Shown piece after piece: positions 1 through 32,000 of a DNA stretch of 32,000 nucleotides. A model generated the notes under the pieces. The model searched no databases, was not told the origin of the DNA, and saw only the letters and a list, made by a program, of their open reading frames with translations. Numbering within the stretch: the first letter of the stretch is position 1; each line of letters opens with the position of its first letter. Source of the DNA: Phycisphaera mikurensis NBRC 102666 (GTDB taxonomy: Bacteria; Planctomycetota; Phycisphaerae; Phycisphaerales; Phycisphaeraceae); the NCBI RefSeq assembly GCF_000284115.1, contig NC_017080.1, forward strand, positions 1,710,001 through 1,742,000. The letters run 5' to 3'. A program made the position numbers and the translations under genes.

Positions 1-240
1 CTCGGCCTCGCGGTGCGGATCAACGACGGCGAACCCGGCGTGTTCGAGCACGCGACGACGCACCGGTTGGTCGGGTTCCGGGTGCGGACCGGCCGGACGG
101 TCGGCGGGCGGCTGCGACCGGGTGCGGGCGTCTGGCGGAAGCCCGGAACGCGGAGTTTTGCACAGCTGCCCGTCGCGCGGCCGGTGCAGCGGATCGTCGC
201 TATGGTCGCGGCGCAGCCAGGCCGGGAAAGCGGAGTGTGA
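1..240 (+). CDS. possible 3' end of a gene truncated by the window edge (unknown product)
   Basis: Frame 1 is open from base 1 to TGA 238-240. The first ~38 codons end almost uniformly in G/C, as in the clear genes here. No recognisable motif, and the last third is Arg/Gly-rich and unconvincing. Confidence 0.3.
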   Translation, partial: LGLAVRINDGEPGVFEHATTHRLVGFRVRTGRTVGGRLRPGAGVWRKPGTRSFAQLPVARPVQRIVAMVAAQPGRESGV

Positions 241-409
241 TTCTCCCGCGGACGCGCCACCGTGAAGGCTGATCCTCTCTTGGAGGATCGACCCAAGTCG
301 GAATGCCGGCCGGCTGCCGTGCTCCCCGCCGTGGGGGGCCGTTCTGCCCGAGAGCCCCTCGCGACACGGGGGCCCGGTGCCGCGGCCGCCCGCCGTGCGT
401 TCGAGAAGC

Positions 410-455
410 CCGCGGACCGTCGAGGTTTTCGCGGGTTTCCGGCCACGGTCCGCGG
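410..455. repeat. 46-bp inverted-repeat element copy 1 (CCGCGGACCG-N26-CGGTCCGCGG), intergenic, 5' leader of PEP-CTERM gene
   Basis: Exact 10-nt arms at 410-419 and 446-455. The stem extends to 12 bp (408-419/446-457). Confidence 0.9.
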
Positions 456-531
456 GCGCCGGCGTCGGCCGCCCGTGTCTTGCGAGGGTTCCTCCGGGAG
501 CCGCCCTCCGGGGCACGCGAGAGACCGACGC

Positions 532-1153
532 ATGCGAAACCTCCTCCCGATGCTGCCCGCCACCGCCGTGGCGTTCGCTTTCCTCGTCGCCGCGCCGGCT
601 TCGGCGCAGGCGACGTTCCAGTACGCGGTCGGGTCGGGCGAGGCCCGCAGCGACCTCGTCGTCGACTTCGCGGGCTCGGGCAGCACGCCGGGCGGGGCGT
701 ACGCCTTCTCCTACTTCTACGACCCCGCGGACAACCCGACCGGGCTCGACCTGCTGACGGCGATCGATGCGGGCGGCGGCCTCGACGTCGCGACGACGCA
801 GTTCAGCTTCGGCGTCGCCATCGACGGTTTCACCTTCGGCGACGACTCGCGGGTGTTCGAGAGCTTCACGGAGGGCTCGTTCCGCTACTTCGTCTCCGGG
901 GGGGACCGGGCAGCAGTTCCTGCCCCCGGACTTCGCGCCCACGCTCCGCGACTACGCCGACGACGGGTACACGGTCGCGGCTTCCGGGGCGTCGGGTCGC
1001 TTCCTCGCCGACGGCAGCGTCGACGCCTTCCGCTTCGCCGACGCCGCGGGGACCCGGCCGGCGGCGGTGCCGGCGAACATCCCCGAGCCCGCGGCCGCCG
1101 CGTGGGCGGCGGGCGGCGGGCTGCTGCTGCTGCTCCGACGGCGGGCGTCGTGA
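532..1153 (+). pseudogene. PEP-CTERM sorting-domain secreted protein (DUF4430-like fold suspected), interrupted by a frameshift at a G7 tract (898-904)
   Basis: ATG 532 gives the signal peptide [27 protein letters not shown] in frame 1. Protein-like sequence continues to ...FRYFVSGG, then degrades into Arg-rich text. Frame 2 picks up at the same G run with [10 protein letters not shown]...[24 protein letters not shown], i.e. a PEP motif, TM stretch and RRR (PEP-CTERM signature). Removing one G joins the halves. Confidence 0.7.
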
Positions 1154-1941
1154 GGCGGCGTCCCGCCTTCACGCTGGTCGAGCTGCTGGTCGTCGTCTCC
1201 GTGATCGCGCTCTTGATCGGGCTGCTGCTGCCGGCGCTGGCGGCGACGCGGGAGGCGGGCCGTGCGGCGGTGTGCCTGTCGAACCTGCGGCAGACCACGC
1301 TGGCGCTGATCAGCTACGCGACGGCGGACGGCGGCGGGCTCGTGCCGCTGGTGCAGAATCGACCCGCGGGGCGGGCTTGGTGGTTCGGCTTCGAGCCGAA
1401 GCCGTACGTCGGCCTCAACCGGCCGATCGAACCCGGGGGCTCGCCGCTGGCGACGCACGCGGACGGGCTCTTCGGCGAGGGCATCGCCTGCCCCGCCTTC
1501 CCCGCCGGCGACCCGGGCTTCAACGCGAAGTTCGCCCGGCGGAGCGCCCACTTCGGCTACAGCGGCGGCCTCGCGCCGCCGGCGTACACCGGTCTGCCGA
1601 CGAAGCGCCTGGTGGAGGTGGCCGACGCGTCGGGCACCTTCGCCTTCGCCGACGCGCTGCACCAGGACTTCTCGCCCACCGCGTTCAACGAGCCGCACGA
1701 GGTCGCCTTCCGCGGTCCGGGCGCGGTGAGCGGGGCGGGGCACTTCCGCCACGCCGCAACGGCAAACCTCTCCTACCTCGACGGACACGCCGCCGCCCTG
1801 GAGCCGCCGGAAGGGGAGGCGGTGCACGGGAGCTTCGGGGGCGGCGACCTCGTCAACCTCGACGTCGCGCAGGGGCGGGGCACGCGTTACGGCTTCCCGA
1901 CGTGGACCGCGTCGCTGCTCCCCGCCACGGTGCGGCCATGA
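1150..1941 (+). CDS. prepilin-type N-terminal cleavage/methylation domain protein (DUF1559-like pseudopilin)
   Basis: GTG 1150 overlaps the upstream TGA (GTGA). The N-terminus is [29 protein letters not shown], followed by [14 protein letters not shown] and a C-terminal NLSYLDGH motif typical of this Planctomycete family. Confidence 0.85.
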
Positions 1942-2231
1942 GGATCGATCGCTGCGTCTGCACGGGTCGCTTCTTCGAGAGCCTGCTCGCCCAGGCCCGG
2001 GCGGAGGATCTGTCGTTGCCGCAGCTGATGGAGCGAACCGGCGCCGGGCGTGGCTGCGGCAGCTGCCGCGTCTACGTCTCCCGGGCGTACCGAACCGGCC
2101 AGACCGTCTTCGGCGAGCTGCTCGAGAGCGACGCGGAGCCGCCGCCGGCGGAGGGGGACGCGCAGGCGGCGACGCCGGCGCCGGCGGCAGCCGCGCGGGA
2201 CCGTGGAGCGACGCGCGACGCCGGAGGCTGA
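1938..2231 (+). CDS. BFD-like [2Fe-2S]-binding domain protein
   Basis: ATG 1938 overlaps the upstream stop (ATGA). The sequence [11 protein letters not shown]...[13 protein letters not shown] carries the C-x-C...C-x-x-C pattern of bacterioferritin-associated ferredoxin-like domains. Confidence 0.8.
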
Positions 2232-2370
2232 AGACCCCGCCGCCGGCGGGGCCCGCGGCTCGGGGGCCGCCGGCTTCATCCGGCCGGGCCGGTCTGCTGT
2301 CGCGTCGGGTTCCACGCGGTTAGGCTCCCCGCCCGCCGCTTCCCCGCTTCCCCGACCCCCGAGAGCCGCC

Positions 2371-3513
2371 GTGAGTGCCAACTCTGATTCCCTGATCGCC
2401 CACGACCCCTTGAAGGTCCACGCGACGCTGGCGGACACGCCGCTCTCGAAGTACTTCAAGGCGGCGGTGAAGTTCGGGGCCTCGGACCTGATCATGCGGG
2501 GCGGCCAGCCGCCCAAGCTGCGGCTCAAGGGCGACCTCAAGGCGCTGGACACCCGGCCGCCGACGGTCAAGGAATTCAACGACTGGATCCACGACGGGCT
2601 CTCGCCCGAGCAGATCGCGCAGTACCAGGACCGGGGCAGCCTCGACCTGGGCATCGACTTCGACATCGACGGCGAGAAGCACCGCTTCCGCGTGAACATC
2701 TTCCTGACCCGTTCTCGCTCCGCCATCGCCGCCCGCCGGGTCAGCAACGAGATCCTCAACTTCGAGCAGCTGCACCTGCCGCCGGCGATGGAGAAGATCA
2801 CCCACGCCAAGCAGGGCATCATCCTCCTGTGCGGGGTGACGGGTTCGGGCAAGTCCACCACCATCGCGGCGATGCTCGACGAGATGAACAAGCGGGATCC
2901 GATCCACATCCTCACCATCGAGGACCCGATCGAGTACCTCTTCGAGGACAAGAAGGCGATGATCAACCAGCGCGAGATCGGGCTGGACTGCCCCGACTTC
3001 GCGACCGCCCTCCGCGCGATGGTCCGGGAGAACCCCGACGTGGTGCTCGTCGGGGAGATGCGCGACCGCGAGACCTTCGAGGCCGCGCTGCAGGCCGCCG
3101 AGACCGGGCACCTCGTGCTGGGCACGATCCACGCGAGCTCGGCCACCCAGGCCTTCGGCCGCATCTACGACCTGTTCCCCGCGGAGGAACGCGAGGCGAT
3201 CCGCACGCTGCTCGCGTACCAGATGCAGGCCTTCATCTACCAGAAGCTCCTGCCGACGCTGAAGGAGAACATGCCGCGCGTGCCCGCGGTCGAGATCCTG
3301 CTCCAGAGCCCGCCGGTGCGGAAGGCGATCATCGAGGGCCGCGAGGCGGAGCTCGACAAAGTCATCAAGGACAGCCGCGACATGGGCATGCGGACCTTCG
3401 TCGACTCCCTGGTCGAGCTGGTGGAGACCGAGTACATCCACCCCCGCGTGGCGCAGGCCAATGCGCCGTCGGCGGACGAGATCAAGATGCGGCTCCGGGG
3501 GATCTCCGTATGA
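2371..3513 (+). CDS. pilT: type IV pilus twitching-motility (retraction) ATPase, PilT family
   Basis: Walker A GVTGSGKSTT, Asp box ILTIEDPIEYLF, Walker B DVVLVGEMRDRET and His box GHLVLGTIHASSA are all present. The GTG 2371 start is chosen just upstream of the conserved N-terminal domain. Confidence 0.9.
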   Translation: MSANSDSLIAHDPLKVHATLADTPLSKYFKAAVKFGASDLIMRGGQPPKLRLKGDLKALDTRPPTVKEFNDWIHDGLSPEQIAQYQDRGSLDLGIDFDIDGEKHRFRVNIFLTRSRSAIAARRVSNEILNFEQLHLPPAMEKITHAKQGIILLCGVTGSGKSTTIAAMLDEMNKRDPIHILTIEDPIEYLFEDKKAMINQREIGLDCPDFATALRAMVRENPDVVLVGEMRDRETFEAALQAAETGHLVLGTIHASSATQAFGRIYDLFPAEEREAIRTLLAYQMQAFIYQKLLPTLKENMPRVPAVEILLQSPPVRKAIIEGREAELDKVIKDSRDMGMRTFVDSLVELVETEYIHPRVAQANAPSADEIKMRLRGISV

Positions 3514-5126
3514 CGCCTGAACCGGCCTTCCTCGTCAGCATCGCCAAGCCGCTGCTGCTCTTCGCCGTCCTGCTGGGCTGGGGGCGGTTGGTTTCCTTCT
3601 TCGACAAGGACGCGGCGCACTTCCACCTCAAGCGGACGCTGTTCAACGGGCTGCACCTGCTCGGCGGTGTCGCCGGCTTCGGCGTGATGCTCCTGGTTCC
3701 GCTGTTCTGGCTCGGCCTCCCGCTGGGCGTGCTGCTGCTGGCCGGGTCGATCGCGGGCTACGTCTACTACCGCAACGGCCAGGTCGACGACAAGCAGAAG
3801 TGGACGCTCGACCTGGAGGATCTCCGCCGCCAGATGGCGGAGAAGCGGCAGGGCAAGGCCCAGAAGGCGACGAGCGTCAAGCTCCGCCGCAACGGCCAGG
3901 AGGTCGAGGTGCCCCGCGGCGACGACCCGCGCGTGGAGGCTCACGAGCAGCTCGAGCGGATGCTCAAGTTCTCGGTCGAGCGGGACGCGGAGACGATGGA
4001 CCTGGTGGTCGAGGACCAGAAGGTCCAGCTCTCCGCGAAGATCGACGGCGTGCGTTACCCCATCGAGTCGCCGGCACCGGACGTCGCGCTCGCCGCGATC
4101 GACTTCATGAAGCAGGCGGCCGGGCTGGACATCGACGACCGCCGCCGCCGGCAGAGCGGACGCGTGCAGGCGGAGGTGCTCGACGAGGAGGGCGGCTCCC
4201 GCTCGGCGGAGCTGGAGATCCTCACCGCGGGCAGCACCCGCGGCGTGCAGATGCAGGTGACGCTGAACCCCGACGCGAGCACCGAGATGCCCCTGGACCG
4301 GCTGGGCCTGCTGCCCAAGCAGCTGGAGTACCTCGAGTCGGTGCTCGGCGAGAACAAGGGCGCGGTGGTGCTCGCGGCGGACAAGCACCAGGGGGCGCCG
4401 ACGACGATGTTCGCGATGCTCAGCCGCGTCGATCCCTACACCAACTCGGCGGTGCTGATCGCCAGCGACGATCAGATCGACCTCGAGGGCATCGACCGGC
4501 ACGTCTTCGACCGCGGCAAGCCGGCCTCGGAGTTCAACTCCGAGCTGGCCGGCATCCTGCGGACCGATCCGAACATCGTGATGCTCGACCGGATCGCCGA
4601 TGCGAAGACGGTCGCGCTGATCGCGGGGCTCTCCAACGAGATCCGGTTCATGCTGCCGTTGCCGCAGCCGGACACGACCACCGCGGTGAAGGCTTACCTC
4701 AAGGCGTCCGGCGATCCGAAGGAGGCCGCCAAAGGCCTCTCGACGGTGATCGGTCAGCGCCTGGTCCGCCGGCTGTGCACGACCTGTCGCGTTCCCTACA
4801 GCCCCAACCCGGCCGCGCTCAAGAAGCTGGGGATCCCGCAGGACAAGGTCGGGACGCTCTACAAGTCCAGCGGGAAGGTCCTCGTGAAGGAGCAGCAGCA
4901 GGCCTGCCCCGACTGCCACGGCATCGCGTACCGCGGGCGCGTCGGGGTCTTCGAGGTGATGCCGGTCGACGACCGTGCCCGCAAGCACATGGCCGCCGGC
5001 GAGATGGACGCGCTGCGGAGCCACCTCCGCAAGCAGGGCATGGTCTACCTCCAGGAGGCCGGCCTCGCCAAGGTGGTCGAGGGCGTGACGGACATCAAGG
5101 AGGTTCAGCGGGTGCTGGCGGAGTAG
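3510..5126 (+). CDS. membrane-anchored GspE/PilB-like protein with degenerate ATPase motifs (predicted pseudo-ATPase)
   Basis: ATG 3510 overlaps the pilT stop (ATGA). There are three N-terminal hydrophobic helices. A GspE N2-like region (SAKIDGVRYPIE...IDDRRRRQSGRV) and a C-terminal tetracysteine motif (CTTCRVPY...CPDCHGIAYRGRVGVFEV) are retained. Walker A reads LAADKHQGAPTT, Walker B NIVMLDRIAD and the His box PLPQPDT. Confidence 0.85.
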   Translation: MTPEPAFLVSIAKPLLLFAVLLGWGRLVSFFDKDAAHFHLKRTLFNGLHLLGGVAGFGVMLLVPLFWLGLPLGVLLLAGSIAGYVYYRNGQVDDKQKWTLDLEDLRRQMAEKRQGKAQKATSVKLRRNGQEVEVPRGDDPRVEAHEQLERMLKFSVERDAETMDLVVEDQKVQLSAKIDGVRYPIESPAPDVALAAIDFMKQAAGLDIDDRRRRQSGRVQAEVLDEEGGSRSAELEILTAGSTRGVQMQVTLNPDASTEMPLDRLGLLPKQLEYLESVLGENKGAVVLAADKHQGAPTTMFAMLSRVDPYTNSAVLIASDDQIDLEGIDRHVFDRGKPASEFNSELAGILRTDPNIVMLDRIADAKTVALIAGLSNEIRFMLPLPQPDTTTAVKAYLKASGDPKEAAKGLSTVIGQRLVRRLCTTCRVPYSPNPAALKKLGIPQDKVGTLYKSSGKVLVKEQQQACPDCHGIAYRGRVGVFEVMPVDDRARKHMAAGEMDALRSHLRKQGMVYLQEAGLAKVVEGVTDIKEVQRVLAE

Positions 5127-5130
5127 GAGA

Positions 5131-5242
5131 GAAGCGGAGAAGCGGAGAAGCGGAGAAGCGACGAAGCGACGAAGCGGAGAAGCGAAGAGGCGGAGAAGCG
5201 AAGAAGCGACGAAGCGGAGAAGCGAAGAAGCGGAGAAGTCAG
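5131..5242. repeat. tandem array of ~14 degenerate 8-bp units (GAAGCGGA / GAAGCGAC / GAAGCGAA), array R1
   Basis: Read directly from the sequence, starting 5 nt after the TAG at 5124-5126. The array is almost T-free on the + strand. Confidence 0.95.
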
Positions 5243-5301
5243 AAACAGAGACGCAACCCTGATGTGAATGCAAGCCCGATGGGGGAGCCGTGGCCTCTTG
5301 C

Positions 5302-5345
5302 CTGACTTCTTCGCTTCCTATCTTCTTCGCTTCCCCGCTTGCCTC
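5302..5345. repeat. inverted, pyrimidine-strand partial copy of the octamer array (CTGACTTCTTCGCTTCC...)
   Basis: 5302-5318 is the reverse complement of 5226-5242 with 2 mismatches in 17. Together with R1 it makes a long imperfect inverted repeat around a 59-nt spacer. Confidence 0.7.
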
Positions 5346-5366
5346 CGCCGAAGGCGGATCCTTCCC

Positions 5367-7091
5367 ATGATCCTCAACATCCTCGTCCTCGTCCTCGTCC
5401 TCGCGATGGCCATCTTCTGGTCGACGCAGGGGCTGTTCAGCGCCTTCATCCACCTGGTCGCGACGGTGGTCGCCGGCGCGATCGCTTTCGCGGTGTGGGA
5501 GCCGGTGACGCTGGGGCTGTTGCTCGATCCGCTCACGTCGTGGGCGTGGGCGACCGGGCTGCTGCTGCCCTTCGCGCTGGCGCTGATCGTGTTGCGGATC
5601 CTCAGCAACAAGGTGATCGGCGGCAACCTGAAGCTGCCGAGCCTCGCCGACCAGGGCCTCGCCGGCCTCGTCGGGGCGGTCAGCGGCGTCCTGACGGCGG
5701 GCGTGTGCCTGCTGGGGGTGTCGTTCCTGCCGCTGGGCCCGGCGCTGCTGGGCTACCAGCCCGTGGAGGTGCAGACCACCGCGCGCCTCGGCCCGCCCAC
5801 CAACGACGCCGTGACGACCTCGCTCTGGATCCCGGTGGACCGGCTGACCGCCGACTTCTTCGCCTTCGCGTCCACCCACGGATTCTCGAGCCACCGCCCC
5901 CTGGGCCTGCTGCGGCCGGATCTCGACGAGGCGGCGGCGCGATTCCGCATCGGCCAGTTCTACGACCCCAACGCCTCGCTCGTGGCCAACCCATCGACCG
6001 TCGCGGTCGAGGCGGTCCGGGTCTACGACGGCGAGCTGCCCGCCGAGGTGCCGGCGCTGCTGGGGCAGTTCATCGCCGAGTCGGCCCCGACCCGCAACGG
6101 CGACCGGCTCGTGCTGGTGACCACGCGGTGGGAGGCGCTCAAGGACACGGCCACCTTCGACGAGGGCATCCTCCGGCTCCCGCCGGTGCAGACCGTGCTG
6201 CTCGCGGCGCCCCCGGCCGGGCCGCTCGCCATGCACCTGCCGGTGGGCTGGAGCAAGAAGCCGGTGACCTCCAGCACCGCCGCGTTCTACGGCGTGGTGG
6301 ACAACCGCAGCTACGCGAGCAGCGAGCTGCCCGAGGAGACGATCACCTTCGTCTACGCGATCCCCGAGAACCAGGACCCCGTGTACTTCGAGACCCGGAT
6401 GCTGCGGATCCCGCTGGGCGAGCCGGAGCAGGGCGCCGCCGGGGACGGAGCGGTCGTGGCCGACCTGCTCGGGGAACCGGCCATCGAGGCCGGCGAAGAG
6501 GGCGACGCGGGCGGCGGGCCCGGCGTCAACGTCTCGCCGCAGAACGCCGCGGCCGCGGCGGCGGTGGGCGAGCCCGTCGGCAACGCCGCCTTGAAGGCGC
6601 TGTCGATCGAGGCGACGAACAGGCTGCCGGGTCGCATCTCCATCAACGCGGCGAGCGGGCTCGACGTGGAAGAGAAGGAGGTGATCTCCGGGCGGCAGAA
6701 CGTGCAAAAAGGCGACCGCACCGCGACGGTCGACTCCATCCGCACGCCGCCGGGCCAGGTCATGGTCCGCCTGGAGCTGTCGCCGATGAGCACCAGCCAG
6801 GCATTGCCCACGCGGGTCGTCGCGAAAGTCGCCGGGGGGGACGGCCGGTACAAGCTCGTGGACACCCGCGGGAACGAGTTCTTCGCCCGTGCCACCGTGT
6901 GGCAGAAGGACGCCGGCGAGCAGGAGATCCACGTGACCGACCGCCTCGACAACGCGGCAGACCTCCCGATCAACCGCCTCCAGGACGGCGACCGGCTGTT
7001 CGCCTACTTCGCCATGCCCGACGGGCTCGTGCTTGACCGGTTCGTGGTCGGCACGATGGAGCAGGACGTCGACTTCACGGTGGGGGAGTGA
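5367..7091 (+). CDS. CvpA-family membrane protein fused to a ~400-aa C-terminal domain of unknown function
   Basis: ATG 5367 gives [31 protein letters not shown]... with four hydrophobic helices resembling colicin V production protein (CvpA). I do not recognise any motif in the remainder. Confidence 0.8.
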
Positions 7092-7100
7092 CGTCTCCTT

Positions 7101-7156
7101 TGGAGCAAGAGACGAAGAGACGAAGAGCCGGAGAGACGAAGACAGCAGGAGGCGCG
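7101..7156. repeat. octamer array R2 (GAGACGAA GAGACGAA GAGCCGGA GAGACGAA ...)
   Basis: Read directly from the sequence. It lies between the CvpA-like stop (7091) and the conserved start region of murD. Confidence 0.85.
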
Positions 7157-7171
7157 GGGCCGGGCGTCGCG

Positions 7172-8521
7172 GTGCTCGGTCGGCTCCTCGCCACCGGTGA
7201 AGGCCGCCGTGCGGTGGTGCTCGGGCTCGGCCGCTTCGGGGGCGGCGTGGGGGTGGTGGGCTTTCTCGCGGAGCGAGGGTTCTCGGTGGAGGTGGTCGAC
7301 GACGCGGACCGGGCGTCGCTGGCGGCTTCGGAGGCGACGGTCCGCGGGTCGTGCTCCAGCCTGCGGCTGGGGCCCGGCAGCTCGGACGCCGCGGCGGCCG
7401 AGATCGGCGGGGCGGCGCTGCTGGTCGTCAACCCGGCGGTGAAGCCGGGGCACCCGCTGTGGGCGGCGGCGGAGGCGGCGGGCGTGCCGGTGACCACGGA
7501 GATCGGGCTGCTGGTGTCGGTGCTGCCGGAGGGCGTGGACGTCGTCGGCATCACCGGTTCCGCCGGGAAGAGCACGACCTCAAGCATGGCGGCGGTGGTT
7601 TCGGAGACCGGCGGCGGAACCGGCCGCGTGTGGCTCGGCGGCAACCTCGGCGGATCGCTGCTCTCCGGCGTCGCGGCGTTCGCGGACGCGGACACGTTCG
7701 TGCTCGAGCTCTCCAGCTTCATGTGCTTCCACCTCGACCGGCTCGGCTGGTCGCCAGGCGTCGCGGTGCTCACGAACCTCTCGCCGAATCACCTCGACTG
7801 GCACGGCGGCTTCGCCGCCTACGCCGCGGCGAAGAGGGCGCTCTTCGCGCATCAGCAGCCCGGGGACCGCGCGGTGCTGCCCGCCGGCATGGAGACGTCC
7901 TTCGTACGCCGCGGCGTGGAGGTCGTGCCGGTGGAGGCTCCTCCAGCGGATCTCCCTCTGCTGCGGGTGCCCGGCGAGCACAACCGGCTCAACGCGGCTT
8001 TCGCCCTCGCCGCCGCGGAGCCGCGGACCGCGAGCAAAAAGGCCCGCGACGCCCGACGGTCCGCGGCGCTGGAGGCGCTGGCCGGCTTCGCGGGGCTGCC
8101 GCACCGGCTGCAGGCGGTGCCGGTGACGACAGGCTGGCCCGCGGGCGTGCGGGCGTTCGACGACTCCAAGGCGACGACGCCGGAGGCGGCGGCGCTCGCC
8201 CTGCAAGCCTTCGAGCCCGGTGTCGTGCGGGTGATCCTCGGCGGGGCGGACAAGGGCAGCGACCTCGCTCCGCTCGCCCGCTCCGCGGCCCGACACGCGG
8301 CGGGCGTCTACGCGATCGGCCGCACCGGCGACGCCATCGCCGACGCCGCGGGAGGCGGCCCGGCGGTCGTCCGCCGCTGCGGGACGCTTGCCGGCGCCGT
8401 CGACGCGATCCGCGGCGACGCCCGGCCGGGCGACGTCGTGCTCCTCTCCCCCGGCTGCGCTTCCTGGGACCAGTTCCCCAACTACGAGGCGCGGGGCGCC
8501 GCCTTCGCGACGAGCCTCTGA
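7172..8521 (+). CDS. murD: UDP-N-acetylmuramoylalanine--D-glutamate ligase
   Basis: [11 protein letters not shown] Rossmann N-terminus, [12 protein letters not shown]-loop, [34 protein letters not shown] and [19 protein letters not shown] are all present. The start is uncertain. GTG 7172 has AGGAGG at 7147-7152 and lies downstream of R2. The alternative GTG 7088 (GTGA overlap) would translate the octamer array. Confidence 0.9.
7302..7347. repeat. 46-bp inverted-repeat element copy 2 (inside murD; left arm ACGCGGACCG)
   Basis: Nine perfect arm pairs (7303-7311/7338-7346) with a 26-nt spacer. It is translated as [15 protein letters not shown]. Confidence 0.8.
8021..8066. repeat. 46-bp inverted-repeat element copy 3 (inside murD)
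   Basis: Exact arms at 8021-8030 and 8057-8066 with a 26-nt spacer. It is translated as [15 protein letters not shown]. Confidence 0.9.
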
Positions 8522-8704
8522 TCCGCCCGAAGGAGCGGGCCCAAGCGGCCGCTCACCGCCGGTCGGGGCGTCACGCCGCCGACCGCTCGGCACTCCCTCC
8601 ATCGGCCGGCACCGGCCGAAGCCCGGGTGCCACGCCGCTTGCGGGGCGGGGCGTCCGCCGGGGACGCGGCCCGCTCCCGGCGCCTCCCGCGTCCGCGGAG
8701 CGGG

Positions 8705-9619
8705 TCAGCCGTCGAACGCGTCGTTGTCGGCGGTGCCGTCGCCGTCGAGGTCGTCCACGGCCGCGGGGGCGCTCATCGAGCCGTGGCCGTCGAGGTACGT
8801 GAACCCGGCGACGCCGCCCTGGTTCCGTGTCGCCGGGGCGGAGCGGTAGAGCCAGGGGTGCTCGGGGTCGTAGCCGGCGACGTTCTCCGCCGGCCCGCTC
8901 TCGTAGTAGGGCAGCGGGTCGCCGACGCTCCCGGAGCGGCCACGCTCGGAGCCCACGGGCGGCGCGGGTGCGTCCAGCGCGTAGACGGCCTTTCCGCCGT
9001 CGCCCGGCTCGGCCGAGGCAACACCGTTGCGCGAGCCGGCGGTGTCGCCCAGCGCGATCGTGCCGGACTCGTCGCGGATCTCGCGGCCGAGGCGGGCGTG
9101 GAAGGTGGGCGTGGAGCGGGCGTTGCCCAGGTACCGGAAGTTGTAGCCGTAGCCGCCGTGCCGAGCGACGTCGTCGCCGGCGGCGACGGTCGGGTCGGCC
9201 ACGGGGGTGACCGCAGTCCGCGCCGCCTGCTCTGCCGGCGTCGTCGACAGCTCGTGGAAGAAGATCTTGGTGAAGCCCGCGTCGACCTCCCGCTCCGTCA
9301 GCGACGGCGAGCGGAAGGCCTCGACCGCCGGCATGAAGGGGAAGAGGTAATCCACCCACCTCGGCTTGGTGCTCATGCCTCCGGCGGTCACGGTGGAGGA
9401 GCCCGTCGAGGACGAGTGCATCGGCAGGAAGTCCTTCCGCTCCACCGCGTACGCGGTGAGGGCGATGCCGATCTGCCGGAGGTTCGACAGCGACTGCGAC
9501 GAGCGTGCGGCGCCGCGGGCGGCCCCGAGCGCGGGCAGGAGGATGCCGATCAGCAGGGCGATGATCGAGATGACGACGAGGAGCTCGATGAGCGTGAAGC
9601 CGGGGCGAGGGTTTCGCAT
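8705..9619 (-). CDS. prepilin-type N-terminal cleavage/methylation domain protein (DUF1559-like pseudopilin)
   Basis: [51 protein letters not shown]..., with C-terminal FTYLDGHGS. The ATG is at 9617-9619 on the complement. The track ORF extends to a TTG at 9649. Confidence 0.85.
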
Positions 9620-9651
9620 GCGGGAGCGGGGCGTGAAGCGCGGAAGCAATG

Positions 9652-9674
9652 ACTGCGACTCCTGTAGTCGCAGT
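9652..9674. promoter_or_regulatory. perfect 9-bp inverted repeat ACTGCGACT-cctgt-AGTCGCAGT in a divergent promoter region
   Basis: Read directly from the sequence. It lies between the divergent pseudopilin (start 9619) and trkH (start 9752). An operator role is inference only. Confidence 0.3.
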
Positions 9675-9751
9675 TAGGCGGAGCCTACGTGTTCTTCGGC
9701 AGGTGTCAACAGACCCTCCCGCGGGAGCGGCAGCCGGTAGCTTCCACGCCG

Positions 9752-11455
9752 ATGAAGTTCCGCTTGATCGCACGCCACCTCGGCTTGCTGCTGCTCGTGC
9801 TGGGCGGCTGCATGCTCGTCGCCACGCTGGCGGAGCTGCTGGGGTTCGGCCGCGACGGCCCCAATGTCGAGCCGGTTGCCGAGGCCTTCGGCGCCGGCCT
9901 CGCGACGTGCGCCTCGCTCGGCGGCGGCCTGCTGTTCCTGGGCCGCCGCACCGCGACGCAGCGCCAGGCCCGCGCGGCGGCGCGGAGCCGCGGCGAGCGG
10001 TACGCCGGGCCGCAGCTCACGCGACGCGACGCCATGGCGATGGTCGCGGCGGGCTGGGTTCTGGGGGCCGGGGTGGCGGCGCTGCCCTTCTTCTCGTGGG
10101 CTTGGCTGCACACCGACGAGGTGGTTCCCGCGGTGTCCGCCGGCCCGGACGCACCCGCGCCGGAGGAGGCGGCGGGCACGCCGGTGACGCCGGCCGGCAA
10201 GGTCGTGCAGGCCGCGGGCTTCGACCACCCCTTCCGCAGCTTCGCGGCGTGCTACTTCGAGGCGATGTCGGGCATGACCACGACGGGAGCGTCGGTGCTG
10301 GGCACCGCCCCGCACGACATCGAGAGCCTGCCCTCGGGCCTGCTCCTCTGGCGGTCGCTCATCCAGTGGCTCGGCGGCCTGGGCATCGTGGTGCTCTTCG
10401 TGGCGGTGCTCCCGCTGCTGGGCGTCGGCGGCAAGACGCTGGTGCAGTTCGAGACGACCGGACCGGTGAAGCAGGGCGTCCGACCGAGGATCGCCGACGC
10501 TGCCCGCGAGCTCTGGCTGATCTACCTCGGTCTGTCCGCCGCCTGCTGCGGGCTGCTGGTGTGGCCGGGGGGCTTAAGCCTCTTCGACGCGGTGAATCAC
10601 ACCTTCACCGCGCTCGCGACCGGCGGCTTCTCCACCCGCAACGCGAGCGCCGGCGCTTACGACAGCGTCCCGGTCGACCTCGTGCTCGTGCTGTTCATGC
10701 TCCTCGCCGGCGTGAACTTCGGGCTCTACCACCAGGCGATCAACGGGCGCTGGCGGGCCGTGCTCCAGGACGCCGAGCTGCGGACGTACCTCTTGATCGT
10801 GCTCGCGGCGACGCTGGTGATCGCGGCGATGCTCGTGGGTTCGGAGCTGACGCTGACCACCGGGCAGCCGCGGGAAGCCGGCGTGCTCGAGTCTTTGCGA
10901 CACAGCCTCTTCCAGGTGGTGTCGGTGATGACGACGACCGGCTACGCCACCGCCGACTTCGACCAATGGGGCTTCGTGCCCAAGGCCATCCTGGTCGGCC
11001 TGATGTTCGTGGGCGGGTGCGCCAGCTCCACGGGTGGCGGGATCAAGGTCGTGCGGATCCTCACGGTGTTCAAGGTCTTCGGCGCGACGCTGGAGAAGGT
11101 CTACCGGCCGACGGTCGTGCGCACCGTGAAGATCGGCGGGGCGCCCCTCTCGGAGGGGGTGAAGGAGAGCGTGCTGATCTTCGTGCTCACCATGATCGGG
11201 CTGTTCGTGGCGGGCGCCCTCGTGCTGCGGTTGCTCGAGCCCGATCAGCTGACGGTCGTCGGCGCGGCGACCGCCTCCGCCGCGACGCTCATGAACATCG
11301 GCCCCGGCTTGCAGGCGGTGGGACCGATGAACAACTTCGGGTTCTTCGGCAGCGACTCGCTGATCGTGATGAGCCTCCTCATGGCGCTCGGCCGCCTGGA
11401 GGTGTTCGCGCTGCTGGTCGTCCTCACGCCCCGCTTCTGGCGGAACACGACCTGA
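9752..11455 (+). CDS. trkH: TrkH/KtrB-family potassium uptake membrane protein
   Basis: Multi-TM protein with repeated selectivity-filter-like segments (MSGMTTTGASV, ALATGGFST, SVMTTTGYAT, CASSTGGGIKV) and QWLGGLGIVVLFVAVLP. Confidence 0.9.
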   Translation: MKFRLIARHLGLLLLVLGGCMLVATLAELLGFGRDGPNVEPVAEAFGAGLATCASLGGGLLFLGRRTATQRQARAAARSRGERYAGPQLTRRDAMAMVAAGWVLGAGVAALPFFSWAWLHTDEVVPAVSAGPDAPAPEEAAGTPVTPAGKVVQAAGFDHPFRSFAACYFEAMSGMTTTGASVLGTAPHDIESLPSGLLLWRSLIQWLGGLGIVVLFVAVLPLLGVGGKTLVQFETTGPVKQGVRPRIADAARELWLIYLGLSAACCGLLVWPGGLSLFDAVNHTFTALATGGFSTRNASAGAYDSVPVDLVLVLFMLLAGVNFGLYHQAINGRWRAVLQDAELRTYLLIVLAATLVIAAMLVGSELTLTTGQPREAGVLESLRHSLFQVVSVMTTTGYATADFDQWGFVPKAILVGLMFVGGCASSTGGGIKVVRILTVFKVFGATLEKVYRPTVVRTVKIGGAPLSEGVKESVLIFVLTMIGLFVAGALVLRLLEPDQLTVVGAATASAATLMNIGPGLQAVGPMNNFGFFGSDSLIVMSLLMALGRLEVFALLVVLTPRFWRNTT

Positions 11456-11482
11456 GGCCCGGGAACCCGCCGGCCGGATCGC

Positions 11483-11845
11483 TCATTCGTCGTAGAAGCG
11501 CAGCGCCGCCTCCAGCGAGGCGGTGACGGACGGCTCCGCCCGCGGATCGCCCTCGAAGCCGTCGGCGACGACGCACCGGAACCGATCGGCGTCCCAGAGC
11601 GCGAGGTCGTCCGTCGGCGCGGGAGACCCCGGCGGCAGCGACCAGGAGGAGCGATCCAGGCCTTCCGGCAGCAGGGCGAAGCTCCCGGCGGGGATCACCT
11701 CTCCGCTTGGGCGCTCTTTGGAGCCGTCCAGGTCGATCACCGCGTCGGGCTCCGCCGGCGTGGCGGGCGTCGGCGTCTGGGCGGAGCCCGGCGCGGAGGC
11801 GAGCAGCAGGGCGGGCAGGGCAAGGGCGGGGAGGAAGCGGTGCAT
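11483..11845 (-). CDS. small secreted hypothetical protein
   Basis: MHRFLPALALPALLLASAPGSAQ signal peptide followed by 97 aa of protein-like sequence, with high GC3. No known motif. Confidence 0.6.
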   Translation of the reverse strand: MHRFLPALALPALLLASAPGSAQTPTPATPAEPDAVIDLDGSKERPSGEVIPAGSFALLPEGLDRSSWSLPPGSPAPTDDLALWDADRFRCVVADGFEGDPRAEPSVTASLEAALRFYDE

Positions 11846-11887
11846 GGCGGGTTCCGGGAGCGCGACGCCGGAGCCTACGGTGCGGCT

Positions 11888-12436
11888 GTGCGGTGCCTCA
11901 CCCTCGCAGCTTCGTTGAGCCCCGCCAGCCGCAGCGCCGGCCTCGCCGCGGCGGCGAGGAACGCGGTCGCGGCGCACGGCGTGGAGTCGAACCTGCTCGA
12001 CCTCCGCGACCACGATCTGCCGCTGTGCGACGGCGGGAGCTGCTACGCCCACCCGTCGGTCCGCGAGCTCTCCGACGCGATCGGCGCGGCCGACCTGCTG
12101 CTGGTCGCGCTGCCGATCTACAACTATGGCGTCAACGCCGCGGCGAAGAACCTCGTGGAGCTCACCGGCCCGGCCTGGACCGGCAAGACCGTCGGCTTCC
12201 TCTGCTCCGCCGGCGGGACCAGCAGCCACATGGCGGTGATGGGCTTCGCCAACACGCTGATGCTCGACTGCCGCTGCCTCGTCCTGCCACGCTTCGTGTA
12301 CGCCGCGCCGGACGCGGCCGACGCCGGAGGCACCCCGACGGCGGCGCTCGCCGAGCGGATCGAGGCCCTCGCGGCCGAGGGCGTGCGGGTCGCTTCCGCC
12401 CTGGCAGAGGCCCCCGCCGCGGCCGTGCCCGCCTGA
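11888..12436 (+). CDS. NAD(P)H-dependent FMN reductase family protein
   Basis: LTLAASLSPASRSAGLA...LLDLRDHDLPLCDG...ADLLLVALPIYNYGVNAAAKNLVEL...GKTVGFLCSAGG matches the flavodoxin-like FMN reductase pattern. GTG 11888 is preferred over GTG 11840, which would overlap the divergent gene start. Confidence 0.75.
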   Translation: MRCLTLAASLSPASRSAGLAAAARNAVAAHGVESNLLDLRDHDLPLCDGGSCYAHPSVRELSDAIGAADLLLVALPIYNYGVNAAAKNLVELTGPAWTGKTVGFLCSAGGTSSHMAVMGFANTLMLDCRCLVLPRFVYAAPDAADAGGTPTAALAERIEALAAEGVRVASALAEAPAAAVPA

Positions 12437-12451
12437 GCTCTTCTCCCCGCC

Positions 12452-12694
12452 TCAGCCGGCGAGGATGGCGGTCCGGAAGCGGCGGCGGTGCCGCAGGTAC
12501 CGCAGGAGCGGGCTGGCGGCCACGGCCGCGACGGCGAGCCAGCAGACGCCGGCGGCCGCGGCCACGGCATCGCTCGGCGACGCGATCCCGCCGCCGTCGA
12601 CCGAGAGAAAACCGAACCAGGCCGCGAGCACCAACGCGGCCGCGGGCACGCACCAGCGCCTCCTGGATCTCCTCGGGTGGTGTCTTCTTCGCAT
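12452..12694 (-). CDS. small two-TM membrane protein (hypothetical)
   Basis: An ATG is preceded by GGAGGA 3 nt upstream. Nearly every codon ends in G/C. There are two hydrophobic stretches (AAALVLAAWFGFLSV, GVCWLAVAAVAASPLL). No homology recognised. Confidence 0.5.
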   Translation of the reverse strand: MRRRHHPRRSRRRWCVPAAALVLAAWFGFLSVDGGGIASPSDAVAAAAGVCWLAVAAVAASPLLRYLRHRRRFRTAILAG

Positions 12695-12849
12695 GCTTCC
12701 TCCGCCGGCAGTGTTCCACGCGGAGCATGCGGGGGCAAGCGTCCGTCGGGCTCTGGTCGGTTCTTTATCGTCCGGGCGCGCCACCGGCCCGCACCGGCGC
12801 CCGCCGAGGCCGCCGCGGTCGCCGAGCCGCCCCGAACCCCGGAAGAAGC

Positions 12850-13722
12850 ATGCAGGAAGCCATCAGCAAGGCGGCAACGCTCGTCGAGGCCCACGCCTAC
12901 ATCCGCGAGTTCCGCGGCAAGGTCGTCGTGGTGAAGGTTGGCGGGTCCATCATGGACCAGCCCGAGGCGCTGGGGAACCTGCTCGGCGACGTGAGCTTCA
13001 TGCACGCCGTGGGCATGCGGCCGGTGGTGGTGCACGGCGGCGGCAAAGCCATCAACGCGGCGATGTCCGACGCGGGGCTCGATGCGCAGTTCGTGCAGGG
13101 CCGCCGCTACACCGACGAGCGGACGCTGGCGATCGCCGAGCACGTGCTCATCAACGACATCAACGCCGCCGCGGTCGGCCACTTGAAGGAGGCGGGCACG
13201 CCCGCGATGGGCCTGCACTCCCTGGGCTCGTGCGTCGTCTTCGCGAAGCGGCTCACGCTCCGCGGCGAGCAGAACCGGCGCATCGACATCGGCATGGTCG
13301 GCGAGGTCGAGTGGGTCAACACCGAGCTGCTGCGGGCCGTGCTCGACGCCGGCAGCATCCCGGTCATCGCGCCCATCGCCCGGGATCCCGCCGGCGGCAA
13401 GCTCAACATCAACGCCGACTCGGTCGCCGGCCACGTCGCCGGGGCGCTGCGGGCCGAGAAGTTCGTGCTCGTGTCCGACACCCACGGCATCCGCACCGAC
13501 CCCGACTCCGAAGAGACCGCCTCGACGCTGACGCGCGACGCGACGGACGGGCTGATCCGGGACGGCGTGATCGACGGCGGCATGCTGCCGAAGGTGGAGG
13601 CGGCGCTCACCGCGCTCGGCGGCGGGTGCCGGAAGGCGCACATCGTGGACGGGCGGATCCCGCACGCGCTGCTGCTGGAGGTGTACACCGAGGCGGGGAT
13701 CGGGACCGAGATCGTGCTCTGA
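12850..13722 (+). CDS. argB: acetylglutamate kinase
   Basis: VVVKVGGS, VVVHGGG, RYTDERTL, NINADSVAG and GGMLPKVEAA are typical ArgB motifs. The start is ATG 12850. Confidence 0.95.
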   Translation: MQEAISKAATLVEAHAYIREFRGKVVVVKVGGSIMDQPEALGNLLGDVSFMHAVGMRPVVVHGGGKAINAAMSDAGLDAQFVQGRRYTDERTLAIAEHVLINDINAAAVGHLKEAGTPAMGLHSLGSCVVFAKRLTLRGEQNRRIDIGMVGEVEWVNTELLRAVLDAGSIPVIAPIARDPAGGKLNINADSVAGHVAGALRAEKFVLVSDTHGIRTDPDSEETASTLTRDATDGLIRDGVIDGGMLPKVEAALTALGGGCRKAHIVDGRIPHALLLEVYTEAGIGTEIVL

Positions 13723-13732
13723 TCCGCGTGGG

Positions 13733-14325
13733 GAACCGCACGCTGCTCCGCTCTGCCCGCCACCCTGGCCGCGGTCGCTGCGTGGCGACGCCACGCTGTC
13801 CGACTCCCCATCCAGCTCCTTCGCGCTCAAGGCAGACGGAGCGGCGTCGCCGCTCCGCTCTCGGAGCCAACGGCGCCACGCTGTCCGCGTCGCGATCCAG
13901 CTCCTTCGCGCACAAGCAGACAGAGCGGCGTCGCCGCTCAGCTCTCGGAGCCACCCTGGCCGCGCTAGCTGCGTGGCGACGCCACGCTGTCCGACTCCCA
14001 GTTCCAGCTCCTTCGCGCACAAGGCAGACAGAGCGGCGTCGCCGCTCAGCTCTCGCAGCCAACCTGGCCGCGTTAGCTGCGTGGCGACGCCACGCTGTCC
14101 GGGTCCCCATCCAGCTTCCTCGCGCACAAGCCCGACAGAGCGGCGTCGCCGCTCAGCTCTCGCAGCCGGCCTGGCCGCGTTAGCTGCGTGGCGACGCCAC
14201 GCTGTCCGGGTCCCCATCCAGCTTCCTCGCGCACAAGCCAGACAGAGCGGCGTCGCCGCTCAGCTCTCGCAGCCAGTTTGGCCGCGATGGCTGCGTGGCG
14301 ACGCCACGCTTTCCGGGTCGCGATC
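13733..14325. repeat. tandem repeat, ~107-bp unit, 5 full and 2 partial copies, each with two perfect 17-bp palindromes
   Basis: Unit starts (CTGCGTGGCGAC) are at 13778, 13969, 14077, 14184 and 14291, plus a head-deleted unit at ~13873. The palindromes are GCGTGGCG-A-CGCCACGC and GAGCGGCG-T-CGCCGCTC. Confidence 0.95.
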
Positions 14326-14383
14326 CGGCCCCGACGGGACGCGGTGTCTGCCGAAGCGCCGGCGGCTCGGCCGCGGCGGCCGG

Positions 14384-15229
14384 CTACTTGAGGTCCCGCT
14401 GCTGGAAGCCGACGATCCCGACGGAGACGAAGGTCGCGGACAGGGCGAAGAGAATCAGCGCACTGCGGGCGATCATCGGCCAGGGCGGGTACGCGAGGAA
14501 GGTGCGGACCCAGAAGCCGGCGTGGTACGAGATGAACCAGTGGCGGAGGCTCTTGAAGTAGGGCAGCTGCCCGAGCACGAGGTCGACGAAGAGCACCGAG
14601 AGCGTGAGGATCGTCGCGGCGGCGGGCTTCATCCGGAAGCACGAGAACATGAAACCCAGCGAGGCGATCACGCAGGTGGCGTAGGCGAGGCAGAGCACGC
14701 CGCGGGCGTAGCGGTAGAGCCCCTCGCCGGTCCCGTAGAAGGCGAAGAGCTGCTCGTCGGGGATGACGATGAAGAGCCTGCCGAGGCCGCCGCGGTAGAG
14801 CGACGCCAGCGTGAGGGCGGTGACGCCCAGGAACGCGACGAGGCTGAGGGTGTAGACGAGGCAGGCGGCGTACTTCACGCCGAGCAGGCGGACCCGCGAG
14901 ACCGGGCGGGCGAGGACCAGCCGCATCGTGCCCTCCTCGACCTCCTTGGCGACGATGTCGCCGGAGACGAGCGCGACGTACAGGCCGCCCAGGAAAGTGA
15001 AGCTGAAGGCGATGATGACCACCGCCAGCGTGAGGCCCTGGTAGTGCGAAGCGAACTCCAGGCCGTTCTCGCCGAGCAGCTTCGCGATCTCCTCCTTCGG
15101 CCGCGGGTGCTGCAGCATCGCGAGGATCGCGCCCTGCAGCGCGAGGAAGGCGCCGAAGCCGATGTACGTCCGCTTGCGGGCGTAAAGCTTGAAGAGCTCG
15201 GAGGCGAGTTGGTGGAGGAGGAGGGGGAT
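14384..15229 (-). CDS. ABC-2 type transporter permease
   Basis: Six hydrophobic helices with ELFKLYARKRTYIGFGAFL at the N-terminus and EEGTMRLVLARPVSR, typical of ABC-2 permeases. The start is unresolved. Options are ATC 15229, ATG 15118 (loses TM1), or GTG 15544 (reads through octamer array R3 and overlaps the ATPase gene by 74 nt). Confidence 0.8.
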   Translation of the reverse strand: MPLLLHQLASELFKLYARKRTYIGFGAFLALQGAILAMLQHPRPKEEIAKLLGENGLEFASHYQGLTLAVVIIAFSFTFLGGLYVALVSGDIVAKEVEEGTMRLVLARPVSRVRLLGVKYAACLVYTLSLVAFLGVTALTLASLYRGGLGRLFIVIPDEQLFAFYGTGEGLYRYARGVLCLAYATCVIASLGFMFSCFRMKPAAATILTLSVLFVDLVLGQLPYFKSLRHWFISYHAGFWVRTFLAYPPWPMIARSALILFALSATFVSVGIVGFQQRDLK

Positions 15230-15252
15230 GGTTCGGGGTGGGTGGGGGGGGG

Positions 15253-15428
15253 GAAGAGGCGAAGAAGCGGAGAAGCGAAGAAGCGGAGAAGCGAAGAAGC
15301 GAAGAAGCGGAGAAGCGAAGAAGTGAAGAAGCGGAGAAGCGAAGAAGTGGGGAAGCGAAGAAGCGGAGAAGCGAAGAAGTGGGGAAGCGGAGAAGCGAAG
15401 AAGTGGGGAAGTGGGGAATTGGAAGGGA
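15253..15428. repeat. octamer array R3, ~22 units (GAAGAAGC GGAGAAGC GAAGAAGT GGGGAAGC ...), preceded by a G10 tract (15244-15253)
   Basis: Read directly from the sequence. It lies between the ABC ATPase stop (15471) and the first TM helix of the permease. Confidence 0.95.
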
Positions 15429-15470
15429 GTTGGCGCAGCCCGATAGCTTGGCCGGCGCGTTTGGCTCTTT

Positions 15471-16433
15471 TTAGTTTCGCTCCTCTTTGCTTGCTCCGTG
15501 CCTGGTTGCAGCCGTCGCTCGCGCGGCCTCGGTTTTGGTTGCACGCTCGAGATAGAAGGCTTCGAGCGTCGGTGCGATGGGGGCGAAGGCGGAGACGTCG
15601 AAGCCCGCGTTCACGAGGTGGGCGTTCGCCCGGGCGAGCGGGACGTCGCCGCGGACCGTGACGGTTTCGGGCTCCTGGCCGTCGCGGTCCGCGGATTCGA
15701 CGAGGCCCGCTGCGGCGAGGGAGGCGAGGGCTTCCGCGGGGCGGTCGGTCCGGATGCGGACGCGGCGGCGGGCGGCGGCGGTGGCGGCACGCCAGTCGCC
15801 CTCGAAGACGTGCCGGCCGCGGTGCAGCACGGTGACGGTCCCGCAGAGCTTCTCCACCTCGGCGAGCAGGTGGCTGCTGAAGAGGATCGTGAGATCCAGC
15901 TCGGCGTGCAGCTCCAGCAGCAGCTCGCGGAAGGCGGCGATGCCCTGCGGGTCGAGGCCGTCGGTGGGCTCGTCGAGGATGAGCACCTCGGGCGTGGGCA
16001 GCAGCGCCTGCGCCAGCGCGAGCCGCTGGCGCATGCCGTGCGAGTAGGTGGAGACCTTGGCGTGGATCCGCTCCGCGAGGCCGACCCGCTCCACGACGGC
16101 GTCGATCTCCGCCTCGCTCACCCGGCGCGTGAGGTTGGAGAAGGCCCGCAGGTTCCGCCGGGCCGAGAGGTAGTCGTAGAAGCACGGCGCCTCGAAGATG
16201 GCGCCCACCCTCCCCAGCGCCGCGCCGCGTTCCGCCGCGACGTCGTGGCCGTTCACCAGCGTCCGGCCCGCGTCGGGGTGCACCTGGCCGAGCAGCATGC
16301 CCAGCGTGGTGGACTTGCCGGCGCCGTTGTGGCCGAGCAGGCCGTGGATCGCGCCCCGCGGCACCTCCAGCGACAGCCCCTCGACGGCCGGCCGGCCCGC
16401 GAAGGCCTTCGACAGGTTCTCGAGGCGGATCAC
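15471..16433 (-). CDS. ABC transporter ATP-binding protein (ABC-2 exporter type)
   Basis: Walker A GHNGAGKSTT, signature YSHGMRQRLALAQAL, Walker B VLILDEPTDGLD and H-loop SSHLL are all present. Confidence 0.95.
   Translation of the reverse strand: MIRLENLSKAFAGRPAVEGLSLEVPRGAIHGLLGHNGAGKSTTLGMLLGQVHPDAGRTLVNGHDVAAERGAALGRVGAIFEAPCFYDYLSARRNLRAFSNLTRRVSEAEIDAVVERVGLAERIHAKVSTYSHGMRQRLALAQALLPTPEVLILDEPTDGLDPQGIAAFRELLLELHAELDLTILFSSHLLAEVEKLCGTVTVLHRGRHVFEGDWRAATAAARRRVRIRTDRPAEALASLAAAGLVESADRDGQEPETVTVRGDVPLARANAHLVNAGFDVSAFAPIAPTLEAFYLERATKTEAARATAATRHGASKEERN
15649..15694. repeat. 46-bp inverted-repeat element copy 4 (inside the ABC ATPase CDS)
   Basis: Exact arms at 15649-15658 and 15685-15694 with a 26-nt spacer. 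The stem extends inward (15/16 over 16 nt). It is translated on the - strand as ADRDGQEPETVTVRG. Confidence 0.9.
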
Positions 16434-16516
16434 GCCGGACCGTAGGGGGCGGGAGCCCGCTCCGGAGGCCGCCGGCGGCTCGCGTCGACGGCTCCGCCAG
16501 CGCGTACGCTCGCCCG

Positions 16517-19500
16517 ATGACGGACGCCGCGAAGGAGCCGGAGCAGCGGAAGAAGAAGCGGGGCTTCGTGCGTCGCTGGGGCAAGCGGCTGGCGATCCTG
16601 GCGGTCCTCGCGGTGCCGCTGTACCTGGTGGTCGGCTTCTACGTGCTCCCCTGGGCGGTCGTCTCCTTCGGCCTCCCGGCGGCGTCGGAGTTCGTCGACG
16701 GCCGCGTCGAGCTCGACGACCTCGACCTGGACCCGATCGCCTTCACGGCGACGCTGCGCGGCCTCCGGGTGTACGACCGCGACGACGCGAAGGTGCTGGA
16801 GGTGAAACGCTTCCGCGGGGGTGTCTCGCGTCGCAGCCTGTGGCTCGACGAGGCGCTGGTCCTGGACGCCGTGGAGGTCGACGGGCCCTACGCGAACCTC
16901 GTGCTGCGCGAAGACGGCACGCTGAACCTGTCGGACGTCTTCGTGGTGCCCGAGGACGACGAGCCGCCGAGCGCCGAGCCGGTCGACCTGCGGTGGCTCC
17001 CGCGGATCCGGCTCGGCGGTGTCGAGGTGAAGAAGGGGATTCTGAAGTTCGACGACCGGCTCACGCCGGGGGCGAAGCCGCGCCGCCTCGAGCTCGACAC
17101 GCTGACGATCGGGCCGATCGACACCGGCTCCAAGGCCGCGACGCCCATCCGCGCCGACCTGCGAACCGGCCTGGGCGAGACCGCCGCGGCGGAGGGTTCG
17201 CTGAGCCTGGATCCCCTGAAGTCCTCCGGCACGGCCGAGGCCGCGGGCCTCCGGCTGGCGTCCTACCAGCCCTACTTCGGTCTGATCGTCCCGCTCACGC
17301 TCGAGAGCGGAACGGCCTCGGCCGGCCTCTCCTGGACGCTGGACCTCACCCCCGACGCCCGCGTCGCCGAGGCGCGGGTCGACCGCGTCACGGTGGAGAA
17401 CCTCGGGCTCACGGACCCGGCCGCCCGCGGCCCGGTCCCGGCGTCTCTGGTGGGCTTCGAGCGTTTCACGCTCTCGGGCCTGGCGGCGGATGCCCTCGCC
17501 CACCGGGCCGAGCTGGCGAGCGTCTCACTGGACGCGGCGGCGTTGACGGTCCAGCGTGACGCGGACGGGACGCTCCCGCTGGTGACGGCCATCAACGAGG
17601 CGGTGCGGCGGGTGAACGCGCTGGCGGCTTCGCGGGAGGGCGAGGCTCCGGATGCGACGCCTGCCGCCGCGATGCCGATCCTCCCCGAGCCGTTCGCCGC
17701 CGCGGCGTCCGGCCTGCAGCGGCTGCTCGCCGACGCGACCGACGCGTCGGTGCCCTGGACCGCCCGGCTCGGGAAGGCGGAGATTACCCGCGCCCGCGCC
17801 CGGTGGAGCGACGCGGTGCCACCCGGCGGCGCCGTGCTCGGGCTCTTCCCGGTGGACGCCTCGGCGGGCCCGGTGGACACGGCGGCCGACCTGACGGTGC
17901 CGTTCAAGGCGACGCTCCGCGTCGACGACCCTTCGGAGCAGACGCTGCGGGCGACGCCCGACGGCGGCGGGGCGGCCTCGGCGGTGGAGGCGGTGGCGGA
18001 GGTCCCCGCGGAAAGCGAAGCGGCGCAGACGATCCGCCGGCAGATCGCCGCCGAGCAGGACGCCCCCGCGGGCGCGGACCTGGGAAGGGGCCTCATCACC
18101 GCCGAGGGGGCGTTGCGGCTGGACGATCCCGAGGCGGAAGCCGCCGTCGTGATCCGAGGCCTGGACCTCACCGGAGCCAACCCCTACCTGGCGCTCTACG
18201 TGCCGGGCCTGTTCATCGAGCGGTCCTCGATCGATCTGCGGCTGAGCCCGCGGGTGCGGCCGACGCGAGGCCCGCTGCCGGTGGCGGTCGAGGACGCGCT
18301 GATCCGCCTCGGCGGCTCGATCACCGCCCGCTACGGGCCCGAGGGCGTGGCCCCGCTGACCCTCCCGGTCAGCGGGCTCGCCTTCGAGTACGGCCCGCTG
18401 AACACGAAGTCGCCGCTTCCGGGGCGTCTGTCCTTCAACGGCATCGTTGCCGGCGGCGAGGTCGGGGCGGTGGGCACGGTGATCCCGCGGCCGCTGCGGC
18501 CGCGCGAGAGCGACGTCGACCTGCAGGTGGGCGTCTCGGGGTTGGAGCTGGCCCCGCTCTCGCCGCTGATCGCCCCGTTCCTGGGGCGAGCGATCGACAG
18601 CGGCAACCTGTTCATGGCGATGCCGGTGGAGATGAGCGAGGGCCGCTTCCAGGCGACGGTGCCGATCGCCATCGAGCGCTTCAAGCTCGGCGGCAAGGTG
18701 GACGCGACGGGCGCCCAAACCGGCGGCGGCGGGGGGACGCTGGGGGTGCCGATCGACCTGGTCGTTGCGGTGCTCAAGGGGCCCGACGACAAGCTCGCGC
18801 TCCCGCCGATCCCGCTGGACTTCAACCTGCTCGACAACAGCCTCAAGCTCGGCAAGGCCGTCTCCGGCGCCTTCGTCGGGGTCCTCCGCGGGATCGCGAC
18901 GCAGCCGCTGAAGATCCTCGGCGGCGTCGCCAGCGGCGGCGGCGCGGCCATGGGGCAGGCGGTCGGCGGCATCAAGAACGCCGCCGGCTCGGTGACGGGC
19001 GCCGCCGGCGGGATCGGTCGCGGGGCGGGGGAAGCGGCGGACGCCGCGGCGGGCGCGGTCAGCGGCGTCGCGGGTGCCGCCGGCGACGCGGCGGGCGGGA
19101 TGCTCCGCGGCGTCGGCGGGCTGTTCGGCATCGGCGGCGGGGAGGCCGACGACGCGACGGCGGAGGGCGACGCCCTGTCGGTCGCGGGCGGCGAGGCCGG
19201 GGAAGCCGCCGCCGACGCCGGTGTGATCGCCGGCGTCGTCTTCGAGCCCGGCGCGGCCGGCATCACGAGCGACGCCCGCGGGGCGCTCGACGAGCTCTCC
19301 GAGACGCTGAACGCGCGCGGCCTCGGCCTGACGCTCCACCCGCGGGTGGATCCCGACGCCGACGGCGCGGCGCTGCTCGCGCAGCGTCGGCGGCGGGCGT
19401 CGGCGGCCGGCGGCGGGGGCGACACGCCGGGCGTGCCGGCGGCGACGCCCGCCGAGGCCACGCCCGCGATGCTCCGCAACCTCGCGTTGCGGCGGGCCCG

Positions 19501-19663
19501 CACGGTGCGGATGTACCTGTTGCACGCCGCCGACGAGGACCTCCGCTTCCCCGAGAACGCGATCCGCATCGAGCCGCCCGCGGCGGCTTCGGCGGGTGAC
19601 CCCGCGTCCGCTTACGAGGTGGGCTCGCCCGGGGTCCGCTTCGAGCTGATCTCGCCGGGTTGA
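16517..19663 (+). CDS. DUF748/AsmA-like large membrane-anchored protein
   Basis: N-terminal basic stretch plus a TM helix (RLAILAVLAVPLYLVVGFYVLPW). There are repeated beta-rich segments such as VELDDLDLDPIAFTATLRGLRVYD and ALVLDAVEVDGPYANLVLREDGTLNLSDVF, then a Gly/Ala-rich low-complexity region and an OmpA-like-looking tail. The family assignment is from memory of the domain pattern. Confidence 0.75.
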   Translation: MTDAAKEPEQRKKKRGFVRRWGKRLAILAVLAVPLYLVVGFYVLPWAVVSFGLPAASEFVDGRVELDDLDLDPIAFTATLRGLRVYDRDDAKVLEVKRFRGGVSRRSLWLDEALVLDAVEVDGPYANLVLREDGTLNLSDVFVVPEDDEPPSAEPVDLRWLPRIRLGGVEVKKGILKFDDRLTPGAKPRRLELDTLTIGPIDTGSKAATPIRADLRTGLGETAAAEGSLSLDPLKSSGTAEAAGLRLASYQPYFGLIVPLTLESGTASAGLSWTLDLTPDARVAEARVDRVTVENLGLTDPAARGPVPASLVGFERFTLSGLAADALAHRAELASVSLDAAALTVQRDADGTLPLVTAINEAVRRVNALAASREGEAPDATPAAAMPILPEPFAAAASGLQRLLADATDASVPWTARLGKAEITRARARWSDAVPPGGAVLGLFPVDASAGPVDTAADLTVPFKATLRVDDPSEQTLRATPDGGGAASAVEAVAEVPAESEAAQTIRRQIAAEQDAPAGADLGRGLITAEGALRLDDPEAEAAVVIRGLDLTGANPYLALYVPGLFIERSSIDLRLSPRVRPTRGPLPVAVEDALIRLGGSITARYGPEGVAPLTLPVSGLAFEYGPLNTKSPLPGRLSFNGIVAGGEVGAVGTVIPRPLRPRESDVDLQVGVSGLELAPLSPLIAPFLGRAIDSGNLFMAMPVEMSEGRFQATVPIAIERFKLGGKVDATGAQTGGGGGTLGVPIDLVVAVLKGPDDKLALPPIPLDFNLLDNSLKLGKAVSGAFVGVLRGIATQPLKILGGVASGGGAAMGQAVGGIKNAAGSVTGAAGGIGRGAGEAADAAAGAVSGVAGAAGDAAGGMLRGVGGLFGIGGGEADDATAEGDALSVAGGEAGEAAADAGVIAGVVFEPGAAGITSDARGALDELSETLNARGLGLTLHPRVDPDADGAALLAQRRRRASAAGGGGDTPGVPAATPAEATPAMLRNLALRRARTVRMYLLHAADEDLRFPENAIRIEPPAAASAGDPASAYEVGSPGVRFELISPG

Positions 19664-19715
19664 GCGCGCCCTCCGCCGGCCCGCGGCGCGGGGCGTCGGA
19701 GCCGGATCGGTCCGC

Positions 19716-21548
19716 TCACGCCCGCGCGGACAGCGCCTCCCAGCGGGCGTAGAGGTGCTCGACGTGGCGCTGGCCGATGCCCAGCTGCTCGCAGACGGCG
19801 GCGTGCTTCCGGTGGTCGGCCACGACGCCGGGCTCGGCGGCGAGAGCCTCCAGCGCGGCGACCTGCTCCTCGGCGTGGAGGATGGCATCTTCCATGTGAT
19901 CGAGCTCGTGCTTCTCTTTGAAGGTGAGCTTCGCCGGGCCGGGTTCGGACGCCCCGGCCGCGCCGGAATCCGCGGACCGCCGCTGTTTTCCGCCCCGTGG
20001 AACCGCGGTCCGCGGGCCGTCGGCTCGCTCGGTCGCGCGGAGGTACTGGTCGTGGGTGGCGAAGACGCGGGCTTCGCCTCCGGGGAGCAGGCCGATCACG
20101 GAGGTGGCGAGCCGCTGCAGCAGGAAGCGGTCGTGGGTGACGAGCACGACGGCGCCGGGGAAGCCGGCGAGCTGCTCCTCGAGGATCTCCAGCGAGGGGA
20201 TGTCCAGGTCGTTGGTGGGCTCGTCGAGGACGATCACGTCGGCGGGCTGGAGCATCAGCCGCGCGAGCAGGACCCGGGCCTGCTCGCCGCCGGAGAGGTC
20301 GCCGACGCTGACCTTCAGCTTCTCCTTGCTGAACAAGAAGCGCTCCGCCCACGCCGCGACGTGGACCGGCTGGCCGCGGAAGAGCACGGCATCCCCCGCC
20401 GGGCAGAGCGCCTCGCGGAGCGCGTGCGTGGGATCGAGCGCCTCGCGGGCCTGCGTGAAGTAGACGGTCCGCAGGTCCTGGGCCTCCTTGACGGTGCCGG
20501 TGTCGGGCTCGAGGCGGCCGGTCAGGACCGAGAGCAGCGTGGTCTTGCCCGAGCCGTTGGGGCCGAGCAGGCCGAGGCGGTCGCCCGGGGACACCACCAG
20601 GTCGAGGCCGGCGAAGAGCGTGCGGTCGCCGTAGCGCTTCGAGAGGTTGTGGCCGACGAGGAGGCGATTGGTCTTCCGCTGCGTCGCCTCGAAGCCGACC
20701 GCGGCGGACTGCCCGGCGGTCTGCCGAAGCCGGTCGATCGCCTGCAGCTGAGCCCGCCGCTGGGCACCGGCCTCGACCTGGGTCTTGTTCCGCGTCTGCC
20801 TGCCCTGAACGCCCTGCCGTGCCCACGCCGTGTCGGTCCGCACCTTGTTCGCAAGGCTGCTCCGCTGCTGCTCGAGGGTGGCGAAGTGCTGCTCGCGTCG
20901 CTCCAGAAACTTCTGGTAGCCGCCCTCGCTCTCCAGCGTGCCGCCGGCGTAGGCGGGCGACAGCTCGATGATCCGGTTCGCGGCGCCTTCGAGGAAGGCG
21001 CGGTCGTGGCTGACGAGAGCGACGGCGACCGTCGGCGGGAGGCCCCGGAGGAACTTCTCCAGCCACAGCACGCCCTGCAGGTCGAGGTGGTTGGTGGGCT
21101 CGTCCAGCAGCAGAACCTCGGGATCGGTCACCAGGGCGCGGGCGAGCGAGAGCCGCTTCCGCCAGCCGCCGGACATCCGATCCACCTCGTGCGTCACGCC
21201 GTCGAAGCCCAGCCGCGAAAGCTCGCGGGCGGCGCGGGCCTCCGCGTCGGGTCCGGTGCCGGCGGCCCCGCCGGCCCGGCGTGCGCTGGCCGCGACGACC
21301 TCCATCGCGGTGTCGTGGCCGAAGTGGTCGCTCTGGCCCAGGTACACGCACCGCAGCCCGCGTCGCCGGATCACCTCGCCCTCGTCGGGCGTCTCGAGCC
21401 CGGCGAGGATCTTCAGCAGCGTGCTCTTCCCGCTGCCGTTGGGCCCGATGACGCCGAGCCGCTCGCCCGCGGCGAGCGTCAGCCCGACGCCGGTGAAGAG
21501 GGTCCGGGAGCCGAAGGTCTTCTCGAGGTCCGAGGCGGTGAGGAGCAT
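19716..21548 (-). CDS. ABC-F family ATPase (Uup-like, two ABC domains plus C-terminal coiled coil)
   Basis: GPNGSGKSTLL plus LSGGWRKRLSLARAL plus LLLDEPTNHLD, then GPNGSGKTTLL plus LSGGEQARVLLARLM plus IVLDEPTNDLD. No TM segments. Confidence 0.95.
   Translation of the reverse strand: MLLTASDLEKTFGSRTLFTGVGLTLAAGERLGVIGPNGSGKSTLLKILAGLETPDEGEVIRRRGLRCVYLGQSDHFGHDTAMEVVAASARRAGGAAGTGPDAEARAARELSRLGFDGVTHEVDRMSGGWRKRLSLARALVTDPEVLLLDEPTNHLDLQGVLWLEKFLRGLPPTVAVALVSHDRAFLEGAANRIIELSPAYAGGTLESEGGYQKFLERREQHFATLEQQRSSLANKVRTDTAWARQGVQGRQTRNKTQVEAGAQRRAQLQAIDRLRQTAGQSAAVGFEATQRKTNRLLVGHNLSKRYGDRTLFAGLDLVVSPGDRLGLLGPNGSGKTTLLSVLTGRLEPDTGTVKEAQDLRTVYFTQAREALDPTHALREALCPAGDAVLFRGQPVHVAAWAERFLFSKEKLKVSVGDLSGGEQARVLLARLMLQPADVIVLDEPTNDLDIPSLEILEEQLAGFPGAVVLVTHDRFLLQRLATSVIGLLPGGEARVFATHDQYLRATERADGPRTAVPRGGKQRRSADSGAAGASEPGPAKLTFKEKHELDHMEDAILHAEEQVAALEALAAEPGVVADHRKHAAVCEQLGIGQRHVEHLYARWEALSARA
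19970..20015. repeat. 46-bp inverted-repeat element copy 5 (inside the ABC-F CDS linker)
   Basis: Exact arms at 19970-19979 and 20006-20015 with a 26-nt spacer. It is translated on the - strand as PRTAVPRGGKQRRSA. Confidence 0.9.
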
Positions 21549-21645
21549 GGGGGCCAGCGGCGGTGCCGCTCACGAGACGGAGAAACGCGGCAGGTTAGGT
21601 TCGGGGCCGGCGGGAGGCTTGGGTCCTGGTCGCGGTGGGAGGGGG

Positions 21646-21685
21646 GAGACGAAGAGACGAAGAGGCGGAGGGCGGGCGGAGGCGG
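21646..21685. repeat. octamer array R4 (GAGACGAA GAGACGAA GAGGCGGA GGGCGGGC GGAGGCGG)
   Basis: Read directly from the sequence. It lies in the intergenic spacer between the lpxL-like stop (21732) and the ABC-F start (21548). Confidence 0.8.
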
Positions 21686-21731
21686 ATCGTTGGGTCGGCG
21701 CGGCGTTGGTCCGCGGCTTTCCGGCTCCGCG

Positions 21732-22775
21732 TTACGCCGTCTTGTTGCTGCCCCGCAGCGCCGCCCGGTCCCGCTGGGTCCAATCGAGGATCCGCTCCAT
21801 CTCCCCCTCCGTCATCCACGGGAGGCTCCGCAGCTTCTCCGCCACGCTCGCGGGCAGGGGCTTGTCCGCCTTTTCCCAGCGGGGTCGGCTCTTCCAGCGG
21901 CGGTGCATCCAGAAATACTGCGCGGGGCGGCGGCGGATCATGTTCTCCAGCGCGCGGACGTAGCGGGCGCACACGTAGAAGATCGCGTCGTCGCGATCGG
22001 CCCAGTCCGCCGGCTGGATGACGTCCTGCACGTTGAGCTCGTACCGGAAGCCCGGCCCCACCCGCTGGGCGCAGCCGCAGACGATGGGCAGCTTCTTGCG
22101 GATCGCGAGGATGGCGATGGACTTGTAGGTCGAGCCCAGCCGGCCGAAGAAGGGCACGAAGATGCCCTTGTCCCCGGCGTTCTGATCGGCGAGGAAGGAG
22201 ACGGGCTCGCCGACGTCCAAGGCGGCGTTCATCTCCTCCACCGCCCCCCACTTCACGATGAGCTTGAGGCCGCGTCTGGCGCGGCTGTCGACCATCCAGC
22301 GGTTGAGCGCCGCGTTGTCGAGCGGGCGGGAGATCGCGTTGAGCGGGTAGCCCAGCATCGCCATCACGTGGCCGAGCAGCTCCCAGTTGCCCAGGTGCCC
22401 GGTGACCATGAGGCAGGGCTCGCGGCGGTTCATCAGCTCCAGCGCCGGGCCGAGGTTCGCGATGGAGACGTGGCGGTGCCACGAACCCGGTGTCACCAGC
22501 CGCGGCGTCTGCACGACCTCCAGCGCAAGCTGGACGAGGTGCTCGATGCTCGCCTCGTGGCAGCGTCGCACCTTCTCGTCCGACCAAGACGGGAAGCACT
22601 CGCGGATGTGCCGCTGGCCGCGGCCGCGGTGCTTGCGGTCGAGCCGGTCGACGACGCGGCCGATCCAAGCGGCGGTCCGCAGGTTCGCGTCGATCGGGAA
22701 GGCGTCCATGGACGCCGCGGCGGCGCGTGCGGCCCCGTACTCGCCCCAGGTCTGGATGAACGTCTTCTTCGCCAA
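21732..22775 (-). CDS. lipid A biosynthesis (Kdo2-lipid IVA) lauroyl/myristoyl acyltransferase family protein
   Basis: HLGNWE catalytic motif, NAGDKGIFVPFFG and QYFWMHRRWK, characteristic of the LpxL/HtrB family. The TTG 22775 start is uncertain, with ATG 22709 as the alternative. There is a ~55-aa C-terminal extension. Confidence 0.85.
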   Translation of the reverse strand: MAKKTFIQTWGEYGAARAAAASMDAFPIDANLRTAAWIGRVVDRLDRKHRGRGQRHIRECFPSWSDEKVRRCHEASIEHLVQLALEVVQTPRLVTPGSWHRHVSIANLGPALELMNRREPCLMVTGHLGNWELLGHVMAMLGYPLNAISRPLDNAALNRWMVDSRARRGLKLIVKWGAVEEMNAALDVGEPVSFLADQNAGDKGIFVPFFGRLGSTYKSIAILAIRKKLPIVCGCAQRVGPGFRYELNVQDVIQPADWADRDDAIFYVCARYVRALENMIRRRPAQYFWMHRRWKSRPRWEKADKPLPASVAEKLRSLPWMTEGEMERILDWTQRDRAALRGSNKTA

Positions 22776-22842
22776 GCTGTTTCCGCTCTGCTGCTGGGCC
22801 CGGCTGCAATGGGCTGCCCGGACCCGACGCCGCGGCTGCGCT

Positions 22843-22888
22843 CCGCGGACCGTCGGCTCCGGGTCTTCCCGCTGGTCACGATCCGCGG
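22843..22888. repeat. 46-bp inverted-repeat element copy 6 (intergenic; right arm CGATCCGCGG, one mismatch)
   Basis: Arms at 22843-22852 and 22879-22888 with a 26-nt spacer. The interior CCGGGTCTTCC resembles the CGGGTTTCC of copy 1. Confidence 0.8.
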
Positions 22889-22913
22889 CTTTGCGGAAGC
22901 GGCGTTTCTGCAA

Positions 22914-22943
22914 CCCCGGCCCGCCCCGCCCCGCCCCGCCTCC
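22914..22943 (-). other. G-quadruplex / i-motif-forming tract (five G runs of 3-4 on the - strand)
   Basis: The + strand reads CCCCGGCCCGCCCCGCCCCGCCCCGCCTCC. It lies 140-170 nt upstream of the lpxL-like start, on that gene's sense strand. Confidence 0.5.
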
Positions 22944-23075
22944 GCACGCGGACCCGCGTCCGTGGCGGCGTGGCGGCCGGCATCCGCCGCGGGCCGGCTT
23001 CGGCTCAGCCGCGGGGGCGCCACCGGGCCGAACGACCCGCACACCGGGGCGGAGGCCAGCCCGCCGCGGCCGGCG

Positions 23076-24386
23076 TCAGCGGGTGTAGTAGCCGATCAGG
23101 TCCAGGAAGCGGTTCTGGTTCAGCACCGGGATCGTGTAGCGCTCGGCCTGGGCCAGCAGGTCGGTCAGCGAGTTGTAGGTCTGGAGGGCCTGGTTGTACT
23201 CCTTGATCCGGACCGGGTTGGTCTTCTCGCTGCCGACCAGCTCGCGGGGCAGCTGCGGCGGCTCGCCGAGCACGAGGTAGTCGACGTCGAAGTCCAGGCC
23301 CTCCGCCACCTCCGCCCCGTACCGCTCGATCATGCTGCGGATCCGCTGCCGCTCGACCTCGGTGGCGTTGCCGTCCCCGTCGACGTCGAAGTCGCCGAAG
23401 GCGAAGAACTTGAGGTCGCGCTGCGGGTCGAAGGCGATGTTGACCAGCGGGTCGCCGACGGACACGCGGGCGTTGGGCTGGCGCTCGACGACCCGCACCG
23501 TGGCGGTGCCGGGAGCGAGCTCGAACACCTCGACCACGGCCTTGGGCGGCACGTCCTCGGCGCCGCCCTCCTCGACCTCGAGCTTCACGAGCGAGGAAGG
23601 GTTGTAGACGCCGAAGGTCATCCCCAGCTGGACGCGCTGGTTGCTCCCGATGTTGAGGTAGGCGGCGCTGCCGTTGTCGACGACCGACACCACGCGTCCG
23701 TCGGGCACGGCCACGCGTGCGATCCGCTCGGCCTGCCGCTGCGTCGCTTGATCGAGAGCGGCCACCGCGTCGTCGAGCTCGCGCTGGGCCGCGGACAGCT
23801 CGATCTGGAGCTGGTCGATGCGTCCCTGCAGGTCGTTGCGGGCCTCGCCCATCGTGCCGGTGAGCGACTGCCGCATGTCGGCGAGGTCGCTGCGGAGCTG
23901 CTCGTTCACCTCGGCGGCGCGGTCGACGTCGGCCTTGAGCCCGGCGGCCTGCTGGTCGTAGGTGGCCCGCAGCGAAGCGGTCTCGGCGGCGGCGGCCTCG
24001 GCCCGCTGGTTCGCCTGCTCGGCCCGGGATTCCTGCTCGGCGAAACGGGTCTTGAAGCCTTCGAGCTCGGTGCGGGCGGCGCGGAGGTCGTCGTTGGTGC
24101 GAGCGGCTTCCTGCTCGGCCGCCCGCAGCCGCTCGAGCAGCTCGCCCACCACGGAGGTGCGGTTCTGCTGGGCGGCGGTGCGGGCCTCGGCGATGGCGGG
24201 CAGCTGCGTCTCGCCGGGGCTGACGTAGGCGCCGAGGTCGTTCTGGGCCGCCGCCAGCTCCTCCTGCACCCCGCCGGCGCGGGCGTAGAGGACGATCGCC
24301 AGGATGCCGCAGACGCCGAAGCCGGCGGCGAGGGCGGTGATGGCCCAGGCGGCCGAAGAGTTGCCGCCGGTGCGGGCACGAGCCAT
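23076..24386 (-). CDS. membrane-anchored coiled-coil protein with a BRCT-like C-terminal region (hypothetical)
   Basis: N-terminal TM helix (AAWAITALAAGFGVCGILAIVLY), ~200 aa of heptad-like E/Q/A/R-rich sequence, and a beta-rich middle. The C-terminus KFFAFGDFD...IRSMIERYGAEVAEGLDFDVDYLVLGEPP...IPVLNQNRFLDLIGY resembles BRCT motif spacing. Confidence 0.75.
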   Translation of the reverse strand: MARARTGGNSSAAWAITALAAGFGVCGILAIVLYARAGGVQEELAAAQNDLGAYVSPGETQLPAIAEARTAAQQNRTSVVGELLERLRAAEQEAARTNDDLRAARTELEGFKTRFAEQESRAEQANQRAEAAAAETASLRATYDQQAAGLKADVDRAAEVNEQLRSDLADMRQSLTGTMGEARNDLQGRIDQLQIELSAAQRELDDAVAALDQATQRQAERIARVAVPDGRVVSVVDNGSAAYLNIGSNQRVQLGMTFGVYNPSSLVKLEVEEGGAEDVPPKAVVEVFELAPGTATVRVVERQPNARVSVGDPLVNIAFDPQRDLKFFAFGDFDVDGDGNATEVERQRIRSMIERYGAEVAEGLDFDVDYLVLGEPPQLPRELVGSEKTNPVRIKEYNQALQTYNSLTDLLAQAERYTIPVLNQNRFLDLIGYYTR

Positions 24387-24631
24387 GTGGAGGTTCCTGT
24401 CGGGGATCGATGCGGGAGGTGGGTCGGCTTCGGCCTTCCGGGTGTCGTCCGGAGTGTAAAGAAGGAGGCGCAGCGGTGCGGGCGCGGCTCCGGCCCGGCC
24501 CGGCGCCGCACCTCCAACCGCACCCGGGCCCGCACCGGATGCAAATGATTATCGTCTTCGGGGCCTCGGACTTACGGCCCGAGCCAGAGGCCGCGTCAGC
24601 GGAAAATCTCACGAGCGGAAGGCAGAGCACC

Positions 24632-26335
24632 ATGGCAGGATTCATCCGATTCGCGTGCGGGAACTGCGGATCGACGATGAAGGTTCCCGCGGCGTACGCC
24701 GGCAAGCGGGTGAAGTGCCCGGGTTGCCAGCAAGCGGCTCCGGTGCCAACGCCCCGCACCGCGGGCGCCGCGGCCTCGGAGCTGTCGGCGCTGGACCTCT
24801 CGCTGCTGGACGCCGACGACGGCGGGGGTGGCGCCGGCGCCGCGCCGCGCCGCATCCGCGACCTGTTGATCGGCTGCGGGGCTTGCGGCAAGAGCGTGAA
24901 GATCCCCGAGAACCGCTGCGGCACGGTGGTGCGGTGCCCCAAGTGCACGACGCCGCTGAAGGTCGATTGCCCGCCCCCCCCGCCGGGTTCCGGCAAGACG
25001 ATCGACTTCCGCCACCTCTCGCTGGATCCGGTGGACGAGCCCTCGCTGGCGGGTGCCGACGGGTCGCTGGCGGGGTCGATCGCTGGGCTCACCGCCGGGG
25101 CGACGGCAATGGGCGGGGCCTCGGGGGCATTCGGGTTGAAGCTCGACGACACCGGCGGCGGGAGTTCCGCGGGTTCGGCTTCGGGCGGATCCACGAGCGG
25201 CCGCGACCAGATGGCGGAGCTGCGGACTCTCAACGACTTGCGTGCCGAGGGCTCGATCAGCAAGGACGAATACAAGAAGCGGCGGGCGGAGGTGATGACC
25301 GGCGGATCGGCGACGGCCTCCGCCGCACGGGCGGCCACCAGCCGCGCGGTGGGGGGCGTGCGGACCGAGTCGCTGCAGGTGAAGAAGGGCTTCAGCCTGC
25401 CGTGGCCGGTGAAGGCCGCGGCGGTGCTCGCGGTCGTGGGCGGCGTCTTCTACGGCGTCTGGATCCTCGGGATCGCCCCGCTGCTCGAGGAGCCGCGGGT
25501 CGTGGAGGAAGCCGACGAAAGGCCCGCGGTGGTGGCGGCGACGCCGGCCGTGGAGGACGACACGCCCGAGGCGGTCGAGCCCGAGCCCGAGCTTGCGGCC
25601 GAGCCGGAGGGCCCGCCGGAGATCCTGATGGTGACGCCGGGGGTTCCGGTGCAGCCTTGGGCGCCGGCCGGGGCGGAGCCCACGACGCGGCTCGCGGCGG
25701 CGTTCGAGCAGGTGGAGCCGGCCGGGGACGACCCGGCGGGGCCGGCGGGGCAGATCGCGCAGCGGATCGCGGAGTCGCAGCAAGCGGCGGCGGCGGCACA
25801 GAACCCGGCCCCGATCCCGGACCCGTCCCAGCCGACCCCCGAACCGGGCTCGACCCCCGGGCCCGCGGTGCCGGGCGAGGCGGGCGGCGTGGCCTTCTGG
25901 CCGGTGATGTACCCCGAGGTCCGAAGCCGGAACCCGCTGGCGACCCGCAGCGCCAAGACGCTGCGCATGACCGACCAGCGCGGCCAGGCGGACATCGGGG
26001 TGATCGTCGGCCCGGCGATCCCCGAAGGCGTCGAGGGCGAAGCCTTCCGTGGGTTCCAGTGGAGCCTCCAGCGCGAGCTGGTGGACGGGCTGAACCGCGA
26101 GGGCGTCTACGCGGACAGCATCATCTCGCCCGGGGAGCGCATGCAGCGGTACGGCGACCGCTGGGAGGCTCTGGTGACCAGCGTCCGCCGACGGTCGGTG
26201 GCGGCCCGCGGCAAGGTCATCTCCATCGGCATCGGGGAGCAGGGCGGGCGGGCGGTGGCCTATTGGTTCGCCGGCGACAGCGCGCTGCTCAACGACTACG
26301 AGCGTGAAGCTGTGGGCTCCGCCGTGCTTCAGTGA
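24632..26335 (+). CDS. double zinc-ribbon / SHOCT-domain membrane protein (hypothetical)
   Basis: CGNCGSTMKV...KCPGCQQ and CGACGKSVKI...RCPKCTT form two zinc ribbons. LRTLNDLRAEGSISKDEYKKRRAEVM is SHOCT-like. There is one TM helix (AAAVLAVVGGVFYGVWILGIAPLL) and a ~170-aa unassigned C-terminal domain. Confidence 0.8.
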   Translation: MAGFIRFACGNCGSTMKVPAAYAGKRVKCPGCQQAAPVPTPRTAGAAASELSALDLSLLDADDGGGGAGAAPRRIRDLLIGCGACGKSVKIPENRCGTVVRCPKCTTPLKVDCPPPPPGSGKTIDFRHLSLDPVDEPSLAGADGSLAGSIAGLTAGATAMGGASGAFGLKLDDTGGGSSAGSASGGSTSGRDQMAELRTLNDLRAEGSISKDEYKKRRAEVMTGGSATASAARAATSRAVGGVRTESLQVKKGFSLPWPVKAAAVLAVVGGVFYGVWILGIAPLLEEPRVVEEADERPAVVAATPAVEDDTPEAVEPEPELAAEPEGPPEILMVTPGVPVQPWAPAGAEPTTRLAAAFEQVEPAGDDPAGPAGQIAQRIAESQQAAAAAQNPAPIPDPSQPTPEPGSTPGPAVPGEAGGVAFWPVMYPEVRSRNPLATRSAKTLRMTDQRGQADIGVIVGPAIPEGVEGEAFRGFQWSLQRELVDGLNREGVYADSIISPGERMQRYGDRWEALVTSVRRRSVAARGKVISIGIGEQGGRAVAYWFAGDSALLNDYEREAVGSAVLQ

Positions 26336-26427
26336 GAAGGCCCGCGTAGATTTCGAGCCGCCCGTAGACTCGCCGCATCGCCGCGCTCGCCCCGCCCCCG
26401 CCCCGCCACGCCGCCGGAACGCTCGCG

Positions 26428-27441
26428 TTGCGGGTGTTGCCGGAGGCTCCACCGTCCGCCGACGCCGGGCCGGCGCTGCGGGACAGCAGCGGGCGGGGCG
26501 TGCATTACCTGCGCATCTCCGTCACGGGCAACTGCTCGATGCGGTGCGGCTACTGCCGGCCCGGCGTCGACGCCAACCAACCCGAGCCCGGACGCTTGAA
26601 CGCGGGGGAGATCCGCTTCCTGGTCGACCACCTGCACCGCCGCGGCGGCCTGCGGAAGGTCCGGCTGACCGGCGGCGAGCCGACGACCCGGCGCGACCTG
26701 CCGGAGCTGGTGCGGGCGGTGCGGGACGCGGGCGTGGAAGAGGTGGCGATCACGACCAACGGGCTGACGCTGGAGCGAGACGCGGCGCGGCTCGCCGCCG
26801 CGGGGCTCTTCCGCTTGAACGTCAGCCTCGACACGCTCGACGCCGGGCGCTTCGCGACGCTGACGGGCGTGGACGGGCTGGCGCGGGTGCTCCGCGGGAT
26901 CGAGGCGGCGCGGGCGGAACTGCCCGGGCCGGTGAAGCTCAACGCGGTCGTCATCGCCGGCCACAACGACGGCGACGACCTGCTGGGCCTCGCCCGCTAC
27001 GCGGCGGAGCGGGGGCTGGCCCTCCGCTTCATCGAGCTGATGCCGATGGGCCCGCTCGCCGGGGCTTGGGCCGGCCGCTACGTGCCGGCCGCGGCGATGA
27101 AGGCGACGCTGCGGGCGGCGGGCGTCGGGCTCGAAGCGCTGCCCGAGACCGCCGACGCCGCGCGCCGCTTCCGGGCGGAGCTGCCCGGCGGCGGCGTCGC
27201 CGACCTGGGCTTCATCACGCCGATGAGCTGCAACTTCTGCTCGGCGTGCGACCGGCTGCGGGTGTCGGCCGACGGCGACCTGCACCCGTGCCTGATGGAC
27301 GCCCCGCGCGGCAACGCGGCCGAGGCCCTCCGCCGCCGGGACGCGGACGGCCTGGACCGGCTGCTGGAAGCCGCCTTCGCGATAAAGGCCGCCGAGCACC
27401 CCGAGGCGGGGCCCGCCGTCATGACCCGGATGGGCGGCTGA
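26428..27441 (+). CDS. moaA: GTP 3',8-cyclase (molybdenum cofactor biosynthesis protein A)
   Basis: Radical SAM motif CSMRCGYCRP, GGEPT and the C-terminal cluster CNFCSACDRLRVSADGDLHPCL. Candidate starts are TTG 26428, GTG 26434 and TTG 26437. Confidence 0.9.
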   Translation: MRVLPEAPPSADAGPALRDSSGRGVHYLRISVTGNCSMRCGYCRPGVDANQPEPGRLNAGEIRFLVDHLHRRGGLRKVRLTGGEPTTRRDLPELVRAVRDAGVEEVAITTNGLTLERDAARLAAAGLFRLNVSLDTLDAGRFATLTGVDGLARVLRGIEAARAELPGPVKLNAVVIAGHNDGDDLLGLARYAAERGLALRFIELMPMGPLAGAWAGRYVPAAAMKATLRAAGVGLEALPETADAARRFRAELPGGGVADLGFITPMSCNFCSACDRLRVSADGDLHPCLMDAPRGNAAEALRRRDADGLDRLLEAAFAIKAAEHPEAGPAVMTRMGG

Positions 27442-27713
27442 TGGCGTCCGCGGCGCCGAGCGAAGCGAAGATCCGCGTCCGGCTCTTCGGCGTGCAGGCC
27501 GAGCGTGCCGGCCGCGGTTCCGTGTGCGTCCGCGTGTCGCCCGGCGCCACCACCCTCGGCGACCTCCGCGGGCTCATCGCCGCCGCCGAGCCGTCGCTCG
27601 CCGCGTCGCTGCCGGCGAGCCGCTTCGCGGTGGACCACGCCTACGCGGCGGAAGACCGCACGCTCGCCGGCGACGAAGAGGTGGCGCTCATCGGGCTCGT
27701 GGGCGGCGGCTGA
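27441..27713 (+). CDS. moaD: molybdopterin synthase sulfur-carrier subunit
   Basis: ATG overlaps the moaA stop (TGATG). The product is 90 aa with a ubiquitin-like pattern, ending ...IGLVGGG (C-terminal Gly-Gly). Confidence 0.85.
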   Translation: MASAAPSEAKIRVRLFGVQAERAGRGSVCVRVSPGATTLGDLRGLIAAAEPSLAASLPASRFAVDHAYAAEDRTLAGDEEVALIGLVGGG

Positions 27714-28102
27714 TGGAGGCCGTCGCCGTGCATCTGGTGGAGGGGCCGCTGGCGGCCGCCGCGGACGGCGGCCGCGGCGCGGGCCGGAGCGGGGCGGTGG
27801 TGCTCTTCGAGGGCGTGGTCCGCGGATCCGAGGGCGGGCGGCCGCTGCGGTGCCTGCGCTACGAGGCGTACGAGCCGATGACCACGGCCGAGCTGCAGCG
27901 GCTGGGCGGGGCGGTGGTCGGCGAGTTCGGGCTGCAGGCGCTCGGGGTGTGGCACAGCGTCGGGGAGGTCGGCGTCGGCGAGGTGTCGTTCCGGCTGCGC
28001 GTCCGGTCGGCGCACCGGGCGGAGGCGCTGGCCGCGGCGTCGGCCTTCATCGACCGGATGAAGGCCGACGTGCCCCTGTGGAAGGTCCCGGCGTTCGGGT
28101 GA
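27713..28102 (+). CDS. moaE: molybdopterin synthase catalytic subunit
   Basis: ATG overlaps the moaD stop. HSVGEVGVGEVSFRLRVRSAHRAEALAAASAFIDRMKADVPLWK matches the conserved MoaE C-terminal region. Confidence 0.85.
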   Translation: MEAVAVHLVEGPLAAAADGGRGAGRSGAVVLFEGVVRGSEGGRPLRCLRYEAYEPMTTAELQRLGGAVVGEFGLQALGVWHSVGEVGVGEVSFRLRVRSAHRAEALAAASAFIDRMKADVPLWKVPAFG

Positions 28103-28122
28103 GCCCGGGCCGGCTCCTGTCG

Positions 28123-29337
28123 ATGGTGTCGCCGGAGGAGGCCGCGGCCGCGGTCTGCGATCGGCTGGCGGCGGTCGGCTCGGAGCGGGTGGCCCACGCG
28201 CAGCTGCCCGGCCGCGTGCTGGCCGGCCCCGCCACCGCCGACCGCGACTCGCCGCCGGCGGACGTGTCGGCGATGGACGGCTACGCGCTCCGCGCAGCCG
28301 ACGCGCCCCCGCCGGGGGGTGACGCGTGGCTGCCGGTCGCCGGGGAGGTGCGGATCGGCGAAGCGCCGCCGCCGCTGCCCACCGGGGCGGCGCTCCGCGT
28401 GTTCACCGGCGGGGCGGTGCCGGCGGGCGCCGACGCGGTGGTGCCGCGGGAGCTGCTGGAGGAGGAGGCGGAACCCGGCGGCGGGCGCGGCGGCCGCATC
28501 CGCTGGCTCGCCGGCTCACCCGCTCCGGTCGTGGGCCGCCACATCCGCCGACGCGGCGAGAACGCCCGCGCCGGCGACGTTGTGCTCCCGGTCGGCGTCG
28601 AGGCCACGCCCGCCGTCGTCGCCACGCTGGCCGCCTTCGGCGCGGCGCCGCCGGTCCGCCGGCGTGTCCGCGTCGCGATCCGCGTGACCGGCGACGAGCT
28701 GCACGCCGCCGACGCCGCCGTGCTCCCGCCGCTGGGCATCCGCGACGGCAACGGCCCGGTGATGGCCGCGTTCGTGGCCGGCCTGCCGTGGGCGGAGGTG
28801 GTCTCCATCGAGCGGGTGCCCGACGACCGCGACGCCACGACGCTGTCCATCGCCTCGGCCCTGGAAGCCTCCGACGCCGTGCTGCTCTCCGGCGGCGTCT
28901 CCATGGGCGACCACGACCACGTGCCCGCCGCCTGCGTCGCCGCCGGCTGCACGCCGGTGTACCACCGCCTCGCGATGCGGCCCGGCAAGCCCAACTTCGG
29001 CGCCGCCGGCCCGGCGGGCCAAGCCGTGCTGGGTCTCCCCGGCAACCCGGTCTCCGTGCTCGCGGGCCTCCGCGTGCTCACTCTTCCCGCGCTCCGCCGC
29101 CTCGCCGGCTTCGCCGCGCCGCAACCCCCGCGCCTGCGCGTCGCGGTCGCGCCCGACGACGCCAAGACGCTCCCGCTCTGGCACTACCGCCCCGCGCGGA
29201 TCGGCTTCGACGGCCGGGCCCACCCGCTGGCCCACCGCGGCAGCGGCGACGTCGCCGGCCCCGCCGCCATGCACGGCTTCGTGGAGATCCCGCCGGGCGA
29301 AGCCGCCGAGGCCCGGCCGCGCCGCTGGTTCGCCTGA
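28123..29337 (+). CDS. moeA: molybdopterin molybdotransferase
   Basis: SAMDGYALR, FTGGAVPAGADAVV, LLSGGVSMGDHD, MRPGKP and LPGNPVS are present. ATG 28123 is preferred; GTG 28099 (overlapping the moaE stop) is possible. Confidence 0.9.
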   Translation: MVSPEEAAAAVCDRLAAVGSERVAHAQLPGRVLAGPATADRDSPPADVSAMDGYALRAADAPPPGGDAWLPVAGEVRIGEAPPPLPTGAALRVFTGGAVPAGADAVVPRELLEEEAEPGGGRGGRIRWLAGSPAPVVGRHIRRRGENARAGDVVLPVGVEATPAVVATLAAFGAAPPVRRRVRVAIRVTGDELHAADAAVLPPLGIRDGNGPVMAAFVAGLPWAEVVSIERVPDDRDATTLSIASALEASDAVLLSGGVSMGDHDHVPAACVAAGCTPVYHRLAMRPGKPNFGAAGPAGQAVLGLPGNPVSVLAGLRVLTLPALRRLAGFAAPQPPRLRVAVAPDDAKTLPLWHYRPARIGFDGRAHPLAHRGSGDVAGPAAMHGFVEIPPGEAAEARPRRWFA

Positions 29338-29397
29338 GCCCCACGCCCCGGCCGGGACGCGGACCGGCTGGAGAAGCCCCCGCGCGTACCCTGCGAC

Positions 29398-30894
29398 ATG
29401 GCCGCTCCGACGTTCAGCTCGCTGCTCCATCGCGACCTCGGCCTCACCGCCGTCGCCGACGGGAGGAAGCGGCTCCGCCCCGAGGAGGGCCTCGCGCTCC
29501 TGAAGGAGGCTCCGCTGCCGGCGCTCGGCCGGCTCGCCTCCGCCGCGGCCGAACGCATCCACGGTGACCGGCTGCGGACGTACGTGATCGACCGCAACAT
29601 CAACTACACGAACGTCTGCACCGCGGCCTGCACGTTCTGCGCCTTCAAGCGGAACCTCAACGACGCCGACGCCTACGTGCTCGGCGAGGCGGCGATCCAC
29701 GCGAAGGTCCAGGAGCTCGTCGACATCGGCGGCAACCAGGTCCTGCTGCAGGGCGGGATGCACCCGGACCTGCCGCTCGGCTTCTACACCGGCATGCTCA
29801 GCGGCCTGAAGAAGGCCTTCCCGCAGGTCCACCTGCACGCCTTCAGCCCGCCGGAGTTCGTCGAGTTCGTCGCGGTGCTGGAGGTGGACGGCTTCCCCAC
29901 CGCCCGCCCCGGCCGCGGCGAGACGCTCGGCCGCGGTGCCTGGCTCGCGAAGCTCGAGGCCGTGATGCGGGAGCTGATGGCGGCCGGGCTGGACAGCCTC
30001 CCCGGCGGCGGCGGCGAGATCTTCGGCCCCCACGTGCGGCACCGCATCGGCCCGGGCAAGGCCAGCGGCGCCCAGTGGCTGGACGTGATGGAGACGGCCC
30101 ACCGCGTCGGCATGAGGACCTCGGCCACCATGATGTTCGGGCACCTGGAGGGCCGGATGGACCGGATCCAGCACATGGACGCGGTGCGTTCGCGGCAGGA
30201 CCGGGCCATCGAGGCGGATCTTCCCGGCCGGTACCTCTCCTTCATCTCGTGGCCGTACCAGCGCGAGAACACGCCGCTGGACCGCCTGCCCGACCACGAC
30301 CCGCTCGCGGAGAAGCGCGGCGGCGAGCCCTTCCCCGGTGACGTCCTCGCCGAGGCCGTTGCCCGCGGCGAAGTCGATCCGGAGGACCGCGCGGCCTGCC
30401 GCCGCGTCGCGCCCGGAGCCGGCAAGGTCCTGCGGACGGCCGGCGGCACGGAGTACCTCCGCACGCAGGCCGTCTCGCGGCTGTACCTCGACAACATCCA
30501 CTCGATCGGCAGCAGCTGGGTGACGATGGGCCCGCGGATCGGGCAGCTCGGCCTCCTGTACGGGGCCAACGACATGGGCAGCGTGATGATGGAGGAAAAC
30601 GTCGTCTCGGCCGCCGGCACCACCTACTGCCTGAACGAGGCGACGCTGTGCCGGCTCGTCCGCGACGCCGGGTTCGTGCCCGCCCAGCGGAACAACCGCT
30701 ACGAGGTCCTCCAGGAGCACCCCGACACCCCCGACGCCCCCGATCGCAGGATCGACGACTGGTCGACGCAGCGGCCCCGGGCCCAGCGGGCGGCCTTCGA
30801 ACCCGGCGTGAAGGCGGAGGCGAAGGACGGGCCGGCCACCGTTCCGCTGACCGTCACCGCCGGGCACGTGCAGGCCGCGCCCGCGCTCGCCTGA
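29398..30894 (+). CDS. radical SAM enzyme of the MqnC/MqnE (futalosine-pathway menaquinone) / CofH-like family
   Basis: NINYTNVCTAACTFCAF (CxxxCxxC), VLLQGGMHP, HLHAFSPPE, GLDSLPGGGGEIF, SATMMFGHLE and YGANDMGSVMMEENVVSAAG are present. I cannot separate MqnC from MqnE by eye. Confidence 0.8.
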   Translation: MAAPTFSSLLHRDLGLTAVADGRKRLRPEEGLALLKEAPLPALGRLASAAAERIHGDRLRTYVIDRNINYTNVCTAACTFCAFKRNLNDADAYVLGEAAIHAKVQELVDIGGNQVLLQGGMHPDLPLGFYTGMLSGLKKAFPQVHLHAFSPPEFVEFVAVLEVDGFPTARPGRGETLGRGAWLAKLEAVMRELMAAGLDSLPGGGGEIFGPHVRHRIGPGKASGAQWLDVMETAHRVGMRTSATMMFGHLEGRMDRIQHMDAVRSRQDRAIEADLPGRYLSFISWPYQRENTPLDRLPDHDPLAEKRGGEPFPGDVLAEAVARGEVDPEDRAACRRVAPGAGKVLRTAGGTEYLRTQAVSRLYLDNIHSIGSSWVTMGPRIGQLGLLYGANDMGSVMMEENVVSAAGTTYCLNEATLCRLVRDAGFVPAQRNNRYEVLQEHPDTPDAPDRRIDDWSTQRPRAQRAAFEPGVKAEAKDGPATVPLTVTAGHVQAAPALA

Positions 30895-30948
30895 TGCGGT
30901 CGAGGGCCACCCGCGCCGCGTTTGGGGAGGCGGATTCCGCCCACCACC

Positions 30949-30994
30949 CCGCGGACCGCCGCCGCCCAGCACCCGAACGACCGGCGGTCCGCGG
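30949..30994. repeat. 46-bp inverted-repeat element copy 7 (intergenic, 55 nt after the mqn-family stop)
   Basis: Exact arms at 30949-30958 and 30985-30994. The stem extends inward to 13 bp (30949-30961/30982-30994). Confidence 0.9.
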
Positions 30995-31386
30995 CCACCC
31001 GCTCCGCCGCGTGCCGCTCGCTGCATGGGACTTCCGCCGCCACGCCGCCGCCGCCACCGCCGCCTCGGGCACCGACCCCTTCACGCGGGGAGGCCCGTCC
31101 GCCTGCGTGCCCACCGGCCGCGGCGCGGGCTTCGCATGCCGTCGATTCCGCTCTACGCCCGCCGCAGCGTTGCCGTTCCGGCCAGCGGCCGGGCGTTGGT
31201 GCTCCGCCGACACCGCCTCGAGAAGGATCGGCTGAGGGGCGCACCGGCGTAAGCGGCAGGCCGCGCTCGGGACACGCCCTGCACCCGCGGCGGCGTTTCG
31301 CGATGCTCGGGAACCCCGGCGGCACCCGCGTCGTCCAACCCGCGATCCGGAGACCCGCTCCGGCCCGCGCCCGCCCGAACCGAACC

Positions 31387-32000
31387 ATGCACCCCTGCTC
31401 CGCCCTCCGCTTCGCCGTCGCCCTCGCCCTTCCCGCCCTCTCCCTCCACGCCGAGCCCGCCGACCTGCCGCTGGATGCCATCACGCTGTACTCCAGCGGG
31501 GTCGGGCACTACCGCCACGCGGGCGCGGTGCCGGCCGGCGGCGAGGTGACGCTGAACCTCGACGCGGAGGAGCTCAACGACGCGCTGAAGAGCCTCACCG
31601 TCGGCGGGCTCGGCGGCAGCGGCGGGGTCAGCGTGAGCTACCCCGGGCAGGCGGGCGTCGATCAGCGGCTGGCCGCCTTCGGCGTGGACGTCCGCGGCGT
31701 CGGCAGCCGGGCGGCGCTGCTGGATCGGCTCCGGGGCGTGCCGGTGACGGTCACCCTCGGCACCGGCGAGGCCCGCTCCGGCCGCGTGCTGGCGGTCGAA
31801 GAGCGCGAGGTGAGCGGCGGCGACGAGACGCCGGCGACCTCCCGACGCGTGCTCACGCTGGTGAGCGGCTCGGGCATCGTCGACGTCGACCTCGAGAAAG
31901 TCGGCGGGCTGACCATCGAGGACGAGCGGCTGGCCGGCGAGCTGAAGGCAGCGCTGGAGCTGCTCGCGTCGCAGCGCGACACCCGCACCAAGCCGCTGAC
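31387..32000 (+). CDS. secreted hypothetical protein, 5' partial in window (runs off the right edge)
   Basis: ATG 31387 gives the signal peptide MHPCSALRFAVALALPALSLHAEPAD. The frame stays open to base 32000 with high GC3 and protein-like sequence (ITLYSSGVGHYRHAGAV...LNDALKSLTV, possibly DUF4139/4140-like). It is absent from the track only because it has no stop. Confidence 0.65.
   Translation, partial: MHPCSALRFAVALALPALSLHAEPADLPLDAITLYSSGVGHYRHAGAVPAGGEVTLNLDAEELNDALKSLTVGGLGGSGGVSVSYPGQAGVDQRLAAFGVDVRGVGSRAALLDRLRGVPVTVTLGTGEARSGRVLAVEEREVSGGDETPATSRRVLTLVSGSGIVDVDLEKVGGLTIEDERLAGELKAALELLASQRDTRTKPL

Follow-up and report, generated by a model that had tools for sequence, protein, structure and literature searches.

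Seven copies of a 46-bp motif, CCGCGGACCG-N26-CGGTCCGCGG, are present in the Phycisphaera mikurensis window (the whole 32,000-nucleotide stretch of DNA analyzed here), and they very probably represent a recognition motif that is constrained at the DNA level and formed in place, not a MITE. The motif is confined to the P. mikurensis clade, is dispersed at approximately one copy per 5 kb, uses codon-compatible reading frames, and bears no insertion signature, and both its arms and its spacing are under DNA-level constraint. Literature searches on the arm sequence and on palindromic repeats of Phycisphaera or Planctomycetes returned no description of it, in line with the earlier note on this DNA, which knew of none, and the 46-bp motif is apparently new to the literature. 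Five copies are exact and two carry a single mismatch. Four lie within coding sequences and three are intergenic, and all seven were found where that note had placed them, with the same gene context, including the in-frame location within housekeeping genes (forward-strand coordinates of the window):

410..455, exact copy, intergenic, 170 bp 3' of a mutY-like gene and 77 bp 5' of the gene starting at 532
7302..7347, one-mismatch copy (A at position 1), inside the N-terminal domain of murD, phase ADR..VRG
8021..8066, exact copy, phase PRT..RSA, within a murD loop that is expanded by ~10 aa in this clade
15649..15694, exact copy, phase ADR..VRG, in an ABC-type ATPase gene on the minus strand (15471-16433), where it falls in the variable C-terminal domain
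19970..20015, exact copy, phase PRT..RSA, in an ABC-F gene on the minus strand (19716-21548), where it falls in the variable linker that precedes the C-terminal domain
22843..22888, one-mismatch copy (A at position 39, giving the right arm CGATCCGCGG), intergenic, 68 bp 5' of an lpxL-like gene
30949..30994, exact copy, intergenic, 55 bp 3' of the stop codon of an mqn-like radical-SAM gene

One hundred dinucleotide-preserving shuffles of the window contained a mean of 0.11 copies and a maximum of 1, so the claim that the seven observed copies far exceed chance was borne out. When the gap was varied from 11 to 41 nt, N26 was the sole spacing recovered, which agrees with the fixed spacing reported earlier, and a search of the window at up to 3 mismatches returned no copies beyond the seven. 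The window contains 12 exact 10-mer arms, each of them a member of one of the seven pairs, and no exact arm is unpaired; after removal of the pairs, lone arms with at most one mismatch numbered ~35 versus 28 expected, without a clear excess. The hexamer CCGCGG alone is common in the window, with 130 occurrences versus a Markov expectation of 131, and thus the motif signal is not a by-product of short palindromes. SacII- and RsrII-type sites are contained in the arms; restriction-site avoidance or enrichment was ruled out because CCGCGG and CGGWCCG occur at the Markov expectation outside the elements. The description of the copies as a family of repeats in which the termini are conserved and the core is free stood, the arms being constant. 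The further suggestion that the interiors are related was retained in part, for they have in common an A/T tract (element positions 17-20, 27-30, or both) but no sequence.

In relatives with 57-88% protein identity to P. mikurensis, the motif was recovered at the same positions in murD, in the ABC-F gene, and at one intergenic site. In pairwise comparisons of these orthologous copies, 260 of 260 arm positions were identical, with 49-82% identity for the interiors and 53-67% for the flanks. The intergenic copy at 410 has an ortholog in the relative L123 (position 1396) with identical arms and an interior that is 62% identical. L123, L125, and L179 share the arms and the 26-nt spacing of the murD copy at 8021 without any change, with interiors that are only 49% identical. 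The other murD copy, at 7302, is kept in L123 and L125 together with its deviant A; in L179 the orthologous segment is equally long and matches the arm consensus at only 8 of its 20 bases, which indicates that this site was gained or lost through substitutions (~11). The arms of the ABC-F copy are kept in L180 and L181, and in L187 the site is degraded, its left arm having been replaced by a repeat expansion. Upstream of lpxL in L180, L181, and L187, no motif copy was detected at up to 3 mismatches. Because independent metagenome assemblies of relatives have the motif at orthologous positions, an engineered or artefactual origin was ruled out.

Loci sampled outside the window comprised relatives and the Algisphaera outgroup. 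Within the clade, 26 copies were counted in 135 kb (8 loci from ~6 genomes or MAGs), and extrapolation from these ~135 kb gives an estimated 700-800 genomic sites; none was found in the 42 kb of Algisphaera sequence searched. The spacer measures 26 nt in all clade copies except one of 27 nt, and the copies with 0, 1, 2, and 3 mismatches stand in the ratio 17:10:4:1. Across the pooled copies the majority are non-coding, compared to three of the seven in the window itself. In unrelated high-GC genomes the arm pair was encountered as singletons at every spacing from 16 to 36 nt, and 3 of the 121 matches listed had a spacing of 26. The motif was absent from the viral contigs searched, and a search with the DUF1559 pseudopilin returned no P. 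mikurensis paralogs.

The earlier report of two codon phases was confirmed by translating the four coding copies, which read either PRT..RSA or ADR..VRG. Only preferred codons occur in phases 0 and 1; phase 2 is rare (seen in ~2 of 19) because it needs GGA and GGT, which account for 3-4% of the Gly codons. The coding copies sit in variable loops and linkers. Selection at the protein level for the PRT..RSA or ADR..VRG peptides was ruled out, since the same DNA occurs in intergenic copies and in copies read in other frames.

A profile symmetrised over 55 pooled copies defines a two-fold symmetric site of ~54 bp with the order AAB-arm-YSG, GG|CC at its centre, and A/T patches at intervals of approximately 10 bp. 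In this profile, positions 11 and 13 show Y and G, respectively, A/T content peaks at 18-20 and at 27-29, and an A at -3/-2 is mirrored by T at 48/49. The arm is centred on CGG-A-CCG, with the partial mirror YSG on its inner side. Apart from position 19, the profile features were weakly developed or missing in a mixed comparison set of exact matches from other metagenomes, a few of which may themselves belong to the family.

Thus, at orthologous sites, including those in murD, the motif keeps its 20 or more specified bases unchanged while its surroundings have diverged, and we conclude that some sequence-reading machinery must act on the whole chromosome of this little-studied lineage. As the best overall explanation we tentatively favor, with rather less than even confidence, a clade-specific, two-fold symmetric duplex-DNA recognition motif of ~54 bp that is subject to uptake-signal-type drive. 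According to this proposal, the site runs inward from AAB through the invariant 10-bp arm CCGCGGACCG and YSG to the 26-bp spacer, whose sequence is free save for the GG|CC centre and A/T patches that recur roughly once per helical turn. A dimeric or tetrameric protein would read both arms on duplex DNA, the spacer bending round the protein, and the maintaining force would act on the arm bases and their spacing. Copies would arise and persist where they stand, both between genes and in those parts of genes that tolerate them, without being transposed. A DNA-uptake receptor may prefer motif-bearing fragments, and recombination of the DNA taken up would then spread and preserve perfect copies, as for the USS of Pasteurellaceae and the DUS of Neisseria. 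Uptake drive as the specific mechanism, for which we argue by analogy, is a plausible candidate to be held with still greater reserve. The motif specifies at least 40 bits and ~13 bits are enough to locate ~800 sites, an excess that would fit drive or copying better than ordinary selection on binding sites. The window also encodes a PilT/PilU-family retraction ATPase, which is only permissive with respect to uptake, and we know of no natural competence in Planctomycetota. Against uptake drive, the unit is an obligatory pair of arms and is about five times sparser than known uptake sequences, and selection for a host function would yield the same comparative pattern.

The USS have been described as residing at poorly conserved residues in codon-compatible frames, as not being insertions, and as a core with AT-rich segments approximately one helical turn apart, and the present motif resembles USS/DUS in each of these respects, its core being invariant and its frames being those with preferred codons (PMC1626085, PMC2817400). 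It is likewise abundant, dispersed, and clade-specific, present in genes and enriched between them, and kept at orthologous positions in related species, with perfect copies outnumbering one-off copies (PMC1626085, PMC2817400). A single short core is not a sufficient unit here, however, as evidenced by the pairing of every exact arm in the window. Whereas known uptake sequences have single, non-palindromic cores of 9-12 bp at ~1 per kb, this motif is bipartite and palindromic, demands a partner arm at exactly 26 bp, specifies at least 20 bases, and occurs at ~1 per 5 kb in a member of the Planctomycetota, a phylum not known for competence. HIP1 of cyanobacteria is a single, hyper-abundant 8-bp palindrome that is overrepresented in both coding and non-coding DNA and has spread in place rather than by transposition, features shared with the present motif, which differs from it in being bipartite, 46-54 bp in length, much rarer, and equipped with a ruler-like spacer. 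That the motif is the first uptake-signal-like 'self-DNA tag' outside Proteobacteria, a bipartite palindrome of 54 bp read by a symmetric receptor in a Phycisphaera capable of sequence-biased natural transformation, is a speculative extension of the same analogy that we regard as unlikely, though worth stating. If the uptake-signal reading is correct, it predicts natural competence in Planctomycetota and provides a handle for genetics, namely the addition of the motif to donor DNA; more broadly, it would exemplify molecular drive by a motif of a new kind, able to overwrite even essential genes.

The main rival to the uptake signal is a nucleoid-protein site. In this case the motif would be bound by an architectural, nucleoid-associated, or other dimer-of-dimers protein that organizes, tethers, or compacts the chromosome, and ordinary purifying selection would maintain it; we consider this possible, if on the unlikely side. 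It accords with the two-fold symmetry of the site, with A/T patches ~10 bp apart that suggest bending on one face, with a CGG-A-CCG arm centre and inner partial mirror compatible with one dimer per arm, with dispersal at about one site per 5 kb, and with conservation at orthologous positions, also inside essential genes. Near-perfection of at least 20 bases at the estimated 700-800 sites nevertheless far exceeds the information needed for locating them, known architectural sites are fuzzier and number in the tens, and no candidate protein was found. The parS, Noc NBS, matS, and SlmA SBS sequences, 13-16 bp contiguous palindromes with tens of copies that are often regionally clustered, bind dimeric proteins and share with our motif its symmetry, its frequent position within genes, and its conservation across species, whereas the present sites contain a 26-bp spacer, are dispersed, and may number in the hundreds. 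An architectural site would point to a new chromosome-organising protein in bacteria whose division does not involve FtsZ. Under either the uptake or the architectural reading, the motif offers a clean clade marker for metagenomes and a case study in reconciling a DNA-level signal with protein coding.

It is improbable, in our estimation, that the functional form is instead a single-stranded hairpin (RNA, or DNA during replication or transcription) with a GC stem of 10-11 bp and a loop of 24-26 nt, recognised by a sequence-specific protein and serving in mRNA stabilisation, processing, or termination or as the target of an HUH/RAYT-type enzyme. All copies are predicted by RNA folding to form the arm stem (-27 to -40 kcal/mol; z-scores of -2.4 to -5.4), the same stem results whichever the direction of transcription, and several intergenic copies are located just 3' of stop codons or between convergent genes. 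Permutation tests ruled out a long hairpin or extended stem and detected complementarity above chance at pair 11/36 only (TA 20 and CG 16 versus CA 9 and TG 8; p = 0.007, uncorrected), a covariation that hints at some pairing; the remaining interior and the flanks had none, despite their symmetric composition. The stem itself never covaries: the arms are invariant, and not one of the ~14 substitutions in them is matched by a compensating change. The stem is followed only by V-T-T and not by a U-tract, a search of the window against Rfam at the gathering threshold gave no matches, and copies are conserved inside murD and ABC-F, which would be intolerable for a terminator.

Least probable of all is a MITE, REP/REPIN, or RPE-like non-autonomous element with 10-bp terminal inverted repeats that was inserted long ago into genes and intergenic DNA, and this mobile-element reading, the one put forward in the earlier note, is largely refuted. 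The perfect inverted arms at the termini, the fixed length, the numerous dispersed copies, and the intergenic enrichment all suit such an element, REPs and RPEs have been recorded inside genes of other bacteria (PMC3733652), and one copy, at 8021 in murD, sits in the clade-specific expansion. However, no target-site duplications or direct repeats were found in the flanks of the window copies, which are inverted-symmetric (AAB...VTT), the interiors share nothing among copies save the A/T patches, and no RAYT gene flanked by repeats was found across 43.7 contiguous kb of the P. mikurensis genome. A 46-bp insert would cause a frameshift, and none of the four coding copies corresponds to a clean insert of 15-16 codons; compared to homologs, the change in length is zero for the copies at 7302 (no indel versus any homolog) and in ABC-F, at most 4 aa for the ABC ATPase copy, and about +10 aa for that at 8021. 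The ortholog alignments that had been proposed as a check gave a divided answer, for they contain no indel signal, yet relatives possess the inverted repeat at the DNA level, and it is conserved there far better than the sequence around it. Neutral decay of old insertions is ruled out as the cause, since the arms are still perfect at orthologous sites whose divergence has reached saturation, and a 26-bp spacer would probably be too short for synapsis of both ends on duplex DNA. REP/REPIN-RAYT systems resemble our motif in consisting of short palindromic repeats with hundreds of copies that are mostly intergenic, occasionally intragenic, and vertically persistent (PMC3733652). The REPs differ in being imperfect hairpins with paired stems, tagged by GTAG or CGTC, and complementarity is retained in REPIN spacers, whereas here only the 10-11 bp arms pair, GTAG is absent, CGTC appears solely where positions 11-12 happen to be TC, and the copies within coding sequences are conserved in relatives. 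Like the present motif, RPEs are palindromic repeats and are read in frame as parts of conserved genes, but they are insertions of ~100-150 bp that add peptide segments relative to orthologs, whereas the motif described here overlies pre-existing codons with little or no change in length.

The pattern CCGCGGACCG-N26-CGGTCCGCGG, in which two inverted 10-bp arms enclose a 26-nt interior, matched the window (73% G+C) seven times when up to three mismatches were allowed, and no copies with two or three mismatches were found at that setting. The seven copies claimed in the earlier note were thus all borne out as written, against a mean of 0.11 copies and a maximum of 1 in 100 dinucleotide-preserving shuffles. 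Gene context was taken from called genes and Pfam hits, and placed four of the seven copies within coding sequence.

410, exact copy, intergenic (the gene that starts at 532 is 77 bp downstream)
7302, one mismatch, within murD (murD copy 1)
8021, exact copy, within murD (murD copy 2)
15649, exact copy, within an ABC-type ATPase gene (minus strand)
19970, exact copy, within an ABC-F gene (minus strand)
22843, one mismatch, intergenic
30949, exact copy, intergenic

The copy at 22843 is upstream of an lpxL-like acyltransferase gene, at a distance of 68 bp, and that at 30949 is downstream of an mqn-like radical-SAM gene, at a distance of 55 bp. When the gap was varied from 11 to 41 nt the 26-nt form alone was recovered, and all 12 exact 10-mer arms in the window were part of the seven pairs. 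CCGCGG occurred 130 times against 131 expected from a Markov model and the count of CGGWCCG was also close to expectation, so a bias toward short palindromes does not explain the signal. MurD as encoded in the window matches the Phycisphaera mikurensis protein at 100% identity. Sequence of P. mikurensis past the window added an exact copy at window-equivalent position 36343 and, at about -340, another with two mismatches; the 43.7 kb thus hold eight copies that are exact or have a single mismatch, besides the one with two.

Two neighboring loci deserve comment. The interval 532-1941 was called as one gene of 469 aa with a signal-peptide-like start and a prepilin N-methylation motif in mid-protein (aa 213-232); it may represent two genes or one with a frameshift. 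A weak PEP-CTERM match lies in another frame (767-1150), and the earlier note's designation as a PEP-CTERM gene has weak support. Shortly upstream of murD, 2371-5126 encodes first a type IVa pilus retraction ATPase of the PilT/PilU family (382 bits, cut-off 319) and then a PilB/GspE-like ATPase, an arrangement kept in relatives.

Contigs of relatives were obtained via MurD, ABC-F, and pseudopilin orthologs; all derive from MAGs, with protein identities to P. mikurensis of 57-88% in BLASTP tables and 65-89% in MAFFT alignments. The site was shared in place for murD copy 2 in four of four relatives, for murD copy 1 in two of four, and for ABC-F at two loci of relatives, with the peptide PRT-x8-RRSA present in three homologs; the copy upstream of the first gene of the window also recurred at the same place. 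Pairwise comparison of these orthologous sites gave 260 identical arm bases out of 260, with identities of 49-82% for the interiors and 53-67% for the 30-nt flanks. Perfect arms around interiors diverged to saturation cannot be the outcome of neutral decay of an old insertion, and on these alignments the arms are under constraint at the DNA level. A single clade copy (483-529 of contig L125, from a relative) departed from the 26-nt spacer; it has 27 nt, and its interior, TGGCCGTTTTCGGCTCGAAACGGCCGA, is a nearly perfect palindrome, unlike those of the other copies. The sites turn over, loss occurring alongside retention, as shown by the ABC-F ortholog P0125 of another relative (contig L187, about 4700-4790). 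In this degraded site the left arm has given way to a GGTTCCGGGG-type repeat expansion and the right arm has one mismatch (CGGGCCGCGG). In contrast to the P. mikurensis window, relatives also carry a few exact lone arms with no recognizable partner at 26 nt (contigs L123 at 3722, 4218, and 4763; L180 at 13839; L181 at 2128, 2675, and 7020). One of these arms, accompanied at 21 nt by a partner with three mismatches, is found within the same gene in both L181 and L187.

The earlier note had likened the copies to MITE- or REP-type elements and suggested looking for presence/absence differences among orthologs. Each host protein was aligned with homologs both near and remote. Inserting 46 bp would put the reading frame out of register, and 16 codons would result only with a 2-bp duplication, which fits none of the four coding sites. 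The segment encoded by murD copy 1, ADRxSLxASEAxVRG, was gap-free in 14 of 14 homologs, the ABC-F copy occupies a variable linker of about equal length in distant homologs, and the ABC ATPase copy falls in a variable C-terminal domain with length differences of at most 4 residues. The copy at 8021 sits in a loop specific to the clade, whose excess length over other Phycisphaerae is ∼10 residues rather than 15 or 16. Contig L179, from another relative, carries at the place of murD copy 1 a segment of exactly equal length whose interior is almost identical and whose arms have the consensus base at only 8 of 20 positions, so this site was made or lost by about 11 substitutions. Beyond the arms, A is enriched at -3/-2 and never occurs at -1, with mirror T at +48/+49; because these flanks are inverted-symmetric and not direct repeats, there is no target-site duplication. 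The host-protein alignments, the L179 site, and the lack of a target-site duplication together speak against the copies being insertions, and the element type first proposed is not supported. What did hold on ortholog alignment was the inverted repeat itself, present in relatives with identical arms and without an insertion or indel signal.

The 135 kb of clade DNA, drawn from about six genomes or MAGs, yielded 26 copies that were exact or had a single mismatch (1 per 5.2 kb), which by extrapolation from these ∼135 kb would give ∼700-800 copies in a 3.8-Mb genome. One marine metagenome supplied 31 further contigs with exact copies in varied contexts. Two Algisphaera loci (42 kb, 64-66% G+C) had no arms, MurD and ABC-F homologs below ∼57% identity were without the peptide signatures, and the motif was in none of the viral contigs searched. 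In unrelated high-GC genomes the arm pair occurred only as singletons among the matches listed, with spacings even over 16-36 nt and 3 of 121 at 26 nt among those matches. Exact matches outside the clade, on other metagenome contigs (L133 at 1488-1533; the identical sequences L029, L132, and L143; and the likewise identical L014 and L172), include one contig of 39% G+C with AT-rich flanks and Pseudonocardia-like and Tabrizicola-like contigs; they look unrelated, being without the interior and flank features of the family.

Approximately 60% or more of the copies were noncoding, a strong enrichment by an ORF and GC3 classification that is crude, as on short metagenome contigs. Among coding-like copies, phases 0, 1, and 2 were used about 7, 10, and 2 times. 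Phase 0 (CCG CGG ACC ... CGG TCC GCG) and phase 1 (GCG GAC CGN ... GTC CGC GGN) employ preferred codons throughout, whereas phase 2 requires GGA and GGT, 3% and 4% of the Gly codons in the window's genes. The occurrence in only two codon phases described in the earlier note therefore results from codon usage.

A profile was built from 55 pooled copies read in both orientations. Positions 1-10 were essentially invariant, position 11 was Y and position 36 R, position 13 was G in 77% of copies with C at position 34, and the center preferred GG|CC. A/T peaked at positions 7, 11, 18-20, 27-29, 36, and 40 (elsewhere about 15%), the patches being spaced about 10 bp apart across roughly 54 bp; this phasing recalls DNA bent or wrapped on one face. 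These features were weak or absent, except for a similar A/T level at position 19, in a comparison set of exact matches from other metagenomes (a mixed set, a few maybe family members), and so were not produced by the search pattern. In permutation tests, complementarity exceeded chance at pair 11/36 only (p = 0.007, uncorrected), with none above chance elsewhere in the interior or flanks, and none of about 14 arm substitutions in imperfect copies was compensated on the opposite arm. Symmetric composition without covariation, together with invariant stems, points to a protein of two-fold symmetry that reads the sequence specifically, duplex DNA being the simplest substrate.

Perfect copies were commonest (17:10:4:1 for 0, 1, 2, and 3 mismatches), and the motif is most likely a duplex recognition motif maintained in place. 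We class it with dispersed in-place recognition motifs such as the DNA uptake signals USS and DUS, and HIP1, its unusual aspect being the bipartite palindromic architecture with a fixed spacer. As a specific mechanism we tentatively favor an uptake-type molecular drive, at rather less than even confidence. Like USS, the motif is not an insertion, is gained and lost by substitution, has more perfect than one-off and two-off copies, uses codon-compatible frames in poorly conserved protein segments, is enriched between genes, and is clade-specific, held at orthologous positions, and composed of an invariant core with A/T tracts in helical phase. One published account of USS heads a section "USS are not insertions" and describes a core with two AT-rich segments separated by roughly one helical turn (PMC1626085); another reports reading-frame use that tracks codon preference and location at poorly conserved residues (PMC2817400). 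The PilT/PilU retraction ATPase beside the PilB-like ATPase is compatible with uptake and only permits it. Against uptake, the unit here consists of two palindromic arms that always occur together across a ruler-like spacer, and its density is about five times lower than that of USS or DUS. Nor is competence known from Planctomycetota.

The main rival, a binding site of an architectural or nucleoid protein that selection maintains, is rated only a little less probable than uptake-type drive. The motif carries at least 40 bits of information against about 13 bits for locating about 800 sites, an excess that would be more readily accounted for by drive or copying than by the usual selection on binding sites. 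A function at the level of the hairpin is improbable: the arms are predicted to form a stable one (-27 to -40 kcal/mol as RNA), but the stems are invariant rather than covarying, the symmetric composition is likewise without covariation, and Rfam returned no family match. A MITE or REPIN is very improbable given coding sites and flanks that bear no mark of insertion or target-site duplication. Full-text literature searches on the arm sequence, Phycisphaera palindromic repeats, and Planctomycetes REP/RAYT gave no description of the motif, and Phycisphaera is absent from a survey of GTAG- and CGTC-tagged REPs (PMC3733652).

The window holds other repeats. A 107-bp tandem unit, internally palindromic and repeated 4.2 times (91% matches) at 13874-14326 between an AA_kinase gene and an ABC-2 permease gene, is a second, intergenic family with no relation to the 46-bp motif. 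The octamer GCGGAGAA / AGAAGCGG forms two arrays, one of 15 copies at 5118-5238, with which the inverted pair 5204-5242 / 5302-5340 goes, and one of about 20 copies at 15253-15418, inside the gene called as an ABC-2 permease, in its 5' portion.

Follow-up and report, generated by a model that had tools for sequence, protein, structure and literature searches.

In Phycisphaera mikurensis NBRC 102666, the open reading frame at positions 3510..5126 of the analyzed window (32,000 nucleotides, NC_017080.1:1710001-1742000) encodes a membrane-anchored pseudo-enzyme from the PilB/GspE extension-ATPase family, designated psGspE (pseudo-GspE/PilB). As judged from sequence alignments, the protein is devoid of the residues needed for ATP hydrolysis but has kept N2 as well as the RecA-like C-terminal domain and the zinc subdomain. 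Its gene is located between genes for an intact PilT-type ATPase and a probable CvpA-family membrane protein, and psGspE is most likely a membrane-embedded tether, stator or adaptor for PilT that acts together with the CvpA-like protein, a reading to which a probability of about 0.5 is assigned. The locus is composed of the following genes.

2371..3513, + strand, PilT/PilU-family ATPase, 380 aa, catalytic motifs intact (TIGR01420 381.9 bits against a cut-off of 319.1; Pfam T2SSE 1.6e-42)
3510..5126, + strand, psGspE, 538 aa; its ATG overlaps the PilT stop codon (ATGA)
5367..7091, + strand, probable CvpA-family membrane protein, 574 aa, conserved downstream partner (Pfam Colicin_V, PF02674, 5.2e-6; NCBI name 'CvpA family protein')
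7088..8521, + strand, MurD-like Mur ligase, conserved neighbour in Phycisphaerae only (tblastn; start uncertain, homologue alignments beginning at residue 33-40)

The GC3 of the psGspE gene is 0.96, which is typical of real genes in the P. mikurensis genome, and an independent gene call returned the same boundaries and placed PilT (380 aa) at 2371-3513. The GspE/PilB fold proposed in a preliminary description of this DNA was borne out by the Pfam T2SSE model (PF00437; 1.7e-30, 106 bits against a cut-off of 24.9, residues 148-534) and by the AF2 model (pLDDT 90.7), for which Foldseek returned G. metallireducens PilB (5tsh) with an E value of 8e-33 and a target-normalized TM score of 0.85. The top sequence and structure matches were T. 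thermophilus PilF (phmmer 5e-35), V. vulnificus GspE and G. metallireducens PilB. Scores against the NCBIfam equivalogs for GspE (TIGR02533, 149.1 bits) and PilB (TIGR02538, 143.4 bits) were far under the respective cut-offs of 630.25 and 675.65, and the match to the PilT/PilU model TIGR01420 was marginal (E = 0.0017). More than 116 full-length homologues, reaching down to 30% identity, share the domain structure; they are labeled 'ATPase, T2SS/T4P/T4SS family' or 'GspE/PulE family protein' in databases, labels that mislead for this family and inflate the number of secretion and pilus motors counted in Planctomycetota. The PADLOC defence-system libraries gave zero matches for psGspE or the CvpA-like protein, and zero Rfam families were found in the window.

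The regions of psGspE that follow its membrane domain are listed below.

3813..3869, + strand, charged linker helix, residues 102-120, leading from the membrane domain to N2 (AF2 helix)
3933..4283, + strand, N2-like domain, residues 142-258 (PilF alignment), containing GLDIDDRRRRQSGRV (4122-4166)
4314..5123, + strand, C-terminal ATPase-fold domain, residues 269-538, catalytically degenerate (Foldseek, PilB 5tsh, TM 0.85)
4371..4406, + strand, degenerate Walker A LAADKHQGAPTT (PilF counterpart ITGPTGSGKSFT; Ala296 at the canonical Lys position)
4452..4490, + strand, degenerate Asp box VLIASDDQIDLEG (PilF IEDPVEYEI, psGspE IASDDQIDL; Ala318 for the canonical Glu)
4566..4604, + strand, degenerate Walker B DPNIVMLDRIADA (PilF MVGEIRD, psGspE MLDRIAD; G-E-x-R-D changed to D-R-I-A-D)
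4647..4676, + strand, degenerate His box FMLPLPQPDT (PilF ATLHTND, psGspE LPLPQPD; Pro at the His position)
4776..4916, + strand, tetracysteine zinc-binding subdomain CTTC...CPDC (C423, C426, C466 and C469; from the sequence)

The motifs were placed by the phmmer alignment to the solved T. thermophilus PilF (5e-35) and again by aligning psGspE in MAFFT with four active GspE/PilB sequences (GPTGSGKTT / EDPIE / MVGEIRD / STLHTN). Both gave the same result and upheld the earlier claim that all four catalytic motifs have been lost, and in neither alignment did an intact Walker A Lys or a catalytic Glu turn up elsewhere in the protein. Like PilB and GspE (EpsE, PilF), psGspE combines N2 with a C-terminal ATPase fold and a tetracysteine zinc subdomain, and retains the N2 arginine motif (DDRRRRQSGRV) and the YxGRxGxxE motif (YRGRVGVFEV), so that the N2-like segment, the cysteines and the YRGRVGVFEV motif previously described as retained were all present. 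The PilB and GspE residues that have been replaced in psGspE are Lys of Walker A, Gly-Glu and Arg of Walker B, His of the His box and, in this species, Glu of the Asp box.

The survey of 116 full-length homologues showed that motif loss is family-wide and extends beyond P. mikurensis. Walker A GK[ST] is found in 15/116, and one subclade has kept it; the lysine is absent from the other 101, and the residue at its position varies (L, V, T, G, M, A). Within the psGspE Walker A the sole invariant residue is G295, with T297-T299 mostly conserved. The Asp-box Glu (E318) is retained in 103/116 relatives, the P. mikurensis clade being the only one to have lost it. A Walker B Glu occurs in six homologues and a His-box His in three, and none of the 116 has the Gly-Glu pair, or the Walker A Lys together with the Walker B Glu. 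The four zinc cysteines and R212 of N2 are invariant (116/116), and the YRGR arginines R475 and R477 show conservation in large part. No compensating invariant Lys, Glu or His was found in the C-terminal domain, where invariance is restricted to the canonical structural residues. Motif degeneracy is thus a trait of the psGspE family across the phylum and is not peculiar to the P. mikurensis gene.

The N-terminal part of the protein was resolved by hydropathy and AF2 analysis into the following elements.

3510..3785, + strand, N-terminal membrane domain, residues 1-92 (hydropathy and AF2)
3525-3593, + strand, TM1, residues ~6-28 (hydropathy and AF2)
3594-3641, + strand, conserved loop SFFDKDAAHFHLKRTL between TM1 and TM2 (from the sequence)
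3642-3698, + strand, TM2, residues 45-63 (hydropathy and AF2)
3702-3770, + strand, TM3, residues 65-87 (hydropathy and AF2)

Hydropathy segments (6-24, 45-63 and 65-83) and AF2 helices (12-37, 42-62 and 66-91, pLDDT ~90) agreed on three hydrophobic helices within residues 1-92, in line with the proposal that these replace the N1 domain. The N1/GSPII_E N-terminal domain (Pfam PF05157), which the canonical GspE matches carry, is absent from psGspE. Conserved residues of the membrane domain include K13, P14, W24, K33, D34, P64, F66, G69, Y84 and R88. A profile of this domain collected 618 cluster representatives, and 65 of the 66 that were at least 500 aa long share the psGspE architecture; it detected the Planctomycetia versions at 34-52 bits and did not detect canonical GspE. 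By this profile comparison, the three-helix anchor belongs only to the psGspE family. The sole Pfam match of the membrane domain (FHIPEP, E 0.11) and its sole PDB-profile match (GldL 6ys8, E 0.16) were treated as chance; acidic TM residues like those used by ion-driven GldL/MotA-type motors are not conserved in the family. The positive-inside rule and signal-peptide-like N-terminal extensions in homologues indicate that the topology is probably N-out, C-in, with a cytoplasmic ATPase-like body.

The neighbouring PilT was described earlier as an active-type enzyme, which is consistent with its TIGR01420 score above the cut-off and with four intact catalytic motifs identified in its sequence.

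2833-2859, + strand, PilT Walker A GVTGSGKST
2914-2934, + strand, PilT Asp box TIEDPIE
3046-3066, + strand, PilT Walker B LVGEMRD
3121-3141, + strand, PilT His box GTIHASS

PilT is 56-86% identical across Phycisphaerae loci, which is much above the values for its two partners (30-58% and 26-44%). The ATG of psGspE (3510-3512) overlaps the PilT stop TGA (3511-3513; gtATGAcg), as expected from the translational coupling that had been proposed. This overlap recurs in L082 but is not general: in 46 related loci the gap between PilT and psGspE is estimated at 59-380 nt, with a median of 130. Coupling through ATGA is thus a feature of particular lineages.

The locus search was carried out with a 14-sequence alignment, the 46-sequence alignment having no stretch usable for back-translation. 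An intact PilT is located directly upstream of psGspE in 45 of 47 Phycisphaerae loci, and a CvpA-like protein is encoded downstream in 46/46. In Planctomycetia the order is hisF-PilT-TM-pseudoGspE-(second dead GspE)-CvpA, and PilT, TM-psGspE and CvpA follow in this order in all four loci examined. The PilT-less exceptions are the divergent Phycisphaeraceae loci L043 and L049 (hisF-psGspE-CvpA-like-MurD), so PilT adjacency is not obligatory, because these two loci have no PilT between hisF and psGspE. That these two loci keep an active enzyme was ruled out by their motifs GHGQTT and VLMVELLVH / VLMLTDAFDH, and a weak AAA_11 match in L049 is misleading. MurD is present in 36/39 Phycisphaerae loci by tblastn, the orthologous neighbours carrying Pfam MurD-like_N, Mur_ligase_M and Mur_ligase_C, and kdsB-like, lpxK and hldE-like envelope genes lie near the module in L074 and L051. 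No PilC/GspF platform, pilin, pseudopilin, secretin or PilM-Q gene was found in the conserved block or its flanks (P. mikurensis, L082, L083, L074, L051, L060 and L050). Unlike PilB and GspE, psGspE is therefore not encoded with PilC/GspF, pilins or secretin in the conserved block, and because these are missing the module looks stand-alone and not like a classical pilus operon.

The downstream protein resembles CvpA (colicin V production protein, PF02674) in a probable four-TM CvpA domain. Its Colicin_V score of 26.9 bits is just under the cut-off of 29.3, and precomputed Pfam assigns it to CvpA; the syntenic Planctomycetia proteins scored 38.3 (L051), 29.4 (L060), 28.9 (L050) and 26.2 bits. 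Unlike CvpA, the Phycisphaerae protein has an extra beta-rich C-terminal region of ~380 aa (~200-574) after the four N-terminal TM helices, and its AF2 model (pLDDT 83.6) gave no fold match in the PDB. This region is probably periplasmic, as indicated by the positive-inside rule and signal-peptide-like extensions. A fusion with the ORF that follows cvpA in Planctomycetia was rejected as its origin (hhalign probabilities <1%). The psGspE and CvpA-like genes overlap start to stop in L083.

The gene order suggests a functional partnership between psGspE and PilT, supported by synteny in both classes, and psGspE is probably co-transcribed with the PilT and CvpA-like genes, although the conserved order can also reflect shared regulation with hisF or murD. 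As a tether, stator or adaptor, psGspE would probably form a ring like its relatives. It would keep soluble PilT at the cytoplasmic membrane and pass the ATP-driven movements of this motor on to the CvpA-like protein, the large beta-rich domain of which probably lies on the periplasmic side; all catalysis would be supplied by PilT.

Because the P-loop shape is conserved, one subclade has GKT and the Asp-box Glu is kept in most relatives, psGspE may bind a nucleotide or a different phosphate ligand, and a regulator or sensor would then be more plausible than a passive scaffold. It is possible, if doubtful, that psGspE senses ATP, ADP or another phosphorylated ligand without hydrolysis and that occupancy switches PilT or the CvpA-like protein on or off. 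The invariant G295 and R212, the mostly conserved T297-T299 and the largely conserved R475 and R477 are consistent with such a role; however, the Walker A lysine is missing in most homologues at a position so variable as to be unusual for a conserved binding site, and the P. mikurensis protein has neither that lysine nor the Asp-box Glu. It is unlikely that psGspE is independent of PilT and forms, with the CvpA-like protein, a zinc-containing membrane scaffold for an envelope process in which PilT is a mere neighbour. The tighter linkage with the CvpA-like gene, the retention of psGspE, CvpA-like and MurD genes in the two loci without adjacent PilT, and the envelope genes nearby (murD in Phycisphaerae; the kdsB-like, lpxK and hldE-like genes elsewhere) would fit this explanation, but PilT lies directly upstream across two classes, with start-stop overlap in some genomes, and coincidence is an unlikely explanation for a dead motor-family paralogue beside a live superfamily member.

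Membership of both proteins in one hexameric ATPase superfamily, their co-encoding, and coupled translation in P. mikurensis, which could favour stoichiometric co-assembly, raise the question of mixed hexamers in which live PilT and dead psGspE subunits alternate in one ring. Such rings are improbable. The two proteins belong to different subfamilies, psGspE having a PilB/GspE-type zinc subdomain and Foldseek E values of ~1e-33 for PilB and ~1e-16 for PilT; their sequence similarity is marginal by TIGR01420, and the gene overlap, through which stoichiometry would be enforced, has not been conserved. Known PilT/PilU and PilB/PilT pairs form separate homohexamers. Residual ATPase activity through non-canonical residues, modeled on WNK kinases, which are active with a relocated lysine, is even harder to credit. 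The fold, R212 and the YRGR motif have been kept, but direct support is nil; four independent catalytic elements have been lost together, with no compensating residue in the C-terminal domain and no conservation at the lysine position. Finally, lost catalytic motifs, and the many spurious long ORFs that high-GC DNA yields, might suggest a decaying pseudogene or a mis-called frame. This explanation is refuted by the GC3 and by the conservation of full-length homologues, and the confident AF2 model and the conserved synteny also argue against it.

The tether, stator or adaptor role of psGspE can be compared with several known arrangements. Canonical GspE reaches the membrane via its N1 domain, which binds the bitopic GspL; structure 4pht, which bears on this GspE-GspL comparison, was among the matches to psGspE. 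As in GspE-GspL and PilB-PilM/PilN tethering, the ATPase-fold body of psGspE is predicted to sit at the inner membrane, but here the tether is covalent, consisting of the protein's own three TM helices in place of the N1/GSPII_E domain of PilB and GspE, and the tethered protein is catalytically dead. In the archaellum motor, the RecA-type protein FlaH (ArlH), which binds ATP with hardly any hydrolysis, forms a ring that associates with the active hexameric ATPase FlaI of the PilB/GspE superfamily and the membrane platform FlaJ. There too a ring without activity would link a working motor to a membrane protein. This likeness would be a functional analogy only, since FlaH is a KaiC-like protein without TM helices and is no paralogue of GspE. 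PilT and PilU are superfamily members encoded side by side, one functionally dependent on the other (PMC6762196 and PMC6821130). PilT and psGspE likewise are two superfamily members encoded adjacently; unlike psGspE, which is of PilB/GspE type, membrane-anchored and inactive, PilU is active and soluble.

No description of the psGspE family was found in the literature searched, and to our knowledge a membrane-integral, catalytically dead PilB/GspE member has not previously been described there. For CvpA, no functional link to PilT or GspE was found in the literature searched, where the two papers that contain both terms are Pectobacterium comparative-genomics studies naming each term once. The conserved linkage suggests that PilT, psGspE and the CvpA-type protein constitute an undescribed three-protein membrane machine, and CvpA, which is widespread and obscure in mechanism, gains concrete candidate partners. 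Planctomycetes were reported not to twitch and were previously thought to have no retraction ATPase (preprint 10.1101/817700). The absence of twitching fits a non-pilus role for the psGspE-linked PilT, and the linkage with a live PilT and CvpA in two classes of this phylum points to the use of PilT outside pili.

A broader and rather speculative proposal, which we consider more doubtful than probable by a wide measure, is that PilT, the dead GspE and CvpA form a pilus-independent, phylum-wide, unrecognised envelope machine of Planctomycetota, in which a PilT-type rotary or pulling motor would dock on a psGspE membrane ring and transmit force to the periplasmic beta-domain. If so, the module could have a part in the biogenesis of the cell wall or outer envelope, or in the unexplained way in which these bacteria divide, a role proposed because of the murD linkage in the FtsZ-less Phycisphaerae and the LPS genes near some Planctomycetia loci. 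Planctomycetota have unusual envelopes and divide without FtsZ, which makes an ATP-driven membrane module beside murD a reasonable candidate for genetics. In Planctopirus limnophila, an essential T2SS-like operon, Plim_0401-0410, consists of GspE-PilT-GspE-GspF and six unknown genes (PMC10632474); it was rejected as the psGspE module, its gene order being different and Plim_0408 being widely conserved.

Both gene prediction and an independent public gene call placed psGspE, the membrane-anchored pseudo-GspE/PilB protein of Phycisphaera mikurensis, in an open reading frame of 538 aa directly behind a PilT gene of 380 aa. The GC3 of the psGspE frame (0.96) was similar to that of the neighbouring genes, and that of the spacer at 5127-5366 was 0.64. 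The genes discussed here are listed by window position.

Genes of the window in and around the psGspE module
532-1941, + strand, upstream gene, called as 469 aa
1938-2231, + strand, BFD-like [2Fe-2S]-binding small protein (Fer2_BFD 3.8e-5, under cut-off)
2371-3513, PilT
3510-5126, + strand, psGspE
5367-7091, CvpA-like gene
7088-8521, MurD
8705-9649, - strand, second DUF1559 prepilin-like gene, downstream of MurD
9689-11455, + strand, TrkH-like K+ transporter ORF, downstream of MurD

The Pfam T2SSE domain covered psGspE residues 148-534 (1.7e-30), and the closest solved relatives were Thermus thermophilus PilF (5e-35), Vibrio vulnificus GspE, and the PilB proteins of Myxococcus xanthus and Geobacter. 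The NCBIfam equivalog models scored below their cut-offs (GspE 149 bits against 630, PilB 143 bits against 676), so psGspE is related to the working enzymes without being their orthologue. An AlphaFold2 model built from 46 family sequences had a mean pLDDT of 90.7, and its residues ~140-538 matched Geobacter metallireducens PilB (5tsh) with an E-value of 8e-33 and a target-normalised TM-score of 0.85; matches to PilT, PilU and DotB were weaker (~1e-16).

A preliminary description, made from the sequence alone, had read all catalytic motifs as lost. Residue-level alignment to PilF placed the motifs as follows.

Catalytic motifs of PilF and psGspE
Walker A: PilF ITGPTGSGKSFT, psGspE LAADKHQGAPTT
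Asp box: PilF IEDPVEYEI, psGspE IASDDQIDL
Walker B: PilF MVGEIRD, psGspE MLDRIAD
His box: PilF ATLHTND, psGspE LPLPQPD

A MAFFT alignment with four canonical GspE/PilB proteins (GPTGSGKTT, EDPIE, MVGEIRDLET, STLHTNS) gave the same register, and neither alignment placed an intact lysine or glutamate elsewhere in psGspE; the placement of the degenerate motifs was therefore correct. A survey of 116 full-length homologues (33-90% identity), which came exclusively from Phycisphaerae or unclassified Planctomycetota, further established catalytic degeneracy as a trait of the family.

Conservation among the psGspE homologues
GK[ST] in Walker A: 15/116, a single subclade with the sequence APQQGKTTT
Glu at the Walker B catalytic position: 6/116
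GK[ST] and Walker B Glu together: 0/116
Gly-Glu pair in Walker B: 0/116
His at the His box: 3/116
Asp-box Glu: 103/116
All four zinc cysteines: 116/116
N2 arginine R212: 116/116
P-loop glycine G295: 116/116

Loss of the Asp-box Glu was restricted to the P. mikurensis clade, and Y474, R475, R477 and E482 of the YRGRVGVFE segment were near-invariant.

Three hydrophobic segments were predicted by hydropathy at the N-terminus of nearly all homologues, and the model of psGspE contained helices at residues 12-37, 42-62 and 66-91; a charged linker helix (102-120) comes next. Near-invariant residues of this membrane domain were K13, P14, W24, K33, D34, P64, F66, G69, Y84, R88 and N89, with K33 and D34 lying in the loop motif L-D-K-D-A; a conserved acidic transmembrane residue was absent from the family. 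The basic loop after the first helix and the signal-peptide-like N-terminal extensions of many homologues suggest an N-out, C-in topology, which would place the ATPase-like body in the cytoplasm. A search of 1.84 billion representative proteins with a profile built on residues 1-125 gave 618 matches at E <=0.001 and 278 at <=1e-10. Among the matches listed, 65 of the 66 with at least 500 aa aligned to the whole of psGspE and the shorter ones were fragments, so the anchor is confined to the psGspE architecture. The profile also recovered the membrane-anchored dead GspE proteins of Planctomycetia (TM-psGspE; 34-52 bits, across all three helices), and detected neither canonical GspE nor the soluble dead paralogue of Pirellulaceae. 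One weak PDB match of the membrane-domain profile (residues 45-126, window ~3642-3887), to GldL (6ys8, E 0.16, 15 bits), a motor protein of gliding/T9SS, was not significant.

psGspE is thus a pseudo-enzyme that branched from the PilB/GspE family and carries a novel membrane anchor. Its current annotation as an ATPase is probably wrong, and no description of the family was found in the literature searched.

Scanning one genome per species yielded 50 Phycisphaerae psGspE loci, and their surroundings were searched by tblastn using the neighbours of psGspE in the window. PilT lay directly upstream of psGspE in 45 of the 47 loci with sufficient flank, the CvpA-like gene directly downstream in 46/46, and MurD next in 36/39; more distant neighbours differed between loci. 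Identities across these loci were 56-86% for PilT, 30-58% for psGspE and 26-44% for the CvpA-like protein. PilT and psGspE were always co-directional and close, with an estimated spacing of 59-380 nt (median 130). The ATG of psGspE overlaps the PilT stop codon in P. mikurensis (gtATGAcg), and an ATGA overlap also occurs in the homologous locus L082; given the spacing in other loci, this overlap, and with it any translational coupling, is lineage-specific.

The order hisF, PilT, TM-psGspE, CvpA was found in four Planctomycetia loci, three from Pirellulaceae (L074, L060, L050) and one from Planctomycetaceae (L051). The TM-psGspE proteins showed ~26% identity and were likewise degenerate, and the CvpA proteins had 206-214 aa. 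Between TM-psGspE and cvpA, L074 (11652-12962) and L060 (9655-10953) carried a second, equally degenerate T2SSE paralogue of 432-436 aa, which is soluble, having no TM helices; the L074 copy shows ALPGDGSS at Walker A and FFSQVRSPD at Walker B. In these loci two dead GspE paralogues thus accompany one live PilT. psGspE belongs to a conserved three-gene module, and the comparison demonstrated that a membrane-anchored PilB/GspE-fold protein without catalytic residues is conserved in linkage with a live PilT and CvpA in two Planctomycetota classes.

The PilT of the window passed the PilT/PilU subfamily cut-off (381.9 vs 319.1 bits) with Walker A, Asp box, Walker B and His box all intact. In the CvpA-like protein (574 aa), the membrane domain is of the CvpA type with four helices; Colicin_V scored 26.9 bits, slightly under its cut-off, and the NCBI name is CvpA family protein. 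Its C-terminal region of ~380 residues is beta-rich (modelled at pLDDT 83.6), probably periplasmic by the positive-inside rule, and a structure search with the model returned no solved fold resembling it.

We propose that a machine driven by PilT and including CvpA would have psGspE as its membrane tether or stator. Two functional analogies may be drawn: GspL tethers GspE, and in the archaellum an inactive FlaH ring is associated with FlaI. The conserved block of the Phycisphaerae and Planctomycetia loci contained neither PilC/GspF, PilM-Q, a secretin nor a dedicated pilin. According to a preprint (10.1101/817700), Planctomycetes do not twitch and were thought to lack a retraction ATPase, which makes a non-pilus role for the conserved PilT plausible. 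The synteny strengthened the preliminary idea of a functional partnership with PilT, whether as a putative scaffold, regulator or hetero-oligomer partner.

Several rival explanations bear on the same observations. psGspE might be a non-hydrolysing ligand sensor; given the conserved shape of the P-loop, the degenerate site may still bind some ligand. Residual activity is a further rival, against which it speaks that no compensating family-specific invariant Lys, Glu or His was found in the C-terminal domain. Alternatively, psGspE might be an envelope scaffold independent of PilT: L043 and L049 have no PilT gene in the block, and their psGspE is still degenerate. It might also take part in a mixed hexamer. 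Planctopirus limnophila has an essential T2SS-like operon (PMC10632474), which was considered as a counterpart of the module and rejected, its gene order being different.

Several Phycisphaerae (L083, L043 and L049) likewise have a hisF gene directly ahead of the module. The hisF-type (His_biosynth) genes lie at 7343-8110 in L074, 7791-8558 in L051, 1012-1836 in L050, 7635-8552 in L083, 9080-9895 in L043 and 9113-9952 in L049. P. mikurensis has none directly upstream of the module, and no obvious functional link to PilT and psGspE was apparent.

An 8-bp purine-rich tandem repeat, GCGGAGAA (window 5118-5238, ~15 copies), starts eight bases ahead of the stop codon of psGspE (TAG 5124-5126) and fills the spacer ahead of the cvpA-like gene, with a higher-order unit of 40 bp in ~2.7 copies. 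A complementary CTTCTTCG run (5306-5333, ~3.5 copies) lies 70 nt downstream, and RNA folding (MFE -104 kcal/mol, z = -2.0) predicted that the two pair in a stem of ~16 bp. This is a possible regulatory or terminator-like structure, or mere simple-sequence expansion.

The predicted product of 532-1941 comprises a signal peptide, a small conserved domain, an Arg-rich low-complexity stretch, a mid-protein prepilin-type N-methylation motif and a DUF1559-like C-terminal part. Either the architecture is unusual, or the scarcity of stop codons in this high-GC DNA has caused two genes to be read as one. The ATG of the BFD-like gene overlaps the stop codon of the 532-1941 gene (ATGA); in the closest relatives (L001-L005) a BFD-like gene is found on the PilT strand, 54-2,200 nt ahead of PilT, and more distant ones lack it there. 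DUF1559 genes recur close to the module in other loci, which may be chance because they are so numerous in the phylum (PMC10632474).

The longest MurD frame begins at a GTG overlapping the cvpA-like stop codon (GTGA, 7088-7091), and its true start is uncertain because the alignments of homologues start no earlier than residue 33-40. In L060, two CarboxypepD_reg (transthyretin-like beta-sandwich) repeat proteins (11880-12926 and 13206-14258) follow cvpA; they may be a counterpart of the beta-rich C-terminal region fused to CvpA in Phycisphaerae. In L037, a Phycisphaera MAG, a second PilT paralogue (14558-15664), 40% identical to the PilT of the module, lies just downstream of murD, and at least some genomes therefore hold more than one PilT.

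Follow-up and report, generated by a model that had tools for sequence, protein, structure and literature searches.

Between argB and a convergent ABC-2 permease gene, the chromosome of Phycisphaera mikurensis carries a tandem array of about 5.5 units of 107 bp (positions 13725-14330 of the window, i.e., of the whole 32-kb stretch of DNA that was analysed), which we read as a locally amplified palindromic minisatellite, non-coding and specific to its lineage, that is laid out like a BIME-2 array or REPIN cluster and whose function, if there is any, would most likely lie at the RNA level. To this reading as a whole we assign a probability of about one half. Both the tandem structure and the palindromes go far beyond chance. 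As judged by sequence comparison, the array appears to be confined to the argB/ABC-2 locus; it is not built from the REP that is mobilised by the resident RAYT.

Genomic setting

The array lies between two genes whose 3' ends point towards it. The left one was identified as argB by its translation and a gene call with PF00696; its orthologues at 72-86% identity are named acetylglutamate kinase, and its homologues are Phycisphaerae proteins. The right one was assigned to the ABC-2 family of permeases by gene call (PF12679), Pfam search, and translation; the 5' part of this gene as called overlaps an octamer repeat and may be non-coding. With stop codons at 13720-13722 (plus strand) and 14384-14386 (minus strand), the gap between the two convergent genes measures 661 bp, and the claim of the first-pass annotation that a tandem repeat of about 107 bp fills this gap held.

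About 35 genes are found in the 46.8 kb of the source contig around the array, among them no transposase, HuH enzyme, Cas, or partition protein. The same 46.8 kb also contain further intergenic tandem arrays, namely octamer repeats at 5118-5238 and 15253-15418.

Anatomy of the array

At 13874-14326, TRF detected a period of 107 (4.2 copies, 91% matches), and from 13789 onwards a deletion variant of 85 bp; a repeat search placed six copies in register with a spacing of 107/84/108/107/107. Each unit contains two arms of about 35 nt, which are inverted with respect to each other, lie 3-5 nt apart, show 80% complementarity, and hold one palindrome each, so that the 107-bp unit resolves into a 73-nt imperfect inverted repeat, the hairpin module, and a 34-nt linker. 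The L arm reads GACAGAGCGGCGTCGCCGCTCAGCTCTCGCAGCCA and the R arm, in reverse complement, GACAGCGTGGCGTCGCCACGCAGCTAACGCGGCCA. Every arm follows the formula CnGA-CAG-[8 bp]-T-[8 bp]-CAGC, and the order CnGA, CAG, stem recurs in 11 of 11 arms, the foot being CAGA in four, CCGA in one, and CGGA in six of them. If a conserved A.A mismatch is tolerated, the stem grows to 10 bp; in the deleted module, a G-C pair takes the place of this mismatch. The inverted repeats I11, I12, I14, and I15, which correspond to the full modules, have arms of 35-38 nt with 76-80% complementarity and a distance of 3-5 nt. The features of the locus are the following:

12850..13722, plus strand: argB (acetylglutamate kinase, 290 aa), 3' end towards the array
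13725..13760, plus strand: L0, degenerate leftmost arm with the imperfect palindrome GCGTGGGGAACCGCACGC, placed by in-register alignment (74% identity to other units)
13766..13800, minus strand: arm R0 with a perfect palindrome at 13780-13796
13801..13834, no strand: linker 0 (34 nt), direct-repeat family D3
13835..13885, plus strand: module 1 with a 22-nt central deletion, L1 (13835-13869) joined to truncated R1 (13870-13885), 85-bp period
13886..13918, no strand: linker 1
13919..13991, plus strand: module 2 (73 nt), L2 13919-13953, R2 13957-13991, palindromes 13923-13939 and 13971-13987, inverted repeat I15
13992..14026, no strand: linker 2 (35 nt)
14027..14099, plus strand: module 3, L3 14027-14061, R3 14065-14099, palindromes 14031-14047 and 14079-14095, inverted repeat I14
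14100..14133, no strand: linker 3
14134..14206, plus strand: module 4, L4 14134-14168, R4 14172-14206, palindromes 14138-14154 and 14186-14202, inverted repeat I11
14207..14240, no strand: linker 4
14241..14313, plus strand: module 5, L5 14241-14275, R5 14279-14313, palindromes 14245-14261 and 14293-14309, inverted repeat I12
14314..14330, no strand: partial last linker and end of the array, from where a unique GC-rich stretch runs to the ABC-2 stop
14384..15544, minus strand: ABC-2 family permease gene as called (386 aa), 3' end towards the array

Six modules can be distinguished, one of them degenerate (13725-13800), one lacking 22 nt of its hairpin tip, and four full. L0 begins 3 nt past the argB stop, and the L1 palindrome at 13839-13855 is lengthened to 21 bp by two flanking changes. 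The first-pass annotation had set the unit starts correctly, and its description of the unit proved accurate but incomplete, as it missed the inverted arms of about 35 nt and the sixth, degenerate left arm at 13725-13760; the unit that it called head-deleted does carry a deletion, but the 22 nt are missing from the centre of the hairpin.

Pairwise identity between units ranges from 76 to 97%. The units in the middle of the array are most alike (97%, the value for unit 4 against unit 3), and those at the edges, being degenerate or truncated, are the most diverged, while the linkers of family D3 share 90-100% identity between units. Identical 34-nt linkers indicate that the 107-bp unit as a whole was duplicated and that the modules are not separate insertions. 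Since the central units are nearly identical, the edges decayed, and the linkers repeated, local amplification with homogenisation is suggested: a single 107-bp unit would have multiplied to about six copies at the point where gene order broke downstream of argB, and the probable mechanism is unequal recombination or replication slippage.

Two other classes of repeats were considered on the basis of this anatomy and rejected. A CRISPR array, already dismissed in the first-pass annotation, does not apply because the linkers are themselves repeated and neither cas genes nor cas-like domains are present. A MITE was rejected for want of a target-site duplication and of other copies in the 46.8 kb, though inverted arms are present.

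Folding, coding capacity, and transcription signals

For the 73-nt modules, predicted folding energies lie between -50 and -57 kcal/mol whichever strand is taken, and the z-scores between -5 and -8. Module 2 reached -49.8 kcal/mol (z = -4.9), module 3 -53.1 kcal/mol on the plus and -56.7 kcal/mol on the minus strand (z about -8), module 4 -52.7 kcal/mol, and module 5 -49.8 kcal/mol; L0 together with R0 folded no better than shuffled sequence (z = -0.77). Folded by itself, a 17-mer forms a stem of 7 bp and a loop of 3 nt, with an energy of -13 to -15 kcal/mol. Compensatory changes in favour of the 73-nt hairpin were not found among the units, the variation being apical, with one pair lost in unit 2 and one gained in unit 5.

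The array is non-coding, as had been claimed from the first reading, because its GC profile by codon phase is flat (0.73/0.71/0.71), compared with a GC3 of 0.97-0.98 in the flanking genes; stops occur in most frames, and protein coding was rejected on these grounds. A known structured RNA was rejected as well, Rfam having returned miRNA-precursor models alone, with 17-29 bits against thresholds of 70-168. The signal scan revealed no sigma-70 promoters in the array.

A terminator scan of 13725-14330 yielded no terminator-like site; no U-tract follows any of the hairpins, and the sequence behind the stems is not T-rich. With respect to intrinsic (factor-independent) termination, the hairpins are present but the U-tract is not, and the missing U-tracts and the empty scan both count against a classical terminator. 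High-GC bacteria may use terminators without U-tracts, so a terminator function of the array hairpins remains plausible. Of the stacked bidirectional terminator hairpins that had been put forward as a first candidate role, the stable hairpins are borne out, whereas a U-tract and a match in the terminator scan are lacking.

If the minisatellite acts at the RNA level, transcripts running in from argB on the plus strand or from the ABC transporter operon on the minus strand would form highly stable stem-loops, stacked one upon another, in which the local 7-bp hairpins could merge into the 73-nt hairpins. By analogy with effects of REP and BIME elements reported in passages of Ton-Hoang et al. 2012 (PMC3333891), these stem-loops might impede read-through and shield both convergent 3' ends from exonucleases, which would make the array a putative terminator, stabiliser, or insulator.

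Absence from relatives and origin of the array

In three relatives, with argB identities of 86%, 85%, and 76%, the order of flavodoxin, small ORF, and argB is kept upstream, and neither the array nor its arms are present at these argB loci. Downstream of argB, the relatives carry either argF or a different convergent gene, argF after argB being the probable ancestral state. Since the downstream genes differ and the array is lacking in these relatives, the comparison places the array at a lineage-specific synteny breakpoint just downstream of argB and marks it as evolutionarily young. Its absence from close relatives argues against any conserved function. In one relative, the corresponding position is occupied by a different element, an inverted repeat of about 200 bp that resembles a MITE and has a second copy 2.4 kb away.

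Searches for further copies were carried out at several scales. With 9 of 35 mismatches allowed, no arm was found outside the array in the stretch of 46.8 kb around it on the source contig, or about 1.2% of the genome, and matches to the arm pattern GACNGMGYGGCGWCGCCRCKCNGC in the window were confined to the array. Among GTDB species-representative genomes, the pattern gave 105 single matches in unrelated high-GC taxa and no multi-copy genome; the source array itself was absent from these matches, presumably owing to masking. In metagenomes, the matches listed were all single and numbered more than 120, with no multi-copy contig among them; viral contigs gave no match, and blastn against plasmids likewise gave none. 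Using blastn and nhmmer with the unit, the arms, and the 73-mer as queries, no similarity to the fetched loci extended past the pre-selected 24-47 nt or so; for the isolated matches of the collection scans, similarity ended within about 30-47 nt.

These data have to be weighed against the view that the array is functionless, a neutral by-product of local tandem amplification at a rearrangement junction whose palindromes were kept by hairpin-templated repair or gene conversion. The nearest relatives without an array, the synteny breakpoint, the decaying edge units, and the lack of promoter-like and terminator-like signals all agree with such a view, and the octamer arrays in the same 46.8 kb indicate that this genome tolerates intergenic tandem arrays. 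We consider a functionless array unlikely, though deserving of serious attention: all ten 17-mers are invariant on a variable background, which is more than simple decay predicts, and passages of PMC3333891 document that hairpins of the REP/BIME kind downstream of genes affect mRNA in other bacteria.

Invariance of the palindromes

Exact matches to GCGTGGCGACGCCACGC are located at 13780, 13971, 14079, 14186, and 14293 (n = 5) and to GAGCGGCGTCGCCGCTC at 13839, 13923, 14031, 14138, and 14245 (n = 5), in line with the two 17-bp palindromes in five copies each that had been noticed in the first-pass annotation. The search for the 17-mers elsewhere, which it had also proposed, is answered for the 32-kb window, where neither was matched outside the array with up to two mismatches (shuffles let one expect about 0.25-0.29 matches). 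The palindromes follow each other at regular centre-to-centre distances of 48 and 59-60 bp.

In the four full units, none of the eight variable columns of the 73-nt element falls into the 34 palindrome positions (p ~0.005 by our own calculation); taking the whole unit of 108 columns, none of 28 variable columns does so, a count that is inflated by the end of the array. Variation is found in the linkers and hairpin tips, and the palindromes are invariant. Between the L and R palindromes, two half-site positions are different, each with its mirror-image change in the other half-site; both palindromes thereby stay perfect, at the price of mismatches in the long hairpin that L forms with R. Such a pattern hints at maintenance of the 17-mers as such, and protein binding would account for it at least as well as a role in RNA.

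The array could accordingly be viewed as ten symmetric operator-like sites (GNGNGGCG-N-CGCCNCNC) for a candidate dimeric DNA-binding protein, which might be a nucleoid or topology factor in the manner of gyrase, known to bind and cleave BIME-2 arrays, or might make the array a centromere-like or insulator site comparable to sopC. Ten perfect 17-bp palindromes at regular spacing, invariant next to variable linkers and hairpin tips, speak in favour of such a protein, as do the preserved dyad symmetry of the mirrored half-site differences and the complementarity as far as the central base, of which a hairpin, with its loop of at least 3 nt, could make no use. BIMEs are documented to bind gyrase, IHF, and Pol I (PMC3333891). 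However, hairpins would lead one to expect mirrored changes just as much, no further instance of the motif turned up in the window outside the array, and the approximately 35 genes around the array include no parA/parB-type gene, HTH regulator, or other obvious partner. We therefore regard operator sites, which correspond to the binding-site array among the roles named in the first-pass annotation, as a quite improbable explanation and retain the hairpin minisatellite as the preferred reading.

Relation to the resident REP and to REP families

For P. mikurensis ('PmikA01'), Table S1 of Quentin et al. 2018 (PMC6006769) lists one TnpA_Y1, the subclass 2.2 TnpA_REP (RAYT) BAM05346.1, and gives the REPs flanking it as GGGTGCCACGCC(C/G)CTTG(G/C)GGGGTGGC with a GGGT foot. 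One copy of this REP lies in the window and served as a comparator:

8625..8650, plus strand: resident RAYT-associated REP (GGGTGCCACGCCGCTTGCGGGG...), outside the array, 22/22 nt match to the BAM05346.1 REP (PMC6006769 Table S1)

Like the array, this copy is situated in a gap between convergent genes, a location typical of REPs according to passages of Di Nocera et al. 2013 (PMC3733652). A Logan contig (L002) starts close to it, at 8622. Kinship of the array arms with the resident GGGT REP was rejected, since just a 7-mer (GCCACGC) is common to both.

Compared with the general traits of REPs and REPINs, the arms are short extragenic stem-loop palindromes (35 nt, within the usual 20-40 nt, with a perfect 8-bp stem in non-coding DNA), and two of them in inverse orientation form one long hairpin of -50 to -57 kcal/mol. 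Instead of a GTAG, GT[AG]G, or GGGT foot, all arms display CnGA-CAG, and the REP type that flanks the RAYT of this genome, that of BAM05346.1, is unrelated to them. No Y1 transposase was encountered among the approximately 35 genes within 46.8 kb of the array. Membership in the CGTC-tagged REPs was examined too. Passages of PMC3733652 describe these as having a CGTC (or TGTC/CCTC) tag, an 8-9-bp stem starting from A/T pairs, a 4-5-nt loop, and a CCA tail; the complementary strand of the arms ends in ...CTGTC, and the class was rejected because the stem base is all G/C, the centre is a single base, and a CCA tail is missing.

The arms might nevertheless form a cluster of a second dispersed REP- or REPIN-like family, mobilised by a Y1 HuH enzyme of a non-GGGT type (e.g., class 3) or, like the CGTC-type REPs, managing without a dedicated transposase. 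Their uniform composition of foot and imperfect stem (CnGA-CAG-stem in 11 of 11 arms, 10-bp extendable stem, conserved A.A mismatch) is REP grammar, and large REP clusters mostly consist of dimers that recur in tandem together with flanking DNA (PMC3733652). Class 3 TnpA_Y1 enzymes are, according to passages of PMC6006769, mainly planctomycete, and the hairpins flanking them have a CnGA foot and reach up to about 600 copies per genome. The position at which Logan contigs end, described below, could also mean further copies elsewhere. Yet the 46.8 kb of the source contig contain neither other copies nor a Y1 or other transposase, the matches listed in the collection scans include neither a multi-copy genome nor a multi-copy contig, and Table S1 of PMC6006769 lists only the one subclass 2.2 enzyme for this organism. 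Moreover, the listed class 3 hairpins are weak and interrupted with 4-nt loops, as opposed to perfect 8-bp stems, and the agreement in CnGA does not exceed what the 80% identity of L and R arms shows overall. On balance, a second REP family seems doubtful to a high degree, and the resemblance of the arms to class 3 CnGA-foot hairpins may be taken as a lead only.

In a wider form, the arms could belong to an undescribed planctomycete palindromic-repeat system, be it a CnGA-foot REP-like family with a class 3 or other HuH-Y1 enzyme or a ten-operator array recruiting a dimeric DNA-binding or topology protein; we hold this to be improbable to much the same extent as its two components.

Authenticity of the array

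The argB protein is also encoded on contig JACHEL010000004.1 of GCA_014207395.1, a contig identical to the window, including the array, with the same gene pair and the same 661-bp gap. The Logan assembly of SRR12223476, made independently, agrees with the window base for base as far as 13793, a position within the first unit. The first palindrome is where two Logan short-read assemblies of this organism stop (13793 and 13795), 11-13 nt short of the first 31-mer to recur within the window. As evidence for dispersal, these break points were rejected as uninformative, because contigs also break elsewhere and the two samples end 2 nt apart.

An assembly artefact, i.e., a collapsed or expanded repeat, could be suspected from the stop of both short-read assemblies at the first palindrome, but is very improbable in view of the mutual divergence of the units (76-97%), the unique deletion variant and degenerate edges, the exact reproduction of the array start in an independent assembly, and the identical GCA_014207395.1 sequence; the first-pass annotation had named such an artefact as a possible refutation of its repeat.

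Implications

On the best reading, the array is one more intergenic tandem array of hairpin modules outside the Proteobacteria and, as such, fairly ordinary. Unusual is its coexistence with an unrelated RAYT-REP system in one genome; if the reading is true, BIME-like architecture can arise by local amplification without a resident REP transposase. Practical consequences are modest. The array is likely to be useful as a VNTR marker and breaks short-read assemblies, as seen in the two Logan assemblies that end in its first palindrome, and, for a phylum in which genetic tools are scarce, it represents a candidate bidirectional terminator or insulator of natural origin. Its importance would be greater if the 17-mers bind a protein or if the arms constitute a second mobile family.

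Comparison with known systems

With CRISPR arrays, the array shares regularly spaced palindromic repeats, but its 'spacers' are nearly identical between units, its repeat measures 73 nt, and no cas genes are present within 46.8 kb. The sopC site of plasmid F, which is centromere-like, consists of 12 units of 43 bp, each with a short inverted repeat. Both sopC and the array are made up of tandem units that carry a dyad-symmetric site; in contrast to sopC, the array is chromosomal, lies between convergent genes with no partition genes nearby, and has two sites per unit inside a long inverted repeat.

The hairpins of class 3 HuH-Y1 'REPtron-like' systems, as given in passages of Quentin et al. 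2018, resemble the arms in having a CnGA tetranucleotide 5' of a GC-rich hairpin. Their stems (e.g., CAGAGCCGCGACCGTCAGGGAGCG) are weak and interrupted, have 4-nt loops, and directly abut the foot, whereas those of the array are perfect over 8 bp. The resident GGGT REP of the same genome is, like the arms, a GC-rich extragenic hairpin between convergent genes. Its grammar, GGGT-GCCACGCC(C/G)-CTTG-(G/C)GGGGTGGC with a 9-bp stem including a mismatch and a 4-nt loop (PMC6006769 Table S1), differs from the CnGA-CAG-GNGNGGCG-T-CGCCNCNC of the arms.

A closer parallel in layout is offered by the REPIN clusters of Pseudomonas fluorescens SBW25 (Bertels & Rainey 2011, PMC3116915), in which REP doublets form a long hairpin (71-110 bp in SBW25, 73 nt in the array) and are arranged in tandem with flanking sequence. 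The dimensions are comparable, with four REPINs over more than 700 bp in SBW25 and five to six modules over about 600 bp in the array. REPINs of SBW25 are mainly dispersed singletons, with hundreds per genome, and their notable clusters are found beside RAYT genes; for the array, neither singletons nor a nearby RAYT were found.

A BIME-2 element pairs two inversely oriented REP variants, joined by a short linker and accompanied by flanking sequence, and occurs in multiple tandem copies, which are well conserved per locus (PMC3333891). This applies to the array, with its L arm, 3-5 nt, R arm, and 34-nt linker repeated five to six times. As in E. coli BIME-2, there are two variants of a palindromic unit of 30-40 nt in alternating orientation (y/z2 REP-iREP pairs in the Bachellier/Gilson nomenclature; Ton-Hoang et al. 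2012, PMC3333891), linkers that are short within a pair and longer beside it, tandem reiteration with well-conserved copies, and an extragenic position at gene 3' ends. Unlike E. coli BIME-2, the array displays no sequence similarity to it, no GTAG foot, and no dispersed copies in the 46.8 kb and the collection scans; its stems are perfect 8-bp palindromes around a single central base, while E. coli REPs have imperfect stems with loops; and its arms are not of the REP type that flanks the RAYT of its own genome, so that it is not built from that genome's dispersed REP family. The BIME/REP-like array suggested in the first-pass annotation is the best fit of the three roles that it considered and holds for the architecture, although not for REP-family membership, the resident REP being a different one. 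Judged by its sequence, then, the array is distinct from the REP family in membership and REP/BIME in architecture.

Gene order downstream of argB

Comparison with three argB loci of relatives (L228, L229 and L236) placed a synteny break directly 3' of argB, at the window junction 13722/13723. In these relatives, the next gene after argB is either a same-strand argF (OTCase) or a different convergent TPR gene; in the window, the 107-bp array comes next and then a convergent ABC transporter operon. One of the relatives, the metagenomic L228 with an argB 86% identical, revealed a MITE-like element:

L228 6923-7118 and 9307-9505: MITE-like element of ~200 bp, two copies

Its terminal inverted repeats have a length of ~40 nt (GCAGGACCGCAGATGGACGCAGATCAAAGAGCGGATGGGA). 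One copy lies immediately 3' of argB, where the window has the 107-bp array; the second is found 2.4 kb from it.

Contig ends of short-read assemblies

Two independent Logan short-read assemblies of the source organism have contig ends at 13793 and 13795 (site 13793-13806). Both ends fall mid-way through the perfect palindrome that comes first in the 107-bp array, and precede by 11-13 nt the first 31-mer repeated in the window (13777-13807). The breaks may reflect lost coverage or errors where the GC-rich hairpin lies, a heterogeneous population, or further copies elsewhere.

A Logan contig also ends at an inverted repeat on the source contig, whose sequence upstream of the window is covered by L234:

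L234 4867-5009: inverted repeat CGTGCGCAATTTTCCGATCG ... CGATCGGAAAATTGCGCACG, ~0.9-1.05 kb before the window begins

Flanked by the BacA and HhH-GPD genes, it has ~100 nt between its arms and an AT content unusually high for the P. mikurensis genome. The Logan contig ends at its right arm, so the repeat is possibly a dispersed element of MITE-like type.

Octamer arrays

Window 5118-5238: imperfect octamer array, 8-bp unit GCGGAGAA/AGAAGCGG, 15 copies
Window 15253-15418: imperfect octamer array, same unit, ~20 copies
Window 7107-7142: further octamer-repeat site, same unit

The first and second arrays are both long, and each occupies a short gap with same-strand genes on either side: a T2SSE gene before and a Colicin-V-like gene downstream at 5118-5238, an ABC ATPase gene and the ABC-2 permease gene at 15253-15418. 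In both, the plus strand is the purine-rich one, despite the opposite strands of their neighbouring genes, and both contain Logan contig breaks. The ABC-2 permease ORF as called takes in the array at 15253-15418, translated as SPLLRFSA repeats; a protein search with the octamer-repeat peptide matched only unrelated hypothetical proteins.

A REP copy in the window

Window 8625-8650: GGGT-footed REP copy, 22/22 nt match to the published REP

This copy sits in the gap where a MurD-like gene and a DUF1559 gene converge. It coincides with the start of a Logan contig (8622), which is consistent with a dispersed repeat. GGGT-footed REPs have been described flanking the subclass 2.2 RAYT (TnpA_REP transposase) BAM05346.1 of P. 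mikurensis ('PmikA01') (Quentin et al. 2018, PMC6006769).
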